A stretch of DNA of 64,000 bases. Origin: an uncultured delta proteobacterium (GTDB lineage Bacteria; Desulfobacterota; Desulfomonilia; UBA1062). The stretch spans positions 96,001 to 160,000 of the forward strand of contig CAVVYZ010000022.1 in the NCBI GenBank assembly GCA_963752595.1, read 5' to 3'. Within the stretch, counting starts at the first letter, position 1; each line of letters starts with the position of its first letter. The translations under genes and the position numbers were made by a program. This document shows, in pieces, positions 1 through 64,000 of the stretch. The notes under the pieces are model-generated. The model searched no databases. It had not been told where the DNA came from and worked only from the letters and a program-made list of their open reading frames with translations.

Positions 1-1036
1 TTGCACGGATGGAGAAAGGCTTTTGCGGATCTCGTTCTGCTCATCTTCCGGGATCTGAGGTACGGAGAGGCCATGGTTCCAGCATGCATCGACAGCCATG
101 GCCCCGTGACCGCCGCTGCCCGTCACGACACCTACGGACCCCTCGATGGGTCTCTGATAGGCACTCAAGGCCTCGCAGAAGGAAACGAGCTCGAATTCAT
201 TGTCAGCTTCGATGATCCCGTACTGTCCGAGCGCTGCAGAAAAGCTTGCCTGATTGCCGGCCAGCGATGCGGTATGGCTCGAAACAGCTCTCCGGCCGCT
301 CGGACTCTTGCCCGATTTCATGACGACGATCGGTTTCCCGCATCCATATGCGCGATCGACGAACTTCCTGCCCTGATCCTTGCCGAAGCCCTCGATGTAA
401 AAGGCGATCACCTTGGTGGCAGGATCAGCCGCAAGGTAATCGAGCAGATCCACTTCGTCCAGCAGAGCCTTATTGCCGATACTCACCGCCTTGGCCAGGC
501 CCACATGCTCGTTCTTGAACTTGATCATCTGATCCACGAGAATGCCTCCGCTCTGGCTCACGAATGAGACATTGCCCGTATCGGGCTTGACCATGCGCTC
601 AACCGGAAGGAAAAAGGTGTCGATCGTCCTGGGCACATAGATACCCAGGCAGTTCGGCCCGATGAAGGGGAATTTCGCCTCGTCGGACATAGCTACAAGA
701 CGGTCCTGGATATCGGAGCGGCCGACCTCTTTGAACCCTCCCGAAATCACTGCTGCAGCGCCGACACCATGCGTTATGCACTCCTCGGAGGATGCCGGGT
801 ACGGATTCAGCCCTTGTTGCGATGACTGCAAGGTCTATCTTTTCCGGGACCTCTGCCGGAGACGGATAGATCCGTTCGCCCTGAATCTTCCCTCCCTTGG
901 GATTCAACCCGTATACCCGGACAGGATACCGATGGAAATTCTTCAGAAAGATCACATTGGCCGGGTGCTGGAAATTGGTTGAGGACACACCGAAAACCGC
1001 CATGGTTTTCGGGTTGAATAAGGGATCAAGGTTCAT
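1..1036 (-). CDS. Acetate/acyl-CoA ligase (ADP-forming) alpha-type CoA-binding protein; frameshift near 785; runs off the window edge
   Basis: Starts MNLDPLFNPKTMAVFGVS after RBS GAGGAGGT. A second frame continues with VISGGFKEVG, IGPNCLG, SQSGG, SIGNKA, SHTASLAG and GSGGHGAMAVD motifs. Confidence 0.85.
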
Positions 1037-1134
1037 GAGCACCTCCTCGCTATGAATACAAGGATAGCCGAGAGGTTCTGATTTTAAAGTGCCGATTGAA
1101 AACGGAACGGCGAAGGGACGTGCCTGCTGGATGA

Positions 1135-3996
1135 TCAGAACGTGTATCCTATGGAAAAGTGCCACCTGTATGTGCTCTCGCCGGGCTGGGGATCGAGCTT
1201 CCGGCCGTAGAGCAGGCCGATGGGACCGATGGGCGTGACATAACGCAGCCCGGTCCCGTATGATGAACGGGTGTTGTCCGTGACCGGCGTTCCATTGGTT
1301 TTCTGTATCGATCCGGTATCGAAGAACAGGGCGATCTCGAGATTATATGCAACGAGATATCTGGCTTCGATGCTTCCTGCAAGGGACAGTCGGCCTCCCA
1401 CTGGATTCCTGCTCGCATCGTACAGAAGCATATTCTCGTCAAACCCCCGGACATCGAGCGTCCCTCCGAGATAAAAGAGCTGATCGTCCGGCACCCGCAC
1501 GGTGGTCCCGGTGGGATCGACATAGCCGGCCCTTCCCAACCATGCGAATGTCAGGTTTTCCAGCGGACTCACATAGGTGCGGACATCGAGGCGGTACCTG
1601 ACGAAATCGTCGAGAGATTCCTGGAGCCCATTGGTAACATCCACGGAAAAGGAGCTGAACACGCCTCTCTGCGGCCGCAGGAAGGAGTTTCTCGTGTCGT
1701 AGGTGATGCCCGGCGTAACAACGATGACGCTCCTCGGGTCGAAGATGCTCTCATCCTCGATAAGTATGTCTCCGGTCTCGGAATCCTGGAGGGAACGTTT
1801 CCTCCGTTCATACCTGAAATTCAGAGAAGTGAGGACGTGATTCCCATATCGTCTGATAAAACCGAGGTTGGTTCCCAGCGTCGTGAGTTCGAAATCCTGG
1901 TTGAACTCATCCCGGCGTTCCAGAAACAGGTTGTATACCCCTGTGATCCTGGTCCCGAATATCCGGGGCTCATTGAGGCCAAGGTCGTATCTCTCACCTG
2001 TCTGGCTGGCCTCGGCGCCGGCCCAGAGCTCCTTGTTCAGCCCGAAAACATTGCGGTCGCCTGCACGGGCATTGCCGTAGAGCCCGACATTGCTTTCATA
2101 GCCCATGGCTGCCTGGACATAATAGGGCTTTTTCTCCTCCACATCCGCCAGAACCGTTACTTCGTCCGTACCCTCCCGGAGACCAAGGGTCTTGAACTGG
2201 ACCGAGTTGAAGATGCCCATGTTCCGGATCGTGTTCTGGCCTTCAACGATCTTGCGAAGAGAAAACGGATCGCCCGGGTCCATATCGAGCTCCTTCTGAA
2301 GCACTTTCCTCCTCGTCTTGAAATTGCCGCTGAAGTATGTCCTTCCCATCCGGACAAACGGACCCTCGTTTACTGCATAGTGAATGCTCGCGCTTTTTCT
2401 GTCGGCGCTGAACAAAAGAGTCTCCCGTACCTTCACATGGGGATAGCCCCGCTCTGATATGCAGGTGGCCAGGGCGTTTTCATTGCTTTTCACGCCGGAT
2501 TCTACAAACGGCTTACCTTGTTTAAGGCTTATGCATGAGCGTGCCTCTTCGGCGCTGATGGCGGTGATCCCTTCAAAGCTGATGGCCGATACGATGGTCC
2601 GCACCCCTTCAAGGACAATAAGAGAAATGGAGACGTGCTTGCCGTCTTTCTCCCAGGTGAGTTCCTCCCGGACATCTGCATTGACGAACCCGTTCTGTAT
2701 GTACAAGATTTTGATTTCCCGAATGTCCTGTTCAAGGAGATCCCGCACAAAAAGCCTTTTGCCGACCAGCGGTATGATTTTTTTCCAGACATTCATACGG
2801 CTGCGAAGCTCGTCTCCGCCGAATGCGGTGCTGCCCCTGAACGTGATGTCTCTGACGACGGTCTGCGGGCCCTCATTGATCGCAAAGGTGATCTTCCGCT
2901 CCTTCTGAACGCCGGAGTCTTCAGCTCCCTCTTCTGCTTTTACACTCACGGACGGATAGCCGTTATTGCGGTATAATTCACGGATATTCCTGATGCTCTT
3001 TCTGAGCCCGCTCCCCCTTCTATTCCCCTCAGTGAAGAGAACGAGCTGCTTTTTCAGGGTGAAATCAAAGAATTCCTTATTTCCTGTAAACGATATCCTG
3101 TACTTCGGGCCTTCCTGTATCCTTACCGACAGCAAGACATTCCCGCTCCTGGGATCCTTATCCAGTGAGTACGAGACCTCTGCATCGGAAAAGCCTATTC
3201 CGCGGTAAAAAGAGGTGAGATTCTTTATATCGTCCTTCAATGTCTTTTCCCTGAAGCGTGAGGAACTGCCCGGGAAGAAGGACCTTGTCCAGGTGCTCAT
3301 CCGCAGCTTTATCCTGTTCTCAGATACATTCCTGTTTCCTTTGATGACGAGGGAATGGAGCGTGTAGTACCTGTTCTTGGTCAGATGCACCTCAATGATT
3401 GCGGTACCATCATTTTCATGAGGGATAACGGCCACATGTACGCCGGGCCCGATGAATCCCTCGGCAACGAGATACTGCTCTATGAGGGGCTCCTGTTCGG
3501 CAGGCAGGTCAGGCCGGATGTAATCACCCACATAGACGGACATGACGTTGAGGATATCCTGGGTAAAGAGAGGATATTCGCCCGATACCGTGATATCCCT
3601 GATGATGAAGTATGGTTTCAGCCTGAAGACCACGAGCGTCCCCTCCTGTTGCGGAAAGGCCTCCACCGTGACATCCTCGAACCTTCCGCTCGCTTTGAGG
3701 AGCGATACCGATTTATCCATGAGGCCCTTTGAAAAAGGCCGGCCTTCCTGCAGCGAGATCAGATCGCGAGCCAGGGCGAGCAGCTTATTCTGAGGGCCCG
3801 GGTAATTATGGATATCGATACGGATGGTTCTTACCGGATCCTGTGCAGCCACCTTCCCGCCCAGGTTTGTAACATCCGCCCGGGCGCTGCTCGTACCGGG
3901 CATGGCCATGAGGATCAGCGCCATGAGCAGCATCGGCAGGAGGCCTGACCATACGAGTGCGGTATGAGGTTTGCCGCTGCATGCAGCAGGTGTCAC
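1135..3996 (-). CDS. Omp85 (BamA/TamA) family outer-membrane protein with several POTRA domains
   Basis: Repeated POTRA-like units (YxxxGF/Y, EG, I.F.GN); barrel motifs VRGF and GLRYVTPIGPI; C-terminal FSIGYTF. GTG start inferred just after the tamB stop. Confidence 0.9.
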   Translation of the reverse strand: MTPAACSGKPHTALVWSGLLPMLLMALILMAMPGTSSARADVTNLGGKVAAQDPVRTIRIDIHNYPGPQNKLLALARDLISLQEGRPFSKGLMDKSVSLLKASGRFEDVTVEAFPQQEGTLVVFRLKPYFIIRDITVSGEYPLFTQDILNVMSVYVGDYIRPDLPAEQEPLIEQYLVAEGFIGPGVHVAVIPHENDGTAIIEVHLTKNRYYTLHSLVIKGNRNVSENRIKLRMSTWTRSFFPGSSSRFREKTLKDDIKNLTSFYRGIGFSDAEVSYSLDKDPRSGNVLLSVRIQEGPKYRISFTGNKEFFDFTLKKQLVLFTEGNRRGSGLRKSIRNIRELYRNNGYPSVSVKAEEGAEDSGVQKERKITFAINEGPQTVVRDITFRGSTAFGGDELRSRMNVWKKIIPLVGKRLFVRDLLEQDIREIKILYIQNGFVNADVREELTWEKDGKHVSISLIVLEGVRTIVSAISFEGITAISAEEARSCISLKQGKPFVESGVKSNENALATCISERGYPHVKVRETLLFSADRKSASIHYAVNEGPFVRMGRTYFSGNFKTRRKVLQKELDMDPGDPFSLRKIVEGQNTIRNMGIFNSVQFKTLGLREGTDEVTVLADVEEKKPYYVQAAMGYESNVGLYGNARAGDRNVFGLNKELWAGAEASQTGERYDLGLNEPRIFGTRITGVYNLFLERRDEFNQDFELTTLGTNLGFIRRYGNHVLTSLNFRYERRKRSLQDSETGDILIEDESIFDPRSVIVVTPGITYDTRNSFLRPQRGVFSSFSVDVTNGLQESLDDFVRYRLDVRTYVSPLENLTFAWLGRAGYVDPTGTTVRVPDDQLFYLGGTLDVRGFDENMLLYDASRNPVGGRLSLAGSIEARYLVAYNLEIALFFDTGSIQKTNGTPVTDNTRSSYGTGLRYVTPIGPIGLLYGRKLDPQPGESTYRWHFSIGYTF

Positions 3997-4009
3997 TCTC
4001 GTCTTCTGC

Positions 4010-7000
4010 CTACCGGAATTCTGCTTTGAACTGTAAATCCGCACCGAATGCCCCTTTGCTATCCTGGAATCCATTGACTGCCAGGTTCTCGAAGAACTTG
4101 AACTCGGCAATGGCCGTTCGTGTAACTTCGTTGTTCTGTGTTTCCAGAGAATATTTTACCGTCAACCGGCGGGTAAGCTCTTCCCCAACCGTTATCTTGA
4201 TGTCTTCACCCTGCCGGCCTTGCAGAGGACCCTTTGTCTCGAACTCCAGGATATCGAGCCCGGTGGATTCCCTCACCCGCTCCCCATAGGTATTGGCCAG
4301 GACTTCCGCCAGCATGCTGGACGGGCTTCTCTGTACCGTACCCGTTCCGCCTGCGATTTCATCCGGGGTCCTGCCTGTCGCCAGCAGAGAGAGGATGACG
4401 GCGTTTTCTGCAGGAGGGTTGGAGCTCAGCTCTATGTTCAGATTATCGAGAGGCCCCGAGACTGCCAGGAATATGGTCCACTCCCTGACCCGGCCTTCTG
4501 CGCGCAAATCTACTTCGGGCTCGGTCCGGTAGGGGTTCGAAAAATCGACAACGCCCCTGGTTACGGTAAAGGTCCTCTTCTGATAGGTGATAGTGCCTTC
4601 AGCCACCGAGACCCTTCCGGTGGCAACCGGATTATTCAGGGTGCCTACAATCTGCAGGTCCGGGTTCAGGCTCATTTCTGCAAGGTTGTTCTCGATCATG
4701 ACCGTTCCCCTCCTGATCACGGTCAGATCGAGTGACAGGTTGCGGAGGAACGGTGCATGTATGGGCTCGCCGGGTGCCTCTGCAGCCCTTCGCCCGCCGG
4801 TGATCCGCTCTCCTACTTCTGCGATGAGATTCAACTGAAGGTCTTTATAGTACAACCCGTCGAGGATCGCCACATTCCCCTGGAGAAGCGTGTCATCAGG
4901 GGTTCCTGAGAGAGAGACATTGGTTTCGATGAGGAGCTCCATGGAATCGGGTATGATCACGGGCAGCGACCGGGCACTGGCATTGAGGTTAACCTCGACA
5001 GGCTGGAAATCTCTCAGGCCGATCGTTCCGCGGGCAGTAAAGTAACCGGTATCGAGCTGCCCGGCGAGGTTTTCGATAACGACCTGCTCGGGGGTTAGGC
5101 TGATGTGCCCGTTTACGTTGTGGAGGCTCTGGTTATTATAGGAAAGGATGTACTGGACATTGGAAAGATACACATCCCCATTGATCACCGGCTTCATGAC
5201 CGGCCCTTGCGCAGATAACCGGAAGCGGACATCTCCCTCCAGGTCTGCGAGGTCCTGGTCGACGACGGCCATGACCCCCATAGGTATCGTCCCCTGAGCC
5301 GTCATATCGAGCCTCCCGTTCCGGTCGGTAACCGCCTGGATGGTCATGCTTCCCCGGCTCAGCAGCGAGATCCTGGACAAGGGAATGTTCAGCTGCCTGT
5401 CATGATACCACAGCGCGAGTTTTGAAGCGCTGATGAGGTTGGTTCCCTTGAGCGAGATATCGACATCGGCCACATCCAGGGTCATTTCGATGTCCTCGAT
5501 ATCGTGCGCATTGCCTCTTATCTCAGCTGTCCCGGTAAGCAGGCCGCCCAGATCGGGCCTGCCGGCGATGGCAAAGTACGGAACAAGCTCCATGTGGTCG
5601 AAGAACGCCTGGATAAGGAGATCGCTCGTCTTGACATCGTACGTCCCTCTGAATCCGAAACTGTTCTGGCCGGTCATGTTGAGCTTCCAGTCTTTCATGA
5701 GAAGATCGATGGACACGTCCTTGAGGTTCTGATTGCTCACCGCTATATCCATGAGCCTGAGAGAGCCGCTCATGTGGGGGTCGCCGAGAGTTCCCTGCCC
5801 TGAGATCGTGAAAGCGGCACGGCCTTTTGTAACCTGATAGGCCTTGAGGAACGGGAATGAATCGAGCATGATCCCCGATGAAGAAAGAGCAAAGTCATAC
5901 TGTTTTTTCTCATCCAGGCTGATCCATCCCGAACCGGTGATTCTCTGGTCCCCCTTCACCGCGATATCGAGGCTCTCGATGCTGACCTTCCGGTTTCCGA
6001 TAACCGAATAGATGCCGGCTTTCTCGATATTCTGGTCCTGGATCGCCAGGTCTGTGGCGTTTGCGAGGAACGTTCCCTGCGGGTTCTTCATGCTTCCGCT
6101 TATGTTCGCATGAAGCGAGAGTATGCCTTGGGCAGGGAACCCGAAATCCTCGATCCTGATGCCGCTGCCTGATGCAATGAGGTTCACTTCCGGATCAGGC
6201 ATGATGCGCCTTTTTTTTGTATCCAGGATATGAATCCGGCCCGAAGCGTGCATTACTGATTCCCGGTTGCTTAAGTCGAGGCGTTCGATCGTGGCTGTGC
6301 CGCCGGAGATGCCGCCTTCGAGAGAGATGTTCCCAAGTTCTAAGTCATGATACCCGATACCGGCTGCTTCCACAGCAAAGGTCCCTGAAGGATCGAGGGC
6401 GCTTCCTCCTATGTGCAGGTCACCCTCGATGCTGCCTTTCACTCCTCCCTGCGCAATGAGTTTTCTCAGGTTGGAGGACCGGATGTGGGCATTGGCCGAG
6501 AGGGGCATCCGGGGATCGAGGGTGAAACCTTTTTGAAAGACTTTTACGCTTCCTGAAGCGGTCAGGACAGGCTCGCCGTTATTCACCTCAAGCTCTGCGA
6601 TTCTTACTTGTCCTCTCTCGTCGAGCCCTGCTTCCATTGCGATGTCGCCCAGGGAGTATTCCTGCCATCTGACATTTCGGCCCTTTGCGGAGGCCAAGAC
6701 TCTCGGGCTTCCGAACGAACCCGAAATTTGGGCAGCGGCTGCGAGTGATCCGGATATCCTGTCCAGCGGCCGGGCAAAGGCCCTTTCCATTCGGTCGGCT
6801 TTCAGATTTACACCGGCCTGGAGCGTCCTTGCGGCAAGGTTCACTTTTCCCTGTATATTTGTATCCATCCCGGGGGTAGTGATGCTGGTTGCCGTCAGGC
6901 TCAGCATCGGGTAATCGAGAACTGCCCTGCCCTTTACCGTGACGTTGTCCATCTTTACCGGAGAATCCGGGAATCCATCTTTCAGGCTGAGCGCATAGGT

Positions 7001-8221
7001 CGTTTTTCCCGAGATGCCCGGTGGAGTTATGCCCTTTCCCGACACGACGGCGTTGCCGGAAACGCTTTTCGGATACCCCTTCCCATCCGGAAAGATCCGG
7101 GTAAAGTCAAGACCCCTGGCGGTTGCTGCAAGATCGTATGAGACGGCACCGGGGTCCGGCCTGCTCAGCAAAAACCCTTTGGAGAAGGCATTTTTGAGGT
7201 CGATGGTCCCTTTGACGAGGGCATCTCCCGAGGCGATGTGTGCCGAAGCCTCGTGCAGGGTAAATACCCGGTCGTTGAGTGCAAAAGCCGCCCTGCCCCG
7301 GTCGATACGCACTCCGGCGATCTTTCCTCCTGAATAGCGGGCCTCCCCTGAGCTGTCTGGGTTATCCAGGGTACCCTTCAGGGCGATGCGCCCTGTTGCG
7401 TTGCCGGTAAAGGCCTTTTCCGCTCCGAAGACTGCTGCGAAATCGGAAATCTCACCGCCCGAATCAAGGGTGATGTCCAGGACAGGATTATTGAAAAGGT
7501 CCTGCACGGATCCTTTCAGGGCTGCATGGAAATTGCCTGTGTTCGTCTCCAGGAAGAGCGGATCGAGCCTGGCGTCATGAAGAGATGCCTGCATGATCGT
7601 GTTATGCAGGGCGATCGGGGAACCACCCATAGCGATGCGTGCATTTTCTATGGCGGCCCTGAGTCTGCCCGAGGTTTCCATGAAATCCATGGAGCTTGTA
7701 ATGTCGACGTCCGAAAGGCTGATGAGAAGTTCCCGGCTTTTAGCTTCAAACCCGATATTGCCGTCCTTGATCGCTATGCTTTCCAGGATTACCGAATATT
7801 CGCTGCCTGGTTCTTCGGGGGTTTCTTCCTCCTCCACGAAGGCCTGCACGATATTGAGCCTGTTATCTTCTGACAGCTTAAGCATGAGCTTGGGTCTGAA
7901 AGCGGAGGCAGATGATATGATGATCCGCTTCCTGAGCAGAGCCGGAAGGTTCATCTCCGCCCTGATCGTTTCAGTTGTGAGGATTACGCTGTCATCCGGC
8001 CCGAGAAGGAGGGCATCGCCAAGTTCAATGTGTTGGCCGAGAAGTGAGATGGACGCCCGGCCGTAGGAAATCTTCCCCGGTATAAGGGAATTCACCGTAT
8101 CCAAGGCGAATCTTTCACCGCGCTCCGTCATGAGAAAGAGATGAAGCCCTGCCACCGAAAAAAGGACAAGGAGCAGGATCAGCAAAATCGATGTGAGGAT
8201 AATCCTCAAAAACTTTCTCAT
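4010..8221 (-). CDS. tamB: Translocation and assembly module TamB (DUF490) protein
   Basis: 1403 aa with an N-terminal signal anchor, a beta-taco-like body and C-terminal LSSNPP..AVILSLLATG. Adjacent to the Omp85 gene. Confidence 0.85.
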   Translation of the reverse strand: MRKFLRIILTSILLILLLVLFSVAGLHLFLMTERGERFALDTVNSLIPGKISYGRASISLLGQHIELGDALLLGPDDSVILTTETIRAEMNLPALLRKRIIISSASAFRPKLMLKLSEDNRLNIVQAFVEEEETPEEPGSEYSVILESIAIKDGNIGFEAKSRELLISLSDVDITSSMDFMETSGRLRAAIENARIAMGGSPIALHNTIMQASLHDARLDPLFLETNTGNFHAALKGSVQDLFNNPVLDITLDSGGEISDFAAVFGAEKAFTGNATGRIALKGTLDNPDSSGEARYSGGKIAGVRIDRGRAAFALNDRVFTLHEASAHIASGDALVKGTIDLKNAFSKGFLLSRPDPGAVSYDLAATARGLDFTRIFPDGKGYPKSVSGNAVVSGKGITPPGISGKTTYALSLKDGFPDSPVKMDNVTVKGRAVLDYPMLSLTATSITTPGMDTNIQGKVNLAARTLQAGVNLKADRMERAFARPLDRISGSLAAAAQISGSFGSPRVLASAKGRNVRWQEYSLGDIAMEAGLDERGQVRIAELEVNNGEPVLTASGSVKVFQKGFTLDPRMPLSANAHIRSSNLRKLIAQGGVKGSIEGDLHIGGSALDPSGTFAVEAAGIGYHDLELGNISLEGGISGGTATIERLDLSNRESVMHASGRIHILDTKKRRIMPDPEVNLIASGSGIRIEDFGFPAQGILSLHANISGSMKNPQGTFLANATDLAIQDQNIEKAGIYSVIGNRKVSIESLDIAVKGDQRITGSGWISLDEKKQYDFALSSSGIMLDSFPFLKAYQVTKGRAAFTISGQGTLGDPHMSGSLRLMDIAVSNQNLKDVSIDLLMKDWKLNMTGQNSFGFRGTYDVKTSDLLIQAFFDHMELVPYFAIAGRPDLGGLLTGTAEIRGNAHDIEDIEMTLDVADVDISLKGTNLISASKLALWYHDRQLNIPLSRISLLSRGSMTIQAVTDRNGRLDMTAQGTIPMGVMAVVDQDLADLEGDVRFRLSAQGPVMKPVINGDVYLSNVQYILSYNNQSLHNVNGHISLTPEQVVIENLAGQLDTGYFTARGTIGLRDFQPVEVNLNASARSLPVIIPDSMELLIETNVSLSGTPDDTLLQGNVAILDGLYYKDLQLNLIAEVGERITGGRRAAEAPGEPIHAPFLRNLSLDLTVIRRGTVMIENNLAEMSLNPDLQIVGTLNNPVATGRVSVAEGTITYQKRTFTVTRGVVDFSNPYRTEPEVDLRAEGRVREWTIFLAVSGPLDNLNIELSSNPPAENAVILSLLATGRTPDEIAGGTGTVQRSPSSMLAEVLANTYGERVRESTGLDILEFETKGPLQGRQGEDIKITVGEELTRRLTVKYSLETQNNEVTRTAIAEFKFFENLAVNGFQDSKGAFGADLQFKAEFR

Positions 8222-8283
8222 CCTTTTTCAACTACCTTTTGGAGATACTCCATTCCTCTGCTTTTATATCTCTTATTGCAGGG

Positions 8284-9354
8284 TCAGAGCCACTTCTTCT
8301 TTTTGAATATGCCAAGCATCCCTCCTGCCAGAGTGATCGAACCCAGCCAGAATACCGGATACGACCAGCGCCAGTGCTGCCCGGGAATAAATTCGAAATT
8401 CATCCCGTAAACACCGGTCAGAAACGTGAGCGGGATGAAGATTGTGGAAAATATGGTGAGAACCTTCATGATCTCGTTCATGCGGTTGCTTAAGCTGGAA
8501 AGATAGGCATCCATCATGTTGGAAAGGATGTCGCGGTAAGTATCGAGGGTATCCATGATCTGGATGATGTGGTCATAGACGTCCCGGAAATGGACTTCCG
8601 TCGTCTGCCGGATGAGGTCTGATTCGCCTCTTTCGAGATCATTGATCACCTCTCTCATGGGAAGAATGGATTTCCTCAAGAAAATCAACTCAGTTTTCAG
8701 TTCGTGGATAGCATGGGTGGTCTCCCGGCCGGGCCGTCCCAGTACGATTTCCTCCATATCCTCGATAGACTCTCCCATGGTTTCCAGGGTATTGAAATAG
8801 TTGTCTACAACCGCATCGACAAGAAGGTAGGCAAGATAGTCGGCACCTTCTTTCTTGACCCTGCCTTTCCCGTTCCGGATAAGCTTGCGTACCCGGTCAA
8901 AGACATCCCCGTCCTTTTCCTGAAACGATATGACATAATTCTTCCCGATAACCAAGCTCACGTGCTCTGCGGCAATTTCCCGATTATCCCCTTCAAGATA
9001 CAACATCTTTAATATGACGAGGATATAGTCGTCATAGTCTTCTATTTTGGGCCTGCCGCCGGTATTCAGTATATCTTCCTGATGAAGGGAATGTAAGCCG
9101 AAGCATGATCCCAGCGATGCAATGAGCTCGGTGTCATGAAGGCCGGCAACATTGATCCAGCTTACCGTCGATGTATCCTTAAAAGGTATGCACTCATGGA
9201 CATCCAGTATCTCGCGCTCCTCGATATGATCGCTGTCATAATCAATGAGCGTTACCTTGACCTTCTCAGCCATCCTCTCGCCGATATGAACGAGGGTGCC
9301 GGGCGGCAAGCCTGCCTTGGCCGAAACCTTCTTGATAAACCGCGCCATGAACAT
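8284..9354 (-). CDS. corA: Magnesium/cobalt transporter CorA
   Basis: GLPPGTLVHIGE N-terminus, YGMNF signature, KKKKWL C-terminus. Confidence 0.95.
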   Translation of the reverse strand: MFMARFIKKVSAKAGLPPGTLVHIGERMAEKVKVTLIDYDSDHIEEREILDVHECIPFKDTSTVSWINVAGLHDTELIASLGSCFGLHSLHQEDILNTGGRPKIEDYDDYILVILKMLYLEGDNREIAAEHVSLVIGKNYVISFQEKDGDVFDRVRKLIRNGKGRVKKEGADYLAYLLVDAVVDNYFNTLETMGESIEDMEEIVLGRPGRETTHAIHELKTELIFLRKSILPMREVINDLERGESDLIRQTTEVHFRDVYDHIIQIMDTLDTYRDILSNMMDAYLSSLSNRMNEIMKVLTIFSTIFIPLTFLTGVYGMNFEFIPGQHWRWSYPVFWLGSITLAGGMLGIFKKKKWL

Positions 9355-9560
9355 CCACCTCCCATAAAAAAGGATAATGGAATGATGAGGGAAAGAGAAG
9401 AAATAATCAATAGACTTCAGAGATATCCCGATACGGACCCGGTCTCCGTATTCTATGAATGAGATTTATCGGGAAGCATAGGGGAGGTCTGATGATAAGT
9501 TCTCACAAAACGGATGAGCCCCCGGGGCATCGTGCCCTTAAGCACGTACGTAAAGCCGTC

Positions 9561-11147
9561 TTACCCGGCTGCACGCCTTTCCTGATCAGGCCTTGCCTTG
9601 CTGATGAGCGGCCGGCCGCGTTTGCCTTTAAGCTGTTTCTGGATGCGTGCCGCTTCTGCCGAGGGGATACTGACAAAGGCGAAGTCGTCCCTGATCTCTA
9701 TGTCGCGGACGAGCTTTTCTTTCAGGCCTGTGGTCTGGCTGATGAACTTGGCCAGTTTTCTCGGCGTGATGCCGTGCCTGCGGCCGCGGGCTACGAAGAG
9801 CCTCGTGTTCGGCGACTTGATTTCTGATTTCACCGGGAAGATCTCTCCGTATGACGATGCATCGAGTTTGCCGGAAAATGCGTGCTGAAGGCAGGCTGCC
9901 AGGACGGTTTTGATATCCCCTGCGGTGAGCAGTTCGGCTGCGAGCACGGAATATTCGCCAAAATCATCCCCTGCCATGGTCTGCTCGATCTGGGATCTGA
10001 TATGGGCTCGCTTGGCTGCGATAATCTCTTTGACTTTGGGGATCGAACCCTTCCGCAGAGCCGACCCTGAGGCTTTACGGATAATGTCGAGCATCCGGCC
10101 TTCCTTGGGTGTTACCAGGGTGACGGCTATTCCCTTTCTCCCTGCCCTGCCGGTACGACCGATACGGTGGGTGTAGGCATCGGTGTCCTGCGGAATGGTA
10201 TAGTTGACCACGTGGGTAAGGTGCTCGACATCGATCCCTCTCGCAGCAACATCCGTTGCCGCAAGGATCGTAATCGTCTTGTCGCGGAACGACCGCATGA
10301 TCTTCTCGCGGCCGTACTGGTCTATCTCGCCGTGTATGCCGTCTGCCGAATATCCCCTGGAGACGAGCTTTTCAGCTATTTCTGCAGTCTCGATCCTCGT
10401 GCGGCAGAAAACCAAGCCGTAAAATTCGGGTTCGAGGTCGATAATGCGGCACAGCGCCTCGAACTTGTCCTGCTCCCGCACCTCGTAGAATATCTGGTCG
10501 GTAAGATTTTTCGCTTCGGGCTTTCTGGCAATGGAGACTGTTTCATAGTTCTTCATGAACCGCTTGGCAATGCCGATCACCTGGCGGGGAATGGTCGCGG
10601 AGAAGAGCAGCGTTCTGCGCTGCACGGGGGCATGGGAAATTATCGCTTCGATATCCTCGATAAAGCCCATGTCGAGCATCTGATCGGCCTCGTCAAGCAC
10701 CAGGAAGGAGAGGCAGTCCAGGCAGAGCGATCCTCTCTTGAGGTGATCGAGGATGCGGCCGGGCGTTCCCACAACGATATCCACCCCTTGTTTCAGGAAT
10801 TTAAGCTGAAGCCCCATACCCTGTCCGCCGTATGCCGGAAGGATTGTGAGCCTCCTGCCGTTGTTGAGGGTATCCAGTTCGCCTGCCACCTGAAGGGCCA
10901 GTTCCCTTGTGGGTACGAGCACAAGTGCCTTTACGTGTCTGTCATTCGGATCAAGTTTTTCGATTATCGGTATGCCGAATGCCGCTGTTTTACCCGTTCC
11001 GGTGGCAGCCTGCGCTACCACGTCGGATTCCTTGTTCATGAGAAAAGGAATGATCTCCCGCTGAACAGGCGTAGGCTCCTGAAAACCTTTGCGTGCAAGC
11101 GTCTTGATCATAGCCTCTGAAAGGCCGAGGCCTTTGAATTGATCCAT
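9561..11147 (-). CDS. DEAD-box RNA helicase (DeaD/CsdA-like) with C-terminal DbpA-type RNA-binding domain
   Basis: ATGTGKT, PTRELA, TPGR, DEAD, SAT and HRIGRTGRAG motifs. Start MDQFKGLG follows RBS GGGGA. Confidence 0.93.
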   Translation of the reverse strand: MDQFKGLGLSEAMIKTLARKGFQEPTPVQREIIPFLMNKESDVVAQAATGTGKTAAFGIPIIEKLDPNDRHVKALVLVPTRELALQVAGELDTLNNGRRLTILPAYGGQGMGLQLKFLKQGVDIVVGTPGRILDHLKRGSLCLDCLSFLVLDEADQMLDMGFIEDIEAIISHAPVQRRTLLFSATIPRQVIGIAKRFMKNYETVSIARKPEAKNLTDQIFYEVREQDKFEALCRIIDLEPEFYGLVFCRTRIETAEIAEKLVSRGYSADGIHGEIDQYGREKIMRSFRDKTITILAATDVAARGIDVEHLTHVVNYTIPQDTDAYTHRIGRTGRAGRKGIAVTLVTPKEGRMLDIIRKASGSALRKGSIPKVKEIIAAKRAHIRSQIEQTMAGDDFGEYSVLAAELLTAGDIKTVLAACLQHAFSGKLDASSYGEIFPVKSEIKSPNTRLFVARGRRHGITPRKLAKFISQTTGLKEKLVRDIEIRDDFAFVSIPSAEAARIQKQLKGKRGRPLISKARPDQERRAAG

Positions 11148-11379
11148 ACTGATTCCCCTTTGTTGTTTTCGGTTCCATCTCGTTGACACACAAAGGATCA
11201 GCAATGCATATCTTTGAAGGTGGCGCCAAGACTATTTGTCAGATGCCTTATATACGATCCGGCAAAGAAAGCCAGAAAATAATCACACTTAGCCTCAAAT
11301 TACAGCAAATATTTGTTTAATATGTCTCTGATCAGGCTCCAACTGCTCCATCTTTGGAGTGAAAAGGGCACTGGAGGAT

Positions 11380-11646
11380 TCATATCCAATATACTTTTTC
11401 ACCTTTCCCCTTTTTTTCATCGTAGATCTTCCTGGCTTCTTCATGGTCATAGATCTTTTCAGGAGCGCCCAGGATCAGATAACTGCCGCATTCAGCATTG
11501 GGACAGCCTGCCCTTACCCATTTGAAAACCAGGGCGGCGCGTTCCACGGAAGGCTCCATCTCCGACCAGAAAACTTCGCTTCCGCATCCCTCGCACTTGA
11601 AATAATGCACTGGGGTTCCGTCTTTTTTTTCCGGATCGATTTCCAT
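11380..11646 (-). CDS. Small hypothetical Zn-ribbon protein
   Basis: 88 aa with CEGC and CPNAEC; RBS GGGAGG; homologous to 12167..12403. Confidence 0.75.
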   Translation of the reverse strand: MEIDPEKKDGTPVHYFKCEGCGSEVFWSEMEPSVERAALVFKWVRAGCPNAECGSYLILGAPEKIYDHEEARKIYDEKKGKGEKVYWI

Positions 11647-11672
11647 GAGACCTCCCTTCCCGGGAAAAATGT

Positions 11673-11987
11673 TTACTCTTCTCCTGCCCCTGCCCTCAGG
11701 AAAACCGGAGGGACTCTGCAGGGCCTGATGTCGATCTTCTCCCAGACCTTTCCGGTGACATACGGCTCGGTCCGCAAGTACTCATCGAGAGCACGGCGCG
11801 AATCAAAATCATAGACGACTATCGAGCCTATCATAGAACCGCTGCCATCGAGCAGGGCTGCTCCGTAGAGCGCCTTACCCTGAGCCTTGAGCCGTTCTAT
11901 GGATAGAAGATGACGATCGCGTACCGCCATCCTTCTCAAAGGTGCCTCTTCATCAATGCCATCGTGTGCAATGACAAGAAAGTGCAT
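11673..11987 (-). CDS. YciI family protein
   Basis: MHFLVIAHD..RMAVRDRHL, GAALL, GSIVVYDF and EPYVTGKVW motifs. Confidence 0.9.
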   Translation of the reverse strand: MHFLVIAHDGIDEEAPLRRMAVRDRHLLSIERLKAQGKALYGAALLDGSGSMIGSIVVYDFDSRRALDEYLRTEPYVTGKVWEKIDIRPCRVPPVFLRAGAGEE

Positions 11988-12166
11988 GACAGCCTCTCCT
12001 CTTCCAGATACGATCAATGTTCTTAAGATGTCCTGTTTATTCTCCCAGGTTCATTCTTGCAAGAATGATTTTCACCGGATGCAAGGGGGTATGCTGCATT
12101 ATCTTTGCCCACTCCGGTTTGATCAACCATAAAAAGGGCGCATGGACTGAACTGATGGCTGCACGC

Positions 12167-12403
12167 TCATGTCTGCCAGTAAATCCTGTTTTTTTGATCG
12201 GCCAGAAGTTTTATATAAACCCTTCGTGCTTTATCCATTGAAACATATGTTTCTTCCGGAAAAAGGGATATCGTACGGTTACAGCTCGGATTCGGACATT
12301 TACCCGTATAGAGGGGAGACCGGGGGAAATTCTGAAACCTTGCAAAAAACTTAGTCTTACATCCCTGGTGATCGAACAGGGCAATGGATTTCCCTTCCCT
12401 CAT
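12167..12403 (-). CDS. Small hypothetical Zn-ribbon protein
   Basis: 78 aa with HQGC and CPNPSC; RBS GGGAGG; homologous to 11380..11646. Confidence 0.75.
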   Translation of the reverse strand: MREGKSIALFDHQGCKTKFFARFQNFPRSPLYTGKCPNPSCNRTISLFPEETYVSMDKARRVYIKLLADQKNRIYWQT

Positions 12404-12612
12404 GGTTTGCCTCCCTTTTGCAATATTGAAAAGAACTATCTTACGAATGAATAGTAAGCAGAATAGTTATTCCATCAAGAACCCCGGAGCCTCCTTTATT
12501 CGGGGTAATTCAAAAGTATTCCGGCAGGTCTCCTTGCTGCTGACTGTTTTTGAATCATGCTGCAGAGGCAATGTTCAGGGGAGGATCAATTTGTTCTATT
12601 TGTCGGAAGGGA

Positions 12613-12942
12613 TTAAGACAAGATCTTGAGAAGAAAGAAGTGCCTGTCGATTATCTCGTAGTTCCCGGTTTCCTGGCACCATGCAAAAGCCTCCTCCTCG
12701 CTTATGGGCCGGATGCTCGAACCGCCGAACCACATCTCTGAATTTCGAGAGGATTGAAACCGGGAATAAAGGCCGCCCCGGGTGTAGAGGAAATAGTTTC
12801 CCTTCCCTGTCCTATAGAGGATTTCAGTTTCCCGCATGAAACTGCCGGATACTTCTCCAGGATTCCATTCCGCCAGCCTTTCGGATCCTGAGAGGTTGTA
12901 TTCGTCCTCATCCATATATTCCCGGTCATTCTGCTGGATCAT
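12613..12942 (-). CDS. Hypothetical protein resembling small mobile-element/phage-type proteins
   Basis: 109 aa with E.LYRTGKGNYFLY..GG and IRPISEEEAFAW pattern. Family resemblance is from recall only. Confidence 0.65.
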   Translation of the reverse strand: MIQQNDREYMDEDEYNLSGSERLAEWNPGEVSGSFMRETEILYRTGKGNYFLYTRGGLYSRFQSSRNSEMWFGGSSIRPISEEEAFAWCQETGNYEIIDRHFFLLKILS

Positions 12943-13087
12943 CAGACATGATTGCCATAAAACCTTTTGATAATCAAAAGATAATTATACCCGCTAGTGA
13001 TTCTCATAAGAATCACAGGCACAGTACAGTAAAAAGAAAGCCTTTATTTTGCATGCATGAATTTAAGAGGTCATTGTGTTATGCGGG

Positions 13088-13114
13088 AACTCCCCAGGCC
13101 CGGCCTGGGGAGTT
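13088..13114. terminator. Strong hairpin, probable terminator of the 13641-13167 minus-strand unit
   Basis: AACTCCCCAGGCC-C-GGCCTGGGGAGTT, perfect 13-bp inverted repeat. Confidence 0.6.
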
Positions 13115-13166
13115 GCTTCCGTAGTCAAAGGCGTGCGAGTACAAGAGAGTCCGGTTCTCTTTCTGA

Positions 13167-13400
13167 TCAATCGACGCGGAGGCAAATCATGGTGTAACTT
13201 TTCTTTGGGCCTATCGTGGGATGATTGAACTGTAACCCGGCTTCATCAGGAGTGAACCCAGCATCCAAACACATATCCTTAATCTTTTCCCTGCATCGGA
13301 GGATAACCCAGAAAAGCTGCTCCTGAAGTTCATTGAGGGTCTTTTCAGATATCTCCCTTTCTTTGACCGCAGGATTCACCAGATTTACCGGCCTCTTCAT
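13167..13400 (-). CDS. Hypothetical protein
   Basis: Start MKRPVNL after RBS AGGAG; directly follows the upstream ORF. Confidence 0.55.
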   Translation of the reverse strand: MKRPVNLVNPAVKEREISEKTLNELQEQLFWVILRCREKIKDMCLDAGFTPDEAGLQFNHPTIGPKKSYTMICLRVD

Positions 13401-13416
13401 CTGATTCAATCTCCTG

Positions 13417-13641
13417 CTACTTTGCCTGTTCAATGAGTTCATCGATATTGTTCCCATTAAATTTTCCTCTCAACACAAATTCGTTTATTTTGCCGACGTC
13501 TGCCCCACCTTCGACTGCCGCATTGAGCCTTTCAAATTTTCTCTTGACAATTTCAAGCTTTCCAGCATTGACAACTCTCCTGATCAGATGAAAAACCTCT
13601 TCATCACTCCACCATGATTTATCTTTTGATTGATCGCTCAT
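13417..13641 (-). CDS. Hypothetical protein (74 aa)
   Basis: Start MSDQSK after a strong RBS AGGAGGT. Confidence 0.6.
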   Translation of the reverse strand: MSDQSKDKSWWSDEEVFHLIRRVVNAGKLEIVKRKFERLNAAVEGGADVGKINEFVLRGKFNGNNIDELIEQAK

Positions 13642-14029
13642 GGTCCAAAAACCTCCTAAAAATAACTTCATTAATTTGATGAATAGTAACACAAATAATA
13701 ATGTTAATTAATAAAGTTATTGTTTTAATAATATATTATGAGGTGTTTTGAACATCTCAAGGCTTGATGATAAATTAAATTTAAATTAATAATTAAATTA
13801 GTCTATTACAATGATTAAAATACGGAAATAGGCTCGATTCCACGATCGGGGAGCACTTCCGGAATCTCTGAAATTCCTTGGTGAAGGCCATTCTCAATAC
13901 GCTTTAATTTATGACCACATGCATCAAGCGGAAGGGAAGAGAAAACAAATAAATGTAACAACTTTATTTATAAATCATGGAACTTTCATCAGAGGGATCA
14001 TTGATTAATTACAGGAAAGATTTACTACA

Positions 14030-14209
14030 ATGCTTATGAAGATAATAAGACGTTCTCAGTATACGATGAGACTCGATAGCAATATAATGAAAAAGGTAAA
14101 AATCCTGGCGATAGAAGAGGGCAAGAAGGCCAATAGCCTTATTGAGGAAGCTCTTCTGGAATACTTAAAAAAACATGAGAGCGAATACCTTCATTATGAC
14201 AGGGCTTAA
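14030..14209 (+). CDS. Ribbon-helix-helix (CopG/Arc/MetJ-like) protein, 59 aa, not in the ORF track
   Basis: Manual translation MLMKIIRRSQYTMRLDSNIMKKVKILAIEEGKKANSLIEEALLEYLKKHESEYLHYDRA fits the strand-helix-G-helix RHH pattern. Confidence 0.75.
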   Translation: MLMKIIRRSQYTMRLDSNIMKKVKILAIEEGKKANSLIEEALLEYLKKHESEYLHYDRA

Positions 14210-14416
14210 TGCAAGGATGGGAATGATGCCCCCTTTTTCTCTCATGATATCCTCTTTGTGCCGCTCATTTTTAAAAGATAGTATGTCCTTTTCCAGGTGC
14301 AGGCAGGAATAGAACGGGACAGGTTATTCCCTTGTCGGGGGGAAAAGGTACATAAGAAGGAATTGTGCGTCTTTAAAGCCTATCACTGATGAAATGTTTC
14401 AGTAAGGAGGATTCCT

Positions 14417-14611
14417 ATGGTGGATCAGTCCATGGAATTTGTTGAGGTACAGGCTTTCAAGGGGAGTCATAAGGTGTACTTCAAACCGACTGGCGAAATC
14501 CTTGATACCTTCATGAACCGGTGGGATGCATTACGGGTCGCGCATGCAGTGGAAAAAGCCCTGCAGTCGATGCACGTGAGAAACGACTCGATAGGGTCAC
14601 GTTGCTTGTGA
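14417..14611 (+). CDS. Hypothetical protein (64 aa)
   Basis: Strong RBS AAGGAGG just upstream of the ATG. Confidence 0.6.
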   Translation: MVDQSMEFVEVQAFKGSHKVYFKPTGEILDTFMNRWDALRVAHAVEKALQSMHVRNDSIGSRCL

Positions 14612-14700
14612 GTCGAGCACGGTGCGACCCGGATTAACCGCAGGGCCGTCGTAACAGCAAAGTCCGGCTTTAAGGCTCCATATCCTCCGGATGGCAGCTC

Positions 14701-14922
14701 TCATTCAAACCGGCCCAGGTGACAATCGGGTTTTTGCTCAGTTACGGTCGCACCGGCCTCCTGGAGGGTTGCATCCTTGGAAAAAGAAAGGAGGATGGTT
14801 CCCGGCTCGTATTCTATCCGGGATGCTGTCCCCGGGGCTGATCCGGAGCTTTCCTTATTACATCCGGAAATATATGCAGAAACGACGGCAATAAGAAAGA
14901 ATACCGTGAGACTTCGTCTCAT
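14701..14922 (-). pseudogene. Short lipoprotein, possibly a truncated S8-peptidase-prodomain-like remnant
   Basis: Signal peptide with lipobox ISGC, then YEPGTILLSF; stops after 73 aa. Confidence 0.4.
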
Positions 14923-15019
14923 AAAATTTATGAACTCTCCCGATTACAACATCTATATCATTATAAGTAATTAATATTTAATCATTTATTTCTCAAGAAA
15001 GAGAAAGTTTTCAGATATA

Positions 15020-15094
15020 TGGAGCCAGCGAAGGGGGTTGAACCCTTGACCTGCTGATTACGAATCAGCTGCTCTACCACTGAGCTACGCTGGC
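15020..15094 (-). tRNA. tRNA-Thr (CGT)
   Basis: Reverse complement GCCAGCGTAGCTCAGTGGTAGAGCAGCTGATTCGTAATCAGCAGGTCAAGGGTTCAACCCCCTTCGCTGGCTCCA folds as a cloverleaf with encoded CCA. Confidence 0.97.
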
Positions 15095-15245
15095 ACCGCA
15101 GACTTTTTTGACATATACCCGGGCATTGTCAATGGGATAGGCCATATTTCTATGGATGCATTTCCAAAGGTCAAATCCTTACAGAAAGAGTCGTAAAAAG
15201 AACCCATTAGGAGAATTTCTTTTTCCCCAGATGAAAAGATAAGGG

Positions 15246-15988
15246 CTACAGGATCTGCCTCATGAACTGCTGGGCCCGCTCATGGGTGGGGTTCTTGAAG
15301 AAATGCTCGGGCGAGCCCTCTTCCAGGATCTTGCCGTAGTCCATGAAGATGACCCGGTCGGCCACCTCGCGGGCAAAGCCCATCTCGTGGGTGACCACGA
15401 TCATGGTCATGCCTTCCTTGGCGAGCTTCACCATGACATCCAGCACCTCGCCGATCATCTCGGGATCAAGGGCGGACGTGGGCTCGTCGAAGAGCATGAG
15501 CCTGGGCTGCATGGCAAGCGCCCGGGCAATGGCGACGCGCTGCTGCTGGCCGCCGGAGAGCTTCGTGGGGTAGACGTTCGCCTTCTCGCGGATGCCCACC
15601 TTGTCCAGAAGCGCCATTGGCGATCTCTTCCGCCTCCTGCCTTGGAGCGCTTGCGCACCACGATCTGGGCCAGGGTGAGGTTCTCGAGCACGGTCTTGTG
15701 GGGGAAGACGTTGAACTGACTGGAACACCATGCCCACCTCTTCCCTGACCTTGTTGATGTTGGTCTCGTGGTCGTTGATCTCGAAGCCGTCCACGATGAT
15801 GGTGCCGGCATTGATTTCTTCGAGCTTGTTGATGGAGCGCAGCAGCGTGCTCTTGCCCGAGCCTGAAGGCCCGATGATGACGACCTTCTCTCCGTCGTAC
15901 ACATCGAGCGATACGTCGTCCAGGGCCTTGAGCGTGCCGAAGTACTTGGCCACGCCCTTCATCTCGACCATCTTGCGGCGGTTGTCAT
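15246..15988 (-). CDS. Polar amino-acid ABC transporter ATP-binding protein (GlnQ-like), with frameshifts
   Basis: [23 protein letters not shown] and [11 protein letters not shown] motifs. The segment [13 protein letters not shown] lies in another frame. Confidence 0.92.
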
Positions 15989-16790
15989 TCTGCACTGATC
16001 TTCTCCTCCATGATGCTGATGAGCTTTGAGAGGAACAGCGTGATGATGAGGTAGACCAGGGCCACCACCGTGTAGGTCTCGAAGTAGGTGAAGCTCTCCG
16101 ATGCATACTCCCTGCCCCGCCTCAGGAGATCGGCAACCGCAAGGATGGAAACGAGGGATGAGTCCTTGAGCAGGGCCACGAATTCGTTTCCCACGGGCGG
16201 CAGGATGGTCTTGAATGCCTGGGGCAGGATGACATGATACATGGACTGCGCGGGTGTCATGCCCAGGGAACGGGCCGCCTCGGTCTGCCCTTTGGGGATG
16301 GACTGGATGCCTGCCCTGAAGATCTCTCCCATGTAGGCGCCGTAGCATATGGCCATGGCGAGCACCGCGCTCGGCAATGGCGGCATCTGGACGACGCGGC
16401 CCAGGGCGTAATAGATGTAGAAGAGCTGGACGAGCAGCGGGATGCCCCGGATCACCTCCACGTAAAGCGAGGCGATGCCGTTGATGAGCGGGTTCTTCGA
16501 AATCCTGCCCAAGCCCGTGAAAAGGCCGATCACAAGGGCCAGGATGATGGACAGCACCGTGACCTCGAAGGTGACCAGGATCCCGTCCGGGACGAACTGC
16601 ATGATGTCGAGATACGGATCCTTCTTGAAAGATCGCGAGGTATGCAATAATGGCGATGGCGCCGAAGAAGGCCACCCTCCAGGCCGTAAAGAGGCCGATA
16701 TCTTCCTTTGTGGGGATGGCGGCACCATCGCCTACATCGATAGAAACCTTCTGAGTATCTTCGAGTATCTTCTCTCTTTTGCTTTATCTC
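15985..16790 (-). CDS. Polar amino-acid ABC transporter permease; N-terminus frameshifted, start approximate
   Basis: [36 protein letters not shown] and LLKDSSL motifs. Confidence 0.9.
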
Positions 16791-17546
16791 AGCCACTTCT
16801 TCTCAAGCTGCTTGTCGATGCCTTTTGCCTGGACAGCCTTGATGCCCTTGTTGAGCAGGTCCAGCAGTTCCTTGTTGCCCTTCTTCACCACGATGCCGTA
16901 GCTCTCCTTGGTGAAAGGCTTGCCCACGATCATGAACTTTGCTTTGTATTCTTTCCTCTGGAGCGCGTAGTCTGCAGCTACAGGAGTATCGCACACAACG
17001 CCCTCGATCCTGCCGGCTGCCATGTCCTCGAAAGCGAGGCCGATCTCATCGTAGTTCTTACCCTCGACTCCTGCAACCTTCTTGATCTCCATGGCGCCGG
17101 TGGTCCCGATCTGGGCTCCGACCTTCTTGCCTTTCATGTCGGCAAGGGAGGATACGCCTTTGAGTGTCTTGGGGGACGGTAAGCACCTGGCCGGCATTGA
17201 TGTAGGGAAGAGAGAAATCAAAGTTCTTTTTCCGCTCGTCATTGATGGTCACGGATGAGATGACTGCATCATACTTACCCAGTTTCAGCCCCTCGAAAAT
17301 TCCATCCCATGCCGTATTCTTGAACTCGACATTGAAACCTGCCTCTTTGGCAACGGCGCTTAGGAAGTCGATATCAAACCCGACAATTTTTTTGTTCGTA
17401 TTCACCATCTCCATGGGGGGCCATGTTGCGTCGGTGGCCACAACGATCGTTTTCTTCCCGGCAGCGGATGCCTGCCCGGATACAAAAACACCCAGGAACA
17501 CAGCGATTGCTAGAACAGCGACAAAAAGAGACCTGGCATTTCTCAT
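16784..17546 (-). CDS. Polar amino-acid ABC transporter substrate-binding protein, frameshifted near 17180
   Basis: Signal peptide, ATDATWPPMEM, GFDID and ISSVTINDER; second frame carries VGAQIGTTG and ESYGIVVKKG. Confidence 0.9.
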
Positions 17547-17781
17547 AGATTCCCTCCCCTTATAAAGTGGAAAAACTTGGCTATTCACTAATGCTTCGAA
17601 TGTTGAGTAACACAATTTCAACCCCACGTCCAGAGCAGAGAAGGATTTTAGATTCATTTATCAAAAGCATATGATGAAGGGCTTGAATGCCTTGGGAAAA
17701 TGGCTGTCGATCAATTTTATTGAACCTGGGATTTATCCTCGTGCATATTTCATAGTAGAAAATTTCATGAAGGTATTTTTC

Positions 17782-17810
17782 TTGACAAGAAACGGTTGTG
17801 GGCTTATCTT
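17782..17810 (+). promoter_or_regulatory. Sigma70-type promoter of the TetR gene
   Basis: TTGACA-17 bp-TATCTT, followed by a weak palindrome TGAA-N6-TTCA at 17818-17831 (possible operator). Confidence 0.55.
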
Positions 17811-17856
17811 TCCGGATTGAATAAAATTTCAGATTATCCTTTAATGTAGGTACATT

Positions 17857-18517
17857 ATGACGACCAAAGGGTCAGAAAAAAGAAAAGAAGAAACAAAAGA
17901 AAAAATAGTTGCTGCTGCGTGCGAGCTTTTCAGCAAGTACGGCTACCACAACACGCAGGTGATGGATATCGTCAAGGCCGTGGGGATGTCTGCCGGAACA
18001 TTCTACAATCATTTCCGCGACAAGAAAGACCTCTACCGGCAGCTTACCCTCGAAAGCCTCGAGAGTCTCAGACTGCACGTGAAAAAAATGCGGGAGCCTG
18101 TCGATATCTGGAACCCGAATGAAAGAAGCCAGATCTTGAACGAGATGTTTAATGCAATCTTCGATTTTATCGATTCAAATCCCCAGCAGTTCCTTATGCT
18201 GCTGCGTGGTGGTTTCGGCGTAGACGAAGAGCTTGACTTCAGCATCTGGAATTACTTTATCGGTTTTGCAGAAGATGCGGGTGAGGACGTTCAGCGATGG
18301 ATGAGCGAGGGGGTAATCGAAGGAATTGACCCCATGCTCTTCGGACATGCCTGTGTCGGGATGTGCCTTCAGCTCATCCACAGCTACCTGGTCGAAAAGA
18401 GATTCTCCCGGGAGGATGTAATTAAGAACCTGATCCGGATGATCCTCGCCATGTTCGAATCACTACCTCACAGAAGAAGGTCGCAAGGCGCTGGAGTCTC
18501 AAATTACAGAAGGGTAA
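17857..18517 (+). CDS. TetR/AcrR family regulator; frameshift near 18460, true C-terminus probably YLTEEGRKALESQITEG
   Basis: HTH motif IVAAACELFSKYGY..DIVKAVGMSAGTFYNHFRDK. Confidence 0.9.
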
Positions 18518-18766
18518 AACCTCTCTATTCCCTTTGCTTACTCTTGCTCCCAAAGCCGGGCGAGTACGTCTTTCATGCCTTTGTCGAGGATATCCAGGTG
18601 GGCGGCCACATCCACATACCCTGTCTTCTTCATCCCGGGCCGCCAATATAGGAATAATTACACAATTGTCTCTTTGAGATTGATATAACTTGGTTTGTTG
18701 ACAATATCCTTGAAGATGGATACACCTATTGAAATACTAACTGATTATCGAACGAGGGGAGGAATC

Positions 18767-19582
18767 ATGAATATCATTTATGAAAAGCAAGGCCATATCG
18801 CGCGTGTCGGCCTCAACCGCCCGAAGCAGCTCAACGCCCTTGATCCCGGCATTCTCCTGGATCTCCACAATGCCTGGATAGATATCAACAATGACGATTC
18901 CATAAGGGTTGCCGTGCTCTATTCCTCGCTTCCCGGAATCTTCTGCTCGGGCATGGATCTGAAGACAGCCATCCCGGTCCTCACGAAAGCCCGGGAGCCG
19001 GAGAACGATGCCGAAAAATGGATCATCACCGGATGGGATGGTTCGGGCGGCGTTGCCGAGGCCATGCTCAAGGTCAGCTTTGTGAACAAGCCTGTCATCG
19101 CAGCAATCAATGGCTACTGCCTCACCGGAGGATTCGAGATGGTCATGGGGGCAGACTTGAGGGTCGCATCCACTGATGCAGTTTTCCAGATGCGGGAAGC
19201 AAGCCTCGGAATCATGCCCACGGGCGGGGGTAATGTCTTTCTCCCTCGGCATGTCTCTCCATGCAGGGCCCTGGAGATCCTGCTGACAGCCGGGAACTTC
19301 GATGCCCAGACCATGTACGAGTGGGGGTTCCTCAATCGCGTCGTACCCAAAGAAAAGCTCATGGACACAGCCATGGAGCTTGCAGAAAAGATCGCAGGCA
19401 ACGGCCCTCTTTCTACCCAGGGGATCATCCGCCTGTCCAGGGAAACGAGGATGATGGAGATGAGTGAGTCATTTAAAAAAGAAGTGGCGATCGGCATGCC
19501 CATCTTCGGGAGCGAAGATGCACGGGAAGGTGTCAGGGCGCAAAAAGAGAAGCGCAAACCCGATTTCCCGGGTAAATACTGA
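18767..19582 (+). CDS. Enoyl-CoA hydratase/isomerase family protein
   Basis: LNRPKQLNAL, FCSGMDL, KPVIAAINGYCLTGGFE, EASLGIMP and SEDAREG motifs. Confidence 0.93.
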   Translation: MNIIYEKQGHIARVGLNRPKQLNALDPGILLDLHNAWIDINNDDSIRVAVLYSSLPGIFCSGMDLKTAIPVLTKAREPENDAEKWIITGWDGSGGVAEAMLKVSFVNKPVIAAINGYCLTGGFEMVMGADLRVASTDAVFQMREASLGIMPTGGGNVFLPRHVSPCRALEILLTAGNFDAQTMYEWGFLNRVVPKEKLMDTAMELAEKIAGNGPLSTQGIIRLSRETRMMEMSESFKKEVAIGMPIFGSEDAREGVRAQKEKRKPDFPGKY

Positions 19583-19637
19583 TCTTTGGCTTCTGCCTGT
19601 TTTGTCACGCGCAGTTTCAAGAAATCAGCGGGCATCC

Positions 19638-20549
19638 ATGGATCGGTTTGCAAAGGCATCAGCCATGCTGGGATATTTCCTGAGGACGAGCGTTCTCGGG
19701 CAGCAGATCCCGCTCCTTGCAAGCATAAAGCTGACATACCGGTGCAACCTGGCCTGTTCCGGATGCCCCTTTCACCAGCGCGCAAGGATGCCCGGCTCTC
19801 ATATGAGCAAGGATAACGCCTTTCAGAGCCTGAATAGTCTGAAGCAGATGGGGTGCAACTTCATCGTGTTTGAAGGCGGTGAGCCGTTGCTCTGGAAAGA
19901 CGGGAGCTATACGTTCAGCGACCTTGTACATCATGCACGAAAGAATTTCTTGTGTGTCGGAGCGACAACCAACGGAACCATGCCCCTTGATGCTCCAACC
20001 GATGTACTCTGGGTGAGCATCGACGGGTTGAAGCCCACCCATGATGCCTTGAGGAGCAACTCATATGATGCAATCATGGCCAATATCCGCTCGTCCGGTC
20101 ATCAGAAACTCTTTGTGCACTATACGCTCAACACAAGGAACTGGCGTGATTTTGCCGCAGCCGCAGACATGCTTTCCTCCCTTGAGCAGATCAAAGGCAT
20201 CACCGTGCAATTCTTCTATCCTTATGAACAGGGAGAGGAGAACCTGAAGCTTTCACCCGAAGACCGCACGCAGGCGATACGGACAATCTTGAGCCTCAAA
20301 AGGCTCGGCTATCCCATCATGAACTCCGCGTGGAGCCTGAAGGCGATGATCCATAATACCTGGCAATGTCGCGACCGTCTCCTCGCCAATGTGGAACCGG
20401 ACGGGAACGTTTCCGTCGGATGCTATGTAAAAAACCGCGGAAACATAAAATGCCATGAGTGCGGGTTTACCCCTGTGGCCGAGGCATCCGGGGCCATGGA
20501 TCTTACCATCGGATCGCTCAAAGCGGGCTGGGATATTTTCCTCTCATGA
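19638..20549 (+). CDS. Radical SAM protein with Cys-rich C-terminal extension
   Basis: CNLACSGC, GGEPLL, TTNGT and SIDG motifs; C-terminal C..GC..CHECG. Confidence 0.88.
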   Translation: MDRFAKASAMLGYFLRTSVLGQQIPLLASIKLTYRCNLACSGCPFHQRARMPGSHMSKDNAFQSLNSLKQMGCNFIVFEGGEPLLWKDGSYTFSDLVHHARKNFLCVGATTNGTMPLDAPTDVLWVSIDGLKPTHDALRSNSYDAIMANIRSSGHQKLFVHYTLNTRNWRDFAAAADMLSSLEQIKGITVQFFYPYEQGEENLKLSPEDRTQAIRTILSLKRLGYPIMNSAWSLKAMIHNTWQCRDRLLANVEPDGNVSVGCYVKNRGNIKCHECGFTPVAEASGAMDLTIGSLKAGWDIFLS

Positions 20550-21406
20550 ATAGCGTGAATAATCCTCCAACCGGCCTTATGAGCGGACTCCCGGAAAAGA
20601 TCATCGACTTCCATGTTCACCTGTTTCCTGACGATCTGTTTGAGGCCATATGGGATTTTTTTAAAAGGCACTATGGTCTGGAGGTGGTCCATAAACTCTA
20701 TGCTCAGCAATGCATAGAGTATCTAAGGGATAAGGGCGTTGATGCCATCGTATACTCCAATTATGCCCATAAAAAGGGAGTGGCGGAAAGGCTGAACGAC
20801 TGGAATGTAAACCTCCTCGATCGAACGGAATCTCTCTACTGTTTTGCAGCTTTTCACCCTGATGATGACAAGGCCCTGGAAATGGCGGATCGTATCATTA
20901 CTCACCCCAGGGTGCTGGGTTTCAAGCTTCATTTCCTTGTGCAGTGCTTCTATCCCGACGACGAGCGCCTCTTCCCTCTGTATGAGATGGTAATGAAGCA
21001 TAACAAGAGGCTTCTTCTGCATATCGGCACAGGCCCCATAGGAAACGATTACACGGGTATCATACGTTTCAGGAACGTACTTGCCCGCTATCCTGATCTT
21101 CCCGCAAATATCGCGCACATGGGGGCATTCGAATTCGGTGAATTCTTCGATCTTCTGGGTGGTCATCCCAAACTATTCCTCGACACATCATACTGTTTCC
21201 TTCCCGGAAAATTCAGGATGTTCAAGCTGGAAAACGACCTCCTGGAAAGGTATCAGAACAGGATTCTTTATGGATCGGACTTCCCGAACCTTTTCCATCA
21301 CCGCCGGGAAGAGATCATGGCTCTGAAGGCATTGGGTCTCTCTCGGAGATTCTATGACCGTATCTTCCTGGAAAATGCAAAAACACTCCTTATGCCTGTT
21401 ACTTAG
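20546..21406 (+). CDS. Amidohydrolase_2 family metal-dependent hydrolase
   Basis: IIDFHVH, GFKLH, LHIG, IAHMG and YGSDFP motifs. Confidence 0.9.
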   Translation: MNSVNNPPTGLMSGLPEKIIDFHVHLFPDDLFEAIWDFFKRHYGLEVVHKLYAQQCIEYLRDKGVDAIVYSNYAHKKGVAERLNDWNVNLLDRTESLYCFAAFHPDDDKALEMADRIITHPRVLGFKLHFLVQCFYPDDERLFPLYEMVMKHNKRLLLHIGTGPIGNDYTGIIRFRNVLARYPDLPANIAHMGAFEFGEFFDLLGGHPKLFLDTSYCFLPGKFRMFKLENDLLERYQNRILYGSDFPNLFHHRREEIMALKALGLSRRFYDRIFLENAKTLLMPVT

Positions 21407-21527
21407 TGATATGGCCGGTTATCGCTGAATATCTGCCTTTTATATTCCCTAATGACCAGCAAATGCATCGGATCTTATTTTATTATCTATTTTTGACATT
21501 TATTGTGCATCCTTTTTAGATCCGGAT

Positions 21528-21629
21528 CATCAAAAATATATAAAAAGAGAAACAGACCTAAAGAAGCAAACATTTAACCTCCTCTTATAGGATGGCGCGT
21601 CCTATGCCCTAACCGCCATCCTTTTTTTT
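21528..21629 (+). ncRNA. Candidate sRNA copy A (anti-SD motif plus terminator); 5' end inferred
   Basis: TTGACA at 21493 with a weak -10, then AACCTCCTCTT, a 9-bp stem AGGATGGCG/CGCCATCCT and a T run. Homologous to 40333-40386. Confidence 0.5.
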
Positions 21630-21662
21630 GCCCTTTCCCTTGAAAATATCGATATAATTTAA

Positions 21663-23078
21663 GAGCCGATTGCAAAACTCACAACGAGGGATAATATTGC
21701 GAATCAGCATATAAGTAATGAAATAGTGATGAGAAAGCTCTATTCTTTTTGTGCTGAGCAAAAAGAAAGGAGAAGCGATGAGCAATCTCTTCGAGATATG
21801 GAATACCAGACAGGCGAGATTTTTCCATGGTTGGAAGAGAGACTCGATCCGTTGAGTGATAAGGAGCAGCAATTTGTGAGAGTTGTCTGTCTGATGGACC
21901 TGCCGAAGCACATGCAGGGGTATCGCTGGATCGGGATAGGGAGGAAGCGAGAGGACAGGGTCTCAATCGCCAAGGCGTTTGTGGCGAAGGCGGTATACAA
22001 TTTTGAGACGACGAAGGTGCTCATAGAGTATCTGAAGGGGTGCAAGAATCCGAGGCGGTTATGCGGATGGGAGACGAGAGGAGATATTCCCTCTGAGTCG
22101 ACCTTTTGCCGGGCGTTTGGGGAGTACTCCCATGGATGCCTGCCACAGAAGATCCACGAGGCCATGGTGGAGGAGCATTGTGGGGACAAGCTTGTGGGTC
22201 ATGTGAGCCGGGATGCGACGGCCATAGAGGCGCGAGAGACGAGAGAAGACGATAAAGAAAGAAGCGGGTGAAACTGCGTCGGTGCCGAAGAGGAAACGGG
22301 GTCGCCCCAGGCAGGGAGAAGAAGTTGCTCCCAAGCCTCCGAAGAGGCTGGATCTTCAGGTTGGCCGGAGCCTGGAGGAGAATCTAAAGGATCTGCCGTA
22401 TCACTGTGCTGTAGGGACCAAGGTAGACAGCAAGGGATACAAGATGACCCGGAGGGGATACAAGCTGCATATCGACTGTATTGATGGGGATATTCCGGTG
22501 AGTGCATTATTAACCTCTGCGTCATTGCATGATTCCCAGGCAGCGATACCGCTTATGCAGATGACGTCGAAGCGGGTGGTGAGTCTGTATGATCTTATGG
22601 ATTCCGCCTATGATGCGCCGCAGATCAAGGAATTCAGTGAGGCGCTCTCGCATGTTCCGATCATTGATCCCAACCAGAGGCGAGGAGAGAAGATCCCGCT
22701 TGATCCAGCCAGGAAAGCTCGTTTTGCGCAAAGGAGCAGTAGTGAGAGAGTAAACTCGTATCTGAAAGACAACCACGGAGGAAATCATATCCGGGTAAGG
22801 GGGGCATCCAAGATCATGGCACATCTCATGTTCGGGCTCATTGTCATAACCGCGAATCAGCTTTTTCAGATGCTTTGTTGAAAGGTGTACATGCAAACTA
22901 GGACATATTCTCGGTACTTCCTGTGCAGTATGGCGGACAGCTACGCCCGAAAATCCGCATTTGGGCAATTTTTAGAATGGTAACATCAGGTAAACAGCTC
23001 TCATGACCTTGAACATAGAAAGTAACAGCGGCTTTGGGCTTCAAAATCTAAACCGGCTGAGAGTTTTGCAATCGGCTC
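21663..23078 (+). mobile_element. Insertion sequence (IS5/IS1182-like DDE), 1416 bp
   Basis: Perfect TIR GAGCCGATTGCAAAACTC (21663-21680 and 23061-23078) flanked by direct repeat TTTAA (21658-21662 and 23079-23083). Confidence 0.92.
21779..22881 (+). pseudogene. DDE transposase split by frameshifts near 21810 and 22245 (may be assembly errors)
   Basis: PSESTFCRAF and SRDATAIEARE in one frame; GYKLHID, LHDSQ, MDSAYDA and ERVNSYLK in the next. Confidence 0.85.
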
Positions 23079-23156
23079 TTTAAGTATGGAATTTCCTATT
23101 CTGCATCAATGATTTGAGATCGTCTCCCGGCATATTACAATATACTTCTAACCGCT

Positions 23157-23194
23157 TTGCAATATGTGTGTTCGGTTGCAATATGTGTGTTCGG
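23157..23194. repeat. Perfect 19-bp tandem duplication
   Basis: TTGCAATATGTGTGTTCGG occurs twice in a row. Confidence 0.9.
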
Positions 23195-23225
23195 GCAGAA
23201 TATTAGTGCAGGAGTGTTTTGATTT

Positions 23226-26111
23226 ATGAGCAATGGAACGATTACCCATGCTTCGGAGGAGGCCCTGCAGAAAGAAATGAATAACCTTCGCAGGCTGCTC
23301 ACGGAAACCGATTTAAAAAAAACTGCTATTTTTCATAATGATACCTATACTTCTCTCCTGGAAGACCTTCCTGATCTCCTGTGCCTCTTCCGGCCCGACG
23401 GCCGGATTACCTATGCGAATGCAGCGTTCTGCAAATATTTCAGGAAGAAAAAGCGAGAAACCTTAGGCAGCATGGTTTATAGCTACATTCCCAGAAAGGA
23501 CAGAAAACGTTTTGCCCACCAGCTTGAAAATATCGGCCCAAGCAAGCCGGTAAGGAGATTCGAATATCGGATAATGCCTCTTGACGGACAGATGCAGTGG
23601 TATCAGTGGACGCTCAAGGCCTTGTTCGACGAATCCGATGCACCTGTTGATTATATCCTTACGGGCAGGGACATCACCAGCCTGAAATCCATGGAAGAGG
23701 ATCTTATAGATGCCCTGGAGAAATACGCCACACTCTTCGAATCTACGAAAGATGCCATCATTCTCACTGACAAGGACAGATTTATAGATTGTAACACGGC
23801 AGCTCTCAAGATATTTCGCTGCAGAGACAAGGATGCGTTCCTCCACAGCAATTTTAAAGACTTTTCTTTCCCTGACCTCTCGGGAAAGCATGAGACGGGC
23901 AACGAGCTGCAGAAGCATTTTGAGCGTGCATCCAGACTGGGTATGGACCGTTTTCAGTGGATGTGCAGGCGCTCGGATGCAACCGTATTCCCGGCCGACA
24001 TAATATTAAGCCCCTTCCCTCTGGGTGCAAAAAAGATCGTCGCTGCCGTTATCAGAGACATTTCCGAGTTGAAAGAAACCGAAGAAGCCTTGAGAAAAAG
24101 CAGGGAACAATACCGGGAACTGGTGGAAAATATTAATGATGCGATTTTCTCTCTGGATGAAAACGGCACTATTACCTATACAAGCCCGGTGATTAAAAAA
24201 ATAACGGGCTATAAACCTCAGGAAATGACCGGCAGGCATTTTACCGATTTCGTTTACGCTGAAGACAGTAAAAGAATAAGCAGCCGGTATTCAGAGCTCA
24301 GGTCAGGAAAAATCCTGTCTTTCGAATATAGGATTCTGAAAAAATCCGGCGCCCTCTGCTGGGTGAGTGCCTTTAACAAGCCCATCATAGAGGGAGACAG
24401 GCTGAGGATTTATGGTGTCGTAACGGATATTACGAACCGGAAAAAGGCAGAAGAAGAGCTGAGAAAGGCGTATGACGAGCTCGAAGCAAAGGTAAAAGAG
24501 CGTACCGAAGAGCTCATCGAGATCAACAAACGCCTCACTCAGGAAATCCAGGAACGGAAACTGATCGAAGAAACCCTCCGGACAAACGAAGAACGGTATC
24601 GAATGAAAGCAGAAGAGCTTGATGTCGTACTGAACGGTATAACCGACATCATCATGATGCAGGACACTTCCCTGAATATTATCTGGGCCAATGAAGCAGC
24701 CTCCCGAACCCTCTACCTTTCACCGGAAGAGCTCATCGGGAAAAAGTGCTACGAGCTTTGGCAGGGCAGCTCTGCGCCGTGCGATAAATGCCCGGTGACC
24801 AGGGCGGTAAAAACAGGCTTGCCCCATGAGGAAACGGTAAAAACAAAAAACGGTGCTCTCTGGCAGGTCATGGGCTACCCGGTCATGGACGACCACGGTG
24901 CCGTCAGGGGAGCAATCGAGATATCAAGGAATATAACGGGAAGAAAATACCTGGAGGAAGAACTCCAGAAGCGGTACAAGCTCGATTCCCTGGGTACACT
25001 TGCAGGTGGAATCGCACATGATTTCAATAATATTCTTACCGTAATCCTGGGCAATGTATCGTTTGCAAAAATGCTGATCGATGCCCAAGAAAAGGTTTAC
25101 GGCAGGCTGGATGACATCGAGAAGGTATCTATGAAGGCACAAGACCTCACCGGTCAGCTTCTGACTTTTTCCAAAGGGGGAAGCCCTTTGAAAAAGAAGA
25201 TGCACCTGGACCAGCTTCTGCGGGATACTGCCCATTTCGTACTCCGGCATTCCGAGGTCACTGCCCGTTTTCACACCGAAGCAGATCTCTGGCCTGTGGA
25301 AGCAGACGAGTCGCAGATCGCTCAAGTCATTCAGAATATTATCCTCAATGCCAGACAAGCCATGACCGATGGCGGGACGATTACCATAGAAGCCGGCAAC
25401 AGTTCACGATCGGACGACAACCCCCTCTTCTGTCCCGAGGGTAACCATGTAAAGATAACCATCAAGGACACAGGCTGCGGTATCGATGAAGCGGTTCTCA
25501 ACAATATCTTCGATCCCTTCTTCACTACGAAAAAGAAAAGTCACGGCCTCGGGCTCGCCACCTCTTATTCCATTGTGAGGAAACACGGCGGCCATATCAC
25601 TGCGTCGTCTACGCCCGGCAAAGGCACGACGATAACCATATATCTCCCTGCTCTAATCGAAACAAAAGAAGAGCCTCGCACGGAGATTCAGGAAACCTTC
25701 CCGGGCAAAGGCCGCATCCTGTTCATGGATGATGAGGCTTTCATCCGCGATCTGGCCAAGAGCATTCTTTCCCATCTGGGCTATGAAATTGTCTTTGCAA
25801 GAGATGGCAACGAAGCAATCCAGGTATTTGAAAAGGCAATGAAGGACGGTGAAGGCTTTGATGCCGTGATTCTGGACCTCACCGTTGTCGAAGGGATGGG
25901 CGGGAAGGAATGCATCAAAGAGTTGAAAAGGATGGATCCCGGGGTAAAGGCCATCGTATCGAGCGGCTACTCGAACGATCCTATCATGTCTGAACCGGGG
26001 AAATACGGGTTTACGGCTTTTATAGCAAAGCCGTATAGTATTCAGGCGCTCAGCTCGGTATTAAGAAACACTATCCAAAGAGAGGCCGTCTCCTGTGAGA
26101 TTACCGGATAG
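23226..26111 (+). CDS. Cytoplasmic multi-PAS hybrid sensor histidine kinase with receiver domain
   Basis: Four PAS-like units, H-box GIAHDFNN, DTGCG, FDPFFTTK, GLGL, and receiver ILFMDDE..ILDL..AKPY. Confidence 0.95.
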   Translation: MSNGTITHASEEALQKEMNNLRRLLTETDLKKTAIFHNDTYTSLLEDLPDLLCLFRPDGRITYANAAFCKYFRKKKRETLGSMVYSYIPRKDRKRFAHQLENIGPSKPVRRFEYRIMPLDGQMQWYQWTLKALFDESDAPVDYILTGRDITSLKSMEEDLIDALEKYATLFESTKDAIILTDKDRFIDCNTAALKIFRCRDKDAFLHSNFKDFSFPDLSGKHETGNELQKHFERASRLGMDRFQWMCRRSDATVFPADIILSPFPLGAKKIVAAVIRDISELKETEEALRKSREQYRELVENINDAIFSLDENGTITYTSPVIKKITGYKPQEMTGRHFTDFVYAEDSKRISSRYSELRSGKILSFEYRILKKSGALCWVSAFNKPIIEGDRLRIYGVVTDITNRKKAEEELRKAYDELEAKVKERTEELIEINKRLTQEIQERKLIEETLRTNEERYRMKAEELDVVLNGITDIIMMQDTSLNIIWANEAASRTLYLSPEELIGKKCYELWQGSSAPCDKCPVTRAVKTGLPHEETVKTKNGALWQVMGYPVMDDHGAVRGAIEISRNITGRKYLEEELQKRYKLDSLGTLAGGIAHDFNNILTVILGNVSFAKMLIDAQEKVYGRLDDIEKVSMKAQDLTGQLLTFSKGGSPLKKKMHLDQLLRDTAHFVLRHSEVTARFHTEADLWPVEADESQIAQVIQNIILNARQAMTDGGTITIEAGNSSRSDDNPLFCPEGNHVKITIKDTGCGIDEAVLNNIFDPFFTTKKKSHGLGLATSYSIVRKHGGHITASSTPGKGTTITIYLPALIETKEEPRTEIQETFPGKGRILFMDDEAFIRDLAKSILSHLGYEIVFARDGNEAIQVFEKAMKDGEGFDAVILDLTVVEGMGGKECIKELKRMDPGVKAIVSSGYSNDPIMSEPGKYGFTAFIAKPYSIQALSSVLRNTIQREAVSCEITG

Positions 26112-27117
26112 CGGCCAATATATCGGCTCCCTTATCGGTCAGTGCCTTGGCGATGCCGTCGGATTCCCGGTCGAAGGTCAGCCGTATGCCGTCTGCAAAG
26201 AATACGTGGAGGAAATAATTGAAGAAGGGCCTGGGCTGAGAGCCAGGCCCGGGTATGTTTTCGGCCAGTATACTGATGACTCGCAACTTGCACGCGAGCT
26301 GATTATCAGTTGCGTCTTATCCAGGGGCTTCAATCCTGAAGATTATGCCGGGCGGATAGCGGATATCTTCTCCAAGGGAAAAGTCGTGGGAGGAGGAACT
26401 GCTACCTGGGAGGCTGCAATCCGCTTGTCACAGGGCATTCCCTGGTACGAGGCAGGAACCCCAAGCCCGTCTGCCGGAAACGGAAGTGCCATGCGGGCAG
26501 GACCCGTCGGTCTGATGTTCTTCGACCGAACCGAATCCCTGATCAAGGCAGCACATGATCAGAGTATCATCACCCACAAGGATATCAGATGTTCCGTAGG
26601 TTCTGTAGCCATTGCCGGATCTGTCGCATTGGCCCTTGTAAACAAACCCGTTTCCAAGCCGGAGTTCATCAATGAGATATCGCGGCTGGTTGCGACAATC
26701 GACCCGTCGGCCGAAATCGCCTTTGCATCGCTGATCAACTGGATCGATCTTGAGCCTATCGATGCGCTCCGGGAAATTGTCAGTGCCGGGTATGCCTTTG
26801 GAGACTGGCAGGATTGGCAGGGACTGACCCAGTTTGTTACAGGAACCGTTCTTTGGAGCCTGTATGCGTTTCTGCACTCCCCGGAAAGCTACCTGGAGAC
26901 CCTTGCCTCTGCCATAGAAGTCGGTGGCGATGTTGACACCACGGCGGCAATGGCCGGGGCTATCAGCGGGGCCTACCTCGGAATCGAAAATCTTCCCGGC
27001 GAACTGATAACGCATCTCACAGACGAAGAAACATGGGGATTCGATGAACTCACCCAGTTGGCAATCGATCTCTATAATCTGAAAGTATTTCAAAAAAAGA
27101 TCCCGGCATATACCTGA
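26095..27117 (+). CDS. ADP-ribosylglycohydrolase family protein
   Basis: GDAVGFPVE, YTDDSQ, GNGSAMR, ITH and GGDVDTTAAMAGAISGA motifs. Confidence 0.93.
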   Translation: MRLPDSGQYIGSLIGQCLGDAVGFPVEGQPYAVCKEYVEEIIEEGPGLRARPGYVFGQYTDDSQLARELIISCVLSRGFNPEDYAGRIADIFSKGKVVGGGTATWEAAIRLSQGIPWYEAGTPSPSAGNGSAMRAGPVGLMFFDRTESLIKAAHDQSIITHKDIRCSVGSVAIAGSVALALVNKPVSKPEFINEISRLVATIDPSAEIAFASLINWIDLEPIDALREIVSAGYAFGDWQDWQGLTQFVTGTVLWSLYAFLHSPESYLETLASAIEVGGDVDTTAAMAGAISGAYLGIENLPGELITHLTDEETWGFDELTQLAIDLYNLKVFQKKIPAYT

Positions 27118-27237
27118 ACCGGCGCTTTTGCCGGTGTTTTGTCCTTGTCGGTTTTCCTTCCTGCCCGACTGCATTGACATGGGCTGAAGCAAATCCCTAC
27201 TTATATCATAACGAAGCAATCAAGAGGAGTTTCTCCC

Positions 27238-27624
27238 ATGAACGATAAAGAATATTTTGACAACACGAAAGGGAAAGGGGTTCTCGCTACGGCAGATGCC
27301 CAAGGTAATGTCGATGCTGCGCTCTATGCAAAACCTTTCTTCGTCGATGAAAAGACCGTAGTGTTCATCATGGCCGACCGGTTGAGCCATGAAAACCTGA
27401 AATCAAATGTCCACGCGGCATACCTCTTCATGGAGGAGGAAAACAGCTTGAAAGGAAGAAGGCTCTACCTGACAAAAATTCGGGAGGGAAAAAATTCCGA
27501 ACTCATCGATGAGTTGAGGCGCTTGAGAAATTATGCCTCTCAGGACAGGATATATGAAGAGGATTCATATCTTGTCTATTTTTCAATCGATAAAGTAACG
27601 CCTTTGATCGGGCACGGCTTATGA
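27238..27624 (+). CDS. Pyridoxamine 5'-phosphate oxidase-like FMN-binding protein
   Basis: GVLATADAQGNVDAA..HENLKSN pattern. Confidence 0.75.
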   Translation: MNDKEYFDNTKGKGVLATADAQGNVDAALYAKPFFVDEKTVVFIMADRLSHENLKSNVHAAYLFMEEENSLKGRRLYLTKIREGKNSELIDELRRLRNYASQDRIYEEDSYLVYFSIDKVTPLIGHGL

Positions 27625-28479
27625 ACCGGCAGAACCGGATTTATGCTTCCATAGAAGCCTGTTTACAAGGCCGGCAATGACCCCACCGAAGCCTATGATC
27701 AATGCGCAGGCGGTAAACAGCCGCCCAACAAAGGGAGCCATGCCTGCCAGGCTTATTGCCACAGTTCCGGCTAATGTTTCCAGAAGCATAGGTCTGTCCG
27801 GCATTTTCAAGGCGAGGAAGAGTTTTTTTCCTATGAGCTGGACAACGGCGACGTAGCCGATAAAAAATGCAATGCCCACCAGAAGCATCTCGAATGGGAT
27901 AAGGATGATGCCGATGATCGAAATAAGAAGCATGAACGCTACGGGGAAGATCGAAGCACTCCCGAGAATGCCTAAAAAGAATGTCTTCAGTAAAGCGTGC
28001 TCGATGGTAAAGGAAATATATCCGATGGCGCGGGGTGCTATGGCAACCGTGATCAGGGCAAGCGCGAGAAAGCCTATAAAGGGAAAGATGCTAAACGGGG
28101 TATGAAACCCGTAGGGCATATCCCGCCAATGGTCATTCCCGGGCATGATAAATGATTTTATCCGGGAGGGATCGATAACGGTGATATCTCCGAGAACCGA
28201 AGCGCCTTGCTCTTTCACCACCGTCCCACCGAGAGAAACGATATTCCCTTTGATTATCGAACCCGGCCCCAGGAACACTGATCCGCCCACGGCAACTACA
28301 TCATTCCTGACAAGCCCGTCCACACGGACATCACCGCCGAGCGAGACTGCCGAATCCACCTCTTGTCCCCGCTCCACGGTCGCATTCCTGCCCAGTTCGA
28401 CCAGGGTATCCGCCTTTGCATATGCCGGAATGCAGATCATGCACAGCATAACGGCCGGCCAGGTTATCATTCGCGTCAT
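27619..28479 (-). CDS. Membrane protein with N-terminal beta-helix (polymer-forming cytoskeletal-like) repeats
   Basis: Signal peptide, repeats VSLGGDV/VAVGGSV/VSLGGTV, then several TM helices. Confidence 0.7.
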   Translation of the reverse strand: MTRMITWPAVMLCMICIPAYAKADTLVELGRNATVERGQEVDSAVSLGGDVRVDGLVRNDVVAVGGSVFLGPGSIIKGNIVSLGGTVVKEQGASVLGDITVIDPSRIKSFIMPGNDHWRDMPYGFHTPFSIFPFIGFLALALITVAIAPRAIGYISFTIEHALLKTFFLGILGSASIFPVAFMLLISIIGIILIPFEMLLVGIAFFIGYVAVVQLIGKKLFLALKMPDRPMLLETLAGTVAISLAGMAPFVGRLFTACALIIGFGGVIAGLVNRLLWKHKSGSAGS

Positions 28480-28561
28480 GTCATCTGCTCCTGATTTTTT
28501 CCTGCTCTATCGTTGAGCACGATATACAAGGGACTTTGTTTCCTTTATACAGCTCTCCCTG

Positions 28562-29419
28562 TTACCCTCTGGAAAACCGCCTGATATTCACTATCCGCAA
28601 GATGAGCACCACGCTCAGGTATACTGCACCGGCCAGAAGAATGATCGTTGCTCCGGTAGGAAGTCCCGGCCCGTAACTTATAGCCAGCCCGCCTGTAGTG
28701 AATGCGGCGGAAAAAAACATGGAGAGCACCATCATGTGCCCGAGCTTCTTGGAAAAATATCCGGCTGTTGCCGGAGGCAGCGTCAGGAGTGCGATAACCA
28801 TGACAATACCGACCACGCTGAGCATGAGCACAACGGTCAATGCTGTCAGGCACAGGAGCAGAAGGTAATACACCTCGACTCGCACGCCGCGCAGAAGGGC
28901 AAATTCCTCATCGAAGCAGACGGCGAGGAACTTGTTGTAGAAGATAAGGACAAGGACGATGATGAGCAGATCGAGGCCTGCCATGAGCCAGATGTCTCCC
29001 TGTGTCACCATGAGGATGTTCCCGAAGAGATAGCTCATCAGATTCTCGCTGTATCCCGGGGTCTTGAAGATGAACATGATACCCGCCGCCATGCCGATTG
29101 CCCATACGGCACCGATCACCGTATCCTCCCGCTGCTTTGCTCGGAGGCTCACCAGGCCGATGATGACGGCGGAGAGGAGAGCTGCGATCGTTGCGCCGAT
29201 GAGGGGATGAAACCACTCCCATCTCAGCACGACCTCACAGTATCGTGCCGCACCCATCCCGCCCAGAACGCTATGGGAGATAGCTCCTGCGATATATGTG
29301 ATCCTCCTGGTGACGACATAACTGCCGATTATCCCGCATGCAACACTGGCAAGAAGGCCTGCCATAAGTGCATACCTGAGGAACGAAAAGCTCATGAGAT
29401 CGGACAAGAATTCAGTCAT
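28562..29419 (-). CDS. znuB: Zn/Mn ABC transporter permease
   Basis: ISHSVLGG, YLFGNIL, FDEEFA and VGIVMVIALLTLP motifs. Confidence 0.9.
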   Translation of the reverse strand: MTEFLSDLMSFSFLRYALMAGLLASVACGIIGSYVVTRRITYIAGAISHSVLGGMGAARYCEVVLRWEWFHPLIGATIAALLSAVIIGLVSLRAKQREDTVIGAVWAIGMAAGIMFIFKTPGYSENLMSYLFGNILMVTQGDIWLMAGLDLLIIVLVLIFYNKFLAVCFDEEFALLRGVRVEVYYLLLLCLTALTVVLMLSVVGIVMVIALLTLPPATAGYFSKKLGHMMVLSMFFSAAFTTGGLAISYGPGLPTGATIILLAGAVYLSVVLILRIVNIRRFSRG

Positions 29420-30170
29420 GCAGTTTCCCTTTTTTAGGATTCATATCATGATCATGCCTGACCATCTGTACCTTTGATCCATAAATCTCATTAATTATAT
29501 CTCCGGTAATATCACAGGTCGGATGGCACAGAAGCCTGCGGTTTACGCAGGCGACATTTTTCACGTGCCGTGAAACAAACCCGAGGTCATGGGTTACGAG
29601 CACGATGGTCATCTTCTGGTTCAGCTGATTGAGAAATTCGTAAAATTCCGTCTCTGCAGCGGCATCAACATTTGCCGTAGGTTCGTCGAGAAGCAGAAGA
29701 TCCGGGTGTGAGACGAGTGATCTGGCTATCAGCACCCGCTGGGTCTGCCCTCCGGAAAGGTCGGCGAACGGTCGGCTCCTCACCCCATAAAGATCCACTG
29801 TTCTAAGGGCCTCCTCTGCTGACAGTTTATCAGACTTGCTGTACCCCCCGAACCGTATGCCTGTCCCCAGACGTCCCATGAGGACGACGTCAATGACCGT
29901 TACAGGGAACAAGGGGTCAAGGGCGGTATGCTGCGGCATGTATCCGATTCTGGTTCGTGCCTTTTCCGGAGATGTCCCGAACACGCTCACCTTGCCTTTG
30001 TCCGGTTTTACGAGGCCCAGGATGAGCTTTAAAATCGTTGTTTTTCCACCGCCGTTCGGCCCCACGATGGACAGAAAATCCTGCTCTTGGATCTTTAAGC
30101 TCACATCTTCCAGGACCGGCATGCGCCCGTAGGTAAAGGATACCGCATCAAGTTCGATTACCGGCTTCAT
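29412..30170 (-). CDS. znuC: Zn/Mn ABC transporter ATP-binding protein
   Basis: GPNGGGKT, LSGGQTQR, LLDEPT; His-rich tail. Confidence 0.9.
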   Translation of the reverse strand: MKPVIELDAVSFTYGRMPVLEDVSLKIQEQDFLSIVGPNGGGKTTILKLILGLVKPDKGKVSVFGTSPEKARTRIGYMPQHTALDPLFPVTVIDVVLMGRLGTGIRFGGYSKSDKLSAEEALRTVDLYGVRSRPFADLSGGQTQRVLIARSLVSHPDLLLLDEPTANVDAAAETEFYEFLNQLNQKMTIVLVTHDLGFVSRHVKNVACVNRRLLCHPTCDITGDIINEIYGSKVQMVRHDHDMNPKKGKLHD

Positions 30171-30219
30171 CTTTTCACGATACCTCTCATATCCTATAAT
30201 CCCCTTTCATCTTCGGGTC

Positions 30220-31095
30220 TTACTTCCGACCCGCAAGAGAGGTCTTAATCGTTTCAGCCATTTTCTTCATTTCCGTGAGATAGTTCCCGGGAAGGGGGTT
30301 GATGGGGATGACCTCCCCTCCGATCGATTGGGCAATTGCCCGGGCAGCCCTTTGAGAGAACTGGGGCTGGACAAAGATAACCTTGACGTTTTCCTTTCTC
30401 GTGCTCTCTATCAGCCTGGCAATCTGTCTGGCGCTGGGCTCTTTTCCCTCAACTTCGAAAGCTACCTGCTGCAGCCCGTAGGATTCACAGAAATACCCGA
30501 AGGCGGGGTGAAATACATAAATTTTTCTGCCTTTGACGGGTGCGAGTATTCCCGTGATCTCGGAATCGAGTTTGTCCAGGTCCTTTTGGAAAACTTCCAG
30601 ATTCTTTCGATAAAATTCTCCATGAACCGGATCGATCTTCGTGAGCCCTTCGGATATATTCCGGGCAATTATCTTGACCCGCTTGGGATCAAGCCAGATA
30701 TGGGGGTCAGGCCCCTGCTCGCCGGAACCCGGCGAAAAAAAGAGAATTTTGACTCCCCTGGTTGTATCGATTATGGAAAGCTGTGGAAATAGGCCGGCAA
30801 TCTTCGGAACCAGGGCACGCTCGAAAGGTGCCCCGATCGTGAAGAAAACCCGTGAGCGAGCCAGTTTGGACATCTGGGCCGGAGTGGGTTCATACGTCTC
30901 ATGAGACTGTCCTTCGCCCACGAGGACACTGACCTCGACGTATTCCCCTCCTACTCTTTCCACAAAATACTTCTGCGAGATAATACTCACGAAGGCCTTG
31001 ATCTTCTCCCCTCCGGCCTGAGAGGCACTCGATGGGCACGCCATCAGGATGATGACGATCAGGCCTGTCAGAAAGGACAGTACCTTTCCCTTCAT
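30220..31095 (-). CDS. znuA: Zn/Mn ABC transporter substrate-binding protein
   Basis: HETYEP, DPHIWLDP and VFHPAFGYF motifs. Confidence 0.9.
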   Translation of the reverse strand: MKGKVLSFLTGLIVIILMACPSSASQAGGEKIKAFVSIISQKYFVERVGGEYVEVSVLVGEGQSHETYEPTPAQMSKLARSRVFFTIGAPFERALVPKIAGLFPQLSIIDTTRGVKILFFSPGSGEQGPDPHIWLDPKRVKIIARNISEGLTKIDPVHGEFYRKNLEVFQKDLDKLDSEITGILAPVKGRKIYVFHPAFGYFCESYGLQQVAFEVEGKEPSARQIARLIESTRKENVKVIFVQPQFSQRAARAIAQSIGGEVIPINPLPGNYLTEMKKMAETIKTSLAGRK

Positions 31096-31124
31096 ATTAT
31101 TTACCTCCGGGTCTTATCCCCATA

Positions 31125-31385
31125 TTATTCATGCCCGATCTTGGTGCAGACAAGGAAACGCTCGTTGCACTGCTCGCACGTTTCGATCGAATGGGCCTCC
31201 GAGAAATCCTTCCAGTGCTGCTTCTGGTTCGGCGTCAGCGTGCCTTTCCCGTTGCACAGGGGGCAGACGCTGTCCAGTGCAGTTAGAATAGCTGAACGGA
31301 TGAATTCCGATCTGTTGGGTATTCCCTGAATGATCCTGAAAAGATGCTCATCAACTTTGAAAGTTACGATCTCATGCTTTTTCAT
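31125..31385 (-). CDS. Ribbon-helix-helix regulator with Cys/His-rich C-terminus
   Basis: IVTFKVD..NRSEFIRSAI followed by CPLC, H, H, CEQC and C. Confidence 0.8.
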   Translation of the reverse strand: MKKHEIVTFKVDEHLFRIIQGIPNRSEFIRSAILTALDSVCPLCNGKGTLTPNQKQHWKDFSEAHSIETCEQCNERFLVCTKIGHE

Positions 31386-31407
31386 GCTATACTCTCACCG
31401 GACCTTA

Positions 31408-31459
31408 GTAATACTATGTAATACTTTTGTATTAGAAACCAAGACCTGATAATTGTCAA
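31408..31459 (-). promoter_or_regulatory. Sigma70 promoter of the RHH-znuACB operon with overlapping operator-like repeats
   Basis: Minus strand TTGACA(31459-31454)-17 bp-TCTAAT(31436-31431). GTAATACT twice at 10-bp spacing and palindrome TAATAC-N4-GTATTA. Confidence 0.65.
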
Positions 31460-31612
31460 GATCACTCATAAGATATACATAATGAATACTTTCGGTTACT
31501 TTTTAGCAGGATCGGAGCAGTGCGTTCGCGATCAATCCGGGGTGCATACCTCTCTTAAAATCGAGGGCTTCCGGTTACGCCGCCTTCACGAGGCATACTG
31601 ACCGTACAATCA

Positions 31613-32563
31613 CTACTTTTTTGACGTACCCTTGAGCACCTTGAAAAAGTCGTAATCCGTACTGAGGATCAGGGTTGTATTGTCGAAAGAGGTTTGCTTA
31701 TACGTCTCGAGGGTCTTGTAGAAGGAATAAAATTCCGGATCCTGATTGTAGGACTTCCCATAGATCCTGGTGACCTCGGCATCGGCCTTTCCCTTGATCT
31801 CTTCCGCTGTCTTGAAGGCCTCTGACCGGATAGCCTGGAGATCTTTACCCATGCGCCCGGTTATCTCTGCCTTTTTTCCCTCTCCTTCGGATATCAGCTG
31901 AGCTGCCTGGTATTTCCTTTCGGAGATCATCCGGGCATACACCCTATCTTTGACCTTTTCTCCGTAGTGTAGGCGCTTTACCTGAACATCTACGAGTCCC
32001 ATGCCAAAGCTCGAGATGGATTTCGAGGCTCCCGCAAGCATCCTTCGGGCGACGGCATCCCTCCCCAGCACAACCTTTTCCCCTGGTACGGCATCATTTG
32101 TGGTAAATTTATCACCGCTATCCCAGCCGGGGACGGACTTGATCTGATCCGACGACCTTACCAGCTCAACGAGGGGATTTGCTGCGACAGTATCCTTCGC
32201 AATCGAATCCATGATGTCATCAAGCTTGGCGTATGCCTGGTCATAGGTTCCGATCGCCTTGATGAATGTCATCGGATCGACGATCTTCCATCTTGCAGTC
32301 ACCTCTATCCGGATGATCATATTATCACGGGTTGAGATCTCGCCTGAATCTCCATTCCACCTGAGTATCCGCTTCTCGAATTTCGCAACCCTCTGGACAA
32401 GGGGAATCTTGAAATGAAGGCCGGCTTCTTTGACTGACCTTACCGGGTTCTCGAATTGCAAGATGGCTGCCTGTTCGTATTCGCTGACCGTATAGAATGC
32501 ATCGAACATGCTCAAAACCGCAAGTGCGCAAAGGAAGACGAGGATGACTTTTGCTGTTTTCAT
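31613..32563 (-). CDS. hflC: FtsH modulator HflC
   Basis: SPFH domain, GLHFKIP, RMISER and DPEFYSFYKTLE motifs. Confidence 0.92.
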   Translation of the reverse strand: MKTAKVILVFLCALAVLSMFDAFYTVSEYEQAAILQFENPVRSVKEAGLHFKIPLVQRVAKFEKRILRWNGDSGEISTRDNMIIRIEVTARWKIVDPMTFIKAIGTYDQAYAKLDDIMDSIAKDTVAANPLVELVRSSDQIKSVPGWDSGDKFTTNDAVPGEKVVLGRDAVARRMLAGASKSISSFGMGLVDVQVKRLHYGEKVKDRVYARMISERKYQAAQLISEGEGKKAEITGRMGKDLQAIRSEAFKTAEEIKGKADAEVTRIYGKSYNQDPEFYSFYKTLETYKQTSFDNTTLILSTDYDFFKVLKGTSKK

Positions 32564-33594
32564 CGCTCACCCCCTGTTCCCGGCATGCGCTTTTCCGAAT
32601 CGAACAAAGGGAATACGTTTTTCTGTCTGCTGTCAATCACCTGCACCTGCCTGGCCTTGGGCAGGACCTCGCGGCAAGTCTCAAGGTAGAGCCGCTTCCG
32701 CGTTACTTCTTTGGCATTGCGGTATTCATGCAGCACATCATTGAACCGTGATGTTTCTCCTTTTGCGACATTGGCACGCTCCAGGGCATACCCCTGGGCC
32801 ATATTAACGAGGCCGGCCGCCTCGCCGCGCGCCTTTGGTATTTCACGGTTATAGGCTTCCAGGGCCTGGTTGATAAGGCTTTCCTTTTCCTGCCGGGCCG
32901 CATTTACTTCATTGTAAGCATCCCTGACCTGGTCAGGAGGCAGTACATTCCGAAGCCGGACATCTACAACCTTTATTCCGCTGTCATACCTGTCGAGCGA
33001 CCTCTGAAGCTCGTCTATAAAGATTCTGCTTATTTCCTCCCTGTTCTTGAGCACATAATCGAAACTCCGATCGCTTACGACCCCTCTCATGACCGATTCG
33101 CTGATATCCCGGATGGATTGAACGGAATCATGGATGCCGAGCAGGAACTTCTTCGGGTCCTGGCGCTTATAGTGGACGCTCCATTCGAGGTCGACTATGC
33201 TCAAATCACCTGTAAGCATCAATGATTCTTTCATGCTTTCCGGATCTTTCCGATATCTGTTTCTGATACCCGGCTTGCCGCTCCTGAATCCGAACGACTC
33301 GCTTTCGATCGTATCCGTGTTCACCTCGATCACTTTATCTACTCCGAAGGGTACCTTGAGATGCGGGCCGGACAGCACAATACCTGAAAATTTCCCGAAT
33401 CGCATAATTACGCCCTGGTATCCGGCAGGTACGGTATAAAACGAAGTGAAAGCACCTCCTGCCAGAATCAGTAGCATTGTTAAAATGATGCCGATGGTCC
33501 TCCCTGTGTGCTTCCGTGCATCGGAGCCCGGATTCACAGGCATCATCGTTTCGGTTTTATCCTGATCGCCCGGCTGTTGCGCATTCAAGGACAT
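32560..33594 (-). CDS. hflK: FtsH modulator HflK
   Basis: LMLTGD, PPDQVRDAYNEV, IPKARGEA and TRKRLYLET motifs. Confidence 0.92.
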   Translation of the reverse strand: MSLNAQQPGDQDKTETMMPVNPGSDARKHTGRTIGIILTMLLILAGGAFTSFYTVPAGYQGVIMRFGKFSGIVLSGPHLKVPFGVDKVIEVNTDTIESESFGFRSGKPGIRNRYRKDPESMKESLMLTGDLSIVDLEWSVHYKRQDPKKFLLGIHDSVQSIRDISESVMRGVVSDRSFDYVLKNREEISRIFIDELQRSLDRYDSGIKVVDVRLRNVLPPDQVRDAYNEVNAARQEKESLINQALEAYNREIPKARGEAAGLVNMAQGYALERANVAKGETSRFNDVLHEYRNAKEVTRKRLYLETCREVLPKARQVQVIDSRQKNVFPLFDSEKRMPGTGGER

Positions 33595-33787
33595 AGCAGA
33601 TCTCCCTTTTCAAGGATTATAACCAGTTACGATTAGGTATCCTTGGGGTAGCTTCCTTGTCAATGTCAAAGAAGAAATTTTACTTTCATCTTAAGTGCGG
33701 ATAAAGTAAATTTATCGGTTGAGTCCAGGGACACCCCAATGAATGCTTAAAATTTTATACCCATGCTGCTTAGGGAGAATTTCAGCG

Positions 33788-34639
33788 ATGACCGGTTCGA
33801 TGTCTTCAGGATACCTGCAGACGATCCCTTCACAATACGCTTCCCTTGCGTCTTTTAAGATGCACTTTCTTGAGATGGGCGAAGGAGACCCTCTGATCCT
33901 GATCCATGGAGGGGGAGTGTGGCTGTATTCTTTCAGGCACAATCTCCGGGATCTTTCCTGCTTCTTTCGAGTATATGCCCTTGATATGCCGGGATACGGC
34001 TATACGCTCCCGCTGCAGGATACCGTATCATACGGTCTTGAGACAGCTGCAGAAGTTTTGCTCGAATTCATGAATATGAAAAATATCGAACGGGCATCGC
34101 TTCTCGGGCATTCCTGGGGAGGCGGATGGGTGCTTCGTTTCGCTTCTCAATATCCGGAACGGGTGGAAAGGCTCATCCTCATAGACTCAAGCGGTTTTAA
34201 TGTTCCCGATGTTCTCGAATGGGAACTCATGAAGTATCCGGTTATCGGAGGACTCCTCATGAAATGCATCACGGTCGGCATCGTGAAAAAACGCCTTGAG
34301 CGCTCCTTTTTTCACAAGGAGATGGTAAGCCGCGATATGGCTGAAGAGGTCTACCTTCCCTTGACATTTCCCTACAACCAGAAGGCCCAGTTGAAGATTG
34401 CAAGAAACCAGGACTGGTCGCTGACCGAAAGATTAATGCCTGTAATACGGCACCCCTCGCTTGTCATCTGGGGAGATCATGATGCATATCTCGATACCGA
34501 ACTGCTGCACCGGTTTCACCGGCAACTGCCGAATGCGCGAACCTTTCTCTTCAAGCAATGCGGACACTCTCCCCACGAGGAGTACCCGCAGGATGTCAAT
34601 GCCTTGATCACGGCGTACTTAAGGCAAAAAGCTGTCTGA
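33788..34639 (+). CDS. Alpha/beta fold hydrolase
   Basis: LIHGGG, DMPGYG, GHSWGG, WGDHD and GHSPHEE motifs. Confidence 0.9.
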   Translation: MTGSMSSGYLQTIPSQYASLASFKMHFLEMGEGDPLILIHGGGVWLYSFRHNLRDLSCFFRVYALDMPGYGYTLPLQDTVSYGLETAAEVLLEFMNMKNIERASLLGHSWGGGWVLRFASQYPERVERLILIDSSGFNVPDVLEWELMKYPVIGGLLMKCITVGIVKKRLERSFFHKEMVSRDMAEEVYLPLTFPYNQKAQLKIARNQDWSLTERLMPVIRHPSLVIWGDHDAYLDTELLHRFHRQLPNARTFLFKQCGHSPHEEYPQDVNALITAYLRQKAV

Positions 34640-34782
34640 CAGGGATTGGGGGATCGATTTAATCACTGGCTTTTTTTCACCCGATTATCAATAATGATGT
34701 TTTGATATTGGTGATTCTTATCCGTTCGTTTACTTAATAGTATTATTGCACGCCTTGAAAAACCAGGCAGGAGTTACAGAGT

Positions 34783-35979
34783 ATGTTTTTGCCCATAGGA
34801 GACAGCCCTAATCCGAAGAATTACACTCCATGGATGAACTGGACCCTGATCGCAGCGAATATCCTGGTTTATGTGTTCATCACCATACCCCTCTCCCGCC
34901 GGGGCGTGAGCATGAATGACCCGCTCCTGCATGAATACCTCCGGACCATTGCGAATCAGCTCCCGCCAGGGGTCACGATCAACGAAGTTTTATCCCAGGT
35001 CAGCTCATACGATCTCTATACCTTTGTCCATGGATATAAACCCGGTGCCCCGAAAATAGCCAATCTCTTTTACAGTATGTTTCTCCATGGGGGCATCCTC
35101 CACCTCGCGGGGAATATGCTCTTCCTGTGGATTTATGGCGACAACGTTGAGTACCGGCTTGGAAAGATAGGGTACCTGATGACCTATCTTTTTACCGGTG
35201 CGCTGGCCACCCTGTTCTTTGCCCTCTTCGCAGGACCTTCCATGGTGCCGCTCGTAGGCGCATCAGGAGCCATATCAGGAATTCTGGGCGTTTATTTCCT
35301 TCTCTTCCCGAGAAACAAGATCAAGGTATTCATCGCGCTCATTCCTTTTTACGTGGATGTCCTTTCCATGCCGTCGCGTCTGGTCCTCGGCATTTTCATC
35401 GTCATTGACAATCTCCTGCCTTTTCTTATCAGCCACCAGTCAGCAGTGGCTTATGGCGCTCATATCGGGGGCTTTCTGGGAGGAATGTCTATCGCTTTTG
35501 TCGGCGAAAGGTTTTCCTGGCACTGGCCCTGGAGGGACAGCATGTGGCATGTCGGAAATGCCATGACGCGGATAAACCCGGCATCAGGAAAAGAAAGTAT
35601 CGCAAATCTTTCGGAACTACGGGCTGCCATGAATGAGAATTTGCCGGGGAAAGCAGTGGACATCCTCGCTCACATGGAGGGAAAGGATGTATCCGTGCTC
35701 AAAACCGATGAATGCATAACCCTGTCCCAGTGGCTCGATGAATCAGGACATCCCATTGCCGCATCGAGGATGCTGAGGCAATGCGTGACAAACCGGCAGA
35801 AATCCGAAACCCTCGCTGATGTCTATCTTGCTCTTGGCCTCATGCGCCTGAAACAAGGGCAGCCGACGGCAGCCTACCAATATCTCCTCTCGGCCCTCAA
35901 GAATCAACCCTCTGAAGAAACCGAAAAACAAACCAGGGATGCTCTGAGCCGGATTGACATCTACCGGAGCGCCCACTGA
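34783..35979 (+). CDS. Rhomboid intramembrane serine protease with C-terminal TPR-like helices
   Basis: MFLHGGILHLAGNM, GASGAISG and AHIGGF; TPR-like tail. Confidence 0.9.
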   Translation: MFLPIGDSPNPKNYTPWMNWTLIAANILVYVFITIPLSRRGVSMNDPLLHEYLRTIANQLPPGVTINEVLSQVSSYDLYTFVHGYKPGAPKIANLFYSMFLHGGILHLAGNMLFLWIYGDNVEYRLGKIGYLMTYLFTGALATLFFALFAGPSMVPLVGASGAISGILGVYFLLFPRNKIKVFIALIPFYVDVLSMPSRLVLGIFIVIDNLLPFLISHQSAVAYGAHIGGFLGGMSIAFVGERFSWHWPWRDSMWHVGNAMTRINPASGKESIANLSELRAAMNENLPGKAVDILAHMEGKDVSVLKTDECITLSQWLDESGHPIAASRMLRQCVTNRQKSETLADVYLALGLMRLKQGQPTAAYQYLLSALKNQPSEETEKQTRDALSRIDIYRSAH

Positions 35980-36181
35980 TTCAAAAGGGGCAGTATTCTT
36001 CTTGTGCTTGAATATTTCCATTTTATGGGTAATCTTATTCCTTTTCCTTCCCTCTCTTCATCAAATCGCCTAATATATTGTTATTACATATCATTGGCAA
36101 AGGCATATTATTTGCTTTAATTTACGCCGTGCAGAGGAAAAGCTCAACCATTCTGACATCTTCAAGGGAGGAAAAGCTGCT

Positions 36182-36478
36182 ATGAAGACCGTCGCCATCA
36201 CTTTTCTTTTAACCCTTATTCTTTCCTCACCGATCCATGCATTTATGAAATCGGCAACTGAATATGCGATAGCGAGTGCAGAGCAGAATATCATTCCCCG
36301 GAACCTATCGGATGACCTTGATAAAGATCCGGGCAGTAAGGTTGACAAGCCCCTCGTCGTAATCCTGGGAGATGCCGGGGAAGTATATTTCCTTTTCATG
36401 AACCAGCTTTTCGGTCTTCACAAAAACGATGAGGCCCTTCTTCCATGCAGCACCCCTCTCCAAAAATCTTTTAATTGA
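36182..36478 (+). CDS. Hypothetical secreted protein
   Basis: RBS GGGAGG and signal peptide MKTVAITFLLTLILSSPIHA. Confidence 0.55.
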   Translation: MKTVAITFLLTLILSSPIHAFMKSATEYAIASAEQNIIPRNLSDDLDKDPGSKVDKPLVVILGDAGEVYFLFMNQLFGLHKNDEALLPCSTPLQKSFN

Positions 36479-36872
36479 GAAAAATGAAGCTGATAAAGTA
36501 TCTTATCTCCCCCCATCATCTTACATCTGCACCGGCTTTCTTCGGTAGTCCGTCAGTACTTTATCATAGTTACTCTGTGCAACAACCCAGGTGATGCATT
36601 TAAGACACAGGCCATCCGCTCTGACCTCGTATAATCAATACCTTATAACCTGGCCTACATCTTGCTGTTACTTGGGCATGGAGATTTTTCAGGACATCAG
36701 ATATGTATTGACAGAGGTCCCGCATGCGGTCTCCTTTGTCTTTTTCTTTATCATATCCCTCTGCCTTTGCCTCAAACGAGCCTGATCTTCCGGATCGTAC
36801 AGATCAGAAAGGCTCATTCCCCGGGGTGAAGGCGAGAATGATCCGGAATGCTTCTGGTCATCCTGCGGGTAT

Positions 36873-37292
36873 TCATTCCTTAAGAAAGATATCATGGAAG
36901 GTTACCATAGGGCATTTACTTTCCTGAAGATCCGATAACGAAGCGAAGTCACGGGGTTTCGATCTTGCATGATCATACCATGCAACGTAAAGCATCACCT
37001 GTTTCCCCAGGGGAATATCACTGACCTCCCAGTATCTGTAAAATGACACATTACCTTGTAAAATCGGATTTTCAGGATCTTGGTGCCATTCCGGAGACAT
37101 CTGGGAAGATTCTGCAGGAAGATTTTTCAAGGAGACAAGTTTTGTATGTGCCAGGATCGAGGCAGTGGTAAGGTCTTCGGAATACCTGTTCGAGCGGATC
37201 GATACTATCGAAAATTTCATGTATGAGAGAAAAATGATCATAATGACAAGGAGTGCTACCAGCACTTCAAGAAGGCTGAACCCTTTCTTCAT
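36873..37292 (-). CDS. Type IV pilin-like protein (PilV-like)
   Basis: Prepilin cleavage motif KKG|FSLLEVLVALL. Confidence 0.85.
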   Translation of the reverse strand: MKKGFSLLEVLVALLVIMIIFLSYMKFSIVSIRSNRYSEDLTTASILAHTKLVSLKNLPAESSQMSPEWHQDPENPILQGNVSFYRYWEVSDIPLGKQVMLYVAWYDHARSKPRDFASLSDLQESKCPMVTFHDIFLKE

Positions 37293-37879
37293 TTTATTAT
37301 CTCCCATGAGCTTCCGTACCGCCAGATTCTGATGACCCCGGAGGCGGGCAAGACTCTGATCGCTATGGAGGAGGTATCATTCCGCAGGTAGATGCTGCCG
37401 GAATTGCAGCATCCCATGGGTGAGAAGGTGATACGGTTGTCCGAGAAACTTACTCCGTCATCCGGGAGATCCGTATCATTCGGCCCTTTGTGAGAACGGC
37501 AGCCGAAGCGGACCGGTTCACTCAGGGAAAACGGCCCGAGTAGTCTTTCTCCCGGGTCTATCCGGGAGTCGCCATTCTGGTCGCCATAGCACACCCATGA
37601 TCCATGGCCAGGGTTGAAGACAATGCGCCACGGATATCCCTGATCCATCGCCAGATCCCGTGCCCGGTGAATCATGGTTGCCAGGTGTTCTGTCTGTTGA
37701 GATAGTTCCTTACCTGATGTAAGTCTGCTCAAGTTGGGAAAGGCGAGCGCGGCCAGCAGAGAAATAATACCCAAGACCACGAGCAGTTCGAGAAGATTGA
37801 AGCCCCTTTCCTTTGATCCCTGTGAAATTTTGCCGGATCCGACCTGTCCAAATGCAAAAATAGAGCACTTGTCCTGCAT
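37289..37879 (-). CDS. GspH/FimT family pseudopilin
   Basis: RG|FNLLELLVVLGII motif, ARDLA and ITFSPMG. Confidence 0.88.
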   Translation of the reverse strand: MQDKCSIFAFGQVGSGKISQGSKERGFNLLELLVVLGIISLLAALAFPNLSRLTSGKELSQQTEHLATMIHRARDLAMDQGYPWRIVFNPGHGSWVCYGDQNGDSRIDPGERLLGPFSLSEPVRFGCRSHKGPNDTDLPDDGVSFSDNRITFSPMGCCNSGSIYLRNDTSSIAIRVLPASGVIRIWRYGSSWEIIK

Positions 37880-38003
37880 TTTTCAGTGAGAATTATCCCC
37901 TCCTCAATACCATATCAATACATCATGATACTCATGTATACACCGGATCTGGGTAAAATACCAGGATTTATCAAGATCAATTGTATCAGGAAGATAAAGG
38001 ATA

Positions 38004-38498
38004 TTATTTCATCGATGAAAAGGCTATCGATGGCTCCCCCTGTTCATTCATTACCAATATCCCGTTTTCCAGAAGTAATGCAGCGGTTACCCCGACACCC
38101 TGAATTCTTCCTTCCTGCGACCGCACCTGATTCGTTCCGCATGAAGGGCTTCCTTCCTTGAACACAGCCCGGCTTATATTGAGGACATACGCCAGTTCCA
38201 GGACATGCATGGCGCCATTGATAAAGGATCCGGTAACGTTGACCCCATCGGCATTTACGATTCGAGCCCTTTCTTTCAGAACATCCCGGCCGTCGCCACT
38301 GACAAAACATGCGGTCGGCCGTGGAGTAGGCAGTCCGCCGAGCCTTTCCGGACAGACAGGAACAGGCGTAAAATTCTTTGATGAAAGAATTCCTTTACAG
38401 GGTTTCGCTTTCCCGTCATACCGGCAGTTGATGCCCAGGAGGCAGGCACTGACCAGGACCGGGCCTTCTAGATATCCAAAGGGGGATTTACAAGGCAT
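38004..38498 (-). CDS. DUF523 / 2-thiouracil desulfidase-like protein
   Basis: VSACLLGINCRYDG, VCPE..GGLPTPR and SPSCG motifs. Confidence 0.9.
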   Translation of the reverse strand: MPCKSPFGYLEGPVLVSACLLGINCRYDGKAKPCKGILSSKNFTPVPVCPERLGGLPTPRPTACFVSGDGRDVLKERARIVNADGVNVTGSFINGAMHVLELAYVLNISRAVFKEGSPSCGTNQVRSQEGRIQGVGVTAALLLENGILVMNEQGEPSIAFSSMK

Positions 38499-39121
38499 AG
38501 GGACTCATCCTTCTCAAGCCCTTGAATGAAGACCTTTCTGCCCACGATGTCGAGCCTTCCCTGAGCAAAGAGCTGTAAGGCCTTGGGATATATTTTATGC
38601 TCAAGGGCAAGGATCCTGTTTTTCAGGTCTTCTTCCGCATCATCCGGATATACAGGCACTACGGCCTGAATGATGATGGGGCCGGTATCTACCCCTGCAT
38701 CAACGAAATGCACGGTACAGCCTGAAAAACGGACGCCATGGTCTATGGCCTTCTGCCTTACCCCGAGGCCGGGGAAAGAGGGAAGCAGCGCAGGATGGAT
38801 ATTTATCACCCTTCCGGGGAATTCCTGGAGAAATCCCTGGGTGAGGACCCGCATGAAGCCGGCGAGGGCGATGAGATCCACCTGGTATTCGTGGAGGATT
38901 CGTACGAGCTCACGGTCAAATTTTTCCCGGTCCGGGTATGTGCTGTGGGGGACGACGGCGGCGGGTATTGATTTCTGTTCAGCCCTTTTCAGGGCGAACG
39001 CCTCTGATGTGTTGCTGATGACCACAGCTACGCGGCCGTCAATCTCACCCCGCTCGCAGGCATCCATGATCGACTGCAGGTTGGACCCGCTTCCGGATAC
39101 CAGCACGCCTATCCGTATCAC
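38468..39121 (-). CDS. purN: Phosphoribosylglycinamide formyltransferase
   Basis: SGSGSNLQ, LAGFMR, NIHPALLP and GCTVHFVD motifs. Confidence 0.97.
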   Translation of the reverse strand: MIRIGVLVSGSGSNLQSIMDACERGEIDGRVAVVISNTSEAFALKRAEQKSIPAAVVPHSTYPDREKFDRELVRILHEYQVDLIALAGFMRVLTQGFLQEFPGRVINIHPALLPSFPGLGVRQKAIDHGVRFSGCTVHFVDAGVDTGPIIIQAVVPVYPDDAEEDLKNRILALEHKIYPKALQLFAQGRLDIVGRKVFIQGLEKDESLCLVNPPLDI

Positions 39122-39131
39122 TTAGGCCCTC

Positions 39132-40172
39132 CTACTCTTCGAAAACAACCGGGGCCTCTCCCTTTTTCAATGTCCTCACATACCCGATCACACTTGCAGA
39201 TTCTTTCAGGCCTTTGAGTCGCAGAAGCACGTCCTCTGCATCTTTTTCAGCCACGATAAGCACCATGCCGATGCCCATGTTGAACGTCCGGTACATCTCA
39301 AGATCTTCGATCCTTCCGAGATCCTGGATAAACGTGAATATGGGGGGTACCTGCCAGGAGTTTTTCTTTATTACAACGCCGGTCCGCGCTGATAAAACCC
39401 TTGGGATATTATCGATGAACCCGCCGCCCGTGATATGGACGATCCCTTTGATCTCAAACGCCCGGAGCAGGTTCAGAATGCTTTTTACATAGATTTTTGT
39501 CGGAGTCAGGAGCTCTTCTGCAAGGGTTTTGCCGATGTCTTCGACATAATCATCGATCTTCATCCGAGCCCTGTCGAAAAGGACCTTCCGCACCAGAGAG
39601 AAACCGTTGCTGTGAACACCTGAGGACTGCACCCCGATGACAACGTCTTTTGCGGAGACCCTCGAACCGTCGATGATCTTATCGCTGTCGACTATTCCTA
39701 CACCGAACCCGGCGATATCATATTCACCATCACTATAGATTCCCGGCATTTCGGCGGTTTCACCGCCGATCAGAGCGCAACCTGCCTCTTTGCACCCTTT
39801 GGCCATGCCGGTAACGATTGTTTTTGACCGCTCCACATCGAGCTTACCGGTCGCCAGATAATCAAGGAAGAAAAGCGGGGTCGCACCATCAACGACGATG
39901 TCGTTCACGACCATGGCCACGAGATCTATGCCGATAAATTCATGATTGTCTGCCATAAGGGCGATCTTGATCTTCGTTCCTACCCCGTCGGTGGAAGAAA
40001 CGAGAACCGGATCTTTGAAGTTTCCAACGTCCAGCTTGAATAAACCGGCAAATCCTCCGATCCCGCCAAGGACTTCAGGCCCGTATGTGGATTTGATGAC
40101 GGATTTAATCCCTTTGATAAAGAGATTCTGCTTATCGATATCAACGCCAGCTTCTTTATATGTCAATGACAT
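39132..40172 (-). CDS. purM: AIR synthase
   Basis: YKEAGVDI, TDGVGTK, GGETAEMPG, HITGGG and TFNMGIG motifs. Confidence 0.97.
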   Translation of the reverse strand: MSLTYKEAGVDIDKQNLFIKGIKSVIKSTYGPEVLGGIGGFAGLFKLDVGNFKDPVLVSSTDGVGTKIKIALMADNHEFIGIDLVAMVVNDIVVDGATPLFFLDYLATGKLDVERSKTIVTGMAKGCKEAGCALIGGETAEMPGIYSDGEYDIAGFGVGIVDSDKIIDGSRVSAKDVVIGVQSSGVHSNGFSLVRKVLFDRARMKIDDYVEDIGKTLAEELLTPTKIYVKSILNLLRAFEIKGIVHITGGGFIDNIPRVLSARTGVVIKKNSWQVPPIFTFIQDLGRIEDLEMYRTFNMGIGMVLIVAEKDAEDVLLRLKGLKESASVIGYVRTLKKGEAPVVFEE

Positions 40173-40332
40173 GGGTAACCCCCCTTACGCACATCTTCCT
40201 ACTATAGTATCCTTCTTCTAGTCAATTATGCTTTCTGATGAATCCGATTTTTCCTGATGGAAATTAGTTTTGGATTAAGGCAGATGAATCGCGGGCTCGA
40301 TTCCGGGACTAGCCGCAGGCTGGTATTCTGAT

Positions 40333-40488
40333 AAAAAAATAGGGATGGCGCCTGGGCAAGGGAACGGCCATCCCGAAGAGGAGGTTTTTTGCTATGAAGA
40401 TCTTTTATCGATGAGACTGAAGGACGGTTACCTCCTTATTTCGGTTTCCTCCAGTCCGGATTATATCGCTTGATATCGATTCATATGC
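40333..40488 (-). ncRNA. Candidate sigma54-dependent sRNA copy B; 5' end inferred
   Basis: No credible ORF. Ends in AACCTCCTCTT, an 8-bp stem GGGATGGC/GCCATCCC and a T run. Homologous to 21576-21629. Confidence 0.55.
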
Positions 40489-40498
40489 CCACTCATTA

Positions 40499-40514
40499 TT
40501 CAATTGGCATGCCA
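40499..40514 (-). promoter_or_regulatory. Sigma54 -24/-12-like promoter
   Basis: TGGCATGCCAATTGAA (GG-N10-GA) against consensus TGGCACG-N4-TTGC. Confidence 0.55.
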
Positions 40515-40611
40515 AACTGATCACCTGGCAGCTATCCCATTGTATTAACATTATATCCATCTTTCGATGAAGGTATTTATTGCACCAGTACGATAAACCC
40601 GGCAGGATGAA

Positions 40612-40660
40612 TGTATAATACCTATACAATCCAAGGATACACACGTATACAGAATATACA
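40612..40660. promoter_or_regulatory. Two palindromic enhancer-like (bEBP) sites
   Basis: TGTATA-N5-TATACA (40612-40628) and CGTATA-N5-TATACA (40644-40660), starts 32 bp apart. Confidence 0.6.
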
Positions 40661-40712
40661 GTTTTATGAAGCATCTTATCGAGACAGGAAGGCAAGGCCA
40701 TCATGGAGCGTT

Positions 40713-40728
40713 TGGCATGAGATTTGTT
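40713..40728 (+). promoter_or_regulatory. Second, divergent sigma54-like promoter upstream of the kinase gene
   Basis: TGGCATGAGATTTGTT (GG-N10-GT). Confidence 0.4.
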
Positions 40729-40755
40729 AATTACTCAGGCGAGAATATTCATGGA

Positions 40756-42507
40756 ATGAAAGATAAGAGTACAGACCGGAATTGGATCCGCATGTCGCCC
40801 TGGGTCATCGTGGGTGCCTTTATCGTTTTGGTGCCGATCTTCGCCTTCATGACCGTGAAGACGATCAGAACCCAGCAGGATAATATGATCATGCTGCTTC
40901 GTGAGAAAGGCGACGCCCTCATCCGGTCTTTTGAAGCCGGCACCAGGACGGGTATGGTGGGATTCAACTGGAGCTGGGTTCAGGTCCAGAGGCTTATCAT
41001 GGAAACCGCAGAGCAGCCGGATATCCTTTACATACTCATTACGGATGTACAGGGAAAGATCATTGCCCATAACCAGCCTATGCATATCGGAAAAACCCAT
41101 GGGACAGGCCTCGATCTTACGGCTGTCGGCGATAAGATCCAGTCACGCCGGATAATAAGGTCCGATGGAAAGCCCATCTTCGAAGTCTACAGAAGGTTCG
41201 TTCCCTCAAGGGGAAGACTGCTTTCTCACAGCAGTCGTATCTTACCGGAAGAATGGTTCATCAATCATATATTCCCACAGGAATTCAAACAGCCGGCTCT
41301 GACGATATTTGTCGGGCTCGATATGGATCCCATCGTGAAAACGACACGGGAAAACACCCTCCAGAGCATCCTCATAGCAGTTATACTCCTTTTGATAGGC
41401 TTTTCAGGGATTGTATCCATAATCATCGCCTACAACTACCGTATTGCGCGGATGAGCCTTTCGAGGATCAAGGCCTTCTCGGATAACATTGTGGAAAACA
41501 TCCCGGTAGGTCTTATTTTTATCGGTGAAAACCGTAAGCTCATCACCATGAACAATGCTTCTGAAGATATGCTGAAGCTCTCCTCCCAGGACATACAGAA
41601 TGAGCATGCAGAAGACATTCTTCCTCCTCAGATTAACGAGCTTTTCGATCAGGCGCTGAAGTCGCCGACCGTATTCATCAAAGAGATCGACATCCCGATC
41701 CAGGGAAAGAATATGCTGTTTGAAACCAGTACGAGCGTATTGTACGACGACAACAATATTTTTCTGGGATACATAATGCTCCTGAGGGACACCACGGAGA
41801 TCCAGCACCTGAAGAAAGAAGTGTTGAGGAAGGAACGGCTCGCGTCTCTGGGAAGCCTTGCTGCCGGAGTCGCACATGAGATAAGGAATCCTTTAAGCTC
41901 TATCAAGGGGTTTGCAACGTATTTCAAGGAACGGTACCGTGATGTGCCGGAAGACCAGAAAACCGCTGATATCATGATCAGAGAGGTTGAACGCCTCAAC
42001 AGGGTCATCAGTCAGCTTCTGGAATTTGCCAGGCCGATGAATGTGGTTCAGAAACAGGCAAGCGTGAAGGACACGATCCGTCATTCCATCGAGATGATAA
42101 AACATCAGGCCGATGCTAAGGAAATCGAGATCATTGCCGACAGCATCTCCAATGTGCCCCTTATCGCGAATATCGATCAGGATAAAATTACCCAGGTCCT
42201 GCTCAACGTCTATCTGAATGCGATAGAAGCGATGGACAGCAGGGGTGTTCTCGAAATATGGACAGAGCAGGACGAGGTAAATTCGAATATCATCGTGAAT
42301 ATCTCCGATACCGGCCAGGGGATACCGAAACAGGACCTGAGCAGGGTTTTTGATCCCTATTTCACCACGAAACAGTCAGGTACCGGCCTCGGCCTCGCCA
42401 TTGTACACAAGATCATGGAGGCCCATGCAGGTCAGGTGAAAATATCCAGCAGAGAAAGCCAGGGCACGACGGTGTCCATCATTTTGCCCTCCAGAGGAAA
42501 GGAATAA
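40756..42507 (+). CDS. ZraS/HydH-like membrane sensor histidine kinase with PAS domain
   Basis: ALIRSFEAGTRTGM (ZraS-like), two TM helices, AHEIRNPLSSIKG and DPYFTTK..GTGLGL. Confidence 0.9.
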   Translation: MKDKSTDRNWIRMSPWVIVGAFIVLVPIFAFMTVKTIRTQQDNMIMLLREKGDALIRSFEAGTRTGMVGFNWSWVQVQRLIMETAEQPDILYILITDVQGKIIAHNQPMHIGKTHGTGLDLTAVGDKIQSRRIIRSDGKPIFEVYRRFVPSRGRLLSHSSRILPEEWFINHIFPQEFKQPALTIFVGLDMDPIVKTTRENTLQSILIAVILLLIGFSGIVSIIIAYNYRIARMSLSRIKAFSDNIVENIPVGLIFIGENRKLITMNNASEDMLKLSSQDIQNEHAEDILPPQINELFDQALKSPTVFIKEIDIPIQGKNMLFETSTSVLYDDNNIFLGYIMLLRDTTEIQHLKKEVLRKERLASLGSLAAGVAHEIRNPLSSIKGFATYFKERYRDVPEDQKTADIMIREVERLNRVISQLLEFARPMNVVQKQASVKDTIRHSIEMIKHQADAKEIEIIADSISNVPLIANIDQDKITQVLLNVYLNAIEAMDSRGVLEIWTEQDEVNSNIIVNISDTGQGIPKQDLSRVFDPYFTTKQSGTGLGLAIVHKIMEAHAGQVKISSRESQGTTVSIILPSRGKE

Positions 42508-42508
42508 T

Positions 42509-43861
42509 ATGAATATAAGCAGGGACATTCTCGTCGTGGATGATGACTTGGGTCATCGCACCATGCTCAAAACACTATTGTCCGGATGGGGCTACCACGT
42601 GACGGAGGCCGATGACGGTTCGAGCGCCATCGAAACAGTCCGGAACAAGCCGTTCGATCTTATCCTGATGGATATCCGTATGGTCAAGGTATCAGGTCTT
42701 GAGGCATTGAGCGTGATCAAAAGCATAAACCCTGCCATTCCCGTCATCATCATCACCGCCTTCTCATCGGTGGAGACAGCCATCGAAGCCATGAAAAAAG
42801 GTGCTTACGAGTATCTGACAAAACCGCTCGACTTCGAAGAGATGCGCATGAAAATGGAGAAGGCCATGGATCATAACCGGCTCAAGCAGGAAAACCGCAT
42901 CCTCAGAGAAATCATCGGGGAACACTTTGATGCCCGCAACATCATCGGCAAGAGCCCTCTGATGATCCGCCTCCTCGAAACCACCTCAAAGGCTGCTTCG
43001 TCGGAAGCGACCGTTCTGATCATGGGCGAAAGCGGAACAGGCAAAGAAATGATAGCAGGAGCGATCCATTTCAACAGTTCAAGAAAAGACAACTCTTTCA
43101 TAAAGCTCAACTGTGCAGCCATTTCCGAAGGTCTCCTGGAATCGGAGCTGTTCGGACATGAAAAGGGTGCTTTTACCGGAGCTATCAGGAGGAGAGACGG
43201 ACGGTTCAGCCAGGCACATCTCGGCACCTTGTTCCTGGACGAGATAAGCGAGATGTCCATGGCCATGCAGGCGAAGCTGCTCCGGGTAATCCAGGAAAAA
43301 GAGATGACCAGGGTCGGCGGAGAAGAGGTAATTTCTGTGGATGTGAGGCTCATTGCAGCAACCAACCGGGATCTTCTCTCCCAGGTTCAGAAGGGAAATT
43401 TCAGGGAAGATCTCTACTACCGCCTCAATGTCATCACTTTGAAAGTTCCTCCGCTCAGACAGCGCCGGGAGGATATACCCCTCCTCGCAGAAAATTTCCT
43501 CAAGATGTTTTCCGAGAAGAATACAAAGCATATTAAAGGCTTCACACCTCAGGCGATGGACAGGATCATCAGGTATAACTGGCCCGGCAATGTCAGGGAG
43601 CTGATGAATACCGTTGAAAGTGCTGTGGTGCTTTCGAGTACGGATTACTTGAGCTTCGATGATCTGCCCCTGCTGCCCGATGAATTACCTGCCCAGCCGC
43701 CGGCAGGTCATTTCCCGACGGATCTGCCTCTGGATGAAGTCGAAAAGTCAACCATACTCAAAACTCTGGAGGTATCCCACGGGAATAAGAGCGAAGCTTC
43801 CCGGAGGCTCGGCATAACCCGCGCCACGCTGCATAAGAAGCTGAAGAAATACGGGGTATAA
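42509..43861 (+). CDS. ZraR/NtrC-like sigma54 response regulator
   Basis: Receiver domain, GESGTGKE, GAFTGA, WPGNVREL and Fis-type HTH. Confidence 0.95.
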   Translation: MNISRDILVVDDDLGHRTMLKTLLSGWGYHVTEADDGSSAIETVRNKPFDLILMDIRMVKVSGLEALSVIKSINPAIPVIIITAFSSVETAIEAMKKGAYEYLTKPLDFEEMRMKMEKAMDHNRLKQENRILREIIGEHFDARNIIGKSPLMIRLLETTSKAASSEATVLIMGESGTGKEMIAGAIHFNSSRKDNSFIKLNCAAISEGLLESELFGHEKGAFTGAIRRRDGRFSQAHLGTLFLDEISEMSMAMQAKLLRVIQEKEMTRVGGEEVISVDVRLIAATNRDLLSQVQKGNFREDLYYRLNVITLKVPPLRQRREDIPLLAENFLKMFSEKNTKHIKGFTPQAMDRIIRYNWPGNVRELMNTVESAVVLSSTDYLSFDDLPLLPDELPAQPPAGHFPTDLPLDEVEKSTILKTLEVSHGNKSEASRRLGITRATLHKKLKKYGV

Positions 43862-43871
43862 AAAAAGAGGA

Positions 43872-44507
43872 TCAGAAATCCTCAGGCAAATCAGGGAAGA
43901 AAACGGAAAGCTCCTTCAGGAAGTCGTCTTTGCCCCTGAAAAAAATGGCATGGAGGCCCATTTCCCTCGCCCTCTCCACATGCCCCTCCGTATCGTCCAC
44001 AAACAGGGCCTCGCCGGGTTCAAGCTTCAGGATCTTGAGTACATCGGGAAAAATCGTTCTGTCTTTCTTGCTTTTTCCGAGATGATAACTGTTGAATACC
44101 TGCTCGAAGAGGCCGAAGATCTTCATATGCGTTTCCAGTTCATCGAGCCAGTTGGTCTGGTCGCTCAGGATGGCAAGCCTTATTTCTTTTCCTTTGAGCC
44201 GTTCAATGACCTTGAGCATCCACTCCCTTACCGTGAAACCCTTGAGGATGATGTTTCTCAACTCGGCATCGGTTTTTTTAATCCCGGTCTCTTTCCTCAT
44301 GGTTTCCCAAAAATATTCTTCCGTACCTCTCCCGGTGAGGTATCCGGTTTCATGGATGATTTCCCGTGCCTTTTCTACGAACGATTCTCCGTCAAGGCCG
44401 CTCTTTGCGGCTATCTCCAACAAGCCGTTCCTGAACCCCTCATCCGCGATCACGCCGCCGAAATCAAACAATGCTGCTTTGATTTTATGTCCTCTCACCG
44501 CTGTCAT
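43872..44507 (-). CDS. HAD-family phosphatase
   Basis: FDFGGV, LSD and FVDD motifs. Confidence 0.88.
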   Translation of the reverse strand: MTAVRGHKIKAALFDFGGVIADEGFRNGLLEIAAKSGLDGESFVEKAREIIHETGYLTGRGTEEYFWETMRKETGIKKTDAELRNIILKGFTVREWMLKVIERLKGKEIRLAILSDQTNWLDELETHMKIFGLFEQVFNSYHLGKSKKDRTIFPDVLKILKLEPGEALFVDDTEGHVERAREMGLHAIFFRGKDDFLKELSVFFPDLPEDF

Positions 44508-44516
44508 CCATCCCTT

Positions 44517-45466
44517 CTACAGACCAAGAATATATCCCTTGAACACAAAAAGCAAAGGCAGCACGAGGAAGATAAAGATAAGGGTGTTCACTACGAAAAG
44601 GTTTGCAGTGAGCTTTGTATCCAGATGAAACAGCACTGAAGCAACCACCGAATAGATGGCTGCCGGCATGAATGATTCTAACCGGATGACCGATTCAATC
44701 TGCCTGTCGATCTCGAGGATGGCGAGAACCGCGGCTGTAAGAGCAGGTACTATCATGAACTTGATAAGGGAAAGGGTAATGTTTTCTCTCAAGAATAGGA
44801 AAATATTCGATACACTGAAATTCATGCCCATGCTGAAATAATAGAGGGCTATCGAGATGAGCATCAACGCATCGATCGGGAAGAAAAAGAAGGCCTGGCC
44901 AGATGAAATGCCTTGAATATCAACCCCAGGAGCACGGCAAAAAGTGGCATGTTCTGAAGGTCGAATACATGACTCCATATCATCATGCCGTGCTGATCCT
45001 CCTGAAGTGATGATACTGACCTGGCGTAGGGGAAAATAACGGTGAACACAAAGAGCATGAAATAGGACAGGAAAAGAAATGCAAGGCCGAGCCCCCTCTC
45101 GCCAAGAAAGAGGTAGCAGAGGAAAGCACCCATGGTGAACCCATGATTGGCTATGGATGAACTGATGAGGAAACTTGCCCGCGATTTTCCCTCCAAAGGC
45201 ACAACAGCCATCATCATCCTGCCTGCAGCCATTCCTATGAGGACGAGAAACAGGCCGGATATGGGGAGGATGATGACATCCCAGCTGAAATCAAGACCCC
45301 ATATGCTCCAGAGCGCGATGCACGGCTCGATAAAGATGAGATTGAACCTGATGAGCTTTCTTGAAGACAACCTGCCGGCGGGGATCCTGTTTTTGAGAAT
45401 CATCCCTGCCACAAAGGGGAAGACGATCATGCATTGAAACAGGATAAATCGAGCATGAGCACTCAT
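44517..45466 (-). CDS. AEC (auxin efflux carrier-like) membrane transporter, frameshifted near 44920
   Basis: Two overlapping hydrophobic ORFs carrying ANHGF and MPAAIYS motifs. Confidence 0.75.
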
Positions 45467-45547
45467 GGAAACCCATCCTTACCGATGGAGTACCCCTTAA
45501 GCCAAGCCTAAAGGGTATCATCTGAATGAAGATTAAATGTATCGATA

Positions 45548-45907
45548 TTACTTCGCAACCTTTTCCCGTGCACGTTTGGCCCGTTTGCTTTTCTGCCTGC
45601 GGATCTTCTCGATCTTCCTGGCAAGCGAAGAATCTTCTCCCAGCCGGGATTCTTCTATCTTATCCGCTATCATGCGGCGGGCGAAAAAACGGTTTGCAGC
45701 CTGGGATCTGGATTTCTGGCATTTCACTTCTATCCCGCTAGGGATGTGCTTCAGATACACGCAGGAGGACGTCTTGTTTACCTTCTGCCCTCCCCTTCCT
45801 TGAGCATGGACAAACTTTTCTTCCAGGTCTCCATTTTTTATACCCAGCGATTTCATCCGCTCTTCGAGCAGCTTTACTTTTTCAGGGCTGATAGGAGTAT
45901 CGCTCAT
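45548..45907 (-). CDS. Stand-alone GGQ peptidyl-tRNA hydrolase (ArfB/C12orf65-like)
   Basis: GRGGQKVNKTSSCV and KCQKSRSQ; basic C-terminal tail. Confidence 0.88.
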   Translation of the reverse strand: MSDTPISPEKVKLLEERMKSLGIKNGDLEEKFVHAQGRGGQKVNKTSSCVYLKHIPSGIEVKCQKSRSQAANRFFARRMIADKIEESRLGEDSSLARKIEKIRRQKSKRAKRAREKVAK

Positions 45908-45935
45908 CGGCAGGCTTTAAATGAACTGCATCATG

Positions 45936-46268
45936 TCAACGGATATACACCAGATAAAAAATAGTAAACATGATGTACACGATTGAAACTCCCAGGATGA
46001 AGGGCCATCTGCCGTGGAAGGATACAGGCCCGAAAAGCCAATATCCGCACTCCTTGCACTTGGTGAACCACCTGCGGGAAACGATGCTGTCACAGCGGGG
46101 GCAGCAGCAGACATTTCCGCGCGGCCCCATCTCCCGTATTTTTATATTCTCCCTGAACGATTTCCGGAGATTGATGTCGTGCCTGCACTTCGGGCACGTG
46201 ATGTCCATGGGCTGGAAATCATCCCACACGACTTTATTACCGCATGTCGGGCACTTGATCACGATCAT
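45936..46268 (-). CDS. Hypothetical double Zn-ribbon protein with C-terminal TM helix
   Basis: CPTC, CPKC, CPRC and CKEC followed by a hydrophobic tail. Confidence 0.7.
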   Translation of the reverse strand: MIVIKCPTCGNKVVWDDFQPMDITCPKCRHDINLRKSFRENIKIREMGPRGNVCCCPRCDSIVSRRWFTKCKECGYWLFGPVSFHGRWPFILGVSIVYIMFTIFYLVYIR

Positions 46269-46271
46269 AGG

Positions 46272-46874
46272 CTAGTACAATCCTCCCTTATCACCATTAA
46301 AGCTTCCTTTCCCCCACCTGCCGCCCGAGACGACGGATATCGACAGCTGAACTTTATCAGAACCGTAGGTCATCATCAATCCTATTGTCCCGTCTTTTCT
46401 GGTAAAAATTGCATCAGCAGGAAGATTGCCTCGTATATGGAGCTCCTGGGGCAGCAGATCCTCATCAACGTGCAAGTTGCCCCAGGTATAGGTTACTGAT
46501 GTCGTATCGTTACGGGTTCGTTTCCAAAGATAAGGGGATTCGGGAGGTACTCCGGCAATAAGGCCAAGGAATTGCTCCGCAGGCAGCGTGTACTGCTTGA
46601 TCTGCTTCCCCCAGACATCATAGATCTTTACCTGACCCTGGGAAATGTCCAGGGTAAACGCTGCCAGGCCCATGGGACCGTAAATCTGTGCATACCCATG
46701 ATCCCGGGAGACAATAGCCAAGGCGCCTTTAAAGCTGATATCCTCACCTTGCACAGATGCCCGTCCCTCAAATACCGCCCGAAAGGGATACACATCGGCA
46801 TTGGGGATCTTCAATGATGCGCAGCTTGTGAGAAGCATCGAACAGGCAAGAAGAAAGGCGGAAAGGTTTTTCAT
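46272..46874 (-). CDS. Hypothetical lipoprotein
   Basis: Lipobox LTSC; beta-rich body. Confidence 0.7.
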   Translation of the reverse strand: MKNLSAFLLACSMLLTSCASLKIPNADVYPFRAVFEGRASVQGEDISFKGALAIVSRDHGYAQIYGPMGLAAFTLDISQGQVKIYDVWGKQIKQYTLPAEQFLGLIAGVPPESPYLWKRTRNDTTSVTYTWGNLHVDEDLLPQELHIRGNLPADAIFTRKDGTIGLMMTYGSDKVQLSISVVSGGRWGKGSFNGDKGGLY

Positions 46875-46968
46875 AGTAATGTATTATCTTATATAGAGCT
46901 TTGGCTCAAAGGCAATAAGAAAGGCATAAGCTATTGACAAGGAGGAGAATAATATTACTTTATACGGT

Positions 46969-47427
46969 ATGATAGAGAGGATACTGATACCAACGGACTT
47001 CAGTGAATCTTCCCGGTATGCCTTGAAATACGCCGTTGATCTGAATGCAGTTTTCAAAGCAAGGCTCTTTCTTCTCCATGTCCTGCAGGATTTTACCGAG
47101 TTTTCCGAGTACAATCTGAGCCCGAGCATCCTCCCGCAGCTCTATCTCGAGTTCGAAGAGAATGCCGCCAAGCGCCTCGAGGAGATGGTGACCCACATGG
47201 TGCCTCCCGAGACGCACTGCGATACGTATATTCTTCACGGAGTTCCTTTCTATGAGATCATCCAATTTTCAAAGCGTGAGAAAGTAGATATGATTGTGAT
47301 CGGTACCCGAGGCAGGACCGGAATTCAGCATGTTCTGTTCGGGCATACCGCAGAAAAAGTCGTGAAGAAGTCACACTGTCCTGTTCTCTCGGTCAAGCAC
47401 CCGGAAATTGAGTTCTCCATGCCGTAA
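46969..47427 (+). CDS. Universal stress protein
   Basis: ILIPTDFS, IVIGTRGRTG and FGHTAEKVV motifs. Confidence 0.93.
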   Translation: MIERILIPTDFSESSRYALKYAVDLNAVFKARLFLLHVLQDFTEFSEYNLSPSILPQLYLEFEENAAKRLEEMVTHMVPPETHCDTYILHGVPFYEIIQFSKREKVDMIVIGTRGRTGIQHVLFGHTAEKVVKKSHCPVLSVKHPEIEFSMP

Positions 47428-47477
47428 GCTGCACCAGGCAAATCATTGTACAAAAGGTATGCAAAGCCTGCTAAGGA

Positions 47478-48227
47478 TTATTCTATCGGATTGATCGGCC
47501 CTTCCACATACCCATGGATAAACTGCTTTACCAGCGGGTCTTCGGTATTTTTGAAATCTTCCGGCGAACCTTTGAAAACGATACGTCCGCGATAAATCAT
47601 GGCCATGTAATCTGCCAGGTTGAATGCGCCTTCGATATCATGGCTGATTACCAGACTGGTTGCCCCCGTCCTTTTCTGAACCTGACGGATGAGCATGTCG
47701 ATCGCACGCGATATCACCGGATCCAGACCGCTTGTCGGCTCGTCGAAAAGAAGGCATTTCGGGTTCATTGCCAGAGCCCTGGCTAATCCTACACGTTTTT
47801 TCATTCCGCCTGAGAGCTGGGAGGGCATCTTTTCCTCTGCGCCTGACAGGCCTACCTCTTTCAGAAGCTCCGCCACTACATGCCTGATTTTTTCTTTGGA
47901 ATAATCGGTATGAATGACGAATGGGAATCCCACGTTTTCTCCTACATTCATGGAATCAAAGAGTGCCGCATCCTGGAAGCAGACGCCAAAATATTTCCTC
48001 ACTTTATTGAGCTCGACCTCATCCATTCCTGTGATATCCATGCCGTCGATCATGATGCTGCCCGAATCGGGCTTGATAAGGCCTACGATATGTTTCAGCA
48101 GGACACTTTTCCCTGTCCCGCTGGGGCCGATGACAACCGTTATCTTGGACTCAGGGATATCAAGATCAAGATCATTCAGAACTTTCTGTCCATTAAAGGA
48201 TTTAAAGAGAGAGCGTATCGCGATCAT
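47478..48227 (-). CDS. MlaF/Mkl-type ABC ATPase
   Basis: GPSGTGKS, FQDAALFDSM, LSGGMKKRVGLARA and DPLVKQF motifs. Confidence 0.9.
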   Translation of the reverse strand: MIAIRSLFKSFNGQKVLNDLDLDIPESKITVVIGPSGTGKSVLLKHIVGLIKPDSGSIMIDGMDITGMDEVELNKVRKYFGVCFQDAALFDSMNVGENVGFPFVIHTDYSKEKIRHVVAELLKEVGLSGAEEKMPSQLSGGMKKRVGLARALAMNPKCLLFDEPTSGLDPVISRAIDMLIRQVQKRTGATSLVISHDIEGAFNLADYMAMIYRGRIVFKGSPEDFKNTEDPLVKQFIHGYVEGPINPIE

Positions 48228-49057
48228 ATATGTCCCTGCCAGGTCGTGTTATAGAGATCCTTCCTCCGGTGAGCCAGCAGAGGAAATTTTGCCCGTATGT
48301 CCTTTATCATCTCAAGGTCGATGTGCATGACCTCCACCGTCTCATCCTGCCCTGCATCCATGAGCACCTCGCCCCATGGTGACGTGACCATTGAATGTCC
48401 GTAGGGGATGTATTTGAGCGATGGATTGTGTGCAGGCTGTACCCCTATGACATATGCCTGCATCTCGACAGCACGGCTTCTCACCAGCATTTCCCAGTGA
48501 GCGGTCCCGGTAGCGAGGGAAAACGCTGCCGGCACAAAGAGCAGCCTTACATCCTGATCGGCAAGTATCTGAGCTATGGGTGTGAACCTGATGTCATAGC
48601 AGACGATGACCGATGCATTGCCCCAGGGCGTTTCAAACGAGCCGAGGGAATCTCCGGGCCTTATGACATCCGATTCCTTGACTACAGGCCCTCCTGGAGG
48701 GGTACAGTCAAAGAGGTGGATTTTATCATGGGAATACATCGTGTTTCCTTCACGATCGAAGACAAAGGCCCTGTTGAAGTACCTCTTTCCATCACCATCC
48801 CAAGGCATGGAGCCGGCAATGAGGATAATGCAGTGCCGTTTTGCCCGTTCCCTGAGGGAGTCGACCGCCTTCATCGCAACCGGCGCCGAAGAGCGGATAG
48901 AAAAAGGCTCATAGGGCGTAAAGAACATCTCCGGCAGCGCCACGATATCTGAACCTTTGCGGGCTGCCTCATCGATCATGCCGAGGGCGCTGGACAGGTT
49001 TTTCTCATGATCGTACCCCTGCTTTATCTGGCATATCCCGATTGCAACCGTATCCAC
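48224..49057 (-). CDS. Carbon-nitrogen hydrolase (Nit/omega-amidase-like)
   Basis: LPEMF, KIHLFD, VCYDIRF and GHSM motifs. Confidence 0.92.
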   Translation of the reverse strand: MDTVAIGICQIKQGYDHEKNLSSALGMIDEAARKGSDIVALPEMFFTPYEPFSIRSSAPVAMKAVDSLRERAKRHCIILIAGSMPWDGDGKRYFNRAFVFDREGNTMYSHDKIHLFDCTPPGGPVVKESDVIRPGDSLGSFETPWGNASVIVCYDIRFTPIAQILADQDVRLLFVPAAFSLATGTAHWEMLVRSRAVEMQAYVIGVQPAHNPSLKYIPYGHSMVTSPWGEVLMDAGQDETVEVMHIDLEMIKDIRAKFPLLAHRRKDLYNTTWQGHI

Positions 49058-49164
49058 AAAAACCCCCGTAAAGCTTATAGGATCCGATGAAAGAAGCGAG
49101 CTTGTCTTTCTTTATGAATGTGATATCGGTATTCAGGAGCTCAAGTCAATTATTTTCAAGGTAA

Positions 49165-51063
49165 TCAATAAAACAGAGAATAGAGCATATTTACGAGATG
49201 CTTCGATTTTCCCTCTCTCGACAACCAAATATTGATCTCGGTCCTTGATGTCCTGTTCTTCCTCATCCATGCTCTGAGCTCATTGGGAAGCAGATTGATG
49301 CAGAAAAATTCGTTCCAGGAATTTATGTAGAGAATATCCACCTCCTGGATTGTGTGATAAATGTCAGGGACCTCCATATTGCCGATTATGATCATTTTTT
49401 TTAAGTATTTCTTATCCATGAGGGAATCCCTGTCCAGCCCTACGGAATTGGCATCGGGGATCAAGGTGTTCAACTCCCTCAAGAGAGCCTGGATATCCGA
49501 CAGCGATGCCCCGGAAGCATTGGGGACCATGTGTAGGGAAGTCGAGGCATCGATCCGTTTATTGTAGACCAGCCACGTCATGATCTTTACTACCCTCTCT
49601 GCACTCATGATGGGCTTCTGTTTTTTCTGCTCTGGATATACTTCATGGATAAACCATTGCTTTTTGTCGTAGGAAAAGAAGAGTTCCTCGTAGGCAGGTT
49701 CTTTTTTCTTTACCCTCTTTTCAGGATCGATCTTGCCTTCCTTGGAAACATAGAAAGCTTCGATCCTTCTCCGCAAGACTTCAATCTCGACATCCTGGTC
49801 GAGCTGGGAATTCATGAGAAAAGATTTTGCCCTTCGTATAAGGAGCACAGTTGTACGCTTGAGATAGTCATGGAGTTCGTCGCCGAATGCCCGGTATTTT
49901 TCCACGTCCCATTCATTGAAACGGTTGAGTTCGCGGAAAAATCCAATGGACCAATCCCATTTCTTTACGATTTCCACCATGAAGGCCTGCTTGTCATGCT
50001 GTCCTATGTTGAGAAGATCATTGCCGGTAATATTGGCAGATATTTTCAGATAAAAACATTTTCTGAGGAGGTCTATGGTCTTCTCGTCACCTTTGGACCG
50101 GTAGTAGTCTTCTACCCGCTGAAAGACTTCGACGTATGGATCTACTACTTCATCCTGGCCTGCTTGCAGTACATGATCCTTCACTTCTTCGCACAAGAGG
50201 GCCTTTTCCTCCGAGGGCTCGAGATATGTGGCAAGGAGCGCCATTTTAAGAACCGACTTGAGGGGATCATCGAGGGCTTTGTGCATCTGCCACAATGCGG
50301 CCCCGAGAAGCTCTTCCTCGGGTATATTGGTGATATTGCCCATATCGATAAAATCATCAATGTCAAAGTCCGCAGATTTTTTTAGGTGCTGGTTTATTGT
50401 CTCATAGGAATTGCCATCATTTCCAGGAGGAACCACCCACCACAGAGGCACCCTTCCTTCGATCAAGGTCATCGTACGGTAGAATTCCTCCTTCAGGGTA
50501 TTCTTCAATGCCGAGCCTGAGCCTTCCTGTGATACCGTGCCGAAATGGTTCTGTTGGATATCGTTGATATCCATGAGGAAGAAATGGACTTCGATGATAT
50601 ATTGGCTGGTAATCCACCTCTGAAGGAGCTTTAGTTTCCTCTCAAGCAGCCTCAGCCTGGATTTACCGATCCCCTCAGAGCTGACGACGACCCAGATATC
50701 ATAATCGGATTCCCTGGTCTGTCCAAGGCTCCCCACAGAGCCGATGGTGAAAAGACCTTCGATTTCACGATGCCTGGGCACAAGGTTCTGGACCTCTCCT
50801 ACCTTGATGCGTACGGGCAGAAATGACTCCAGGCTACTGATTGTGCTTGCAGGCCATTCCATGCACTTGACCCCTGACGGGCAATCGTTATCTCCCATAA
50901 AACCGGGTAACGCAGGATGGTTGATATGGAGGCACAGCGGAACTAGACTAAGAATGACGCGGGCTCCCAGAGGGTCATTCATCAGCATGACCTTTTTCTT
51001 ACCCCGATTATACTGCGTAAAAGTCCGGAGTCCCGCTACTAGCTTTATTTCAATATCATTCAT
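49165..51063 (-). CDS. cyaA: Class I adenylate cyclase
   Basis: GSVGSLGQTRESDYDIW, EVHFF, KEEFYRT, ALWQMHK and PLKSVLK motifs. Confidence 0.88.
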   Translation of the reverse strand: MNDIEIKLVAGLRTFTQYNRGKKKVMLMNDPLGARVILSLVPLCLHINHPALPGFMGDNDCPSGVKCMEWPASTISSLESFLPVRIKVGEVQNLVPRHREIEGLFTIGSVGSLGQTRESDYDIWVVVSSEGIGKSRLRLLERKLKLLQRWITSQYIIEVHFFLMDINDIQQNHFGTVSQEGSGSALKNTLKEEFYRTMTLIEGRVPLWWVVPPGNDGNSYETINQHLKKSADFDIDDFIDMGNITNIPEEELLGAALWQMHKALDDPLKSVLKMALLATYLEPSEEKALLCEEVKDHVLQAGQDEVVDPYVEVFQRVEDYYRSKGDEKTIDLLRKCFYLKISANITGNDLLNIGQHDKQAFMVEIVKKWDWSIGFFRELNRFNEWDVEKYRAFGDELHDYLKRTTVLLIRRAKSFLMNSQLDQDVEIEVLRRRIEAFYVSKEGKIDPEKRVKKKEPAYEELFFSYDKKQWFIHEVYPEQKKQKPIMSAERVVKIMTWLVYNKRIDASTSLHMVPNASGASLSDIQALLRELNTLIPDANSVGLDRDSLMDKKYLKKMIIIGNMEVPDIYHTIQEVDILYINSWNEFFCINLLPNELRAWMRKNRTSRTEINIWLSREGKSKHLVNMLYSLFY

Positions 51064-51861
51064 TTAAAGATTGTTATCGCGTGAATCACTGCTCGACTTT
51101 AATACATAGGTAAGGATGCATATGCCGGTCCCTATCATGAGGGCACACAAGATTTGTCCCATGGTAAGCATGCCGATGACGAATCCCAGCTGGGAGTCCG
51201 GTTCGCGGAAAAATTCCAGAAAAAATCTCATGATCCCATAAAGTATTAAGAAGGAGGAAATGAGAACTCCTCGGGTATTCACCTTACTGCATATAAAGGA
51301 GAGTATGAGAAAAAGGAGAATACCCTCGGAAAAAGCTTCATACAACTGGGATGGATGTCTCGGAAGATATCCTGCCCCGGGGAAAACCATCCCCCATGGT
51401 ACGTCAGTAACCCTCCCATAGAGCTCTGCATTGATAAAATTCCCGATGCGGCCGAAGAAGAGCCCGGGTGCAGCTGCCAGAGCGCCCATATCGGCCAGCA
51501 TGAGAAATGATTTTTTCTTCAGGCGGGCATACAGATAACCTGCAATGACCAATCCTATGAGTCCTCCGTGAAAGGACATCCCGCCTTCCCATACGGCAAA
51601 GCACTTCAGCGGATGGGTGATATAAAAACCAAAATTATAGAATGCACAGTACCCGAGGCGGGCACCGATAATAAGTCCCGCAACACAGTAGGAAAGAAGA
51701 TCCTCAATCTCTCTGCTTCCCATATCGTATCCTTTTTTCTTCGATAAGCGGACCAATATGAAGTATGCGCATACGAAGCCAAGGATATACATCAAGCCGT
51801 ACCATCGCAGCTGTAAGGGACCTATCTGAAAAAATACGGGATCGATGTGAGGATATTTCAT
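51064..51861 (-). CDS. lgt: Prolipoprotein diacylglyceryl transferase
   Basis: RWYGLMY, GGMSFHGG, GRIGNFINAELYG and HPSQLYE motifs. Confidence 0.97.
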   Translation of the reverse strand: MKYPHIDPVFFQIGPLQLRWYGLMYILGFVCAYFILVRLSKKKGYDMGSREIEDLLSYCVAGLIIGARLGYCAFYNFGFYITHPLKCFAVWEGGMSFHGGLIGLVIAGYLYARLKKKSFLMLADMGALAAAPGLFFGRIGNFINAELYGRVTDVPWGMVFPGAGYLPRHPSQLYEAFSEGILLFLILSFICSKVNTRGVLISSFLILYGIMRFFLEFFREPDSQLGFVIGMLTMGQILCALMIGTGICILTYVLKSSSDSRDNNL

Positions 51862-51950
51862 GGTGATTTGCTTCTCATATAATTCCATAGGAAGTCAAGG
51901 CCCCGGCACTGCGCTCAAACCGGCAGAGCCTTAGCCGGTATGGGGCTTTA

Positions 51951-51992
51951 TCCCTCTCCCCCGAACACGGGGGAGAGGGATGGGGAGAGGGG
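51951..51992. repeat. REP-like palindromic intergenic element
   Basis: TCCCTCTCCCCCG-aaca-CGGGGGAGAGGGA plus tail TGGGGAGAGGGG; related copy at 60241-60280. Confidence 0.65.
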
Positions 51993-52158
51993 AAATGTTC
52001 GATATGAGGATGATATACCTGCAGATTTGCCCTGCTCCATGTTTTAACACTTCCTCCTTCCTATAATCACTGAACATTTATTCTCTGAAAGCCTCCGGCA
52101 GCCTTGACTAAATTACATTGAATTGTTATTGTCTTATTTTAACAAAGGGGATGAATTC

Positions 52159-52659
52159 ATGTTTAAAGTTGGAGATATTGTAGTGTACCCTGCACATGGG
52201 GTATCTGAAGTTGAATCGATAGAAACCAGAGAGATCTCGGGAAACAAAATATCTTTCTTCATCCTGAAGGTCCTGGATACCCAGATGACCGTTATGGTTC
52301 CCGTTACCAACGTACAGAATGTCGGCATACGTGAACTTATAGACAATAAAGGAATAGAAAAGGTTCTCAATATCCTCAAGGAGCGCTCCGTATCTGTCGA
52401 TAATCAAACCTGGAACAGACGGTATCGGGAATATATGGAAAAGATAAAAAGCGGCTCAGCCTTCGAGATCGCCGAAGTACTGAGGGACCTGAACATCCTC
52501 AAACGGGGAAAGGAACTCTCATTCGGCGAAAGAAAGATGTACGATACGGCAAAGAATCTTCTGGTAAACGAGGTATCGACATCCAAGAAAATAGACAAGA
52601 AAGAGGTTGAGAAGATGCTTCTTGAGGCAATGGGCAAGATTGAAACGAAAACACCTTAG
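52159..52659 (+). CDS. CarD/CdnL family transcription factor
   Basis: FKVGDIVVYPAHGV, WNRRYRE and LSFGERKM motifs. Confidence 0.95.
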   Translation: MFKVGDIVVYPAHGVSEVESIETREISGNKISFFILKVLDTQMTVMVPVTNVQNVGIRELIDNKGIEKVLNILKERSVSVDNQTWNRRYREYMEKIKSGSAFEIAEVLRDLNILKRGKELSFGERKMYDTAKNLLVNEVSTSKKIDKKEVEKMLLEAMGKIETKTP

Positions 52660-52674
52660 GACAGGATTATTGAT

Positions 52675-53658
52675 ATGAAATGGTTTCTTCGGATTATCGT
52701 GGCACTGGTAGTATTTTACGGGTCATTCATGTATGCCGCCATGGAGATGGGCGGAGGCATATGGCTCATCATCCTGCCTTCCATCGCAGAACTATGCGTG
52801 GCATTCATCATTATCGGCGAGCTACAGGGCCTTCGACTTCATCCCATGGCCTACATAGGGGGATTCCTCGGGGCAATACTCGGGCTCATCATCGGGAGCC
52901 TGCTGGGGTATGTGCTCCTTCGTCTGGAAGGCGGCATCTTTCTTTTCATCCTGATCAACTCCATCTTTGCCTACCTTGGCTACACGATCGGCCTTGCGTG
53001 GGGCAAGGAGATAGGCGATCTCCCGGTTTTTCACCGTGCAGGCCGGGGCCAGCAGACAATGAGAAAGATCCTCGACACCAGCGTGATCATTGACGGCAGG
53101 ATCCCTGATATCTGCGATGCCGGATTCATCGACGGCATCCTCGTAGCTCCCCAGTTCATCCTCAACGAGCTCCAGCACATCGCCGACTCCTCAGATCCCC
53201 TGAAGAGGGCGCGGGGCAGAAGAGGGCTCGACATCCTCAACAGGCTTCAGAAAAGCCCGCAGGTACAGGTCGAGATATCCGATAAAGATTTCCCGAAGAT
53301 CAAGGAAGTGGACTCCAAGCTCATTGCGCTCGCCAAGGAGATGGATGCAGATGTCCTCACCAATGATTTCAATCTCAACAAAATCGCCCAGATTCAGGGG
53401 GTGAATGTCCTCAACATCAATCAGCTCGCAAATGCAGTCAAGCCGATTGTGCTTCCCGGCGAGAGCCTGACCGTGATCATCACCAAACAGGGAAAGGAAC
53501 GGGGCCAGGGAGTTGCCTACCTCGAAGACGGCACCATGGTCGTCGTAGAGCAGGGTGAAAACCTGCTCAACAAGAACGCTGAAGTGGTGGTTACCTCAAT
53601 CCTTCAGACCCCTGCAGGAAGGATGATTTTCGCAACTCCAAGAAGTAATGGCGGCTGA
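52675..53658 (+). CDS. PIN/TRAM domain membrane protein (YacL-like)
   Basis: LDTSVIIDGRI, RGRRGLDIL, TNDFNLNK and LEDGTMVVVE motifs. Confidence 0.93.
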   Translation: MKWFLRIIVALVVFYGSFMYAAMEMGGGIWLIILPSIAELCVAFIIIGELQGLRLHPMAYIGGFLGAILGLIIGSLLGYVLLRLEGGIFLFILINSIFAYLGYTIGLAWGKEIGDLPVFHRAGRGQQTMRKILDTSVIIDGRIPDICDAGFIDGILVAPQFILNELQHIADSSDPLKRARGRRGLDILNRLQKSPQVQVEISDKDFPKIKEVDSKLIALAKEMDADVLTNDFNLNKIAQIQGVNVLNINQLANAVKPIVLPGESLTVIITKQGKERGQGVAYLEDGTMVVVEQGENLLNKNAEVVVTSILQTPAGRMIFATPRSNGG

Positions 53659-54329
53659 TGCGATCATCGTGGGAGGCGGAAGCGGCATACGCTTCGGCAG
53701 GAAGAAGCAGTTCATCATCTCTGGGAGGTATCCCGCTCCTCCAAAGGACCGTGCGTGCCTTCGAAAACCATCCGTCCGTCGAGCAGATCATTATCGTAGT
53801 CCCTCATGAAGACCTCGTCCTTGCCGGCCAAATCCTCTGCAGAGCGCAAAAGCCGCTGCAAATGGTAGAAGGAGGCAAGACCAGGCAGGAATCCGTCTGG
53901 AACGGTCTGATGTCCGTTCAACAGAGCGATCTTGTCCTTATCCATGACGCGGTGAGGCCTTTCGTGAGCCGGGAGCTCATCTCCCGGGTTCTCGACGGAG
54001 TCAAGGGATATGATGCGTGTATCCCTGGACTTGCCGTTGCAAATACCTTAAAAGAAGTAAGAGACGGGGTTGTTACGAGAACCATACCGAGGACCGGCCT
54101 CTATGGAGTGCAGACCCCGCAGTGCTTTTTCACGCAGAGTGCCATCGCGGCTCATACATGGGCACGCGATCAGGGGATATATAATGCCACCGATGACAGT
54201 TCCCTGATTGAAGAAATCGGCGGCAAAGTACGGCTTGTGGACGGGGATCCTTTCAATATGAAAATCACCCTCAAACAGGACATGGATATTGCAGAGGCCA
54301 TACTGAAATGTCGTATAGAACCGGCATAG
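53648..54329 (+). CDS. ispD: MEP cytidylyltransferase, frameshifted near 53715
   Basis: MAADAIIVGGGSGIRFG in one frame; GGKTRQESV, IHDAVRP, QTPQ, TDD and KIT in the next. Confidence 0.92.
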
Positions 54330-54790
54330 GGTATGACATCCACCGCCTGGTGGAAGGAAGGAATCTTGTCCTCGGCGGCCTTAACGTCCCCTACCCTAAG
54401 GGCCTCCTGGGCCATTCGGATGGGGATGTGATCGTCCACGCAGTCTGTGATGCTCTTCTCGGGGCATGCGCCCGCCCGGATATCGGCGAGATTTTTCCTG
54501 ATACTGCTCCTGAAACAGAAGGAATCTACTCGCTTACCATGCTGAAGACCATCGTTTCCCAAATGAGTAATGAGTACGGAATAGTGAATATCGATGTGAA
54601 CTGTATCTGCGAAAAGCCGAAGCTCTCGGCCTATCGCAATAAAATGGTTGCGAACATTGCAGATGTGTGTATGATCGATCATTCGCAGGTTTCTATAAAG
54701 TTCAGGACGCATGAAGGCCTCGGAGAGATCGGTACCGGTAATGCAATAGCTGCCCAGGCTGTCGTTCTCATAAAAATCAAAAGCTTCTGA
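54308..54790 (+). CDS. ispF: MECDP synthase
   Basis: GIGYDIH, GHSDGDV.H...DALLGA and DIG..FP motifs. Confidence 0.96.
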   Translation: MSYRTGIGYDIHRLVEGRNLVLGGLNVPYPKGLLGHSDGDVIVHAVCDALLGACARPDIGEIFPDTAPETEGIYSLTMLKTIVSQMSNEYGIVNIDVNCICEKPKLSAYRNKMVANIADVCMIDHSQVSIKFRTHEGLGEIGTGNAIAAQAVVLIKIKSF

Positions 54791-54806
54791 GTAAGGAGTG
54801 AGCACC

Positions 54807-56239
54807 ATGACCATTTCCATATACAATACACCGTTCAAGAAGAAACAGCCCTTCACCCCTCTTTCCGGGAAAAAGATCGGAATGTATGCATGTGGGGTCA
54901 CTGTCTACGACATGAGCCACATCGGGCATGCACGTTCCTTGATCGTCTTCGATGTGATTTCCCGTTATCTGAGAAAAAAAGGGTATAAGCTCACCTACGT
55001 CAGGAACTTCACCGACGTCGACGACAAGATAATCGCCCGTGCAAACTCGCTCGGCACCTCTTACAAAGAGATTTCGGAAAGTATATCGATGAGTTCAGGA
55101 CCGACATGAAAACCCTGAAAGTCAAACGGCCGATGTGGAGCCCAGGGCAACGGAATACATCCCCCAGATAGTCGAAATGGTCAGGACTCTCGAAGAAAAA
55201 GGGCTTGCCTACAAGGCGGAAGACGGCAGTGTCTATTACAGCGTCTCGAAGTTCAGAGGATACGGCAAGCTCAGCGGCAGACGGACCGAAGAGATGATTG
55301 CAGGGGCACGGGTCGATATCGAAGAAATGAAACGGGATCCTCTGGATTTCGCCCTGTGGAAGCGGAGCAAGGAGGGAGAGCCGTGGTGGGAAAGTCCCTG
55401 GTCCAAGGGCAGGCCCGGCTGGCACATCGAATGCTCTGCCATGAGCACCGATATTCTTGGCAAAACGCTCGATATACACGGAGGCGGAAGAGATCTCATC
55501 TTCCCCCACCATGAAAACGAGATCGCCCAGTCCGAAGGGGCCTATGATGTTCCGTTCGTGAGGTTCTGGGTGCACAACGGCTTCGTCACCATAAGCGGGG
55601 AGAAAATGAGCAAGTCGCTCGGCAACTTCCTGACGCATCCGGGAGCTCACTTCCGAGGTACATCCCGAGACCTTGCGGCTGCTCCTGGTGTCCCAGCATT
55701 ACCGGAGCCCGATCAATTTTTCAAAGAAGCGATCCAGACGTCTAATCAGGCCATGGTCCGGTTCTATGAGCTGCTCGACCGGATCAACCGCGCTGCGAGA
55801 ATCGGTGTACCTACCCGTCTGAAGCCCCTGGCTGACGCATTTGCCGATAATTTCGATGCAGCCATGTCGGATGACTTCAATACGGCAAAGGCCATCGCCC
55901 AGCTCCATGATCTGACGACGGAGATCAACAGGGAATTGGACAGCAGTTCGACAATATCGGAAGAAGACTTCCCGATCCCTCAATATTGCCTTTGGATTGG
56001 TTTCGGAAGTTTTCGGCATACTGGAAGACGACCCCTCCAAGTTCCTCGAGCAGATCAAACGCTCCGGGATCGGCGATACAGGCCTTGACGGGAAAGAGAT
56101 CCAGGATCTGATAGACCAGCGGGGCGCTGCGAGAAAGGCCAGGGATTTCAAGCGTGCGGACGAGATCAGAAATATGTTGTTGTCAAAAGGTATTCAACTG
56201 AAAGACACCCCGGAAGGAACCGTCTGGGAAAAGATATAG
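54807..56239 (+). CDS. cysS: Cysteine--tRNA ligase with several frameshifts
   Basis: [35 protein letters not shown] and ADEIR spread across different frames. Confidence 0.93.
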
Positions 56240-56246
56240 AAGCATT

Positions 56247-58242
56247 ATGGCATTTAAAATCGTATCGCCTTTTCAGCCGCAGGGTGACCAGCCTGCAGCA
56301 ATAGATGCACTCTGTGAAGGGATAAGCAAAGGAATCCGCGATCAGGCCCTCCTCGGCGTAACCGGCTCGGGGAAGACCTTCACCATGGCGTGCGTCATCG
56401 AACGTATGAACAGGCCTGCCCTTGTCATCGCACCCAACAAGATCCTTGCTGCCCAGCTCTACGGCGAATTCCAGGAACTCTTCCCGGAAAACGCGGTGGA
56501 GTACTTCGTGAGCTACTACGATTACTATCAGCCCGAGGCTTATGTGCCTTCGCGGGATCTCTTTATCGAGAAAGACTCCGCCATAAACGAAGACATCGAT
56601 AAGCTCAGGCACCGGGCGACCAGGGCGCTCTTTGAACGGGAAGACTGCATCATCGTTGCATCCGTATCCTGCATATATGGTCTGGGCTCGCCCGAGGCGT
56701 ATTCAGGCATGCTCCTTTACCTCGAAAAAGGCAGGAACCTGACGAGCAACGATGTCCTCAAGAAACTCGTCGAGATCCAGTACGAGCGGAACGATTATGA
56801 TTTCACCCGCGGCACGTTCCGTGTCCGGGGAGACGTAATCGATATATTCCCGGTCCACGAGGAGGATTCGGCGGTCCGCATCGAATTCTTCGGTGACGAG
56901 ATCGACTCGCTCTGGCAGATCGACACCTTGCGCAACAGGAAGATCCGCGAACTTACCCACTTTCCCATTTATCCTGCCTCACACTACGTTACCCCGCGAT
57001 CGATTCTTGTCAACGCCATAGATGCAGTACGGGAAGAGCTCAAAGAGAGGGTTGCATACTTCCGGTCCGAAAACCGCCTCATCGAAGCACAGAGGATCGA
57101 GGAGAGGACCAATTACGACATCGAGATGCTCATGGAAACCGGCGTCTGCAGGGGGATAGAGAACTATTCGAGGCACCTTACCGGCAGGTCTGCCGGGAGA
57201 CCCGCCGCCTACTCTCATGGACTACCTTCCCAATAATACGCTGGTGTTTCTCGATGAATCCCACATCGGGATACCTCAGCTCATCGGCATGTATCGGGGG
57301 GATCATTCACGGAAAGCGACCCTGGTGGATTACGGCTTCAGGCTCCCATCGGCCCTGGACAACAGGCCGCTTCGTTTCGATGAATTCAACAAGATCGTCA
57401 ACACCCTCGTGTATGTATCGGCGACACCGGGCGATTATGAGATAACGCAGGCCAAGGGCCGGGTTATCGAACAGCTTGTCCGGCCCACCGGGCTGCTCGA
57501 TCCCCAGATCGAGATCAGGCCTGCCAGTTCGCAGGTTGACGACCTGTACCGGGAAATCACGAAGCGGGTCGATGCAGGCGAGCGCGTTCTGGTGACCACG
57601 CTGACCAAGCATATGTCGGAAGAGCTTACCGATTACTACCAGAATCTCAATCTCAAGGTGAAATACATGCACTCCGATATCGACACCCTTGAGCGAATAG
57701 AGATCGTGAAAGGCTTGCGCGAAGGCAAGTTCGATATCCTCGTCGGGATCAATCTTCTGAGGGAAGGACTCGACATCCCTGAGGTTTCGCTCGTGGCGAT
57801 TCTTGATGCGGACAAGGAAGGCTTCTTAAGGTCCGCCCGCTCTCTCATTCAGACAGCCGGACGGGCGGCGCGAAATGTCAACGGCAAGGTCATCATGTAT
57901 GCCGATACCAGGACCGATTCTATAGAGTACGCGACATCAGAGACGCTCCGGAGAAGAGAGAAACAGAACGAATACAACAAAGTCCATGGAATTACACCCA
58001 AAACGATCCAAAAAGGGATCAGAGATATCCTGGCATCCATCTATGAGCGGGACTACGCTGATATCTCCTCGACCGTCAGCACTTCTTTGGGAACGGTGGA
58101 GACGGGAAAGATGAAGCAGACCATTCGTCAGCTCGAAAAAAAGATGTTCGAAGCTGCGGACGATATGCGATTTGAGGATGCCGCATCTCTCAGAGATGAG
58201 GTAAAGCGCCTCAGGAAGATCTCCCTTGTGGTGGAAGGATAG
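56247..58242 (+). CDS. uvrB: Excinuclease ABC subunit B, frameshifted near 57200
   Basis: GVTGSGKT and [10 protein letters not shown]; then [21 protein letters not shown] and the UVR domain. Confidence 0.96.
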
Positions 58243-58247
58243 CCTCT

Positions 58248-58955
58248 ATGTACAAGATCGTAAGAGATCTGGGATATGCCGTTCGAGAGTTCGCCCCCTA
58301 TACGGTCATATATAAACAAGACCATCCGCTCATCCCGGATATGATTGGCGACAAGCCTGTACTCGGAGAGAAATCTTTCATTCAAGGCAGGAATGCCATG
58401 CGCATCATCGAGCCTGATCTCATGGTCAGGTCCCTCACCCATGGCGGCAGTTTGAGATATATAACAAAGTCACGCTTCCTGAGCATAGACAGGAGCCTGA
58501 GGGAGATCGAGATCAGCTCATTCCTCAGATCAAAGAATATCCCCACCCCCGAAATCTTAGCGGTGAGGTTTCATAAAAAAGGCTTTTTCTTCTCCATAGA
58601 GGTGATTACGTCCCTGGTTCCTGAATCAATCGACCTGCTCGTTTATCTTGAGAAAAACGCAGGAGATTCCCTGCAGCCCCTTCTCCGGACAGGCAGACTC
58701 GTTCAGGATATTCACCGCCTCGGGGTTTACCATGCAGATCTCCATGTAAAAAATATCCTTCTTGACCGGAACAAGGCCCCATGGATCATCGACCTCGATA
58801 ATGCATACCGTTTTTCCAGCCTCCCTTCTCTCCTGAAGGCAAAGAACCTCAAGCGGTTCGTCCACTCGTTGAGGAAATGGCAGAAAAAGGGGAGAATACT
58901 ACTTGCAGAAGGCTGGGAGCAGGCATTCATGGACGGCTATACCCGGCAGGAATAA
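58248..58955 (+). CDS. Kdo/lipopolysaccharide kinase (KdkA-like)
   Basis: GR..HGG, HADLHVKNIL and WIIDLD motifs. Confidence 0.8.
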   Translation: MYKIVRDLGYAVREFAPYTVIYKQDHPLIPDMIGDKPVLGEKSFIQGRNAMRIIEPDLMVRSLTHGGSLRYITKSRFLSIDRSLREIEISSFLRSKNIPTPEILAVRFHKKGFFFSIEVITSLVPESIDLLVYLEKNAGDSLQPLLRTGRLVQDIHRLGVYHADLHVKNILLDRNKAPWIIDLDNAYRFSSLPSLLKAKNLKRFVHSLRKWQKKGRILLAEGWEQAFMDGYTRQE

Positions 58956-58976
58956 GCCGAGCATGCCCCCTCTCCC

Positions 58977-59732
58977 TTATCCTCCGGCAATAAGAGAGTC
59001 TATAGCATCCCTCACGTCATTCATGAGTTGATCTCTCGTTTCCGGTGAATATAATGAGGCATCGAGAGGTTTCCCGATATTGATGTGCACGTGCCCGTCA
59101 AGGTTGACCTCCCAGGTATCCGGCTTATGAATGTTTTCCGAACCGGTGATTCCCACAGGGATTATCTGAGCCCCTGTCTGGATAGCAACCATGAATCCGC
59201 CCTTCTTAAACCGGCCGAGAGACCCGTTGCGAGACCTTGTCCCTTCAGGAGCTATCCAGAGCACGACTCCGTTCTTCATCTTTTCTTTCGCAAGCTCAAG
59301 GTCTTTCAACGCCTGCTCATGGTTATGGCGATCAATGGAGAGGAATTCTGCAGCCTTGAGCCCCCTTCCCCATATGGGAATCCTGAAAAGTTCCTTCTTT
59401 GTAAGCATACGGATGCTTCCCGGAAGAGATACGAAGATAAGGGGGATATCGTAATGACTCCGGTGATTGGACATAATGATGTATGGAGTATCCGGCTGTA
59501 TCGTCACCCCATGGGGATTGGAAACCTCGTAAGAGCCCCTGACGGCCTTGAGCAGATGACGAGACCACCAGCGCAAAACACTGTCGGCGTAAGGCCTGTT
59601 GTATGTCCTGCTGTAACGCAGGTAAAGCCCGAGGAAAGAGATGCCCAGGGTTGATGCTGTAGTCTGAAGGATGATCCATGCCTTCTGGAAGAATGACGCC
59701 CTCACTCTGCAAAGCCTCCTCTCTAATAACAA
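58977..59732 (-). CDS. Lysophospholipid acyltransferase (PlsC-like)
   Basis: NHRSHYD, KKEL and PEGTRS motifs. Confidence 0.92.
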   Translation of the reverse strand: MLLERRLCRVRASFFQKAWIILQTTASTLGISFLGLYLRYSRTYNRPYADSVLRWWSRHLLKAVRGSYEVSNPHGVTIQPDTPYIIMSNHRSHYDIPLIFVSLPGSIRMLTKKELFRIPIWGRGLKAAEFLSIDRHNHEQALKDLELAKEKMKNGVVLWIAPEGTRSRNGSLGRFKKGGFMVAIQTGAQIIPVGITGSENIHKPDTWEVNLDGHVHINIGKPLDASLYSPETRDQLMNDVRDAIDSLIAGG

Positions 59733-59788
59733 TGGTTTGTTTATGGGATCAAAGCATCATACCTATGCTCTGATCATATATTTCATAT

Positions 59789-60193
59789 TCAAGTATGATC
59801 GTGGATGCCCTTGGATTTTTCTTCATCCATTCTTTTTTGAATATAATCCCGTTCCTTTATCAGATGACTCACAAGGTCTGCAAACGTCCAATGGATGGAT
59901 TGCTGCGTAACTACCGCATAGATAGGTTTTGGGAGATCCCATTTCTTTGCTTCACGCATGATCGTATGAATAGTCTGGGCAGGGACGTTGAAAAAGAGCA
60001 TCACCTTTTCATTACAGGAATATTCCTGATCCGATTTCTTATCGGAAAACAGGATATCCTGGACCAGGATGTTTCCCTGATCCTTTTCTATTGCCTGCAC
60101 AAGAGGCGCACCTATTTCCTGAAAGAAATGATCCATCAGGAGCCTTTCCTCAAAGCTGTAATTCCAGAGCAGTATCCTTGGCTCAGTATTCAT
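59789..60193 (-). CDS. DUF3783-like protein
   Basis: Resembles the DUF3783 pattern: PIYAVVT..IHWTFADLVSHL.KE. Confidence 0.7.
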   Translation of the reverse strand: MNTEPRILLWNYSFEERLLMDHFFQEIGAPLVQAIEKDQGNILVQDILFSDKKSDQEYSCNEKVMLFFNVPAQTIHTIMREAKKWDLPKPIYAVVTQQSIHWTFADLVSHLIKERDYIQKRMDEEKSKGIHDHT

Positions 60194-60240
60194 GGAAAAC
60201 TCCATTTCTACTCAGGTGATTCCCCGTGGAGTTACCCCAT

Positions 60241-60280
60241 CTTCCTCTCACCTCGTGGGAGAGGACAGAGGAGAGGGGGG
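60241..60280. repeat. Degenerate REP-like palindromic element
   Basis: TCCTCTCACC-tcgt-GGGAGAGGA followed by CAGAGGAGAGGGGG. Confidence 0.5.
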
Positions 60281-60478
60281 TAAGCAAAATATTCGAACAG
60301 TATTTGTAATACATAATATAGAAAAAAATAAACATCAAGGGACACTTTCCGCTCTATCCTTGCATCCGGACAAAGTTATGGAAGCCTTTAAAAGACATGC
60401 TGTGAGTGCATTCTTCATTAATGGTTTGCTTTTATTATTCCGATACATTTAGGAGATAAAACAGGAGGTACGTCATAT

Positions 60479-60766
60479 ATGAGATGCCCCAAATGCGGCT
60501 ATGTGAGCTTTGATTATCTGGATCGATGCAAGAGTTGCGGTGAGGATCTTGTGCCCGCTAAGATTAAATTGAACATATACACCAAGCCACCCGAAATCGA
60601 TATCAATGATGATGGTTTTGCCATCGGCAAGGTTGAAGAAGAGCGCAAGGACCTTATTGAAGAAACACCTGGGAGCAACAAGGGCAATGTATCCATGGAC
60701 GATGTTTTGAAAGAAGATGGTGATAATCTTGAGAGCTTTAATTTTGAAGAGGACGAAAAGGCTTGA
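60479..60766 (+). CDS. Hypothetical Zn-ribbon protein with acidic tail
   Basis: MRCPKCGYVSFDYLDRCKSC after RBS AGGAGGT. Confidence 0.8.
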   Translation: MRCPKCGYVSFDYLDRCKSCGEDLVPAKIKLNIYTKPPEIDINDDGFAIGKVEEERKDLIEETPGSNKGNVSMDDVLKEDGDNLESFNFEEDEKA

Positions 60767-60801
60767 CAAGAAATCCCAAATTCAATACACATTCTCCTGT
60801 T

Positions 60802-60877
60802 GCCGAGGTAGCTCAGTAGGTAGAGCAGAGGACTGAAAATCCTCGTGTCGGCGGTTCAACTCCGTCCCTCGGCACCA
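60802..60877 (+). tRNA. tRNA-Phe (GAA)
   Basis: GCCGAGGTAGCTCAGTAGGTAGAGCAGAGGACTGAAAATCCTCGTGTCGGCGGTTCAACTCCGTCCCTCGGCACCA. Confidence 0.98.
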
Positions 60878-61022
60878 AGAATTCACTTCAGTTATTCTTA
60901 CTTTTTTTTCTTTCACCCGGATAGAAAACCCCAGCCTTATTTGCCCTTCTGTCATCCGGCAACAGAAGGTATGCACATCGAAATCCTGTGAGCAGCAGAT
61001 TGATGAAAAGGAGGATACGACA

Positions 61023-61202
61023 ATGCTGAGTCTTTGGATCGTAATAGGTTGCTTGTTCATGACCGGGATCGGGATCAGGTTCACCTATAAGGTTCTCGGG
61101 CTCACCGCTACCGAGGCAATTGCGATTTTCATCCTGATTGTCATTCTCGTGGGCGTTAACACAGCTCCGGCAAGAGAACTCCTCATGCAGCTGATGTACT
61201 GA
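61023..61202 (+). CDS. Small two-TM membrane protein, 59 aa, not in the ORF track
   Basis: RBS AAGGAGG; MLSLWIVIGCLFMTGIGIRFTYKVLGLTATEAIAIFILIVILVGVNTAPARELLMQLMY. Confidence 0.75.
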   Translation: MLSLWIVIGCLFMTGIGIRFTYKVLGLTATEAIAIFILIVILVGVNTAPARELLMQLMY

Positions 61203-61259
61203 TAAGAACATACGTGTCCCGCAAGACTGATCTCGCGTGACGCGTCGGCTCCACGATAA

Positions 61260-63935
61260 TTACTTTTTTATCATCTTGTTCAGAAAGTTATTTAAGGGAT
61301 CCTGTGACCCCTCACTGCCCTCGGGGACAGGGATGTTGAATTTCTTTCTGAGCTTCTCAACACCCTTTTCAATACCCTTATTCATATAATACTTTGCGAT
61401 AGCCTGATTTATCTCTTTTAACTGGAGCGACAGCAAAGGCCTGCTCGTAGTGCCGGTTATCTTGATGGGCAAGACCATTCTGCGCTGATCGTTTACCAGT
61501 GCATTCGTGGCAGGGGCCCTTTTCGTAAGCCTGGAAGAAAACTCGGGTGAGAAGGCAACATCCCCGGTAAAGCCGATCTTCCGGGATACCATATCAACTG
61601 ATCCCTTCATCGTTGCAATGGAGTTCGTCTCTTTGCCCGTGCTGATGTTGACGAGTTTCATTGAAGGCACTTCGAGAACCTTCCGGGCCATCTGGAAACC
61701 TGCACTGAAGGAATCAAATCTCGTTTGGCGATTCCTTTGTACCGCACCCTGCTCGCTTGTGATCATCCCGGACAATCCTTGAATGCCGGAAAAGCCGTCG
61801 ATTACCGAATTTACTATATCGATGTTGTTGATTGTACCCTTATCGATCCCGATAGTTCCTTGTGTGGAAAGAGAATCGAGGCCCTTTTTCTCGGCGTTCC
61901 CCTTTATCTGCATGTTTCCGGAGAGCGTGCCCGTGAATATGTCTTTAAACGAAGTCAAGGTATTCATGGCCTGGCCGGCATTGATCCCCTTGATTACCGG
62001 GTTGAAGGTCCAGTCTTTGCTTACGGTCATGTATGTTGCGCTCCCGGCAACAGAACCGTTAAAGACATTCATGCGGAAATCCGGGATGTTGAGGCGCTTC
62101 CCTGCATAACGGAAAGCTGTCGTTGTTTTGCCTAAGGCAATTTTATCGAAATTTCCGCCCTGGATTCCGAATGTGCCCAGACCTGCAAACACTTTGTTCT
62201 CGCTCTTTCCCTGGAAATCGAGATTCAGCCCCCGGAATAGTATTGCCTTGCTTTTTGCGGATGGGTCTTTGGCCGTATTCGCAGGGACAGTGAAACCCAC
62301 CTGCTGGGATAAAGCCTGGAATTTGACCGAAGGACTCAATTTGGTGCCGGTGATCCCTGCCTTCATAGCGACAGACCCGCCGAGCTTGTAGGTCCGCATA
62401 AAAGGAATGAGTGCATCCCAGCCCTGCAGCGGAAAAGGCTTTGTATCGAACTGAATGTTCATGCTGCGTGACGGGTCCTTAATGTTCATCACACCGTTCC
62501 CTGTGAGCGTGAGATTGTACAGGATAAGGTTGAGAGTCCTGATATTCAGCAGTCCTTCTTTGATACCGGCGGTCGACCCAAACGTGCAGGTCAGCCCTGC
62601 AGGCTTGTGGAAGGTTTTTCCATAGGTTATTTCGGTCGAGCTCATCTCGACGCCGGCTTCAATTGCGATGTCCTGAGTCGTGCCTGCTGTAGATAACCGG
62701 AGTGTGGCCGGACCCTTGAAACTGAGGGCGGCAGGGAGGCTTACTCCAAACGCAGAAGCAACGTCCACAAGAGTGGCAGGTGTGAGGGATACGCTTCGCA
62801 CGTTAAAATTCCATGCCGGACCGCTCGCGACGTGCTGGGCCTTTCCTGCGATGGCAAACTGATTCCCGTTTAACGTGAGGTTCGCAGAATCAACGGTAAC
62901 ATCCTGCGGCAGGGCGTCATACAATATTTTCCCTGAGAGCTCACCTGCGATGGCGGCCGGGTTCTTCGCTGCAGGAGCACCTGCCTTTTTCTGCATGATC
63001 AGATCACTCAACGTGATTCCGGGGTCTATCGCTATCTTCTGTTTCAGCTCTCCTTTGGCGGTGATATTACCGCTCATGGTACCGGAAGCTGCTTTGAGAG
63101 AAAGCCCGAGGCCTTCGGTAAGCTTTTTCAGAGGAATCGAGTCCATTTTGATCGTGACATCCAAAGGCATCTTCTCGATCTGCAGATCCAGGCCGATCGG
63201 GCCCACCTGCCCTGTAACCAGGAAATTCCGATTCTCTTCGTTCAGGAAGCTCCCCTCGGCAGCAATCTTGATAGCATCAGTCAGGGAGATGTCTTCGATA
63301 TCGATATCGAGCTTGCTGATGGTGATGTTTTTATTTGCCGGCGGCAGGCCTTTCCCCTGATTCGGGTCTTTCCTGTCTTCGTAAATAAGGGTGCCATCGG
63401 TGACGGCAAGCTCGTTTATGCCGAATGATGCGAGGATAGCCGGAACTTTGGAGGGTTTCTCTTTCTTTTCTTCAGGACCCGCCATGTCGCTGAAATTGAA
63501 CACACCCTGGGGATTCTTGATAATATGTATTGCCGGAGACTTGAATACGAGCTTGGCTATCCTCACTTCTCCCTTGAGAAGGGGAAGGAGGCGGAGCCGT
63601 ACCTTTACGCTGTTGAGAGACACGAAATCGCCCGAGGCGAATGCAGGGTTTTCAGGAACTTTCAGCCCCTTTATCTCTGCACCGATCCCGGTCAGGACTG
63701 TGAGGTTTATGCTCTCGAAATCAACGTCCCGGTGAACGGCCGGCCGGATACGTGAGAGGATAGTCCCTTTGTATTTGTTCAAATCGATAACGAATGGGGC
63801 AATAAGGGCCAGAACAATAAATAGGATGATGCCTGCTGCTATCCCTATGAAGACCTTCTTCCTGCCGGAATGTCCATCCGCGGTTCCAGTTTCATGCTGA
63901 ACGCGTGCTTTAAAAAAATCTCGGATCTTCTTCAT
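61260..63935 (-). CDS. AsmA family protein
   Basis: TM anchor followed by PFVIDLNKYK, LRLLPLLKG.V.I and FNFSD; C-terminal LPIKITGT..P. Confidence 0.88.
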   Translation of the reverse strand: MKKIRDFFKARVQHETGTADGHSGRKKVFIGIAAGIILFIVLALIAPFVIDLNKYKGTILSRIRPAVHRDVDFESINLTVLTGIGAEIKGLKVPENPAFASGDFVSLNSVKVRLRLLPLLKGEVRIAKLVFKSPAIHIIKNPQGVFNFSDMAGPEEKKEKPSKVPAILASFGINELAVTDGTLIYEDRKDPNQGKGLPPANKNITISKLDIDIEDISLTDAIKIAAEGSFLNEENRNFLVTGQVGPIGLDLQIEKMPLDVTIKMDSIPLKKLTEGLGLSLKAASGTMSGNITAKGELKQKIAIDPGITLSDLIMQKKAGAPAAKNPAAIAGELSGKILYDALPQDVTVDSANLTLNGNQFAIAGKAQHVASGPAWNFNVRSVSLTPATLVDVASAFGVSLPAALSFKGPATLRLSTAGTTQDIAIEAGVEMSSTEITYGKTFHKPAGLTCTFGSTAGIKEGLLNIRTLNLILYNLTLTGNGVMNIKDPSRSMNIQFDTKPFPLQGWDALIPFMRTYKLGGSVAMKAGITGTKLSPSVKFQALSQQVGFTVPANTAKDPSAKSKAILFRGLNLDFQGKSENKVFAGLGTFGIQGGNFDKIALGKTTTAFRYAGKRLNIPDFRMNVFNGSVAGSATYMTVSKDWTFNPVIKGINAGQAMNTLTSFKDIFTGTLSGNMQIKGNAEKKGLDSLSTQGTIGIDKGTINNIDIVNSVIDGFSGIQGLSGMITSEQGAVQRNRQTRFDSFSAGFQMARKVLEVPSMKLVNISTGKETNSIATMKGSVDMVSRKIGFTGDVAFSPEFSSRLTKRAPATNALVNDQRRMVLPIKITGTTSRPLLSLQLKEINQAIAKYYMNKGIEKGVEKLRKKFNIPVPEGSEGSQDPLNNFLNKMIKK

Positions 63936-64000
63936 AATAACTCCTCATTCATAATAACTCTTCAAGCCGGGGCAATGGGAAATCTCTCCTTTTATTGCTG

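Follow-up and report, generated by a model that had tools for sequence, protein, structure and literature searches.

Predicted sibling small RNAs with an anti-Shine-Dalgarno seed, behind candidate ECF-type and sigma54 promoters, in a Desulfomonilia family

Sibling small RNAs (sRNAs) carrying an anti-Shine-Dalgarno (anti-SD) sequence are already familiar as a mechanistic class. The LhrC, cuckoo and Qrr RNAs are multicopy with C-rich seeds, the Qrr RNAs being sigma54-driven, and RybB, MicA and MicL are sRNAs under the E. coli ECF sigma factor sigmaE. The Streptococcus csRNAs, as described in PMC3091779, are siblings under a stress two-component system (CiaRH) in which anti-SD and anti-AUG sequences lie unpaired before a terminator. 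CpxQ, in the account of PMC4817254, lies in the 3′ UTR of cpxP, a chaperone gene of the CpxP/Spy/ZraP type that is controlled by its own two-component system, while OxyS is described in PMC8825220 as derived from a peroxidase mRNA, replacing a protein gene beside its regulator and remaining in the regulon; the Discussion of that study leaves undecided whether function arose before or after loss of the coding sequence (CDS). The element family described here resembles each of these in part.

The window is a 64,000-nucleotide stretch from an uncultured delta proteobacterium (genome G000, 84% complete), in which the initial annotation had proposed two homologous elements, each consisting of an anti-SD sequence and a terminator. 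Both copies, A at 21576–21629 on the plus strand and B at 40386–40333 on the minus strand, were confirmed at the letter level, and homologues are kept in other genomes. A pattern drawn from A and B matches the window twice and 100 shuffles not at all, but it is circular because it was made from both copies, and the independent proof is thus conservation in other genomes. The covariance-model search that the initial annotation had suggested did find further copies, with covariation in the stem; G000 itself has four copies, two of them beyond the window at C1:410972 and C1:415503. The element is present in 30 of 36 genomes of the same Desulfomonilia family, whose members live in sludge and sediment and are largely uncultured, and in none of 24 sister-family genomes. 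With up to four homologous copies per genome and a conserved seed and structure, it shows the sequence features expected of a sibling sRNA family. Exact matches to the pattern in the species collection number 67 loci, including one titled Bacteroidales that lacks the loop and U-tail. Ten weak model matches inside the family (28–34 bits) were taken to be other elements and left out, and the sole outside match in the phylum sample, a weak one in G202 (33 bits), was rejected as it lacks the anti-SD seed. A MITE or REP-like mobile repeat, which would explain the several copies and the IS beside A, is extremely improbable: there are at most four copies in any family genome, their neighbourhoods are conserved across genera, viral contigs gave no matches to the element, and terminal repeats are not apparent in the alignments. 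The initial annotation had itself named a match to a repeat or MITE as grounds for abandoning the idea, and the low copy number and conserved neighbourhoods speak against one.

Comparison with Rfam 15, also suggested at the outset, gave weak matches only: no family reaches its gathering score apart from two tRNAs in the window. Copy A scores 19.1 bits against both the atoC RNA (RF01733; gathering score 50) and LhrC (RF00616; gathering score 110), and neither assignment was accepted. The atoC RNA is likewise delta-proteobacterial and C-rich with a terminator at its end, but its anatomy differs, since true members are described as possessing a further hairpin and as having CCCUCCU in the loop of the terminator (PMC2864571); of 151 genomes, four contain RF01733, all of them outside the family hosting the element. 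No cuckoo, Qrr or csRNA-type family appeared in the Rfam search at E≤10. Membership of the csRNAs was rejected on this ground and because the promoters are ECF-type or sigma54; the csRNAs as described belong to a different phylum and to one regulon, whereas the present copies are split between ECF-type and sigma54 promoters and some lie in an mRNA 3′ UTR. A literature search, whose coverage stopped short of subscription papers, returned no description of this element family.

The anti-SD seed of A, AACCUCCUCUU, occupies 21576–21586 (plus strand) and is followed by a terminator-like hairpin at 21590–21629 (stem 21590–21597/21614–21621, loop UGCCC at 21605–21609, then a U-tract). In B, on the minus strand, the candidate anti-AUG sequence CUUCAUAG and then the anti-SD seed lie at 40376–40399, before a hairpin of the same kind at 40333–40374 (stem 40374–40367/40349–40342, loop UGCCC at 40358–40354, U-tract). 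The common anti-SD, stem and C-rich loop first noticed in these two copies are conserved family-wide. The anti-SD is present in all copies and diverged copies found by the covariance model keep ACCUCCUC, although the seed is part of the search pattern and its conservation is not independent of the search; the loop UGCCC is identical in 60 of 60 copies even though it lies outside that pattern. In the model-fitted alignment of 72, both partners change in five of nine stem pairs, and pairing holds in 97.8% of cells. Accessibility of the anti-SD before the terminator varies among predicted folds: the seed is left unpaired for G000 B and for G011, and is partly paired for A, G001, G009 and G015. 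The folding z-score is −2.44 for A and −0.89 and −0.48 for B, all modest values, and neither hairpin was picked up by a simple terminator scan, the probable reason being a loop longer than the 8 nt that the scan allows. Genome features of the Hfq type are present, namely hfq itself and a hairpin with a U-tail.

These hairpins could be plain intrinsic terminators of upstream genes with an incidental anti-SD match, and indeed the element ends a zraP-like gene in 20 copies and A often lies behind a radical SAM/amidohydrolase operon. Terminators require no fixed sequence, however, whereas the seed and loop do not vary; upstream of many A copies the gene is divergent (e.g. L029, L060, L065, L067 and L097), which leaves nothing to terminate; and every copy has its own promoter motif, B being kept without a CDS. 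We regard the terminator explanation as very unlikely. It is instead likely, judging from sequence, that the family encodes a small RNA that would block ribosome binding on mRNAs.

The 78 distinct copies comprise 48 with an ECF-type motif only, 20 with a ZraP-like gene and a sigma54 site, eight with a sigma54 site only, and two with too little upstream DNA, such that two promoter classes (48 ECF-type and 28 sigma54) account for all 76 copies whose upstream DNA is long enough. This agrees with the suggestion that A and B have different inputs, although not with the sigma70-like promoter that had been assigned to A: a TTGACA does exist at 21493, but a consensus scan finds no plus-strand sigma70 promoter, and the conserved feature upstream of A is instead ECF-type, TGCATC(21506)-N16-CATC(21528). 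The candidate promoter spans 21506–21531 (plus strand; −35 TGCATC, T-tract, 16-nt spacer, −10 CATC), from whose geometry the 5′ end of a predicted sRNA of about 90 nt is placed (21539–21629, plus strand). Copy A, itself among the copies used to build model R1, scores 82.2 bits with that model. As originally noted, it does not closely follow a stop codon: the amidohydrolase stop at 21406 lies 170 nt upstream. An IS adjoins this copy. The motif WG[CA]AWC-N15-17-CATC precedes 48 of 48 copies lacking a sigma54 site, compared with 16 of 4188 gene-upstream windows, and a matrix of 46 sites gives 19 matches above 18 bits in G000 and one in the reversed genome. Three of these 19 are the sRNA sites themselves; others lie upstream of rpoH and of rpoD, the latter site being present in only two of four genomes.

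The best candidate for the cognate sigma factor is encoded by an ECF gene that lies at C20:51282–51887 in G000, follows gcvPB and is accompanied by a small soluble Cys/His zinc-finger-like partner (weak zf-HC2). Its orthologue is family-core, in 35 of 36 genomes, including five in which no copy of the element was found (G017, G018, G025, G026 and G033). GAATC-N-YATC stands before the start codon of this gene in 26 of 28 loci, with gcvPB ending in differing frames, and the bipartite motif, whose spacer is close to 16 and which recurs at the ECF gene, has the form predicted for an ECF-dependent promoter. The ECF gene's own site abuts its ATG, so that standard geometry would begin transcription within the CDS; the potential of the UGCCC loop to pair with this gene's internal start region is not conserved. 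For ECF18, the published −35 is TGCATCTT (PMC7826278 supplement).

It is also conceivable, though unlikely, that the sRNA reading is right but that A is driven by RpoH, an RpoH-like paralog or a repeat-binding transcription factor. A related motif lies before rpoH in four of four genomes viewed, the spacing resembles that of sigma32 sites as given in PMC545781, GCATC is repeated at a distance of about two helical turns, and RpoH-like paralogs are present. Against this, the motif was not seen upstream of groES, hrcA, htpG, clpB, dnaJ or lon in G000, where groES carries CIRCE, which speaks against a classic sigma32 chaperone regulon there, and the motif does occur at the ECF gene. An ECF factor predicted to control rpoH, and possibly rpoD, resembles sigmaE with its sRNAs, the differences being that the partner here is the small zinc-finger-like protein rather than RseA and that the seed is a generic anti-SD.

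The sigma54-like site reported for B is present and conserved across aligned loci (TGGCA-N6-TTG, −24/−12, at 40514–40501 on the minus strand), and upstream of it lie two TGTATA..TATAC palindromes (40612–40660, minus strand), kept in five of five aligned loci, which are candidate enhancer sites for a ZraR-like activator. The predicted stand-alone sRNA is about 157 nt long (40333–40489, minus strand), close to the 155 nt first estimated, and includes a predicted 5′ hairpin (40414–40457, minus strand) that, in folds from these two genomes only, is shared with G004 and shows paired changes. Divergent from B, on the plus strand, are genes for a ZraS-like sensor kinase (40666–42507; best NCBIfam match ZraS, 411.8 bits, cutoff 479) and a ZraR-like sigma54 response regulator (42509–43861; best match ZraR, 557.9 bits, cutoff 760). 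The host protein in relatives scores 63.5 against a ZraP cutoff of 200 and also falls below cutoff with the CpxP model; because all of these best matches are below cutoff, we use the names with "-like". In this genome B precedes purM.

The statement that B follows no gene holds for this genome, where no same-strand gene precedes it, but not for its relatives, in which B usually makes up the 3′ UTR of a zraP-like gene at the same place. Twenty copies are such 3′ UTRs with a sigma54 site, and show the CpxQ-type placement of a seed between stop codon and terminator, which B in the window does not; eight sigma54 copies, including B, have no zraP-like CDS at the locus and a leader of 33–179 nt. The seed and hairpin are near-identical in the two groups, and the enhancer and sigma54 sites align between loci although the CDS is absent. 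Only a 25–31% paralog of the zraP-like protein is found in G000, G001, G004 and G011, and none in G009. In a tree with a weak backbone (30–53), the five genus members without the CDS fall into a single clade (UFBoot 100), next to another in which the CDS is present (100); forms without the CDS are seen in more than one lineage. A candidate for a relocated zraP lies at C1:19687 in G015. It is likely, we infer, that the CDS was lost rather than gained at these loci. That one seed and hairpin are found both where the CDS is present and where it is absent, and also under a second sigma factor, favours function before CDS loss; in the OxyS case, as described, sequence similarity is low and the order of events open. 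In comparison with the published description of CpxQ, the zraP-like host here is sigma54-driven, there are stand-alone siblings, the element is kept without the CDS, and there is no Rfam match. We consider it an evenly balanced proposition that a single anti-SD module has acquired three wirings within one family, as a zraP-like 3′ UTR, as a sigma54 stand-alone RNA after repeated CDS loss, and as ECF siblings, the tail of an mRNA having been converted repeatedly into a stand-alone sRNA.

An element with an SD complement could also act in cis, as a leader or attenuator of the downstream gene, or as a hairpin with the ribosome-binding site (RBS) of a small protein encoded on the other strand. B does lie before purM here, A is often before a PAS kinase, and an antisense ATG falls 3–12 nt after the SD in 20 of 58 copies, yet the downstream genes differ and are often convergent, and the antisense open reading frames share neither length nor sequence across genera, many copies having none. 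The antisense peptide was rejected on this basis, and a cis-acting role of either kind is highly improbable.

With regard to targets in trans, the initial annotation pointed to the gene starting at 13641, whose RBS is indeed complementary to B over 11 nt; it is not special as a target, since 68 of 3639 scored genes pair at least as well with B, and for A the number is 956 of 3639; the A-run engaged in this pairing also varies between copies. Ranking by duplex energy, using a home-made gene set (4208 calls, of which 3639 of at least 80 codons were scored), yielded for G000 only a generic list of strong SD sequences, with no specific or conserved target emerging. Exported proteins are marginally enriched among GAGGAGG starts (35/108 versus 64/286, p=0.05, with a crude predictor); two other contrasts gave p=0.18 and p=0.59. 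In a family-wide scan, AGAGGAGGT-ATG starts occur, among the matches listed, in element-free genomes as well, e.g. G018 and G026.

That no specific mRNA target was found, and that stem and loop sequences are near-invariant beyond what a terminator needs, would fit real sRNAs that act by binding a protein as a decoy or sponge, or on another RNA, instead of by covering an RBS. CsrA decoys carry GGA in loops, unlike the present element, in which GGA sits in the stem. The seed matches the anti-SD exactly, is unpaired in some folds as noted above, and is preceded by CAU in many B copies, as in the csRNAs described in PMC3091779. We therefore find the decoy alternative quite unlikely, and consider it probable, on the sequence evidence, that the family encodes trans-acting sRNAs pairing with SD regions, with type A driven by an ECF sigma factor, presumably the one encoded after gcvPB, and type B by sigma54 together with the ZraSR-like system. 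The seed ACCUCCUCUU would pair with Shine-Dalgarno regions and lower translation; we infer transcription, repression and the use of Hfq alike. The ECF factor would deliver the seed under cytoplasmic, probably thiol or oxidative, stress, and ZraSR would deliver the same seed under envelope or metal stress, its output at the B promoter in this lineage being RNA only.

The element is a candidate sRNA family for a largely uncultured Desulfomonilia family, for which we also predict an ECF promoter code (−35 TG[CA]ATCC, −10 CATC). Its CDS-bearing and CDS-less copies offer natural intermediates for comparison in studying the origin of sRNAs. If our interpretation is correct, two stress regulons would converge on one set of ribosome-binding sites, and a whole two-component stress response would put out an RNA instead of a chaperone; the element would then show the conversion of an mRNA into a regulatory RNA, in which a 3′ UTR gained a regulatory role before the protein was discarded.

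The two elements of the window, copy A (21576-21629, plus strand) and copy B (40386-40333, minus strand), read back exactly as the initial annotation had given them, and a seed-plus-stem pattern has these two matches in the window as against none in 100 shuffles. The sibling family suspected there does have further members: two more copies lie on contig C1 of the source genome, an assembly of 4.12 Mb that is 84% complete. The exact pattern is present in 25 of 36 genomes of the same family and in none of 24 from the class's other family, and a reversed-pattern control has no match in this same set. A covariance model built from 60 copies raises the range to 30 of the 36 family genomes (E<=0.05), three of these having only weak matches that belong to other elements; a phylum-wide sample of 151 genomes gave a single weak match outside the family, lacking the seed, and viral contigs gave none. 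The species collection gives 67 matching loci, under record titles that include Desulfomonilia bacterium, Syntrophaceae bacterium UBA1062 and UBA6087, and Deltaproteobacteria bacterium Phox-21, and we infer that the element-bearing family is a Desulfomonilia lineage. The element is a real feature, and the family is apparently undescribed; no description was found in the literature searched, which was of limited coverage. At one locus (G024 C61:10691-10984) two identical B copies flank a stretch of Ns, which probably reflects faulty assembly.

In the core, an A/U-rich leader is followed by ACCUCCUCUU; next comes a 9-bp stem enclosing a loop of about 16 nt, and last a U-tract. Within the loop, which the search pattern had left free, the pentamer UGCCC is invariant (60/60 copies) and may serve as a second seed or bind a protein. 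In pattern-selected copies seven stem pairs are fixed by construction; once copies found by the covariance model are added, both-sided changes appear at 5 of 9 pairs and 97.8% of 645 cells pair, exceeding every slid control, in an alignment that is model-fitted and composed of related sequences. No antisense peptide is conserved across copies. Rfam recognizes no sRNA family in the window at gathering score, only two tRNAs; at E<=10, copy A reaches 19.1 bits with both atoC (cutoff 50) and LhrC (cutoff 110), and copy B has no relevant match. The elements likely encode sRNAs. The Rfam atoC matches at four loci (L031-L034) start with a -10-like box (e.g. GGTATAAT) in varied gene contexts and finish with a terminator whose loop holds CCCUCCU, and the atoC motif may itself be an anti-SD sRNA, not a cis-regulator.

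Sorted by promoter, 48 of the 78 distinct copies carry an ECF-type motif, 20 have a ZraP-like coding sequence and a sigma54 site, and eight have a sigma54 site only, the remaining two being cut by contig ends. The class of 48 has WG[CA]AWC-N15-17-CATC within 95 nt upstream and lacks both a sigma54 site and a ZraP-like coding sequence; the background of this motif is 16 in 4188 gene-upstream windows of the source genome. Copy A belongs here, and the sigma70 promoter once assigned to it is abandoned, as a scan calls none and the site is not evident in orthologues; the sigma54-like site of copy B stands, this being one of the eight sigma54-only copies. In relatives a PAS kinase comes after copy A. 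Between copy A and the PAS kinase site, the window holds a DDE transposase in two ORFs (21726-22881, plus strand), with a second copy at C1:405814-406966.

A matrix built from 46 A-type sites finds 19 places above 18 bits in the source genome and one in the reversed genome; among the 19 are the sites of the genome's three A-type copies and of rpoH, one that lies upstream of rpoD, and those of a DEAD-box helicase and a PAS kinase. A sigma32 regulon is described for delta-proteobacteria (PMC545781), and is argued against as driver by the chaperone genes of the source genome, which lack the motif. A candidate driver is an ECF sigma factor (C20:51282-51887, minus strand) encoded after gcvPB; it has a small Cys/His partner, which matches zf-HC2 weakly and under the cutoff, and an orthologue of the ECF factor is present in 35 of 36 family genomes. 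GAATC-N-YATC lies immediately 5' of its ATG in 26 of 28 parsed loci (30 fetched), while gcvPB ends in differing frames. PMC7826278 gives TGCATCTT as the -35 of ECF18; for ECF293 it describes anti-sigmas that are soluble zinc-finger proteins and have roles in oxidative stress. Against this ECF factor as the driver count the rpoD-upstream site, which recurs in only 2 of 4 genomes, the presence of the ECF gene in genomes that yielded no copy of the element, and the odd closeness of the gene's own site to its ATG. In that predicted promoter (L139-L168) TATCTAA ends right at the ATG, so that transcription would begin within the coding sequence; at codon ~25, 21 of 27 cases have ATG, 3 CTG, 2 TTG and 1 GTT, and the product of such an internal start could be a truncated sigma isoform or a message for the anti-sigma alone. 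Two tandem high-scoring ECF-type sites at C1:397924 and C1:398024 (plus strand), with no ORF after them, precede TTGACA promoters in tandem and a tract resembling boxA, a sequence arrangement that suggests an rRNA operon leader.

Copy B and a ZraS/ZraR-like pair are divergently oriented. The enhancer palindromes and sigma54 site of copy B recur in relatives, where they stand ahead of a ZraP-like gene (155-185 aa, Pfam Metal_resist), and the element lies ~15-110 nt past its stop. The coding sequence is absent at the locus in the source genome (G000), G001, G004, G009, G011, G013 and G015, and at locus L078, where the kinase neighbour is missing too; the seed of these copies lies 33-179 nt 3' of the -12 box. 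G000, G001, G004 and G011 have only a zraP paralog (25-31%) of a kind that also occurs in CDS-bearing genomes, G015 has a 36% homolog elsewhere, and none was found in G009 and G013 (80% and 78% complete); tblastn for zraP in G000 gave no significant match. In a tree of ECF plus GcvPB from 29 genomes, whose backbone is weak (30-53), the five CDS-less members of the genus form a single clade next to one that bears the CDS (UFBoot 100 for each), and G013 and G015 are placed outside the genus. Because homologous zraP genes hold the same site in four genera, we infer loss over gain, likely with at least two losses; the short leaders align poorly to the coding sequence and are therefore not clean deletion remnants. 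The leader in G013 (L196/L227) contains a 39-codon ORF with an SD, that of G004 a 26-codon ORF whose G000 counterpart stops after 7 codons, and these ORFs have no peptide in common.

Other elements of similar design occur. ACCTCCT(C)TTT-GCCAGG..ACCTAAA..CCTGGC-T-tract is multicopy, mostly in genomes without the main family (L197, L198, L215, L221, L222, L232, L233 and L239, in G023, G031 and G017; also G027), though the loose pattern also matches by chance; four loci have TTAA-N15-RCCGAT or GACGAT upstream, which we take to resemble sigma28 sites. Another anti-SD with a long hairpin (GCCAGAAGA..TCTTCTGGC) and T-tract, at C1:215837(-), C2:304252(+) and C17:21859(+) of the source genome, one copy being near an amtB-like gene, is possibly a further sRNA family.

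The most likely action of the family RNA would be Hfq-assisted pairing with translation starts, because Hfq is found in the genome, the RNA would end in a hairpin and U-tail, and CAU precedes the seed in many B copies. csRNAs likewise have CAU upstream of the seed (PMC3091779). The element likely works as csRNAs do, as anti-start siblings, and is like CpxQ in position (PMC4817254) and OxyS in manner of change (PMC8825220), but it belongs to none of the three families. The gene at 13641, earlier proposed as a target, does not stand out, since 68 of 3639 genes pair as well or better with copy B and 956 with copy A; exported proteins are only marginally enriched, a single contrast out of three reaching p=0.05. 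The 74-aa gene at 13641 falls inside a region (11200-15100) of AT-rich tracts and short ORFs that carry no annotation, beside tRNA-Thr(CGU) at 15023-15094; this region is possibly an island. Siblings with differing inputs have reported precedent (PMC6262261 and PMC4211561). We regard as fairly probable the whole model, in which sibling anti-SD sRNAs would be fed by two stress systems and the tail of an mRNA would have turned into a stand-alone sRNA.

Follow-up and report, generated by a model that had tools for sequence, protein, structure and literature searches.

A ZraSR-like two-component locus in the 64,000-nt stretch of DNA analysed here (the window, to which all coordinates refer) is missing zraP and has kept the zraP promoter and mRNA tail, and this tail is likely a trans-acting small RNA (sRNA) with an anti-Shine-Dalgarno seed. 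Comparison of orthologous loci identifies the tail, a 3′ module of ~55 nt, as the zraP 3′ UTR of relatives, which has persisted through repeated losses of the coding region. The predicted transcript would accordingly consist of the remains of the zraP 5′ UTR fused to the zraP 3′ UTR, and the whole circuit of kinase, regulator, sites and RNA occupies ~3.5 kb. The original prediction of a sensor-enhancer-sRNA circuit thus gains support, in that the comparison of relatives points to a sigma54-driven non-coding output. Our best reading is a CpxQ-like 3′-UTR sRNA that may have come to stand alone, in the manner of OxyS, as an output of the ZraSR-like system.

Kinase, regulator and predicted divergent promoters

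Domain and profile searches identified a ZraS-like sensor kinase (40756..42507, plus strand, 583 aa) with periplasmic sCache-like, PAS, HisKA and HATPase domains, followed by a ZraR-like sigma54 enhancer-binding response regulator (42509..43861, plus strand) with a receiver domain, an AAA+ domain carrying GAFTGA at 220 and a Fis HTH. Counted from an upstream ATG the kinase ORF begins at 40666; as this ATG precedes the plus-strand promoter, 40756 is the most likely start. The best NCBIfam matches are ZraS (411.8 bits, under the cut-off of 479) and ZraR (557.9 bits, under the cut-off of 760), in agreement with the ZraS/ZraR-like assignment made originally, and the ZraP-like proteins of relatives score 57–62 bits against a ZraP cut-off of 200. 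Since all three proteins fall below their cut-offs, we infer the inducing signal only from likeness to ZraSR. Judged from sequence only, the layout is that of a membrane kinase and a receiver-AAA(GAFTGA)-HTH regulator with divergent predicted sigma54 promoters, and rpoN is present in the genome.

Two predicted regulator-binding sites lie upstream of the kinase. Palindrome 1 (40612..40628) is the sole perfect TGTATA-N5-TATACA in the 4.1-Mb genome, and palindrome 2 (40644..40660) carries one mismatch, C for T at its start; ten sites with at most one mismatch occur genome-wide, including these two. Both of the 17-bp palindromes first described are therefore present, only the first being perfect, and the distance of about three helical turns given for them was measured as 32 bp, a spacing conserved in relatives. 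The predicted sigma54 -24/-12 box of the former zraP promoter, TGGCATG-N4-TTGA (40500..40514, minus strand, read 40514-40500), is located 98 bp from palindrome 1, where ~100 bp had been noted, and the second such element, TGGCATG-N4-TTGT (40713..40727, plus strand), faces the kinase as described, a position that predicts autoregulation. Among the 43 loci bearing the module, 42 have the zraP-side box at its usual place; the kinase-facing one is likewise found in 42/43. Both -12 elements are non-canonical in their letters, as had been remarked, but this is not decay: TTGA occurs in 7 zraP-carrying and 6 zraP-less loci, and the kinase-facing box reads TTGT or TTGA in 42/43. Dinucleotide shuffles of the intergenic region yielded two palindromes in 0/2000 cases and two such sigma54 boxes in 0/2000, figures that overstate the surprise as the patterns came from the same region; how well the elements are conserved among relatives tests this better.

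Predicted transcript

The predicted non-coding transcript of ~156 nt (40333..40488, minus strand) has a start set by sigma54 geometry only. It contains no ORF with a usable start, the longest post-promoter ATG ORF having 11 codons. The ~155 nt without a credible ORF noted originally are thus borne out, except that the terminator lies within them and not after them. A 99-codon minus-strand ORF (40704-40405) was rejected, as it spans the promoter and has no gene-like sign. From its 5′ end, the transcript comprises a predicted leader hairpin (40414..40457, minus strand), whose loop holds a retained zraP-type Shine-Dalgarno GGAGGU (40437-40430) and whose fold is also predicted, with changed stem letters, in genome G004; the anti-Shine-Dalgarno seed ACCUCCUCU (40377..40385, minus strand), predicted to be single-stranded (P unpaired 1.00); and a terminator (40333..40374, minus strand) with a conserved (U/A)GCCC loop and a U7 tail. 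The terminator claimed at the outset was recovered as a hairpin at 40374-40342 and a T-run at 40339-40333; a generic terminator scan missed this hairpin, whose loop is long.

Seven nucleotides of the ACCUCCUC seed are identical to the anti-Shine-Dalgarno end of the genome's own 16S. The first 8 nt of the seed are invariant in 52/52 aligned copies, these having been chosen by a seed-containing pattern. For several zraP-less loci, however, folding predicts a seed paired within the RNA (P unpaired 0.12–0.15 in L053, L054, L056 and L086). Across zraP-less loci the 5′ leader varies from 21 to 168 nt and is mostly unconserved, with only 21 nt from predicted start to seed in genome G011; the working part is likely the last ~55 nt only.

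Probable repeated loss of zraP

As had been suggested, orthologous loci were compared for zraP. The 55 distinct loci comprise 43 informative module-bearing loci, some of them near-duplicate rows, and 12 without the module. Four of the latter are uninformative (L080, L083, L098 and L111, the upstream DNA of L111 being cut off) and eight belong to distant kinases of 31–47% identity (L074, L076, L077, L081, L082, L112, L113 and L149). A zraP-like gene (PF13801) occupies the divergent position in 24 of the 43 informative Desulfomonilia loci and is absent from 19; no divergent zraP-family gene was found at the kinase locus in the window. The distance from promoter to seed is 48–195 bp without zraP versus 559–668 bp with it (zraP locus L147 showed no box in the searched range), and the zraP stop lies 27–111 nt from the seed (23 rows). 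The original prediction had named, as the case against itself, relatives carrying zraP beside an unconserved remnant; relatives do carry the gene, but the module is kept in 43/43. It had also offered a zraP-deletion scar as the alternative to an sRNA, of which the deletion stands, zraP being kept in 24/43, and the either/or does not.

Five changes of zraP state are needed on the kinase tree, at least four of them on starred branches, and a single clade of zraP-less rows was rejected by the AU test (p-AU 4.2e-5); both results are from quick trees of 31 chosen rows, L111 excluded. As the zraP-less loci do not form one clade and at least four changes are needed, the zraP coding region was likely lost repeatedly. 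Losses are favoured over gains because zraP groups mostly match kinase groups and because five of the distant loci (L076, L077, L082, L112 and L113) hold zraP with the module absent. Relocation of zraP was considered and rejected: PF13801 matches number two in zraP-less G000 (the source genome), G001 and G004, one in G009, and three in all seven zraP-carrying members of the genus, as well as in zraP-less G011, and the best G000 paralogue is only 22% identical.

Conservation of the module and its sibling copies

The module kept in all 43 loci has three parts: the ACCUCCUC seed, a hairpin that covaries and whose GCCC loop is conserved, and a U-tail. Comparison of five lineages gives it an identity of 0.73, and comparison inside the own clade 0.90, versus 0.44–0.53 in its flanks and 0.49 in random sequence; the 40 nt 5′ of the seed (0.50) are likewise at the random level. 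Stem positions are paired in 94.9% of cells, and double changes in four of nine pairs (16 cells) exceed all slid controls; four of nine pairs hardly vary. What such covariation of a terminator stem demonstrates is a terminator and not an sRNA. ACCTCCT stands 5′ of just 9 of the 343 terminator-like sites of the source genome, against 0 in two control windows, so terminators do not carry it as a general feature. Rfam 15 gave no match at or above the gathering threshold for the module, the window returning two tRNAs only, the locus region a best E of 0.6 and eight related loci no match.

Three further copies of the module occur in the source genome, one of them in the window (21577..21628, plus strand; covariance model (CM) match, 69 bits), where motif comparison revealed a promoter-like TG(C/A)ATC-N-CATC upstream (21506..21531, plus strand). 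This motif precedes 26 of 28 full-length non-zra copies; in the source genome it occurs four times, three of them ahead of siblings, with none in a reversed control. In the search for its sigma factor, the motif was not seen ahead of three ECF genes. Stand-alone siblings retain the same seed and loop. CM matches, weak ones counted, were obtained in 46 of 52 family genomes (1–6 each). A phylum-wide pattern search matched 24/401 genomes, those outside the family being without stem and loop, and a phylum CM search matched 4/151, two of them outside the family and weak; among the phylum genomes searched, the RNA family thus stayed confined to Desulfomonilia family f1.

Alternative explanations

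We consider it unlikely that the locus is purely a scar, its terminator kept against read-through into purM and its promoter kept since the kinase promoter shares the enhancer sites. The leader, at random identity, is simply the old 5′ UTR joined to the 3′ UTR: GGAGG is found 44–47 nt 5′ of the seed in six of seven own-clade rows, which matches the stop-to-seed distance of 35–64 nt in zraP-carrying sisters; other PF13801 genes persist in these genomes and could render zraP dispensable. Insulation, however, calls for no seed, GCCC loop or divergent sigma54 box. All three have nonetheless survived at least four separate losses, in loci whose kinases share only 52–78% identity, and the stand-alone siblings carry the same seed and loop. 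Somewhat less probable still is a real RNA that binds protein and pairs with no mRNA, either as a CsrA sponge via GGA or through a factor reading the GCCC loop. The genome has csrA, the G000 and G004 leaders present GGAGG in a hairpin loop, and no pairing partner was found for the conserved letters of the GCCC loop. The repeated, conserved loop GGA of CsrB/RsmY-type sponges is not seen, as GGAGG/AGGAG is absent from 11 of 19 zraP-less leaders; the leaders of L055, L069, L073, L075, L103–L110 and L144 have neither motif, and the invariant part is a C/U-rich anti-Shine-Dalgarno, the opposite of the CsrA site consensus.

Action in cis, with the seed folding onto the Shine-Dalgarno of its own zraP mRNA and the zraP-less copies being leftovers, is a poor candidate. 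Own-genus zraP has GGAGGU, and in four zraP-less rows folding predicts the seed to be paired with the GGAGGU they retain. Against this, sites of AAGGAGA type, a poorer fit to the seed, are found at many zraP genes, and there is no coding region left to control in any sibling or in most zraP-less lineages. A micropeptide, encoded either behind the GGAGGU that was kept or on the other strand, which has AGAGGAGG at the seed and then ATG (6 codons), seems the most improbable of these readings: the plus-strand SD-ATG at 40394 and short ORFs with a good SD in L072 and L101 speak for it, yet no ATG follows GGAGGU in five aligned own-clade genomes, the L072 and L101 ORFs are frame-shifted relative to each other, and opposite-strand ORFs vary in length and sequence between copies, with no promoter shown.

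Relation to known systems and significance

The divergent sigma54-dependent zraP noted for zraSR loci matches the account of Salmonella and E. coli ZraSR-ZraP, in which a kinase and an enhancer-binding protein (bEBP) are served by divergent sigma54 promoters for zraSR and zraP (PMC4987338). In contrast to the enterobacterial system, the present locus has an extra PAS domain and its own palindrome, lacks zraP, and encodes proteins below the cut-offs. CpxQ, an sRNA from the cpxP 3′ UTR that depends on RNase E and on Hfq, represses envelope proteins and cpxP, and shares its setting with the module: the 3′ UTR that carries the RNA element belongs to a gene for a periplasmic protein of the CpxP/Spy/ZraP superfamily, controlled by an adjacent two-component system (PMC6737893). 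Here, zraP-carrying loci show a conserved seed and terminator in the 3′ UTR of their PF13801 gene, a member of the CpxP/ZraP superfamily. Unlike enterobacterial CpxQ, this element belongs to another phylum, is associated with sigma54 and a bEBP and not CpxR, has no Rfam-level sequence link, has repeatedly lost its host gene and has sibling copies.

OxyS arose from the 3′ end of a peroxidase mRNA; as in the present case, the 3′ end took the place of the gene it came from, which was divergent from its regulator, and the regulator sites stayed. One replacement, in the Enterobacteriaceae ancestor and using coding sequence as well as UTR, is inferred in that work (10.1101/2021.10.18.464853). Here too a protein gene is present in sister lineages, only its 3′ end in others, and the regulator sites are kept. 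The difference from OxyS is that at least four changes fall within one family, the UTR alone is kept, and both states occur within genera.

GlmY is a protein decoy. Its control by GlrR, cited originally as a precedent for bEBP-driven sRNAs, agrees with PMC4987338, where a sigma54-type response regulator drives the sRNA, as does DVU0679 for Dv_sRNA2, of unknown function, in Desulfovibrio (PMC3333781); the relevant portions of these two sources state no origin from a deleted host gene, and neither sRNA has Rfam likeness to the module. An ultraconserved CCUCCUC-type anti-SD seed with many predicted mRNA targets, in several copies per genome, is described for Cuckoo, alpha-r14 and NfeR1 of Alphaproteobacteria, which resemble the module in seed and copy number and carry CCUCCUCCC in the loops of 2–4 hairpins (PMC10746234 and PMC4615179). 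The module differs from Cuckoo and alpha-r14 in having one ACCUCCUC 5′ of a single terminator hairpin, and no CCUCCUCCC loops. A literature search covering non-subscription papers and text outside supplements such as ncRNA-screen motif tables returned no paper on the RNA module or on a zraP 3′ UTR sRNA; the family is absent from Rfam and occurs in a class for which that search found no sRNA paper.

It is still not settled how new sRNAs become part of regulatory networks, and the best-known case, OxyS, is one inferred event. The states before (zraP and tail) and after (tail alone) coexist here in several genera. Because zraP state changed at least four times and the leaders were cut down to 21–168 nt, the route of sRNA birth becomes comparable across replicates; if the reading is true, these are replicated natural experiments in which a stand-alone sRNA is born from a 3′ UTR. 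It further suggests a likeness to cpxP, in that mRNAs of the ZraP family can hold an RNA arm able to outlive the protein. We give even weight, for and against, to the broader proposal that the indispensable output of the ZraSR-like system in Desulfomonilia may be, in place of the chaperone, an undescribed anti-Shine-Dalgarno sRNA family, the protein having been shed at least four times independently around an unchanging RNA tail, with alternative-sigma siblings feeding the same seed into a second stress pathway.

Proposed mechanism, candidate targets and partners

Under the favoured sRNA reading, the phosphorylated regulator would bind the palindromes and activate both promoters; judging by ZraSR, which the system resembles, the trigger is probably stress on the envelope or from metal. 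The RNA would be released from the mRNA 3′ end in CpxQ fashion in zraP-carrying species and be a primary transcript of ~75–220 nt in zraP-less ones. By base-pairing of its seed to strong Shine-Dalgarno sequences, it would keep several mRNAs with GAGGAGGU-type ribosome-binding sites from being translated. Ranking of targets with RNAduplex on simple gene calls (3674 genes) gave best duplexes of -26.6 to -23 kcal/mol with no clear outlier. Candidates, none an outlier, include a DUF4412 secreted protein (G000:C1:82925-83950, 14 contiguous pairs), a beta-CASP protein (C29:40406) and a lipoprotein (C19:3173). Signal-peptide-like genes account for 18 of the top 50 duplexes versus 25% of GGAGG genes (p 0.053). 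Family pattern surveys showed, among the matches listed, no covariation of seed flanks with any one ribosome-binding site, and one recurring gene fitted worse in two genomes than in a third. Hfq may bind the U-tail; a Pfam LSM search for hfq gave no match, though the gene is present and was found with the Hfq model.

Module conservation and distribution of zraP

The feature is real and likely represents an undescribed, multi-copy anti-Shine-Dalgarno RNA family that has probably survived the loss of its host gene, zraP, on four or more occasions. The two genes of the locus encode a kinase and an enhancer-binding regulator (top matches ZraS and ZraR, each under cut-off), and rpoN, hfq and csrA were found in the source genome. 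The sigma54-type boxes (40514-40500, minus strand; 40713-40727, plus strand) and a terminator hairpin with a T7 tail (40374-40342) lie where originally predicted, as do both palindromes upstream of the kinase, of which the first (40612-40628) is perfect and the second (40644-40660, 32 bp from the first) proved to carry one mismatch. Pattern scans of the whole 4.1-Mb genome found the perfect palindrome only once and sites with at most one mismatch only 10 times. Rfam gave no match at the locus. A TTGACT...TATAGT element at about 40226-40200 (minus strand), seen again in relatives, is likely the own promoter of the downstream gene purM.

Each of the 11 other genus members has a match to the final ~60 nt of the region. 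In seven of the 12 genus genomes a ~160-aa signal-peptide PF13801 protein, with ZraP as top NCBIfam match under cut-off, is encoded between the minus-strand promoter and the module; the gene is absent at the locus in the other five, including the source genome. Kinase orthologues drawn from the family, from metagenomes and from genomes resolved into 55 distinct loci: four cut off upstream, eight with distant kinases (31-47% identity) and no module, a zraP-like gene being present in five of the eight, and 43 others, some of them near-duplicates. The module was present in 43/43 of the latter, as a zraP 3' UTR in 24 and with no coding region in 19, where the promoter-to-module distance is 48-195 bp. 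In locus L147 the divergent box lies further out because ~400 extra bases separate the kinase start from the palindromes.

Among zraP-less loci, module identity is 0.90 in the source genome's own clade and 0.73 when five lineages are compared; the palindromes (own clade) are 0.76 identical and the sigma54 box about 0.7, and spacers, leader and downstream DNA (0.44-0.53) are at the level of random sequence (0.49). The -12 elements are non-canonical, as had been noted, with variants that follow lineage rather than decay. In 52 rows the module comprises the seed ACCUCCUC, a stem of nine pairs whose loop contains (U/A)GCCC, and a U-tail, an invariance partly built in by the pattern (seed and stem ends) used to gather the rows; the unbiased count is that of the kinase-derived loci. 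Covariation at four of nine pairs (16 cells with double changes), exceeding every slid control, points to a hairpin but not to its role. The ACCUCCU of the seed is identical to the 16S rRNA end of the source genome. Several zraP 3' UTRs (L004, L006, L007 and L009; likewise L134, L136 and L141) contain a further anti-SD-like motif, ACCUCCUC or CCUCUUC, 10-30 nt before the seed.

Probable repeated loss of zraP

In a quick LG+G4 tree built from the kinases of 31 selected rows, with two zraP-carrying outgroups as the root, the presence of zraP must change five times, and no fewer than four of these changes fall on well-supported branches. A single zraP-less clade was rejected (p-AU 4.2e-5), and another kinase tree was concordant. 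By itself the kinase tree, in which L144 sits on a long branch, does not distinguish gains from losses; the zraP proteins group mostly as their kinases do, which makes vertical descent with losses the simpler reading. Relocation of zraP elsewhere disagrees with PF13801 counts within the genus, which fit loss except in genome G011. The deletion in the own clade looks exact, as judged from an old GGAGG retained 44-47 nt before the seed in 6/7 rows, similar to the stop-to-seed distance of 35-64 nt in zraP-carrying sisters.

Proposed mechanism and alternatives

We consider it probable that the regulator, acting at the shared palindromes, fires the two sigma54 promoters and that the RNA transcribed divergently from the kinase gene is an sRNA of the Hfq type, which would repress by pairing with strong Shine-Dalgarno sequences. 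Three points speak against this reading: duplex ranking and family pattern surveys gave no outstanding or covarying target; signal-peptide-like genes were only marginally enriched among the top predicted targets (18/50, p 0.053 versus GGAGG genes); and in four rows the retained GGAGGU is predicted to mask the seed, which could mean a processing step or a cis role. Of the original alternatives, an RNA or a scar of zraP deletion, the deletion is borne out by the zraP-carrying relatives, and the idea of an unconserved remnant fails on the presence of the module in all 43 loci. A pure scar appears unlikely. An RNA acting by binding protein is improbable, and a cis switch slightly more so. That the region encodes a micropeptide is very improbable. 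Two zraP-less loci (L072 and L101) have a long leader with a Shine-Dalgarno sequence and a ~40-codon ORF, whose frame shifts between them, and share hairpins.

The zraP-carrying state would work like CpxQ (PMC6737893) and the zraP-less state like OxyS (10.1101/2021.10.18.464853). The promoters are arranged as in zraSR-zraP (PMC4987338), the seed is reminiscent of cuckoo RNAs (PMC10746234) and NfeR1 (PMC4615179), and Desulfovibrio offers a precedent for an sRNA driven by a bEBP (PMC3333781). Membership tests placed the module RNA or locus in none of these kinds. No description of the RNA was found in the openly available papers searched, and a term search of 10.64898/2026.09.15.751765 gave no matches for it.

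Sibling copies and a wider class

Covariance model matches occurred in 46/52 family genomes (1-6 per genome, including weak matches); a search of 151 genomes gave only two matches outside the family, both weak. The source genome has four, including one in the window at 21577-21628. Its three siblings, copies away from the zra locus, each lie behind a shared promoter-like motif (spans with motif: 21506-21628, plus strand; C1:410922-411026 and C1:415457-415558); one follows an APH-family kinase gene, and gene contexts of non-zra copies are varied. This motif, TG(C/A)ATC-N-CATC, read as a putative alternative-sigma promoter, lies a few tens of bases upstream of 26/28 full-length non-zra copies, by inspection, and occurs four times in the source genome, three before siblings (none in a reversed control). 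A weight-matrix scan also placed it at C30:5073, C22:84872, C1:398027, C30:74645 and C9:331088, sites that include positions upstream of the 16S gene and before what we take by eye to be a sigma-factor-like gene and a small MerR/CbpM-like gene; this may point to a stress regulon.

In weaker matches the same seed stands ahead of different terminator hairpins; sigma54 boxes precede some of these matches, and two lie in a 3' UTR belonging to a PF13801 gene other than zraP. A wider class (L195-L214 and source-genome sites C14:32895, C11:16241 and C11:5678) combines an A/C-rich leader, ACCUCCUC and an unrelated terminator hairpin; L197, L198, L200 and L207 lie ~50 nt behind sigma54-type boxes, and L195 and L196 are 3' UTRs of that other PF13801 gene. 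ACCTCCT precedes only 9/343 terminator-like sites in the source genome. At L205 (C5:41877-43495) an ECF sigma, a putative anti-sigma and a PF13801 gene share one operon, which no seed module follows in the source genome. The tandem module duplicate in L136 (G024:C61:10691-10984), whose two copies flank an N gap, is possibly an artefact of assembly. Elsewhere in the window, a 632-aa ORF (49165-51063, plus strand) presumably resembles a class I adenylate cyclase, judged by eye.
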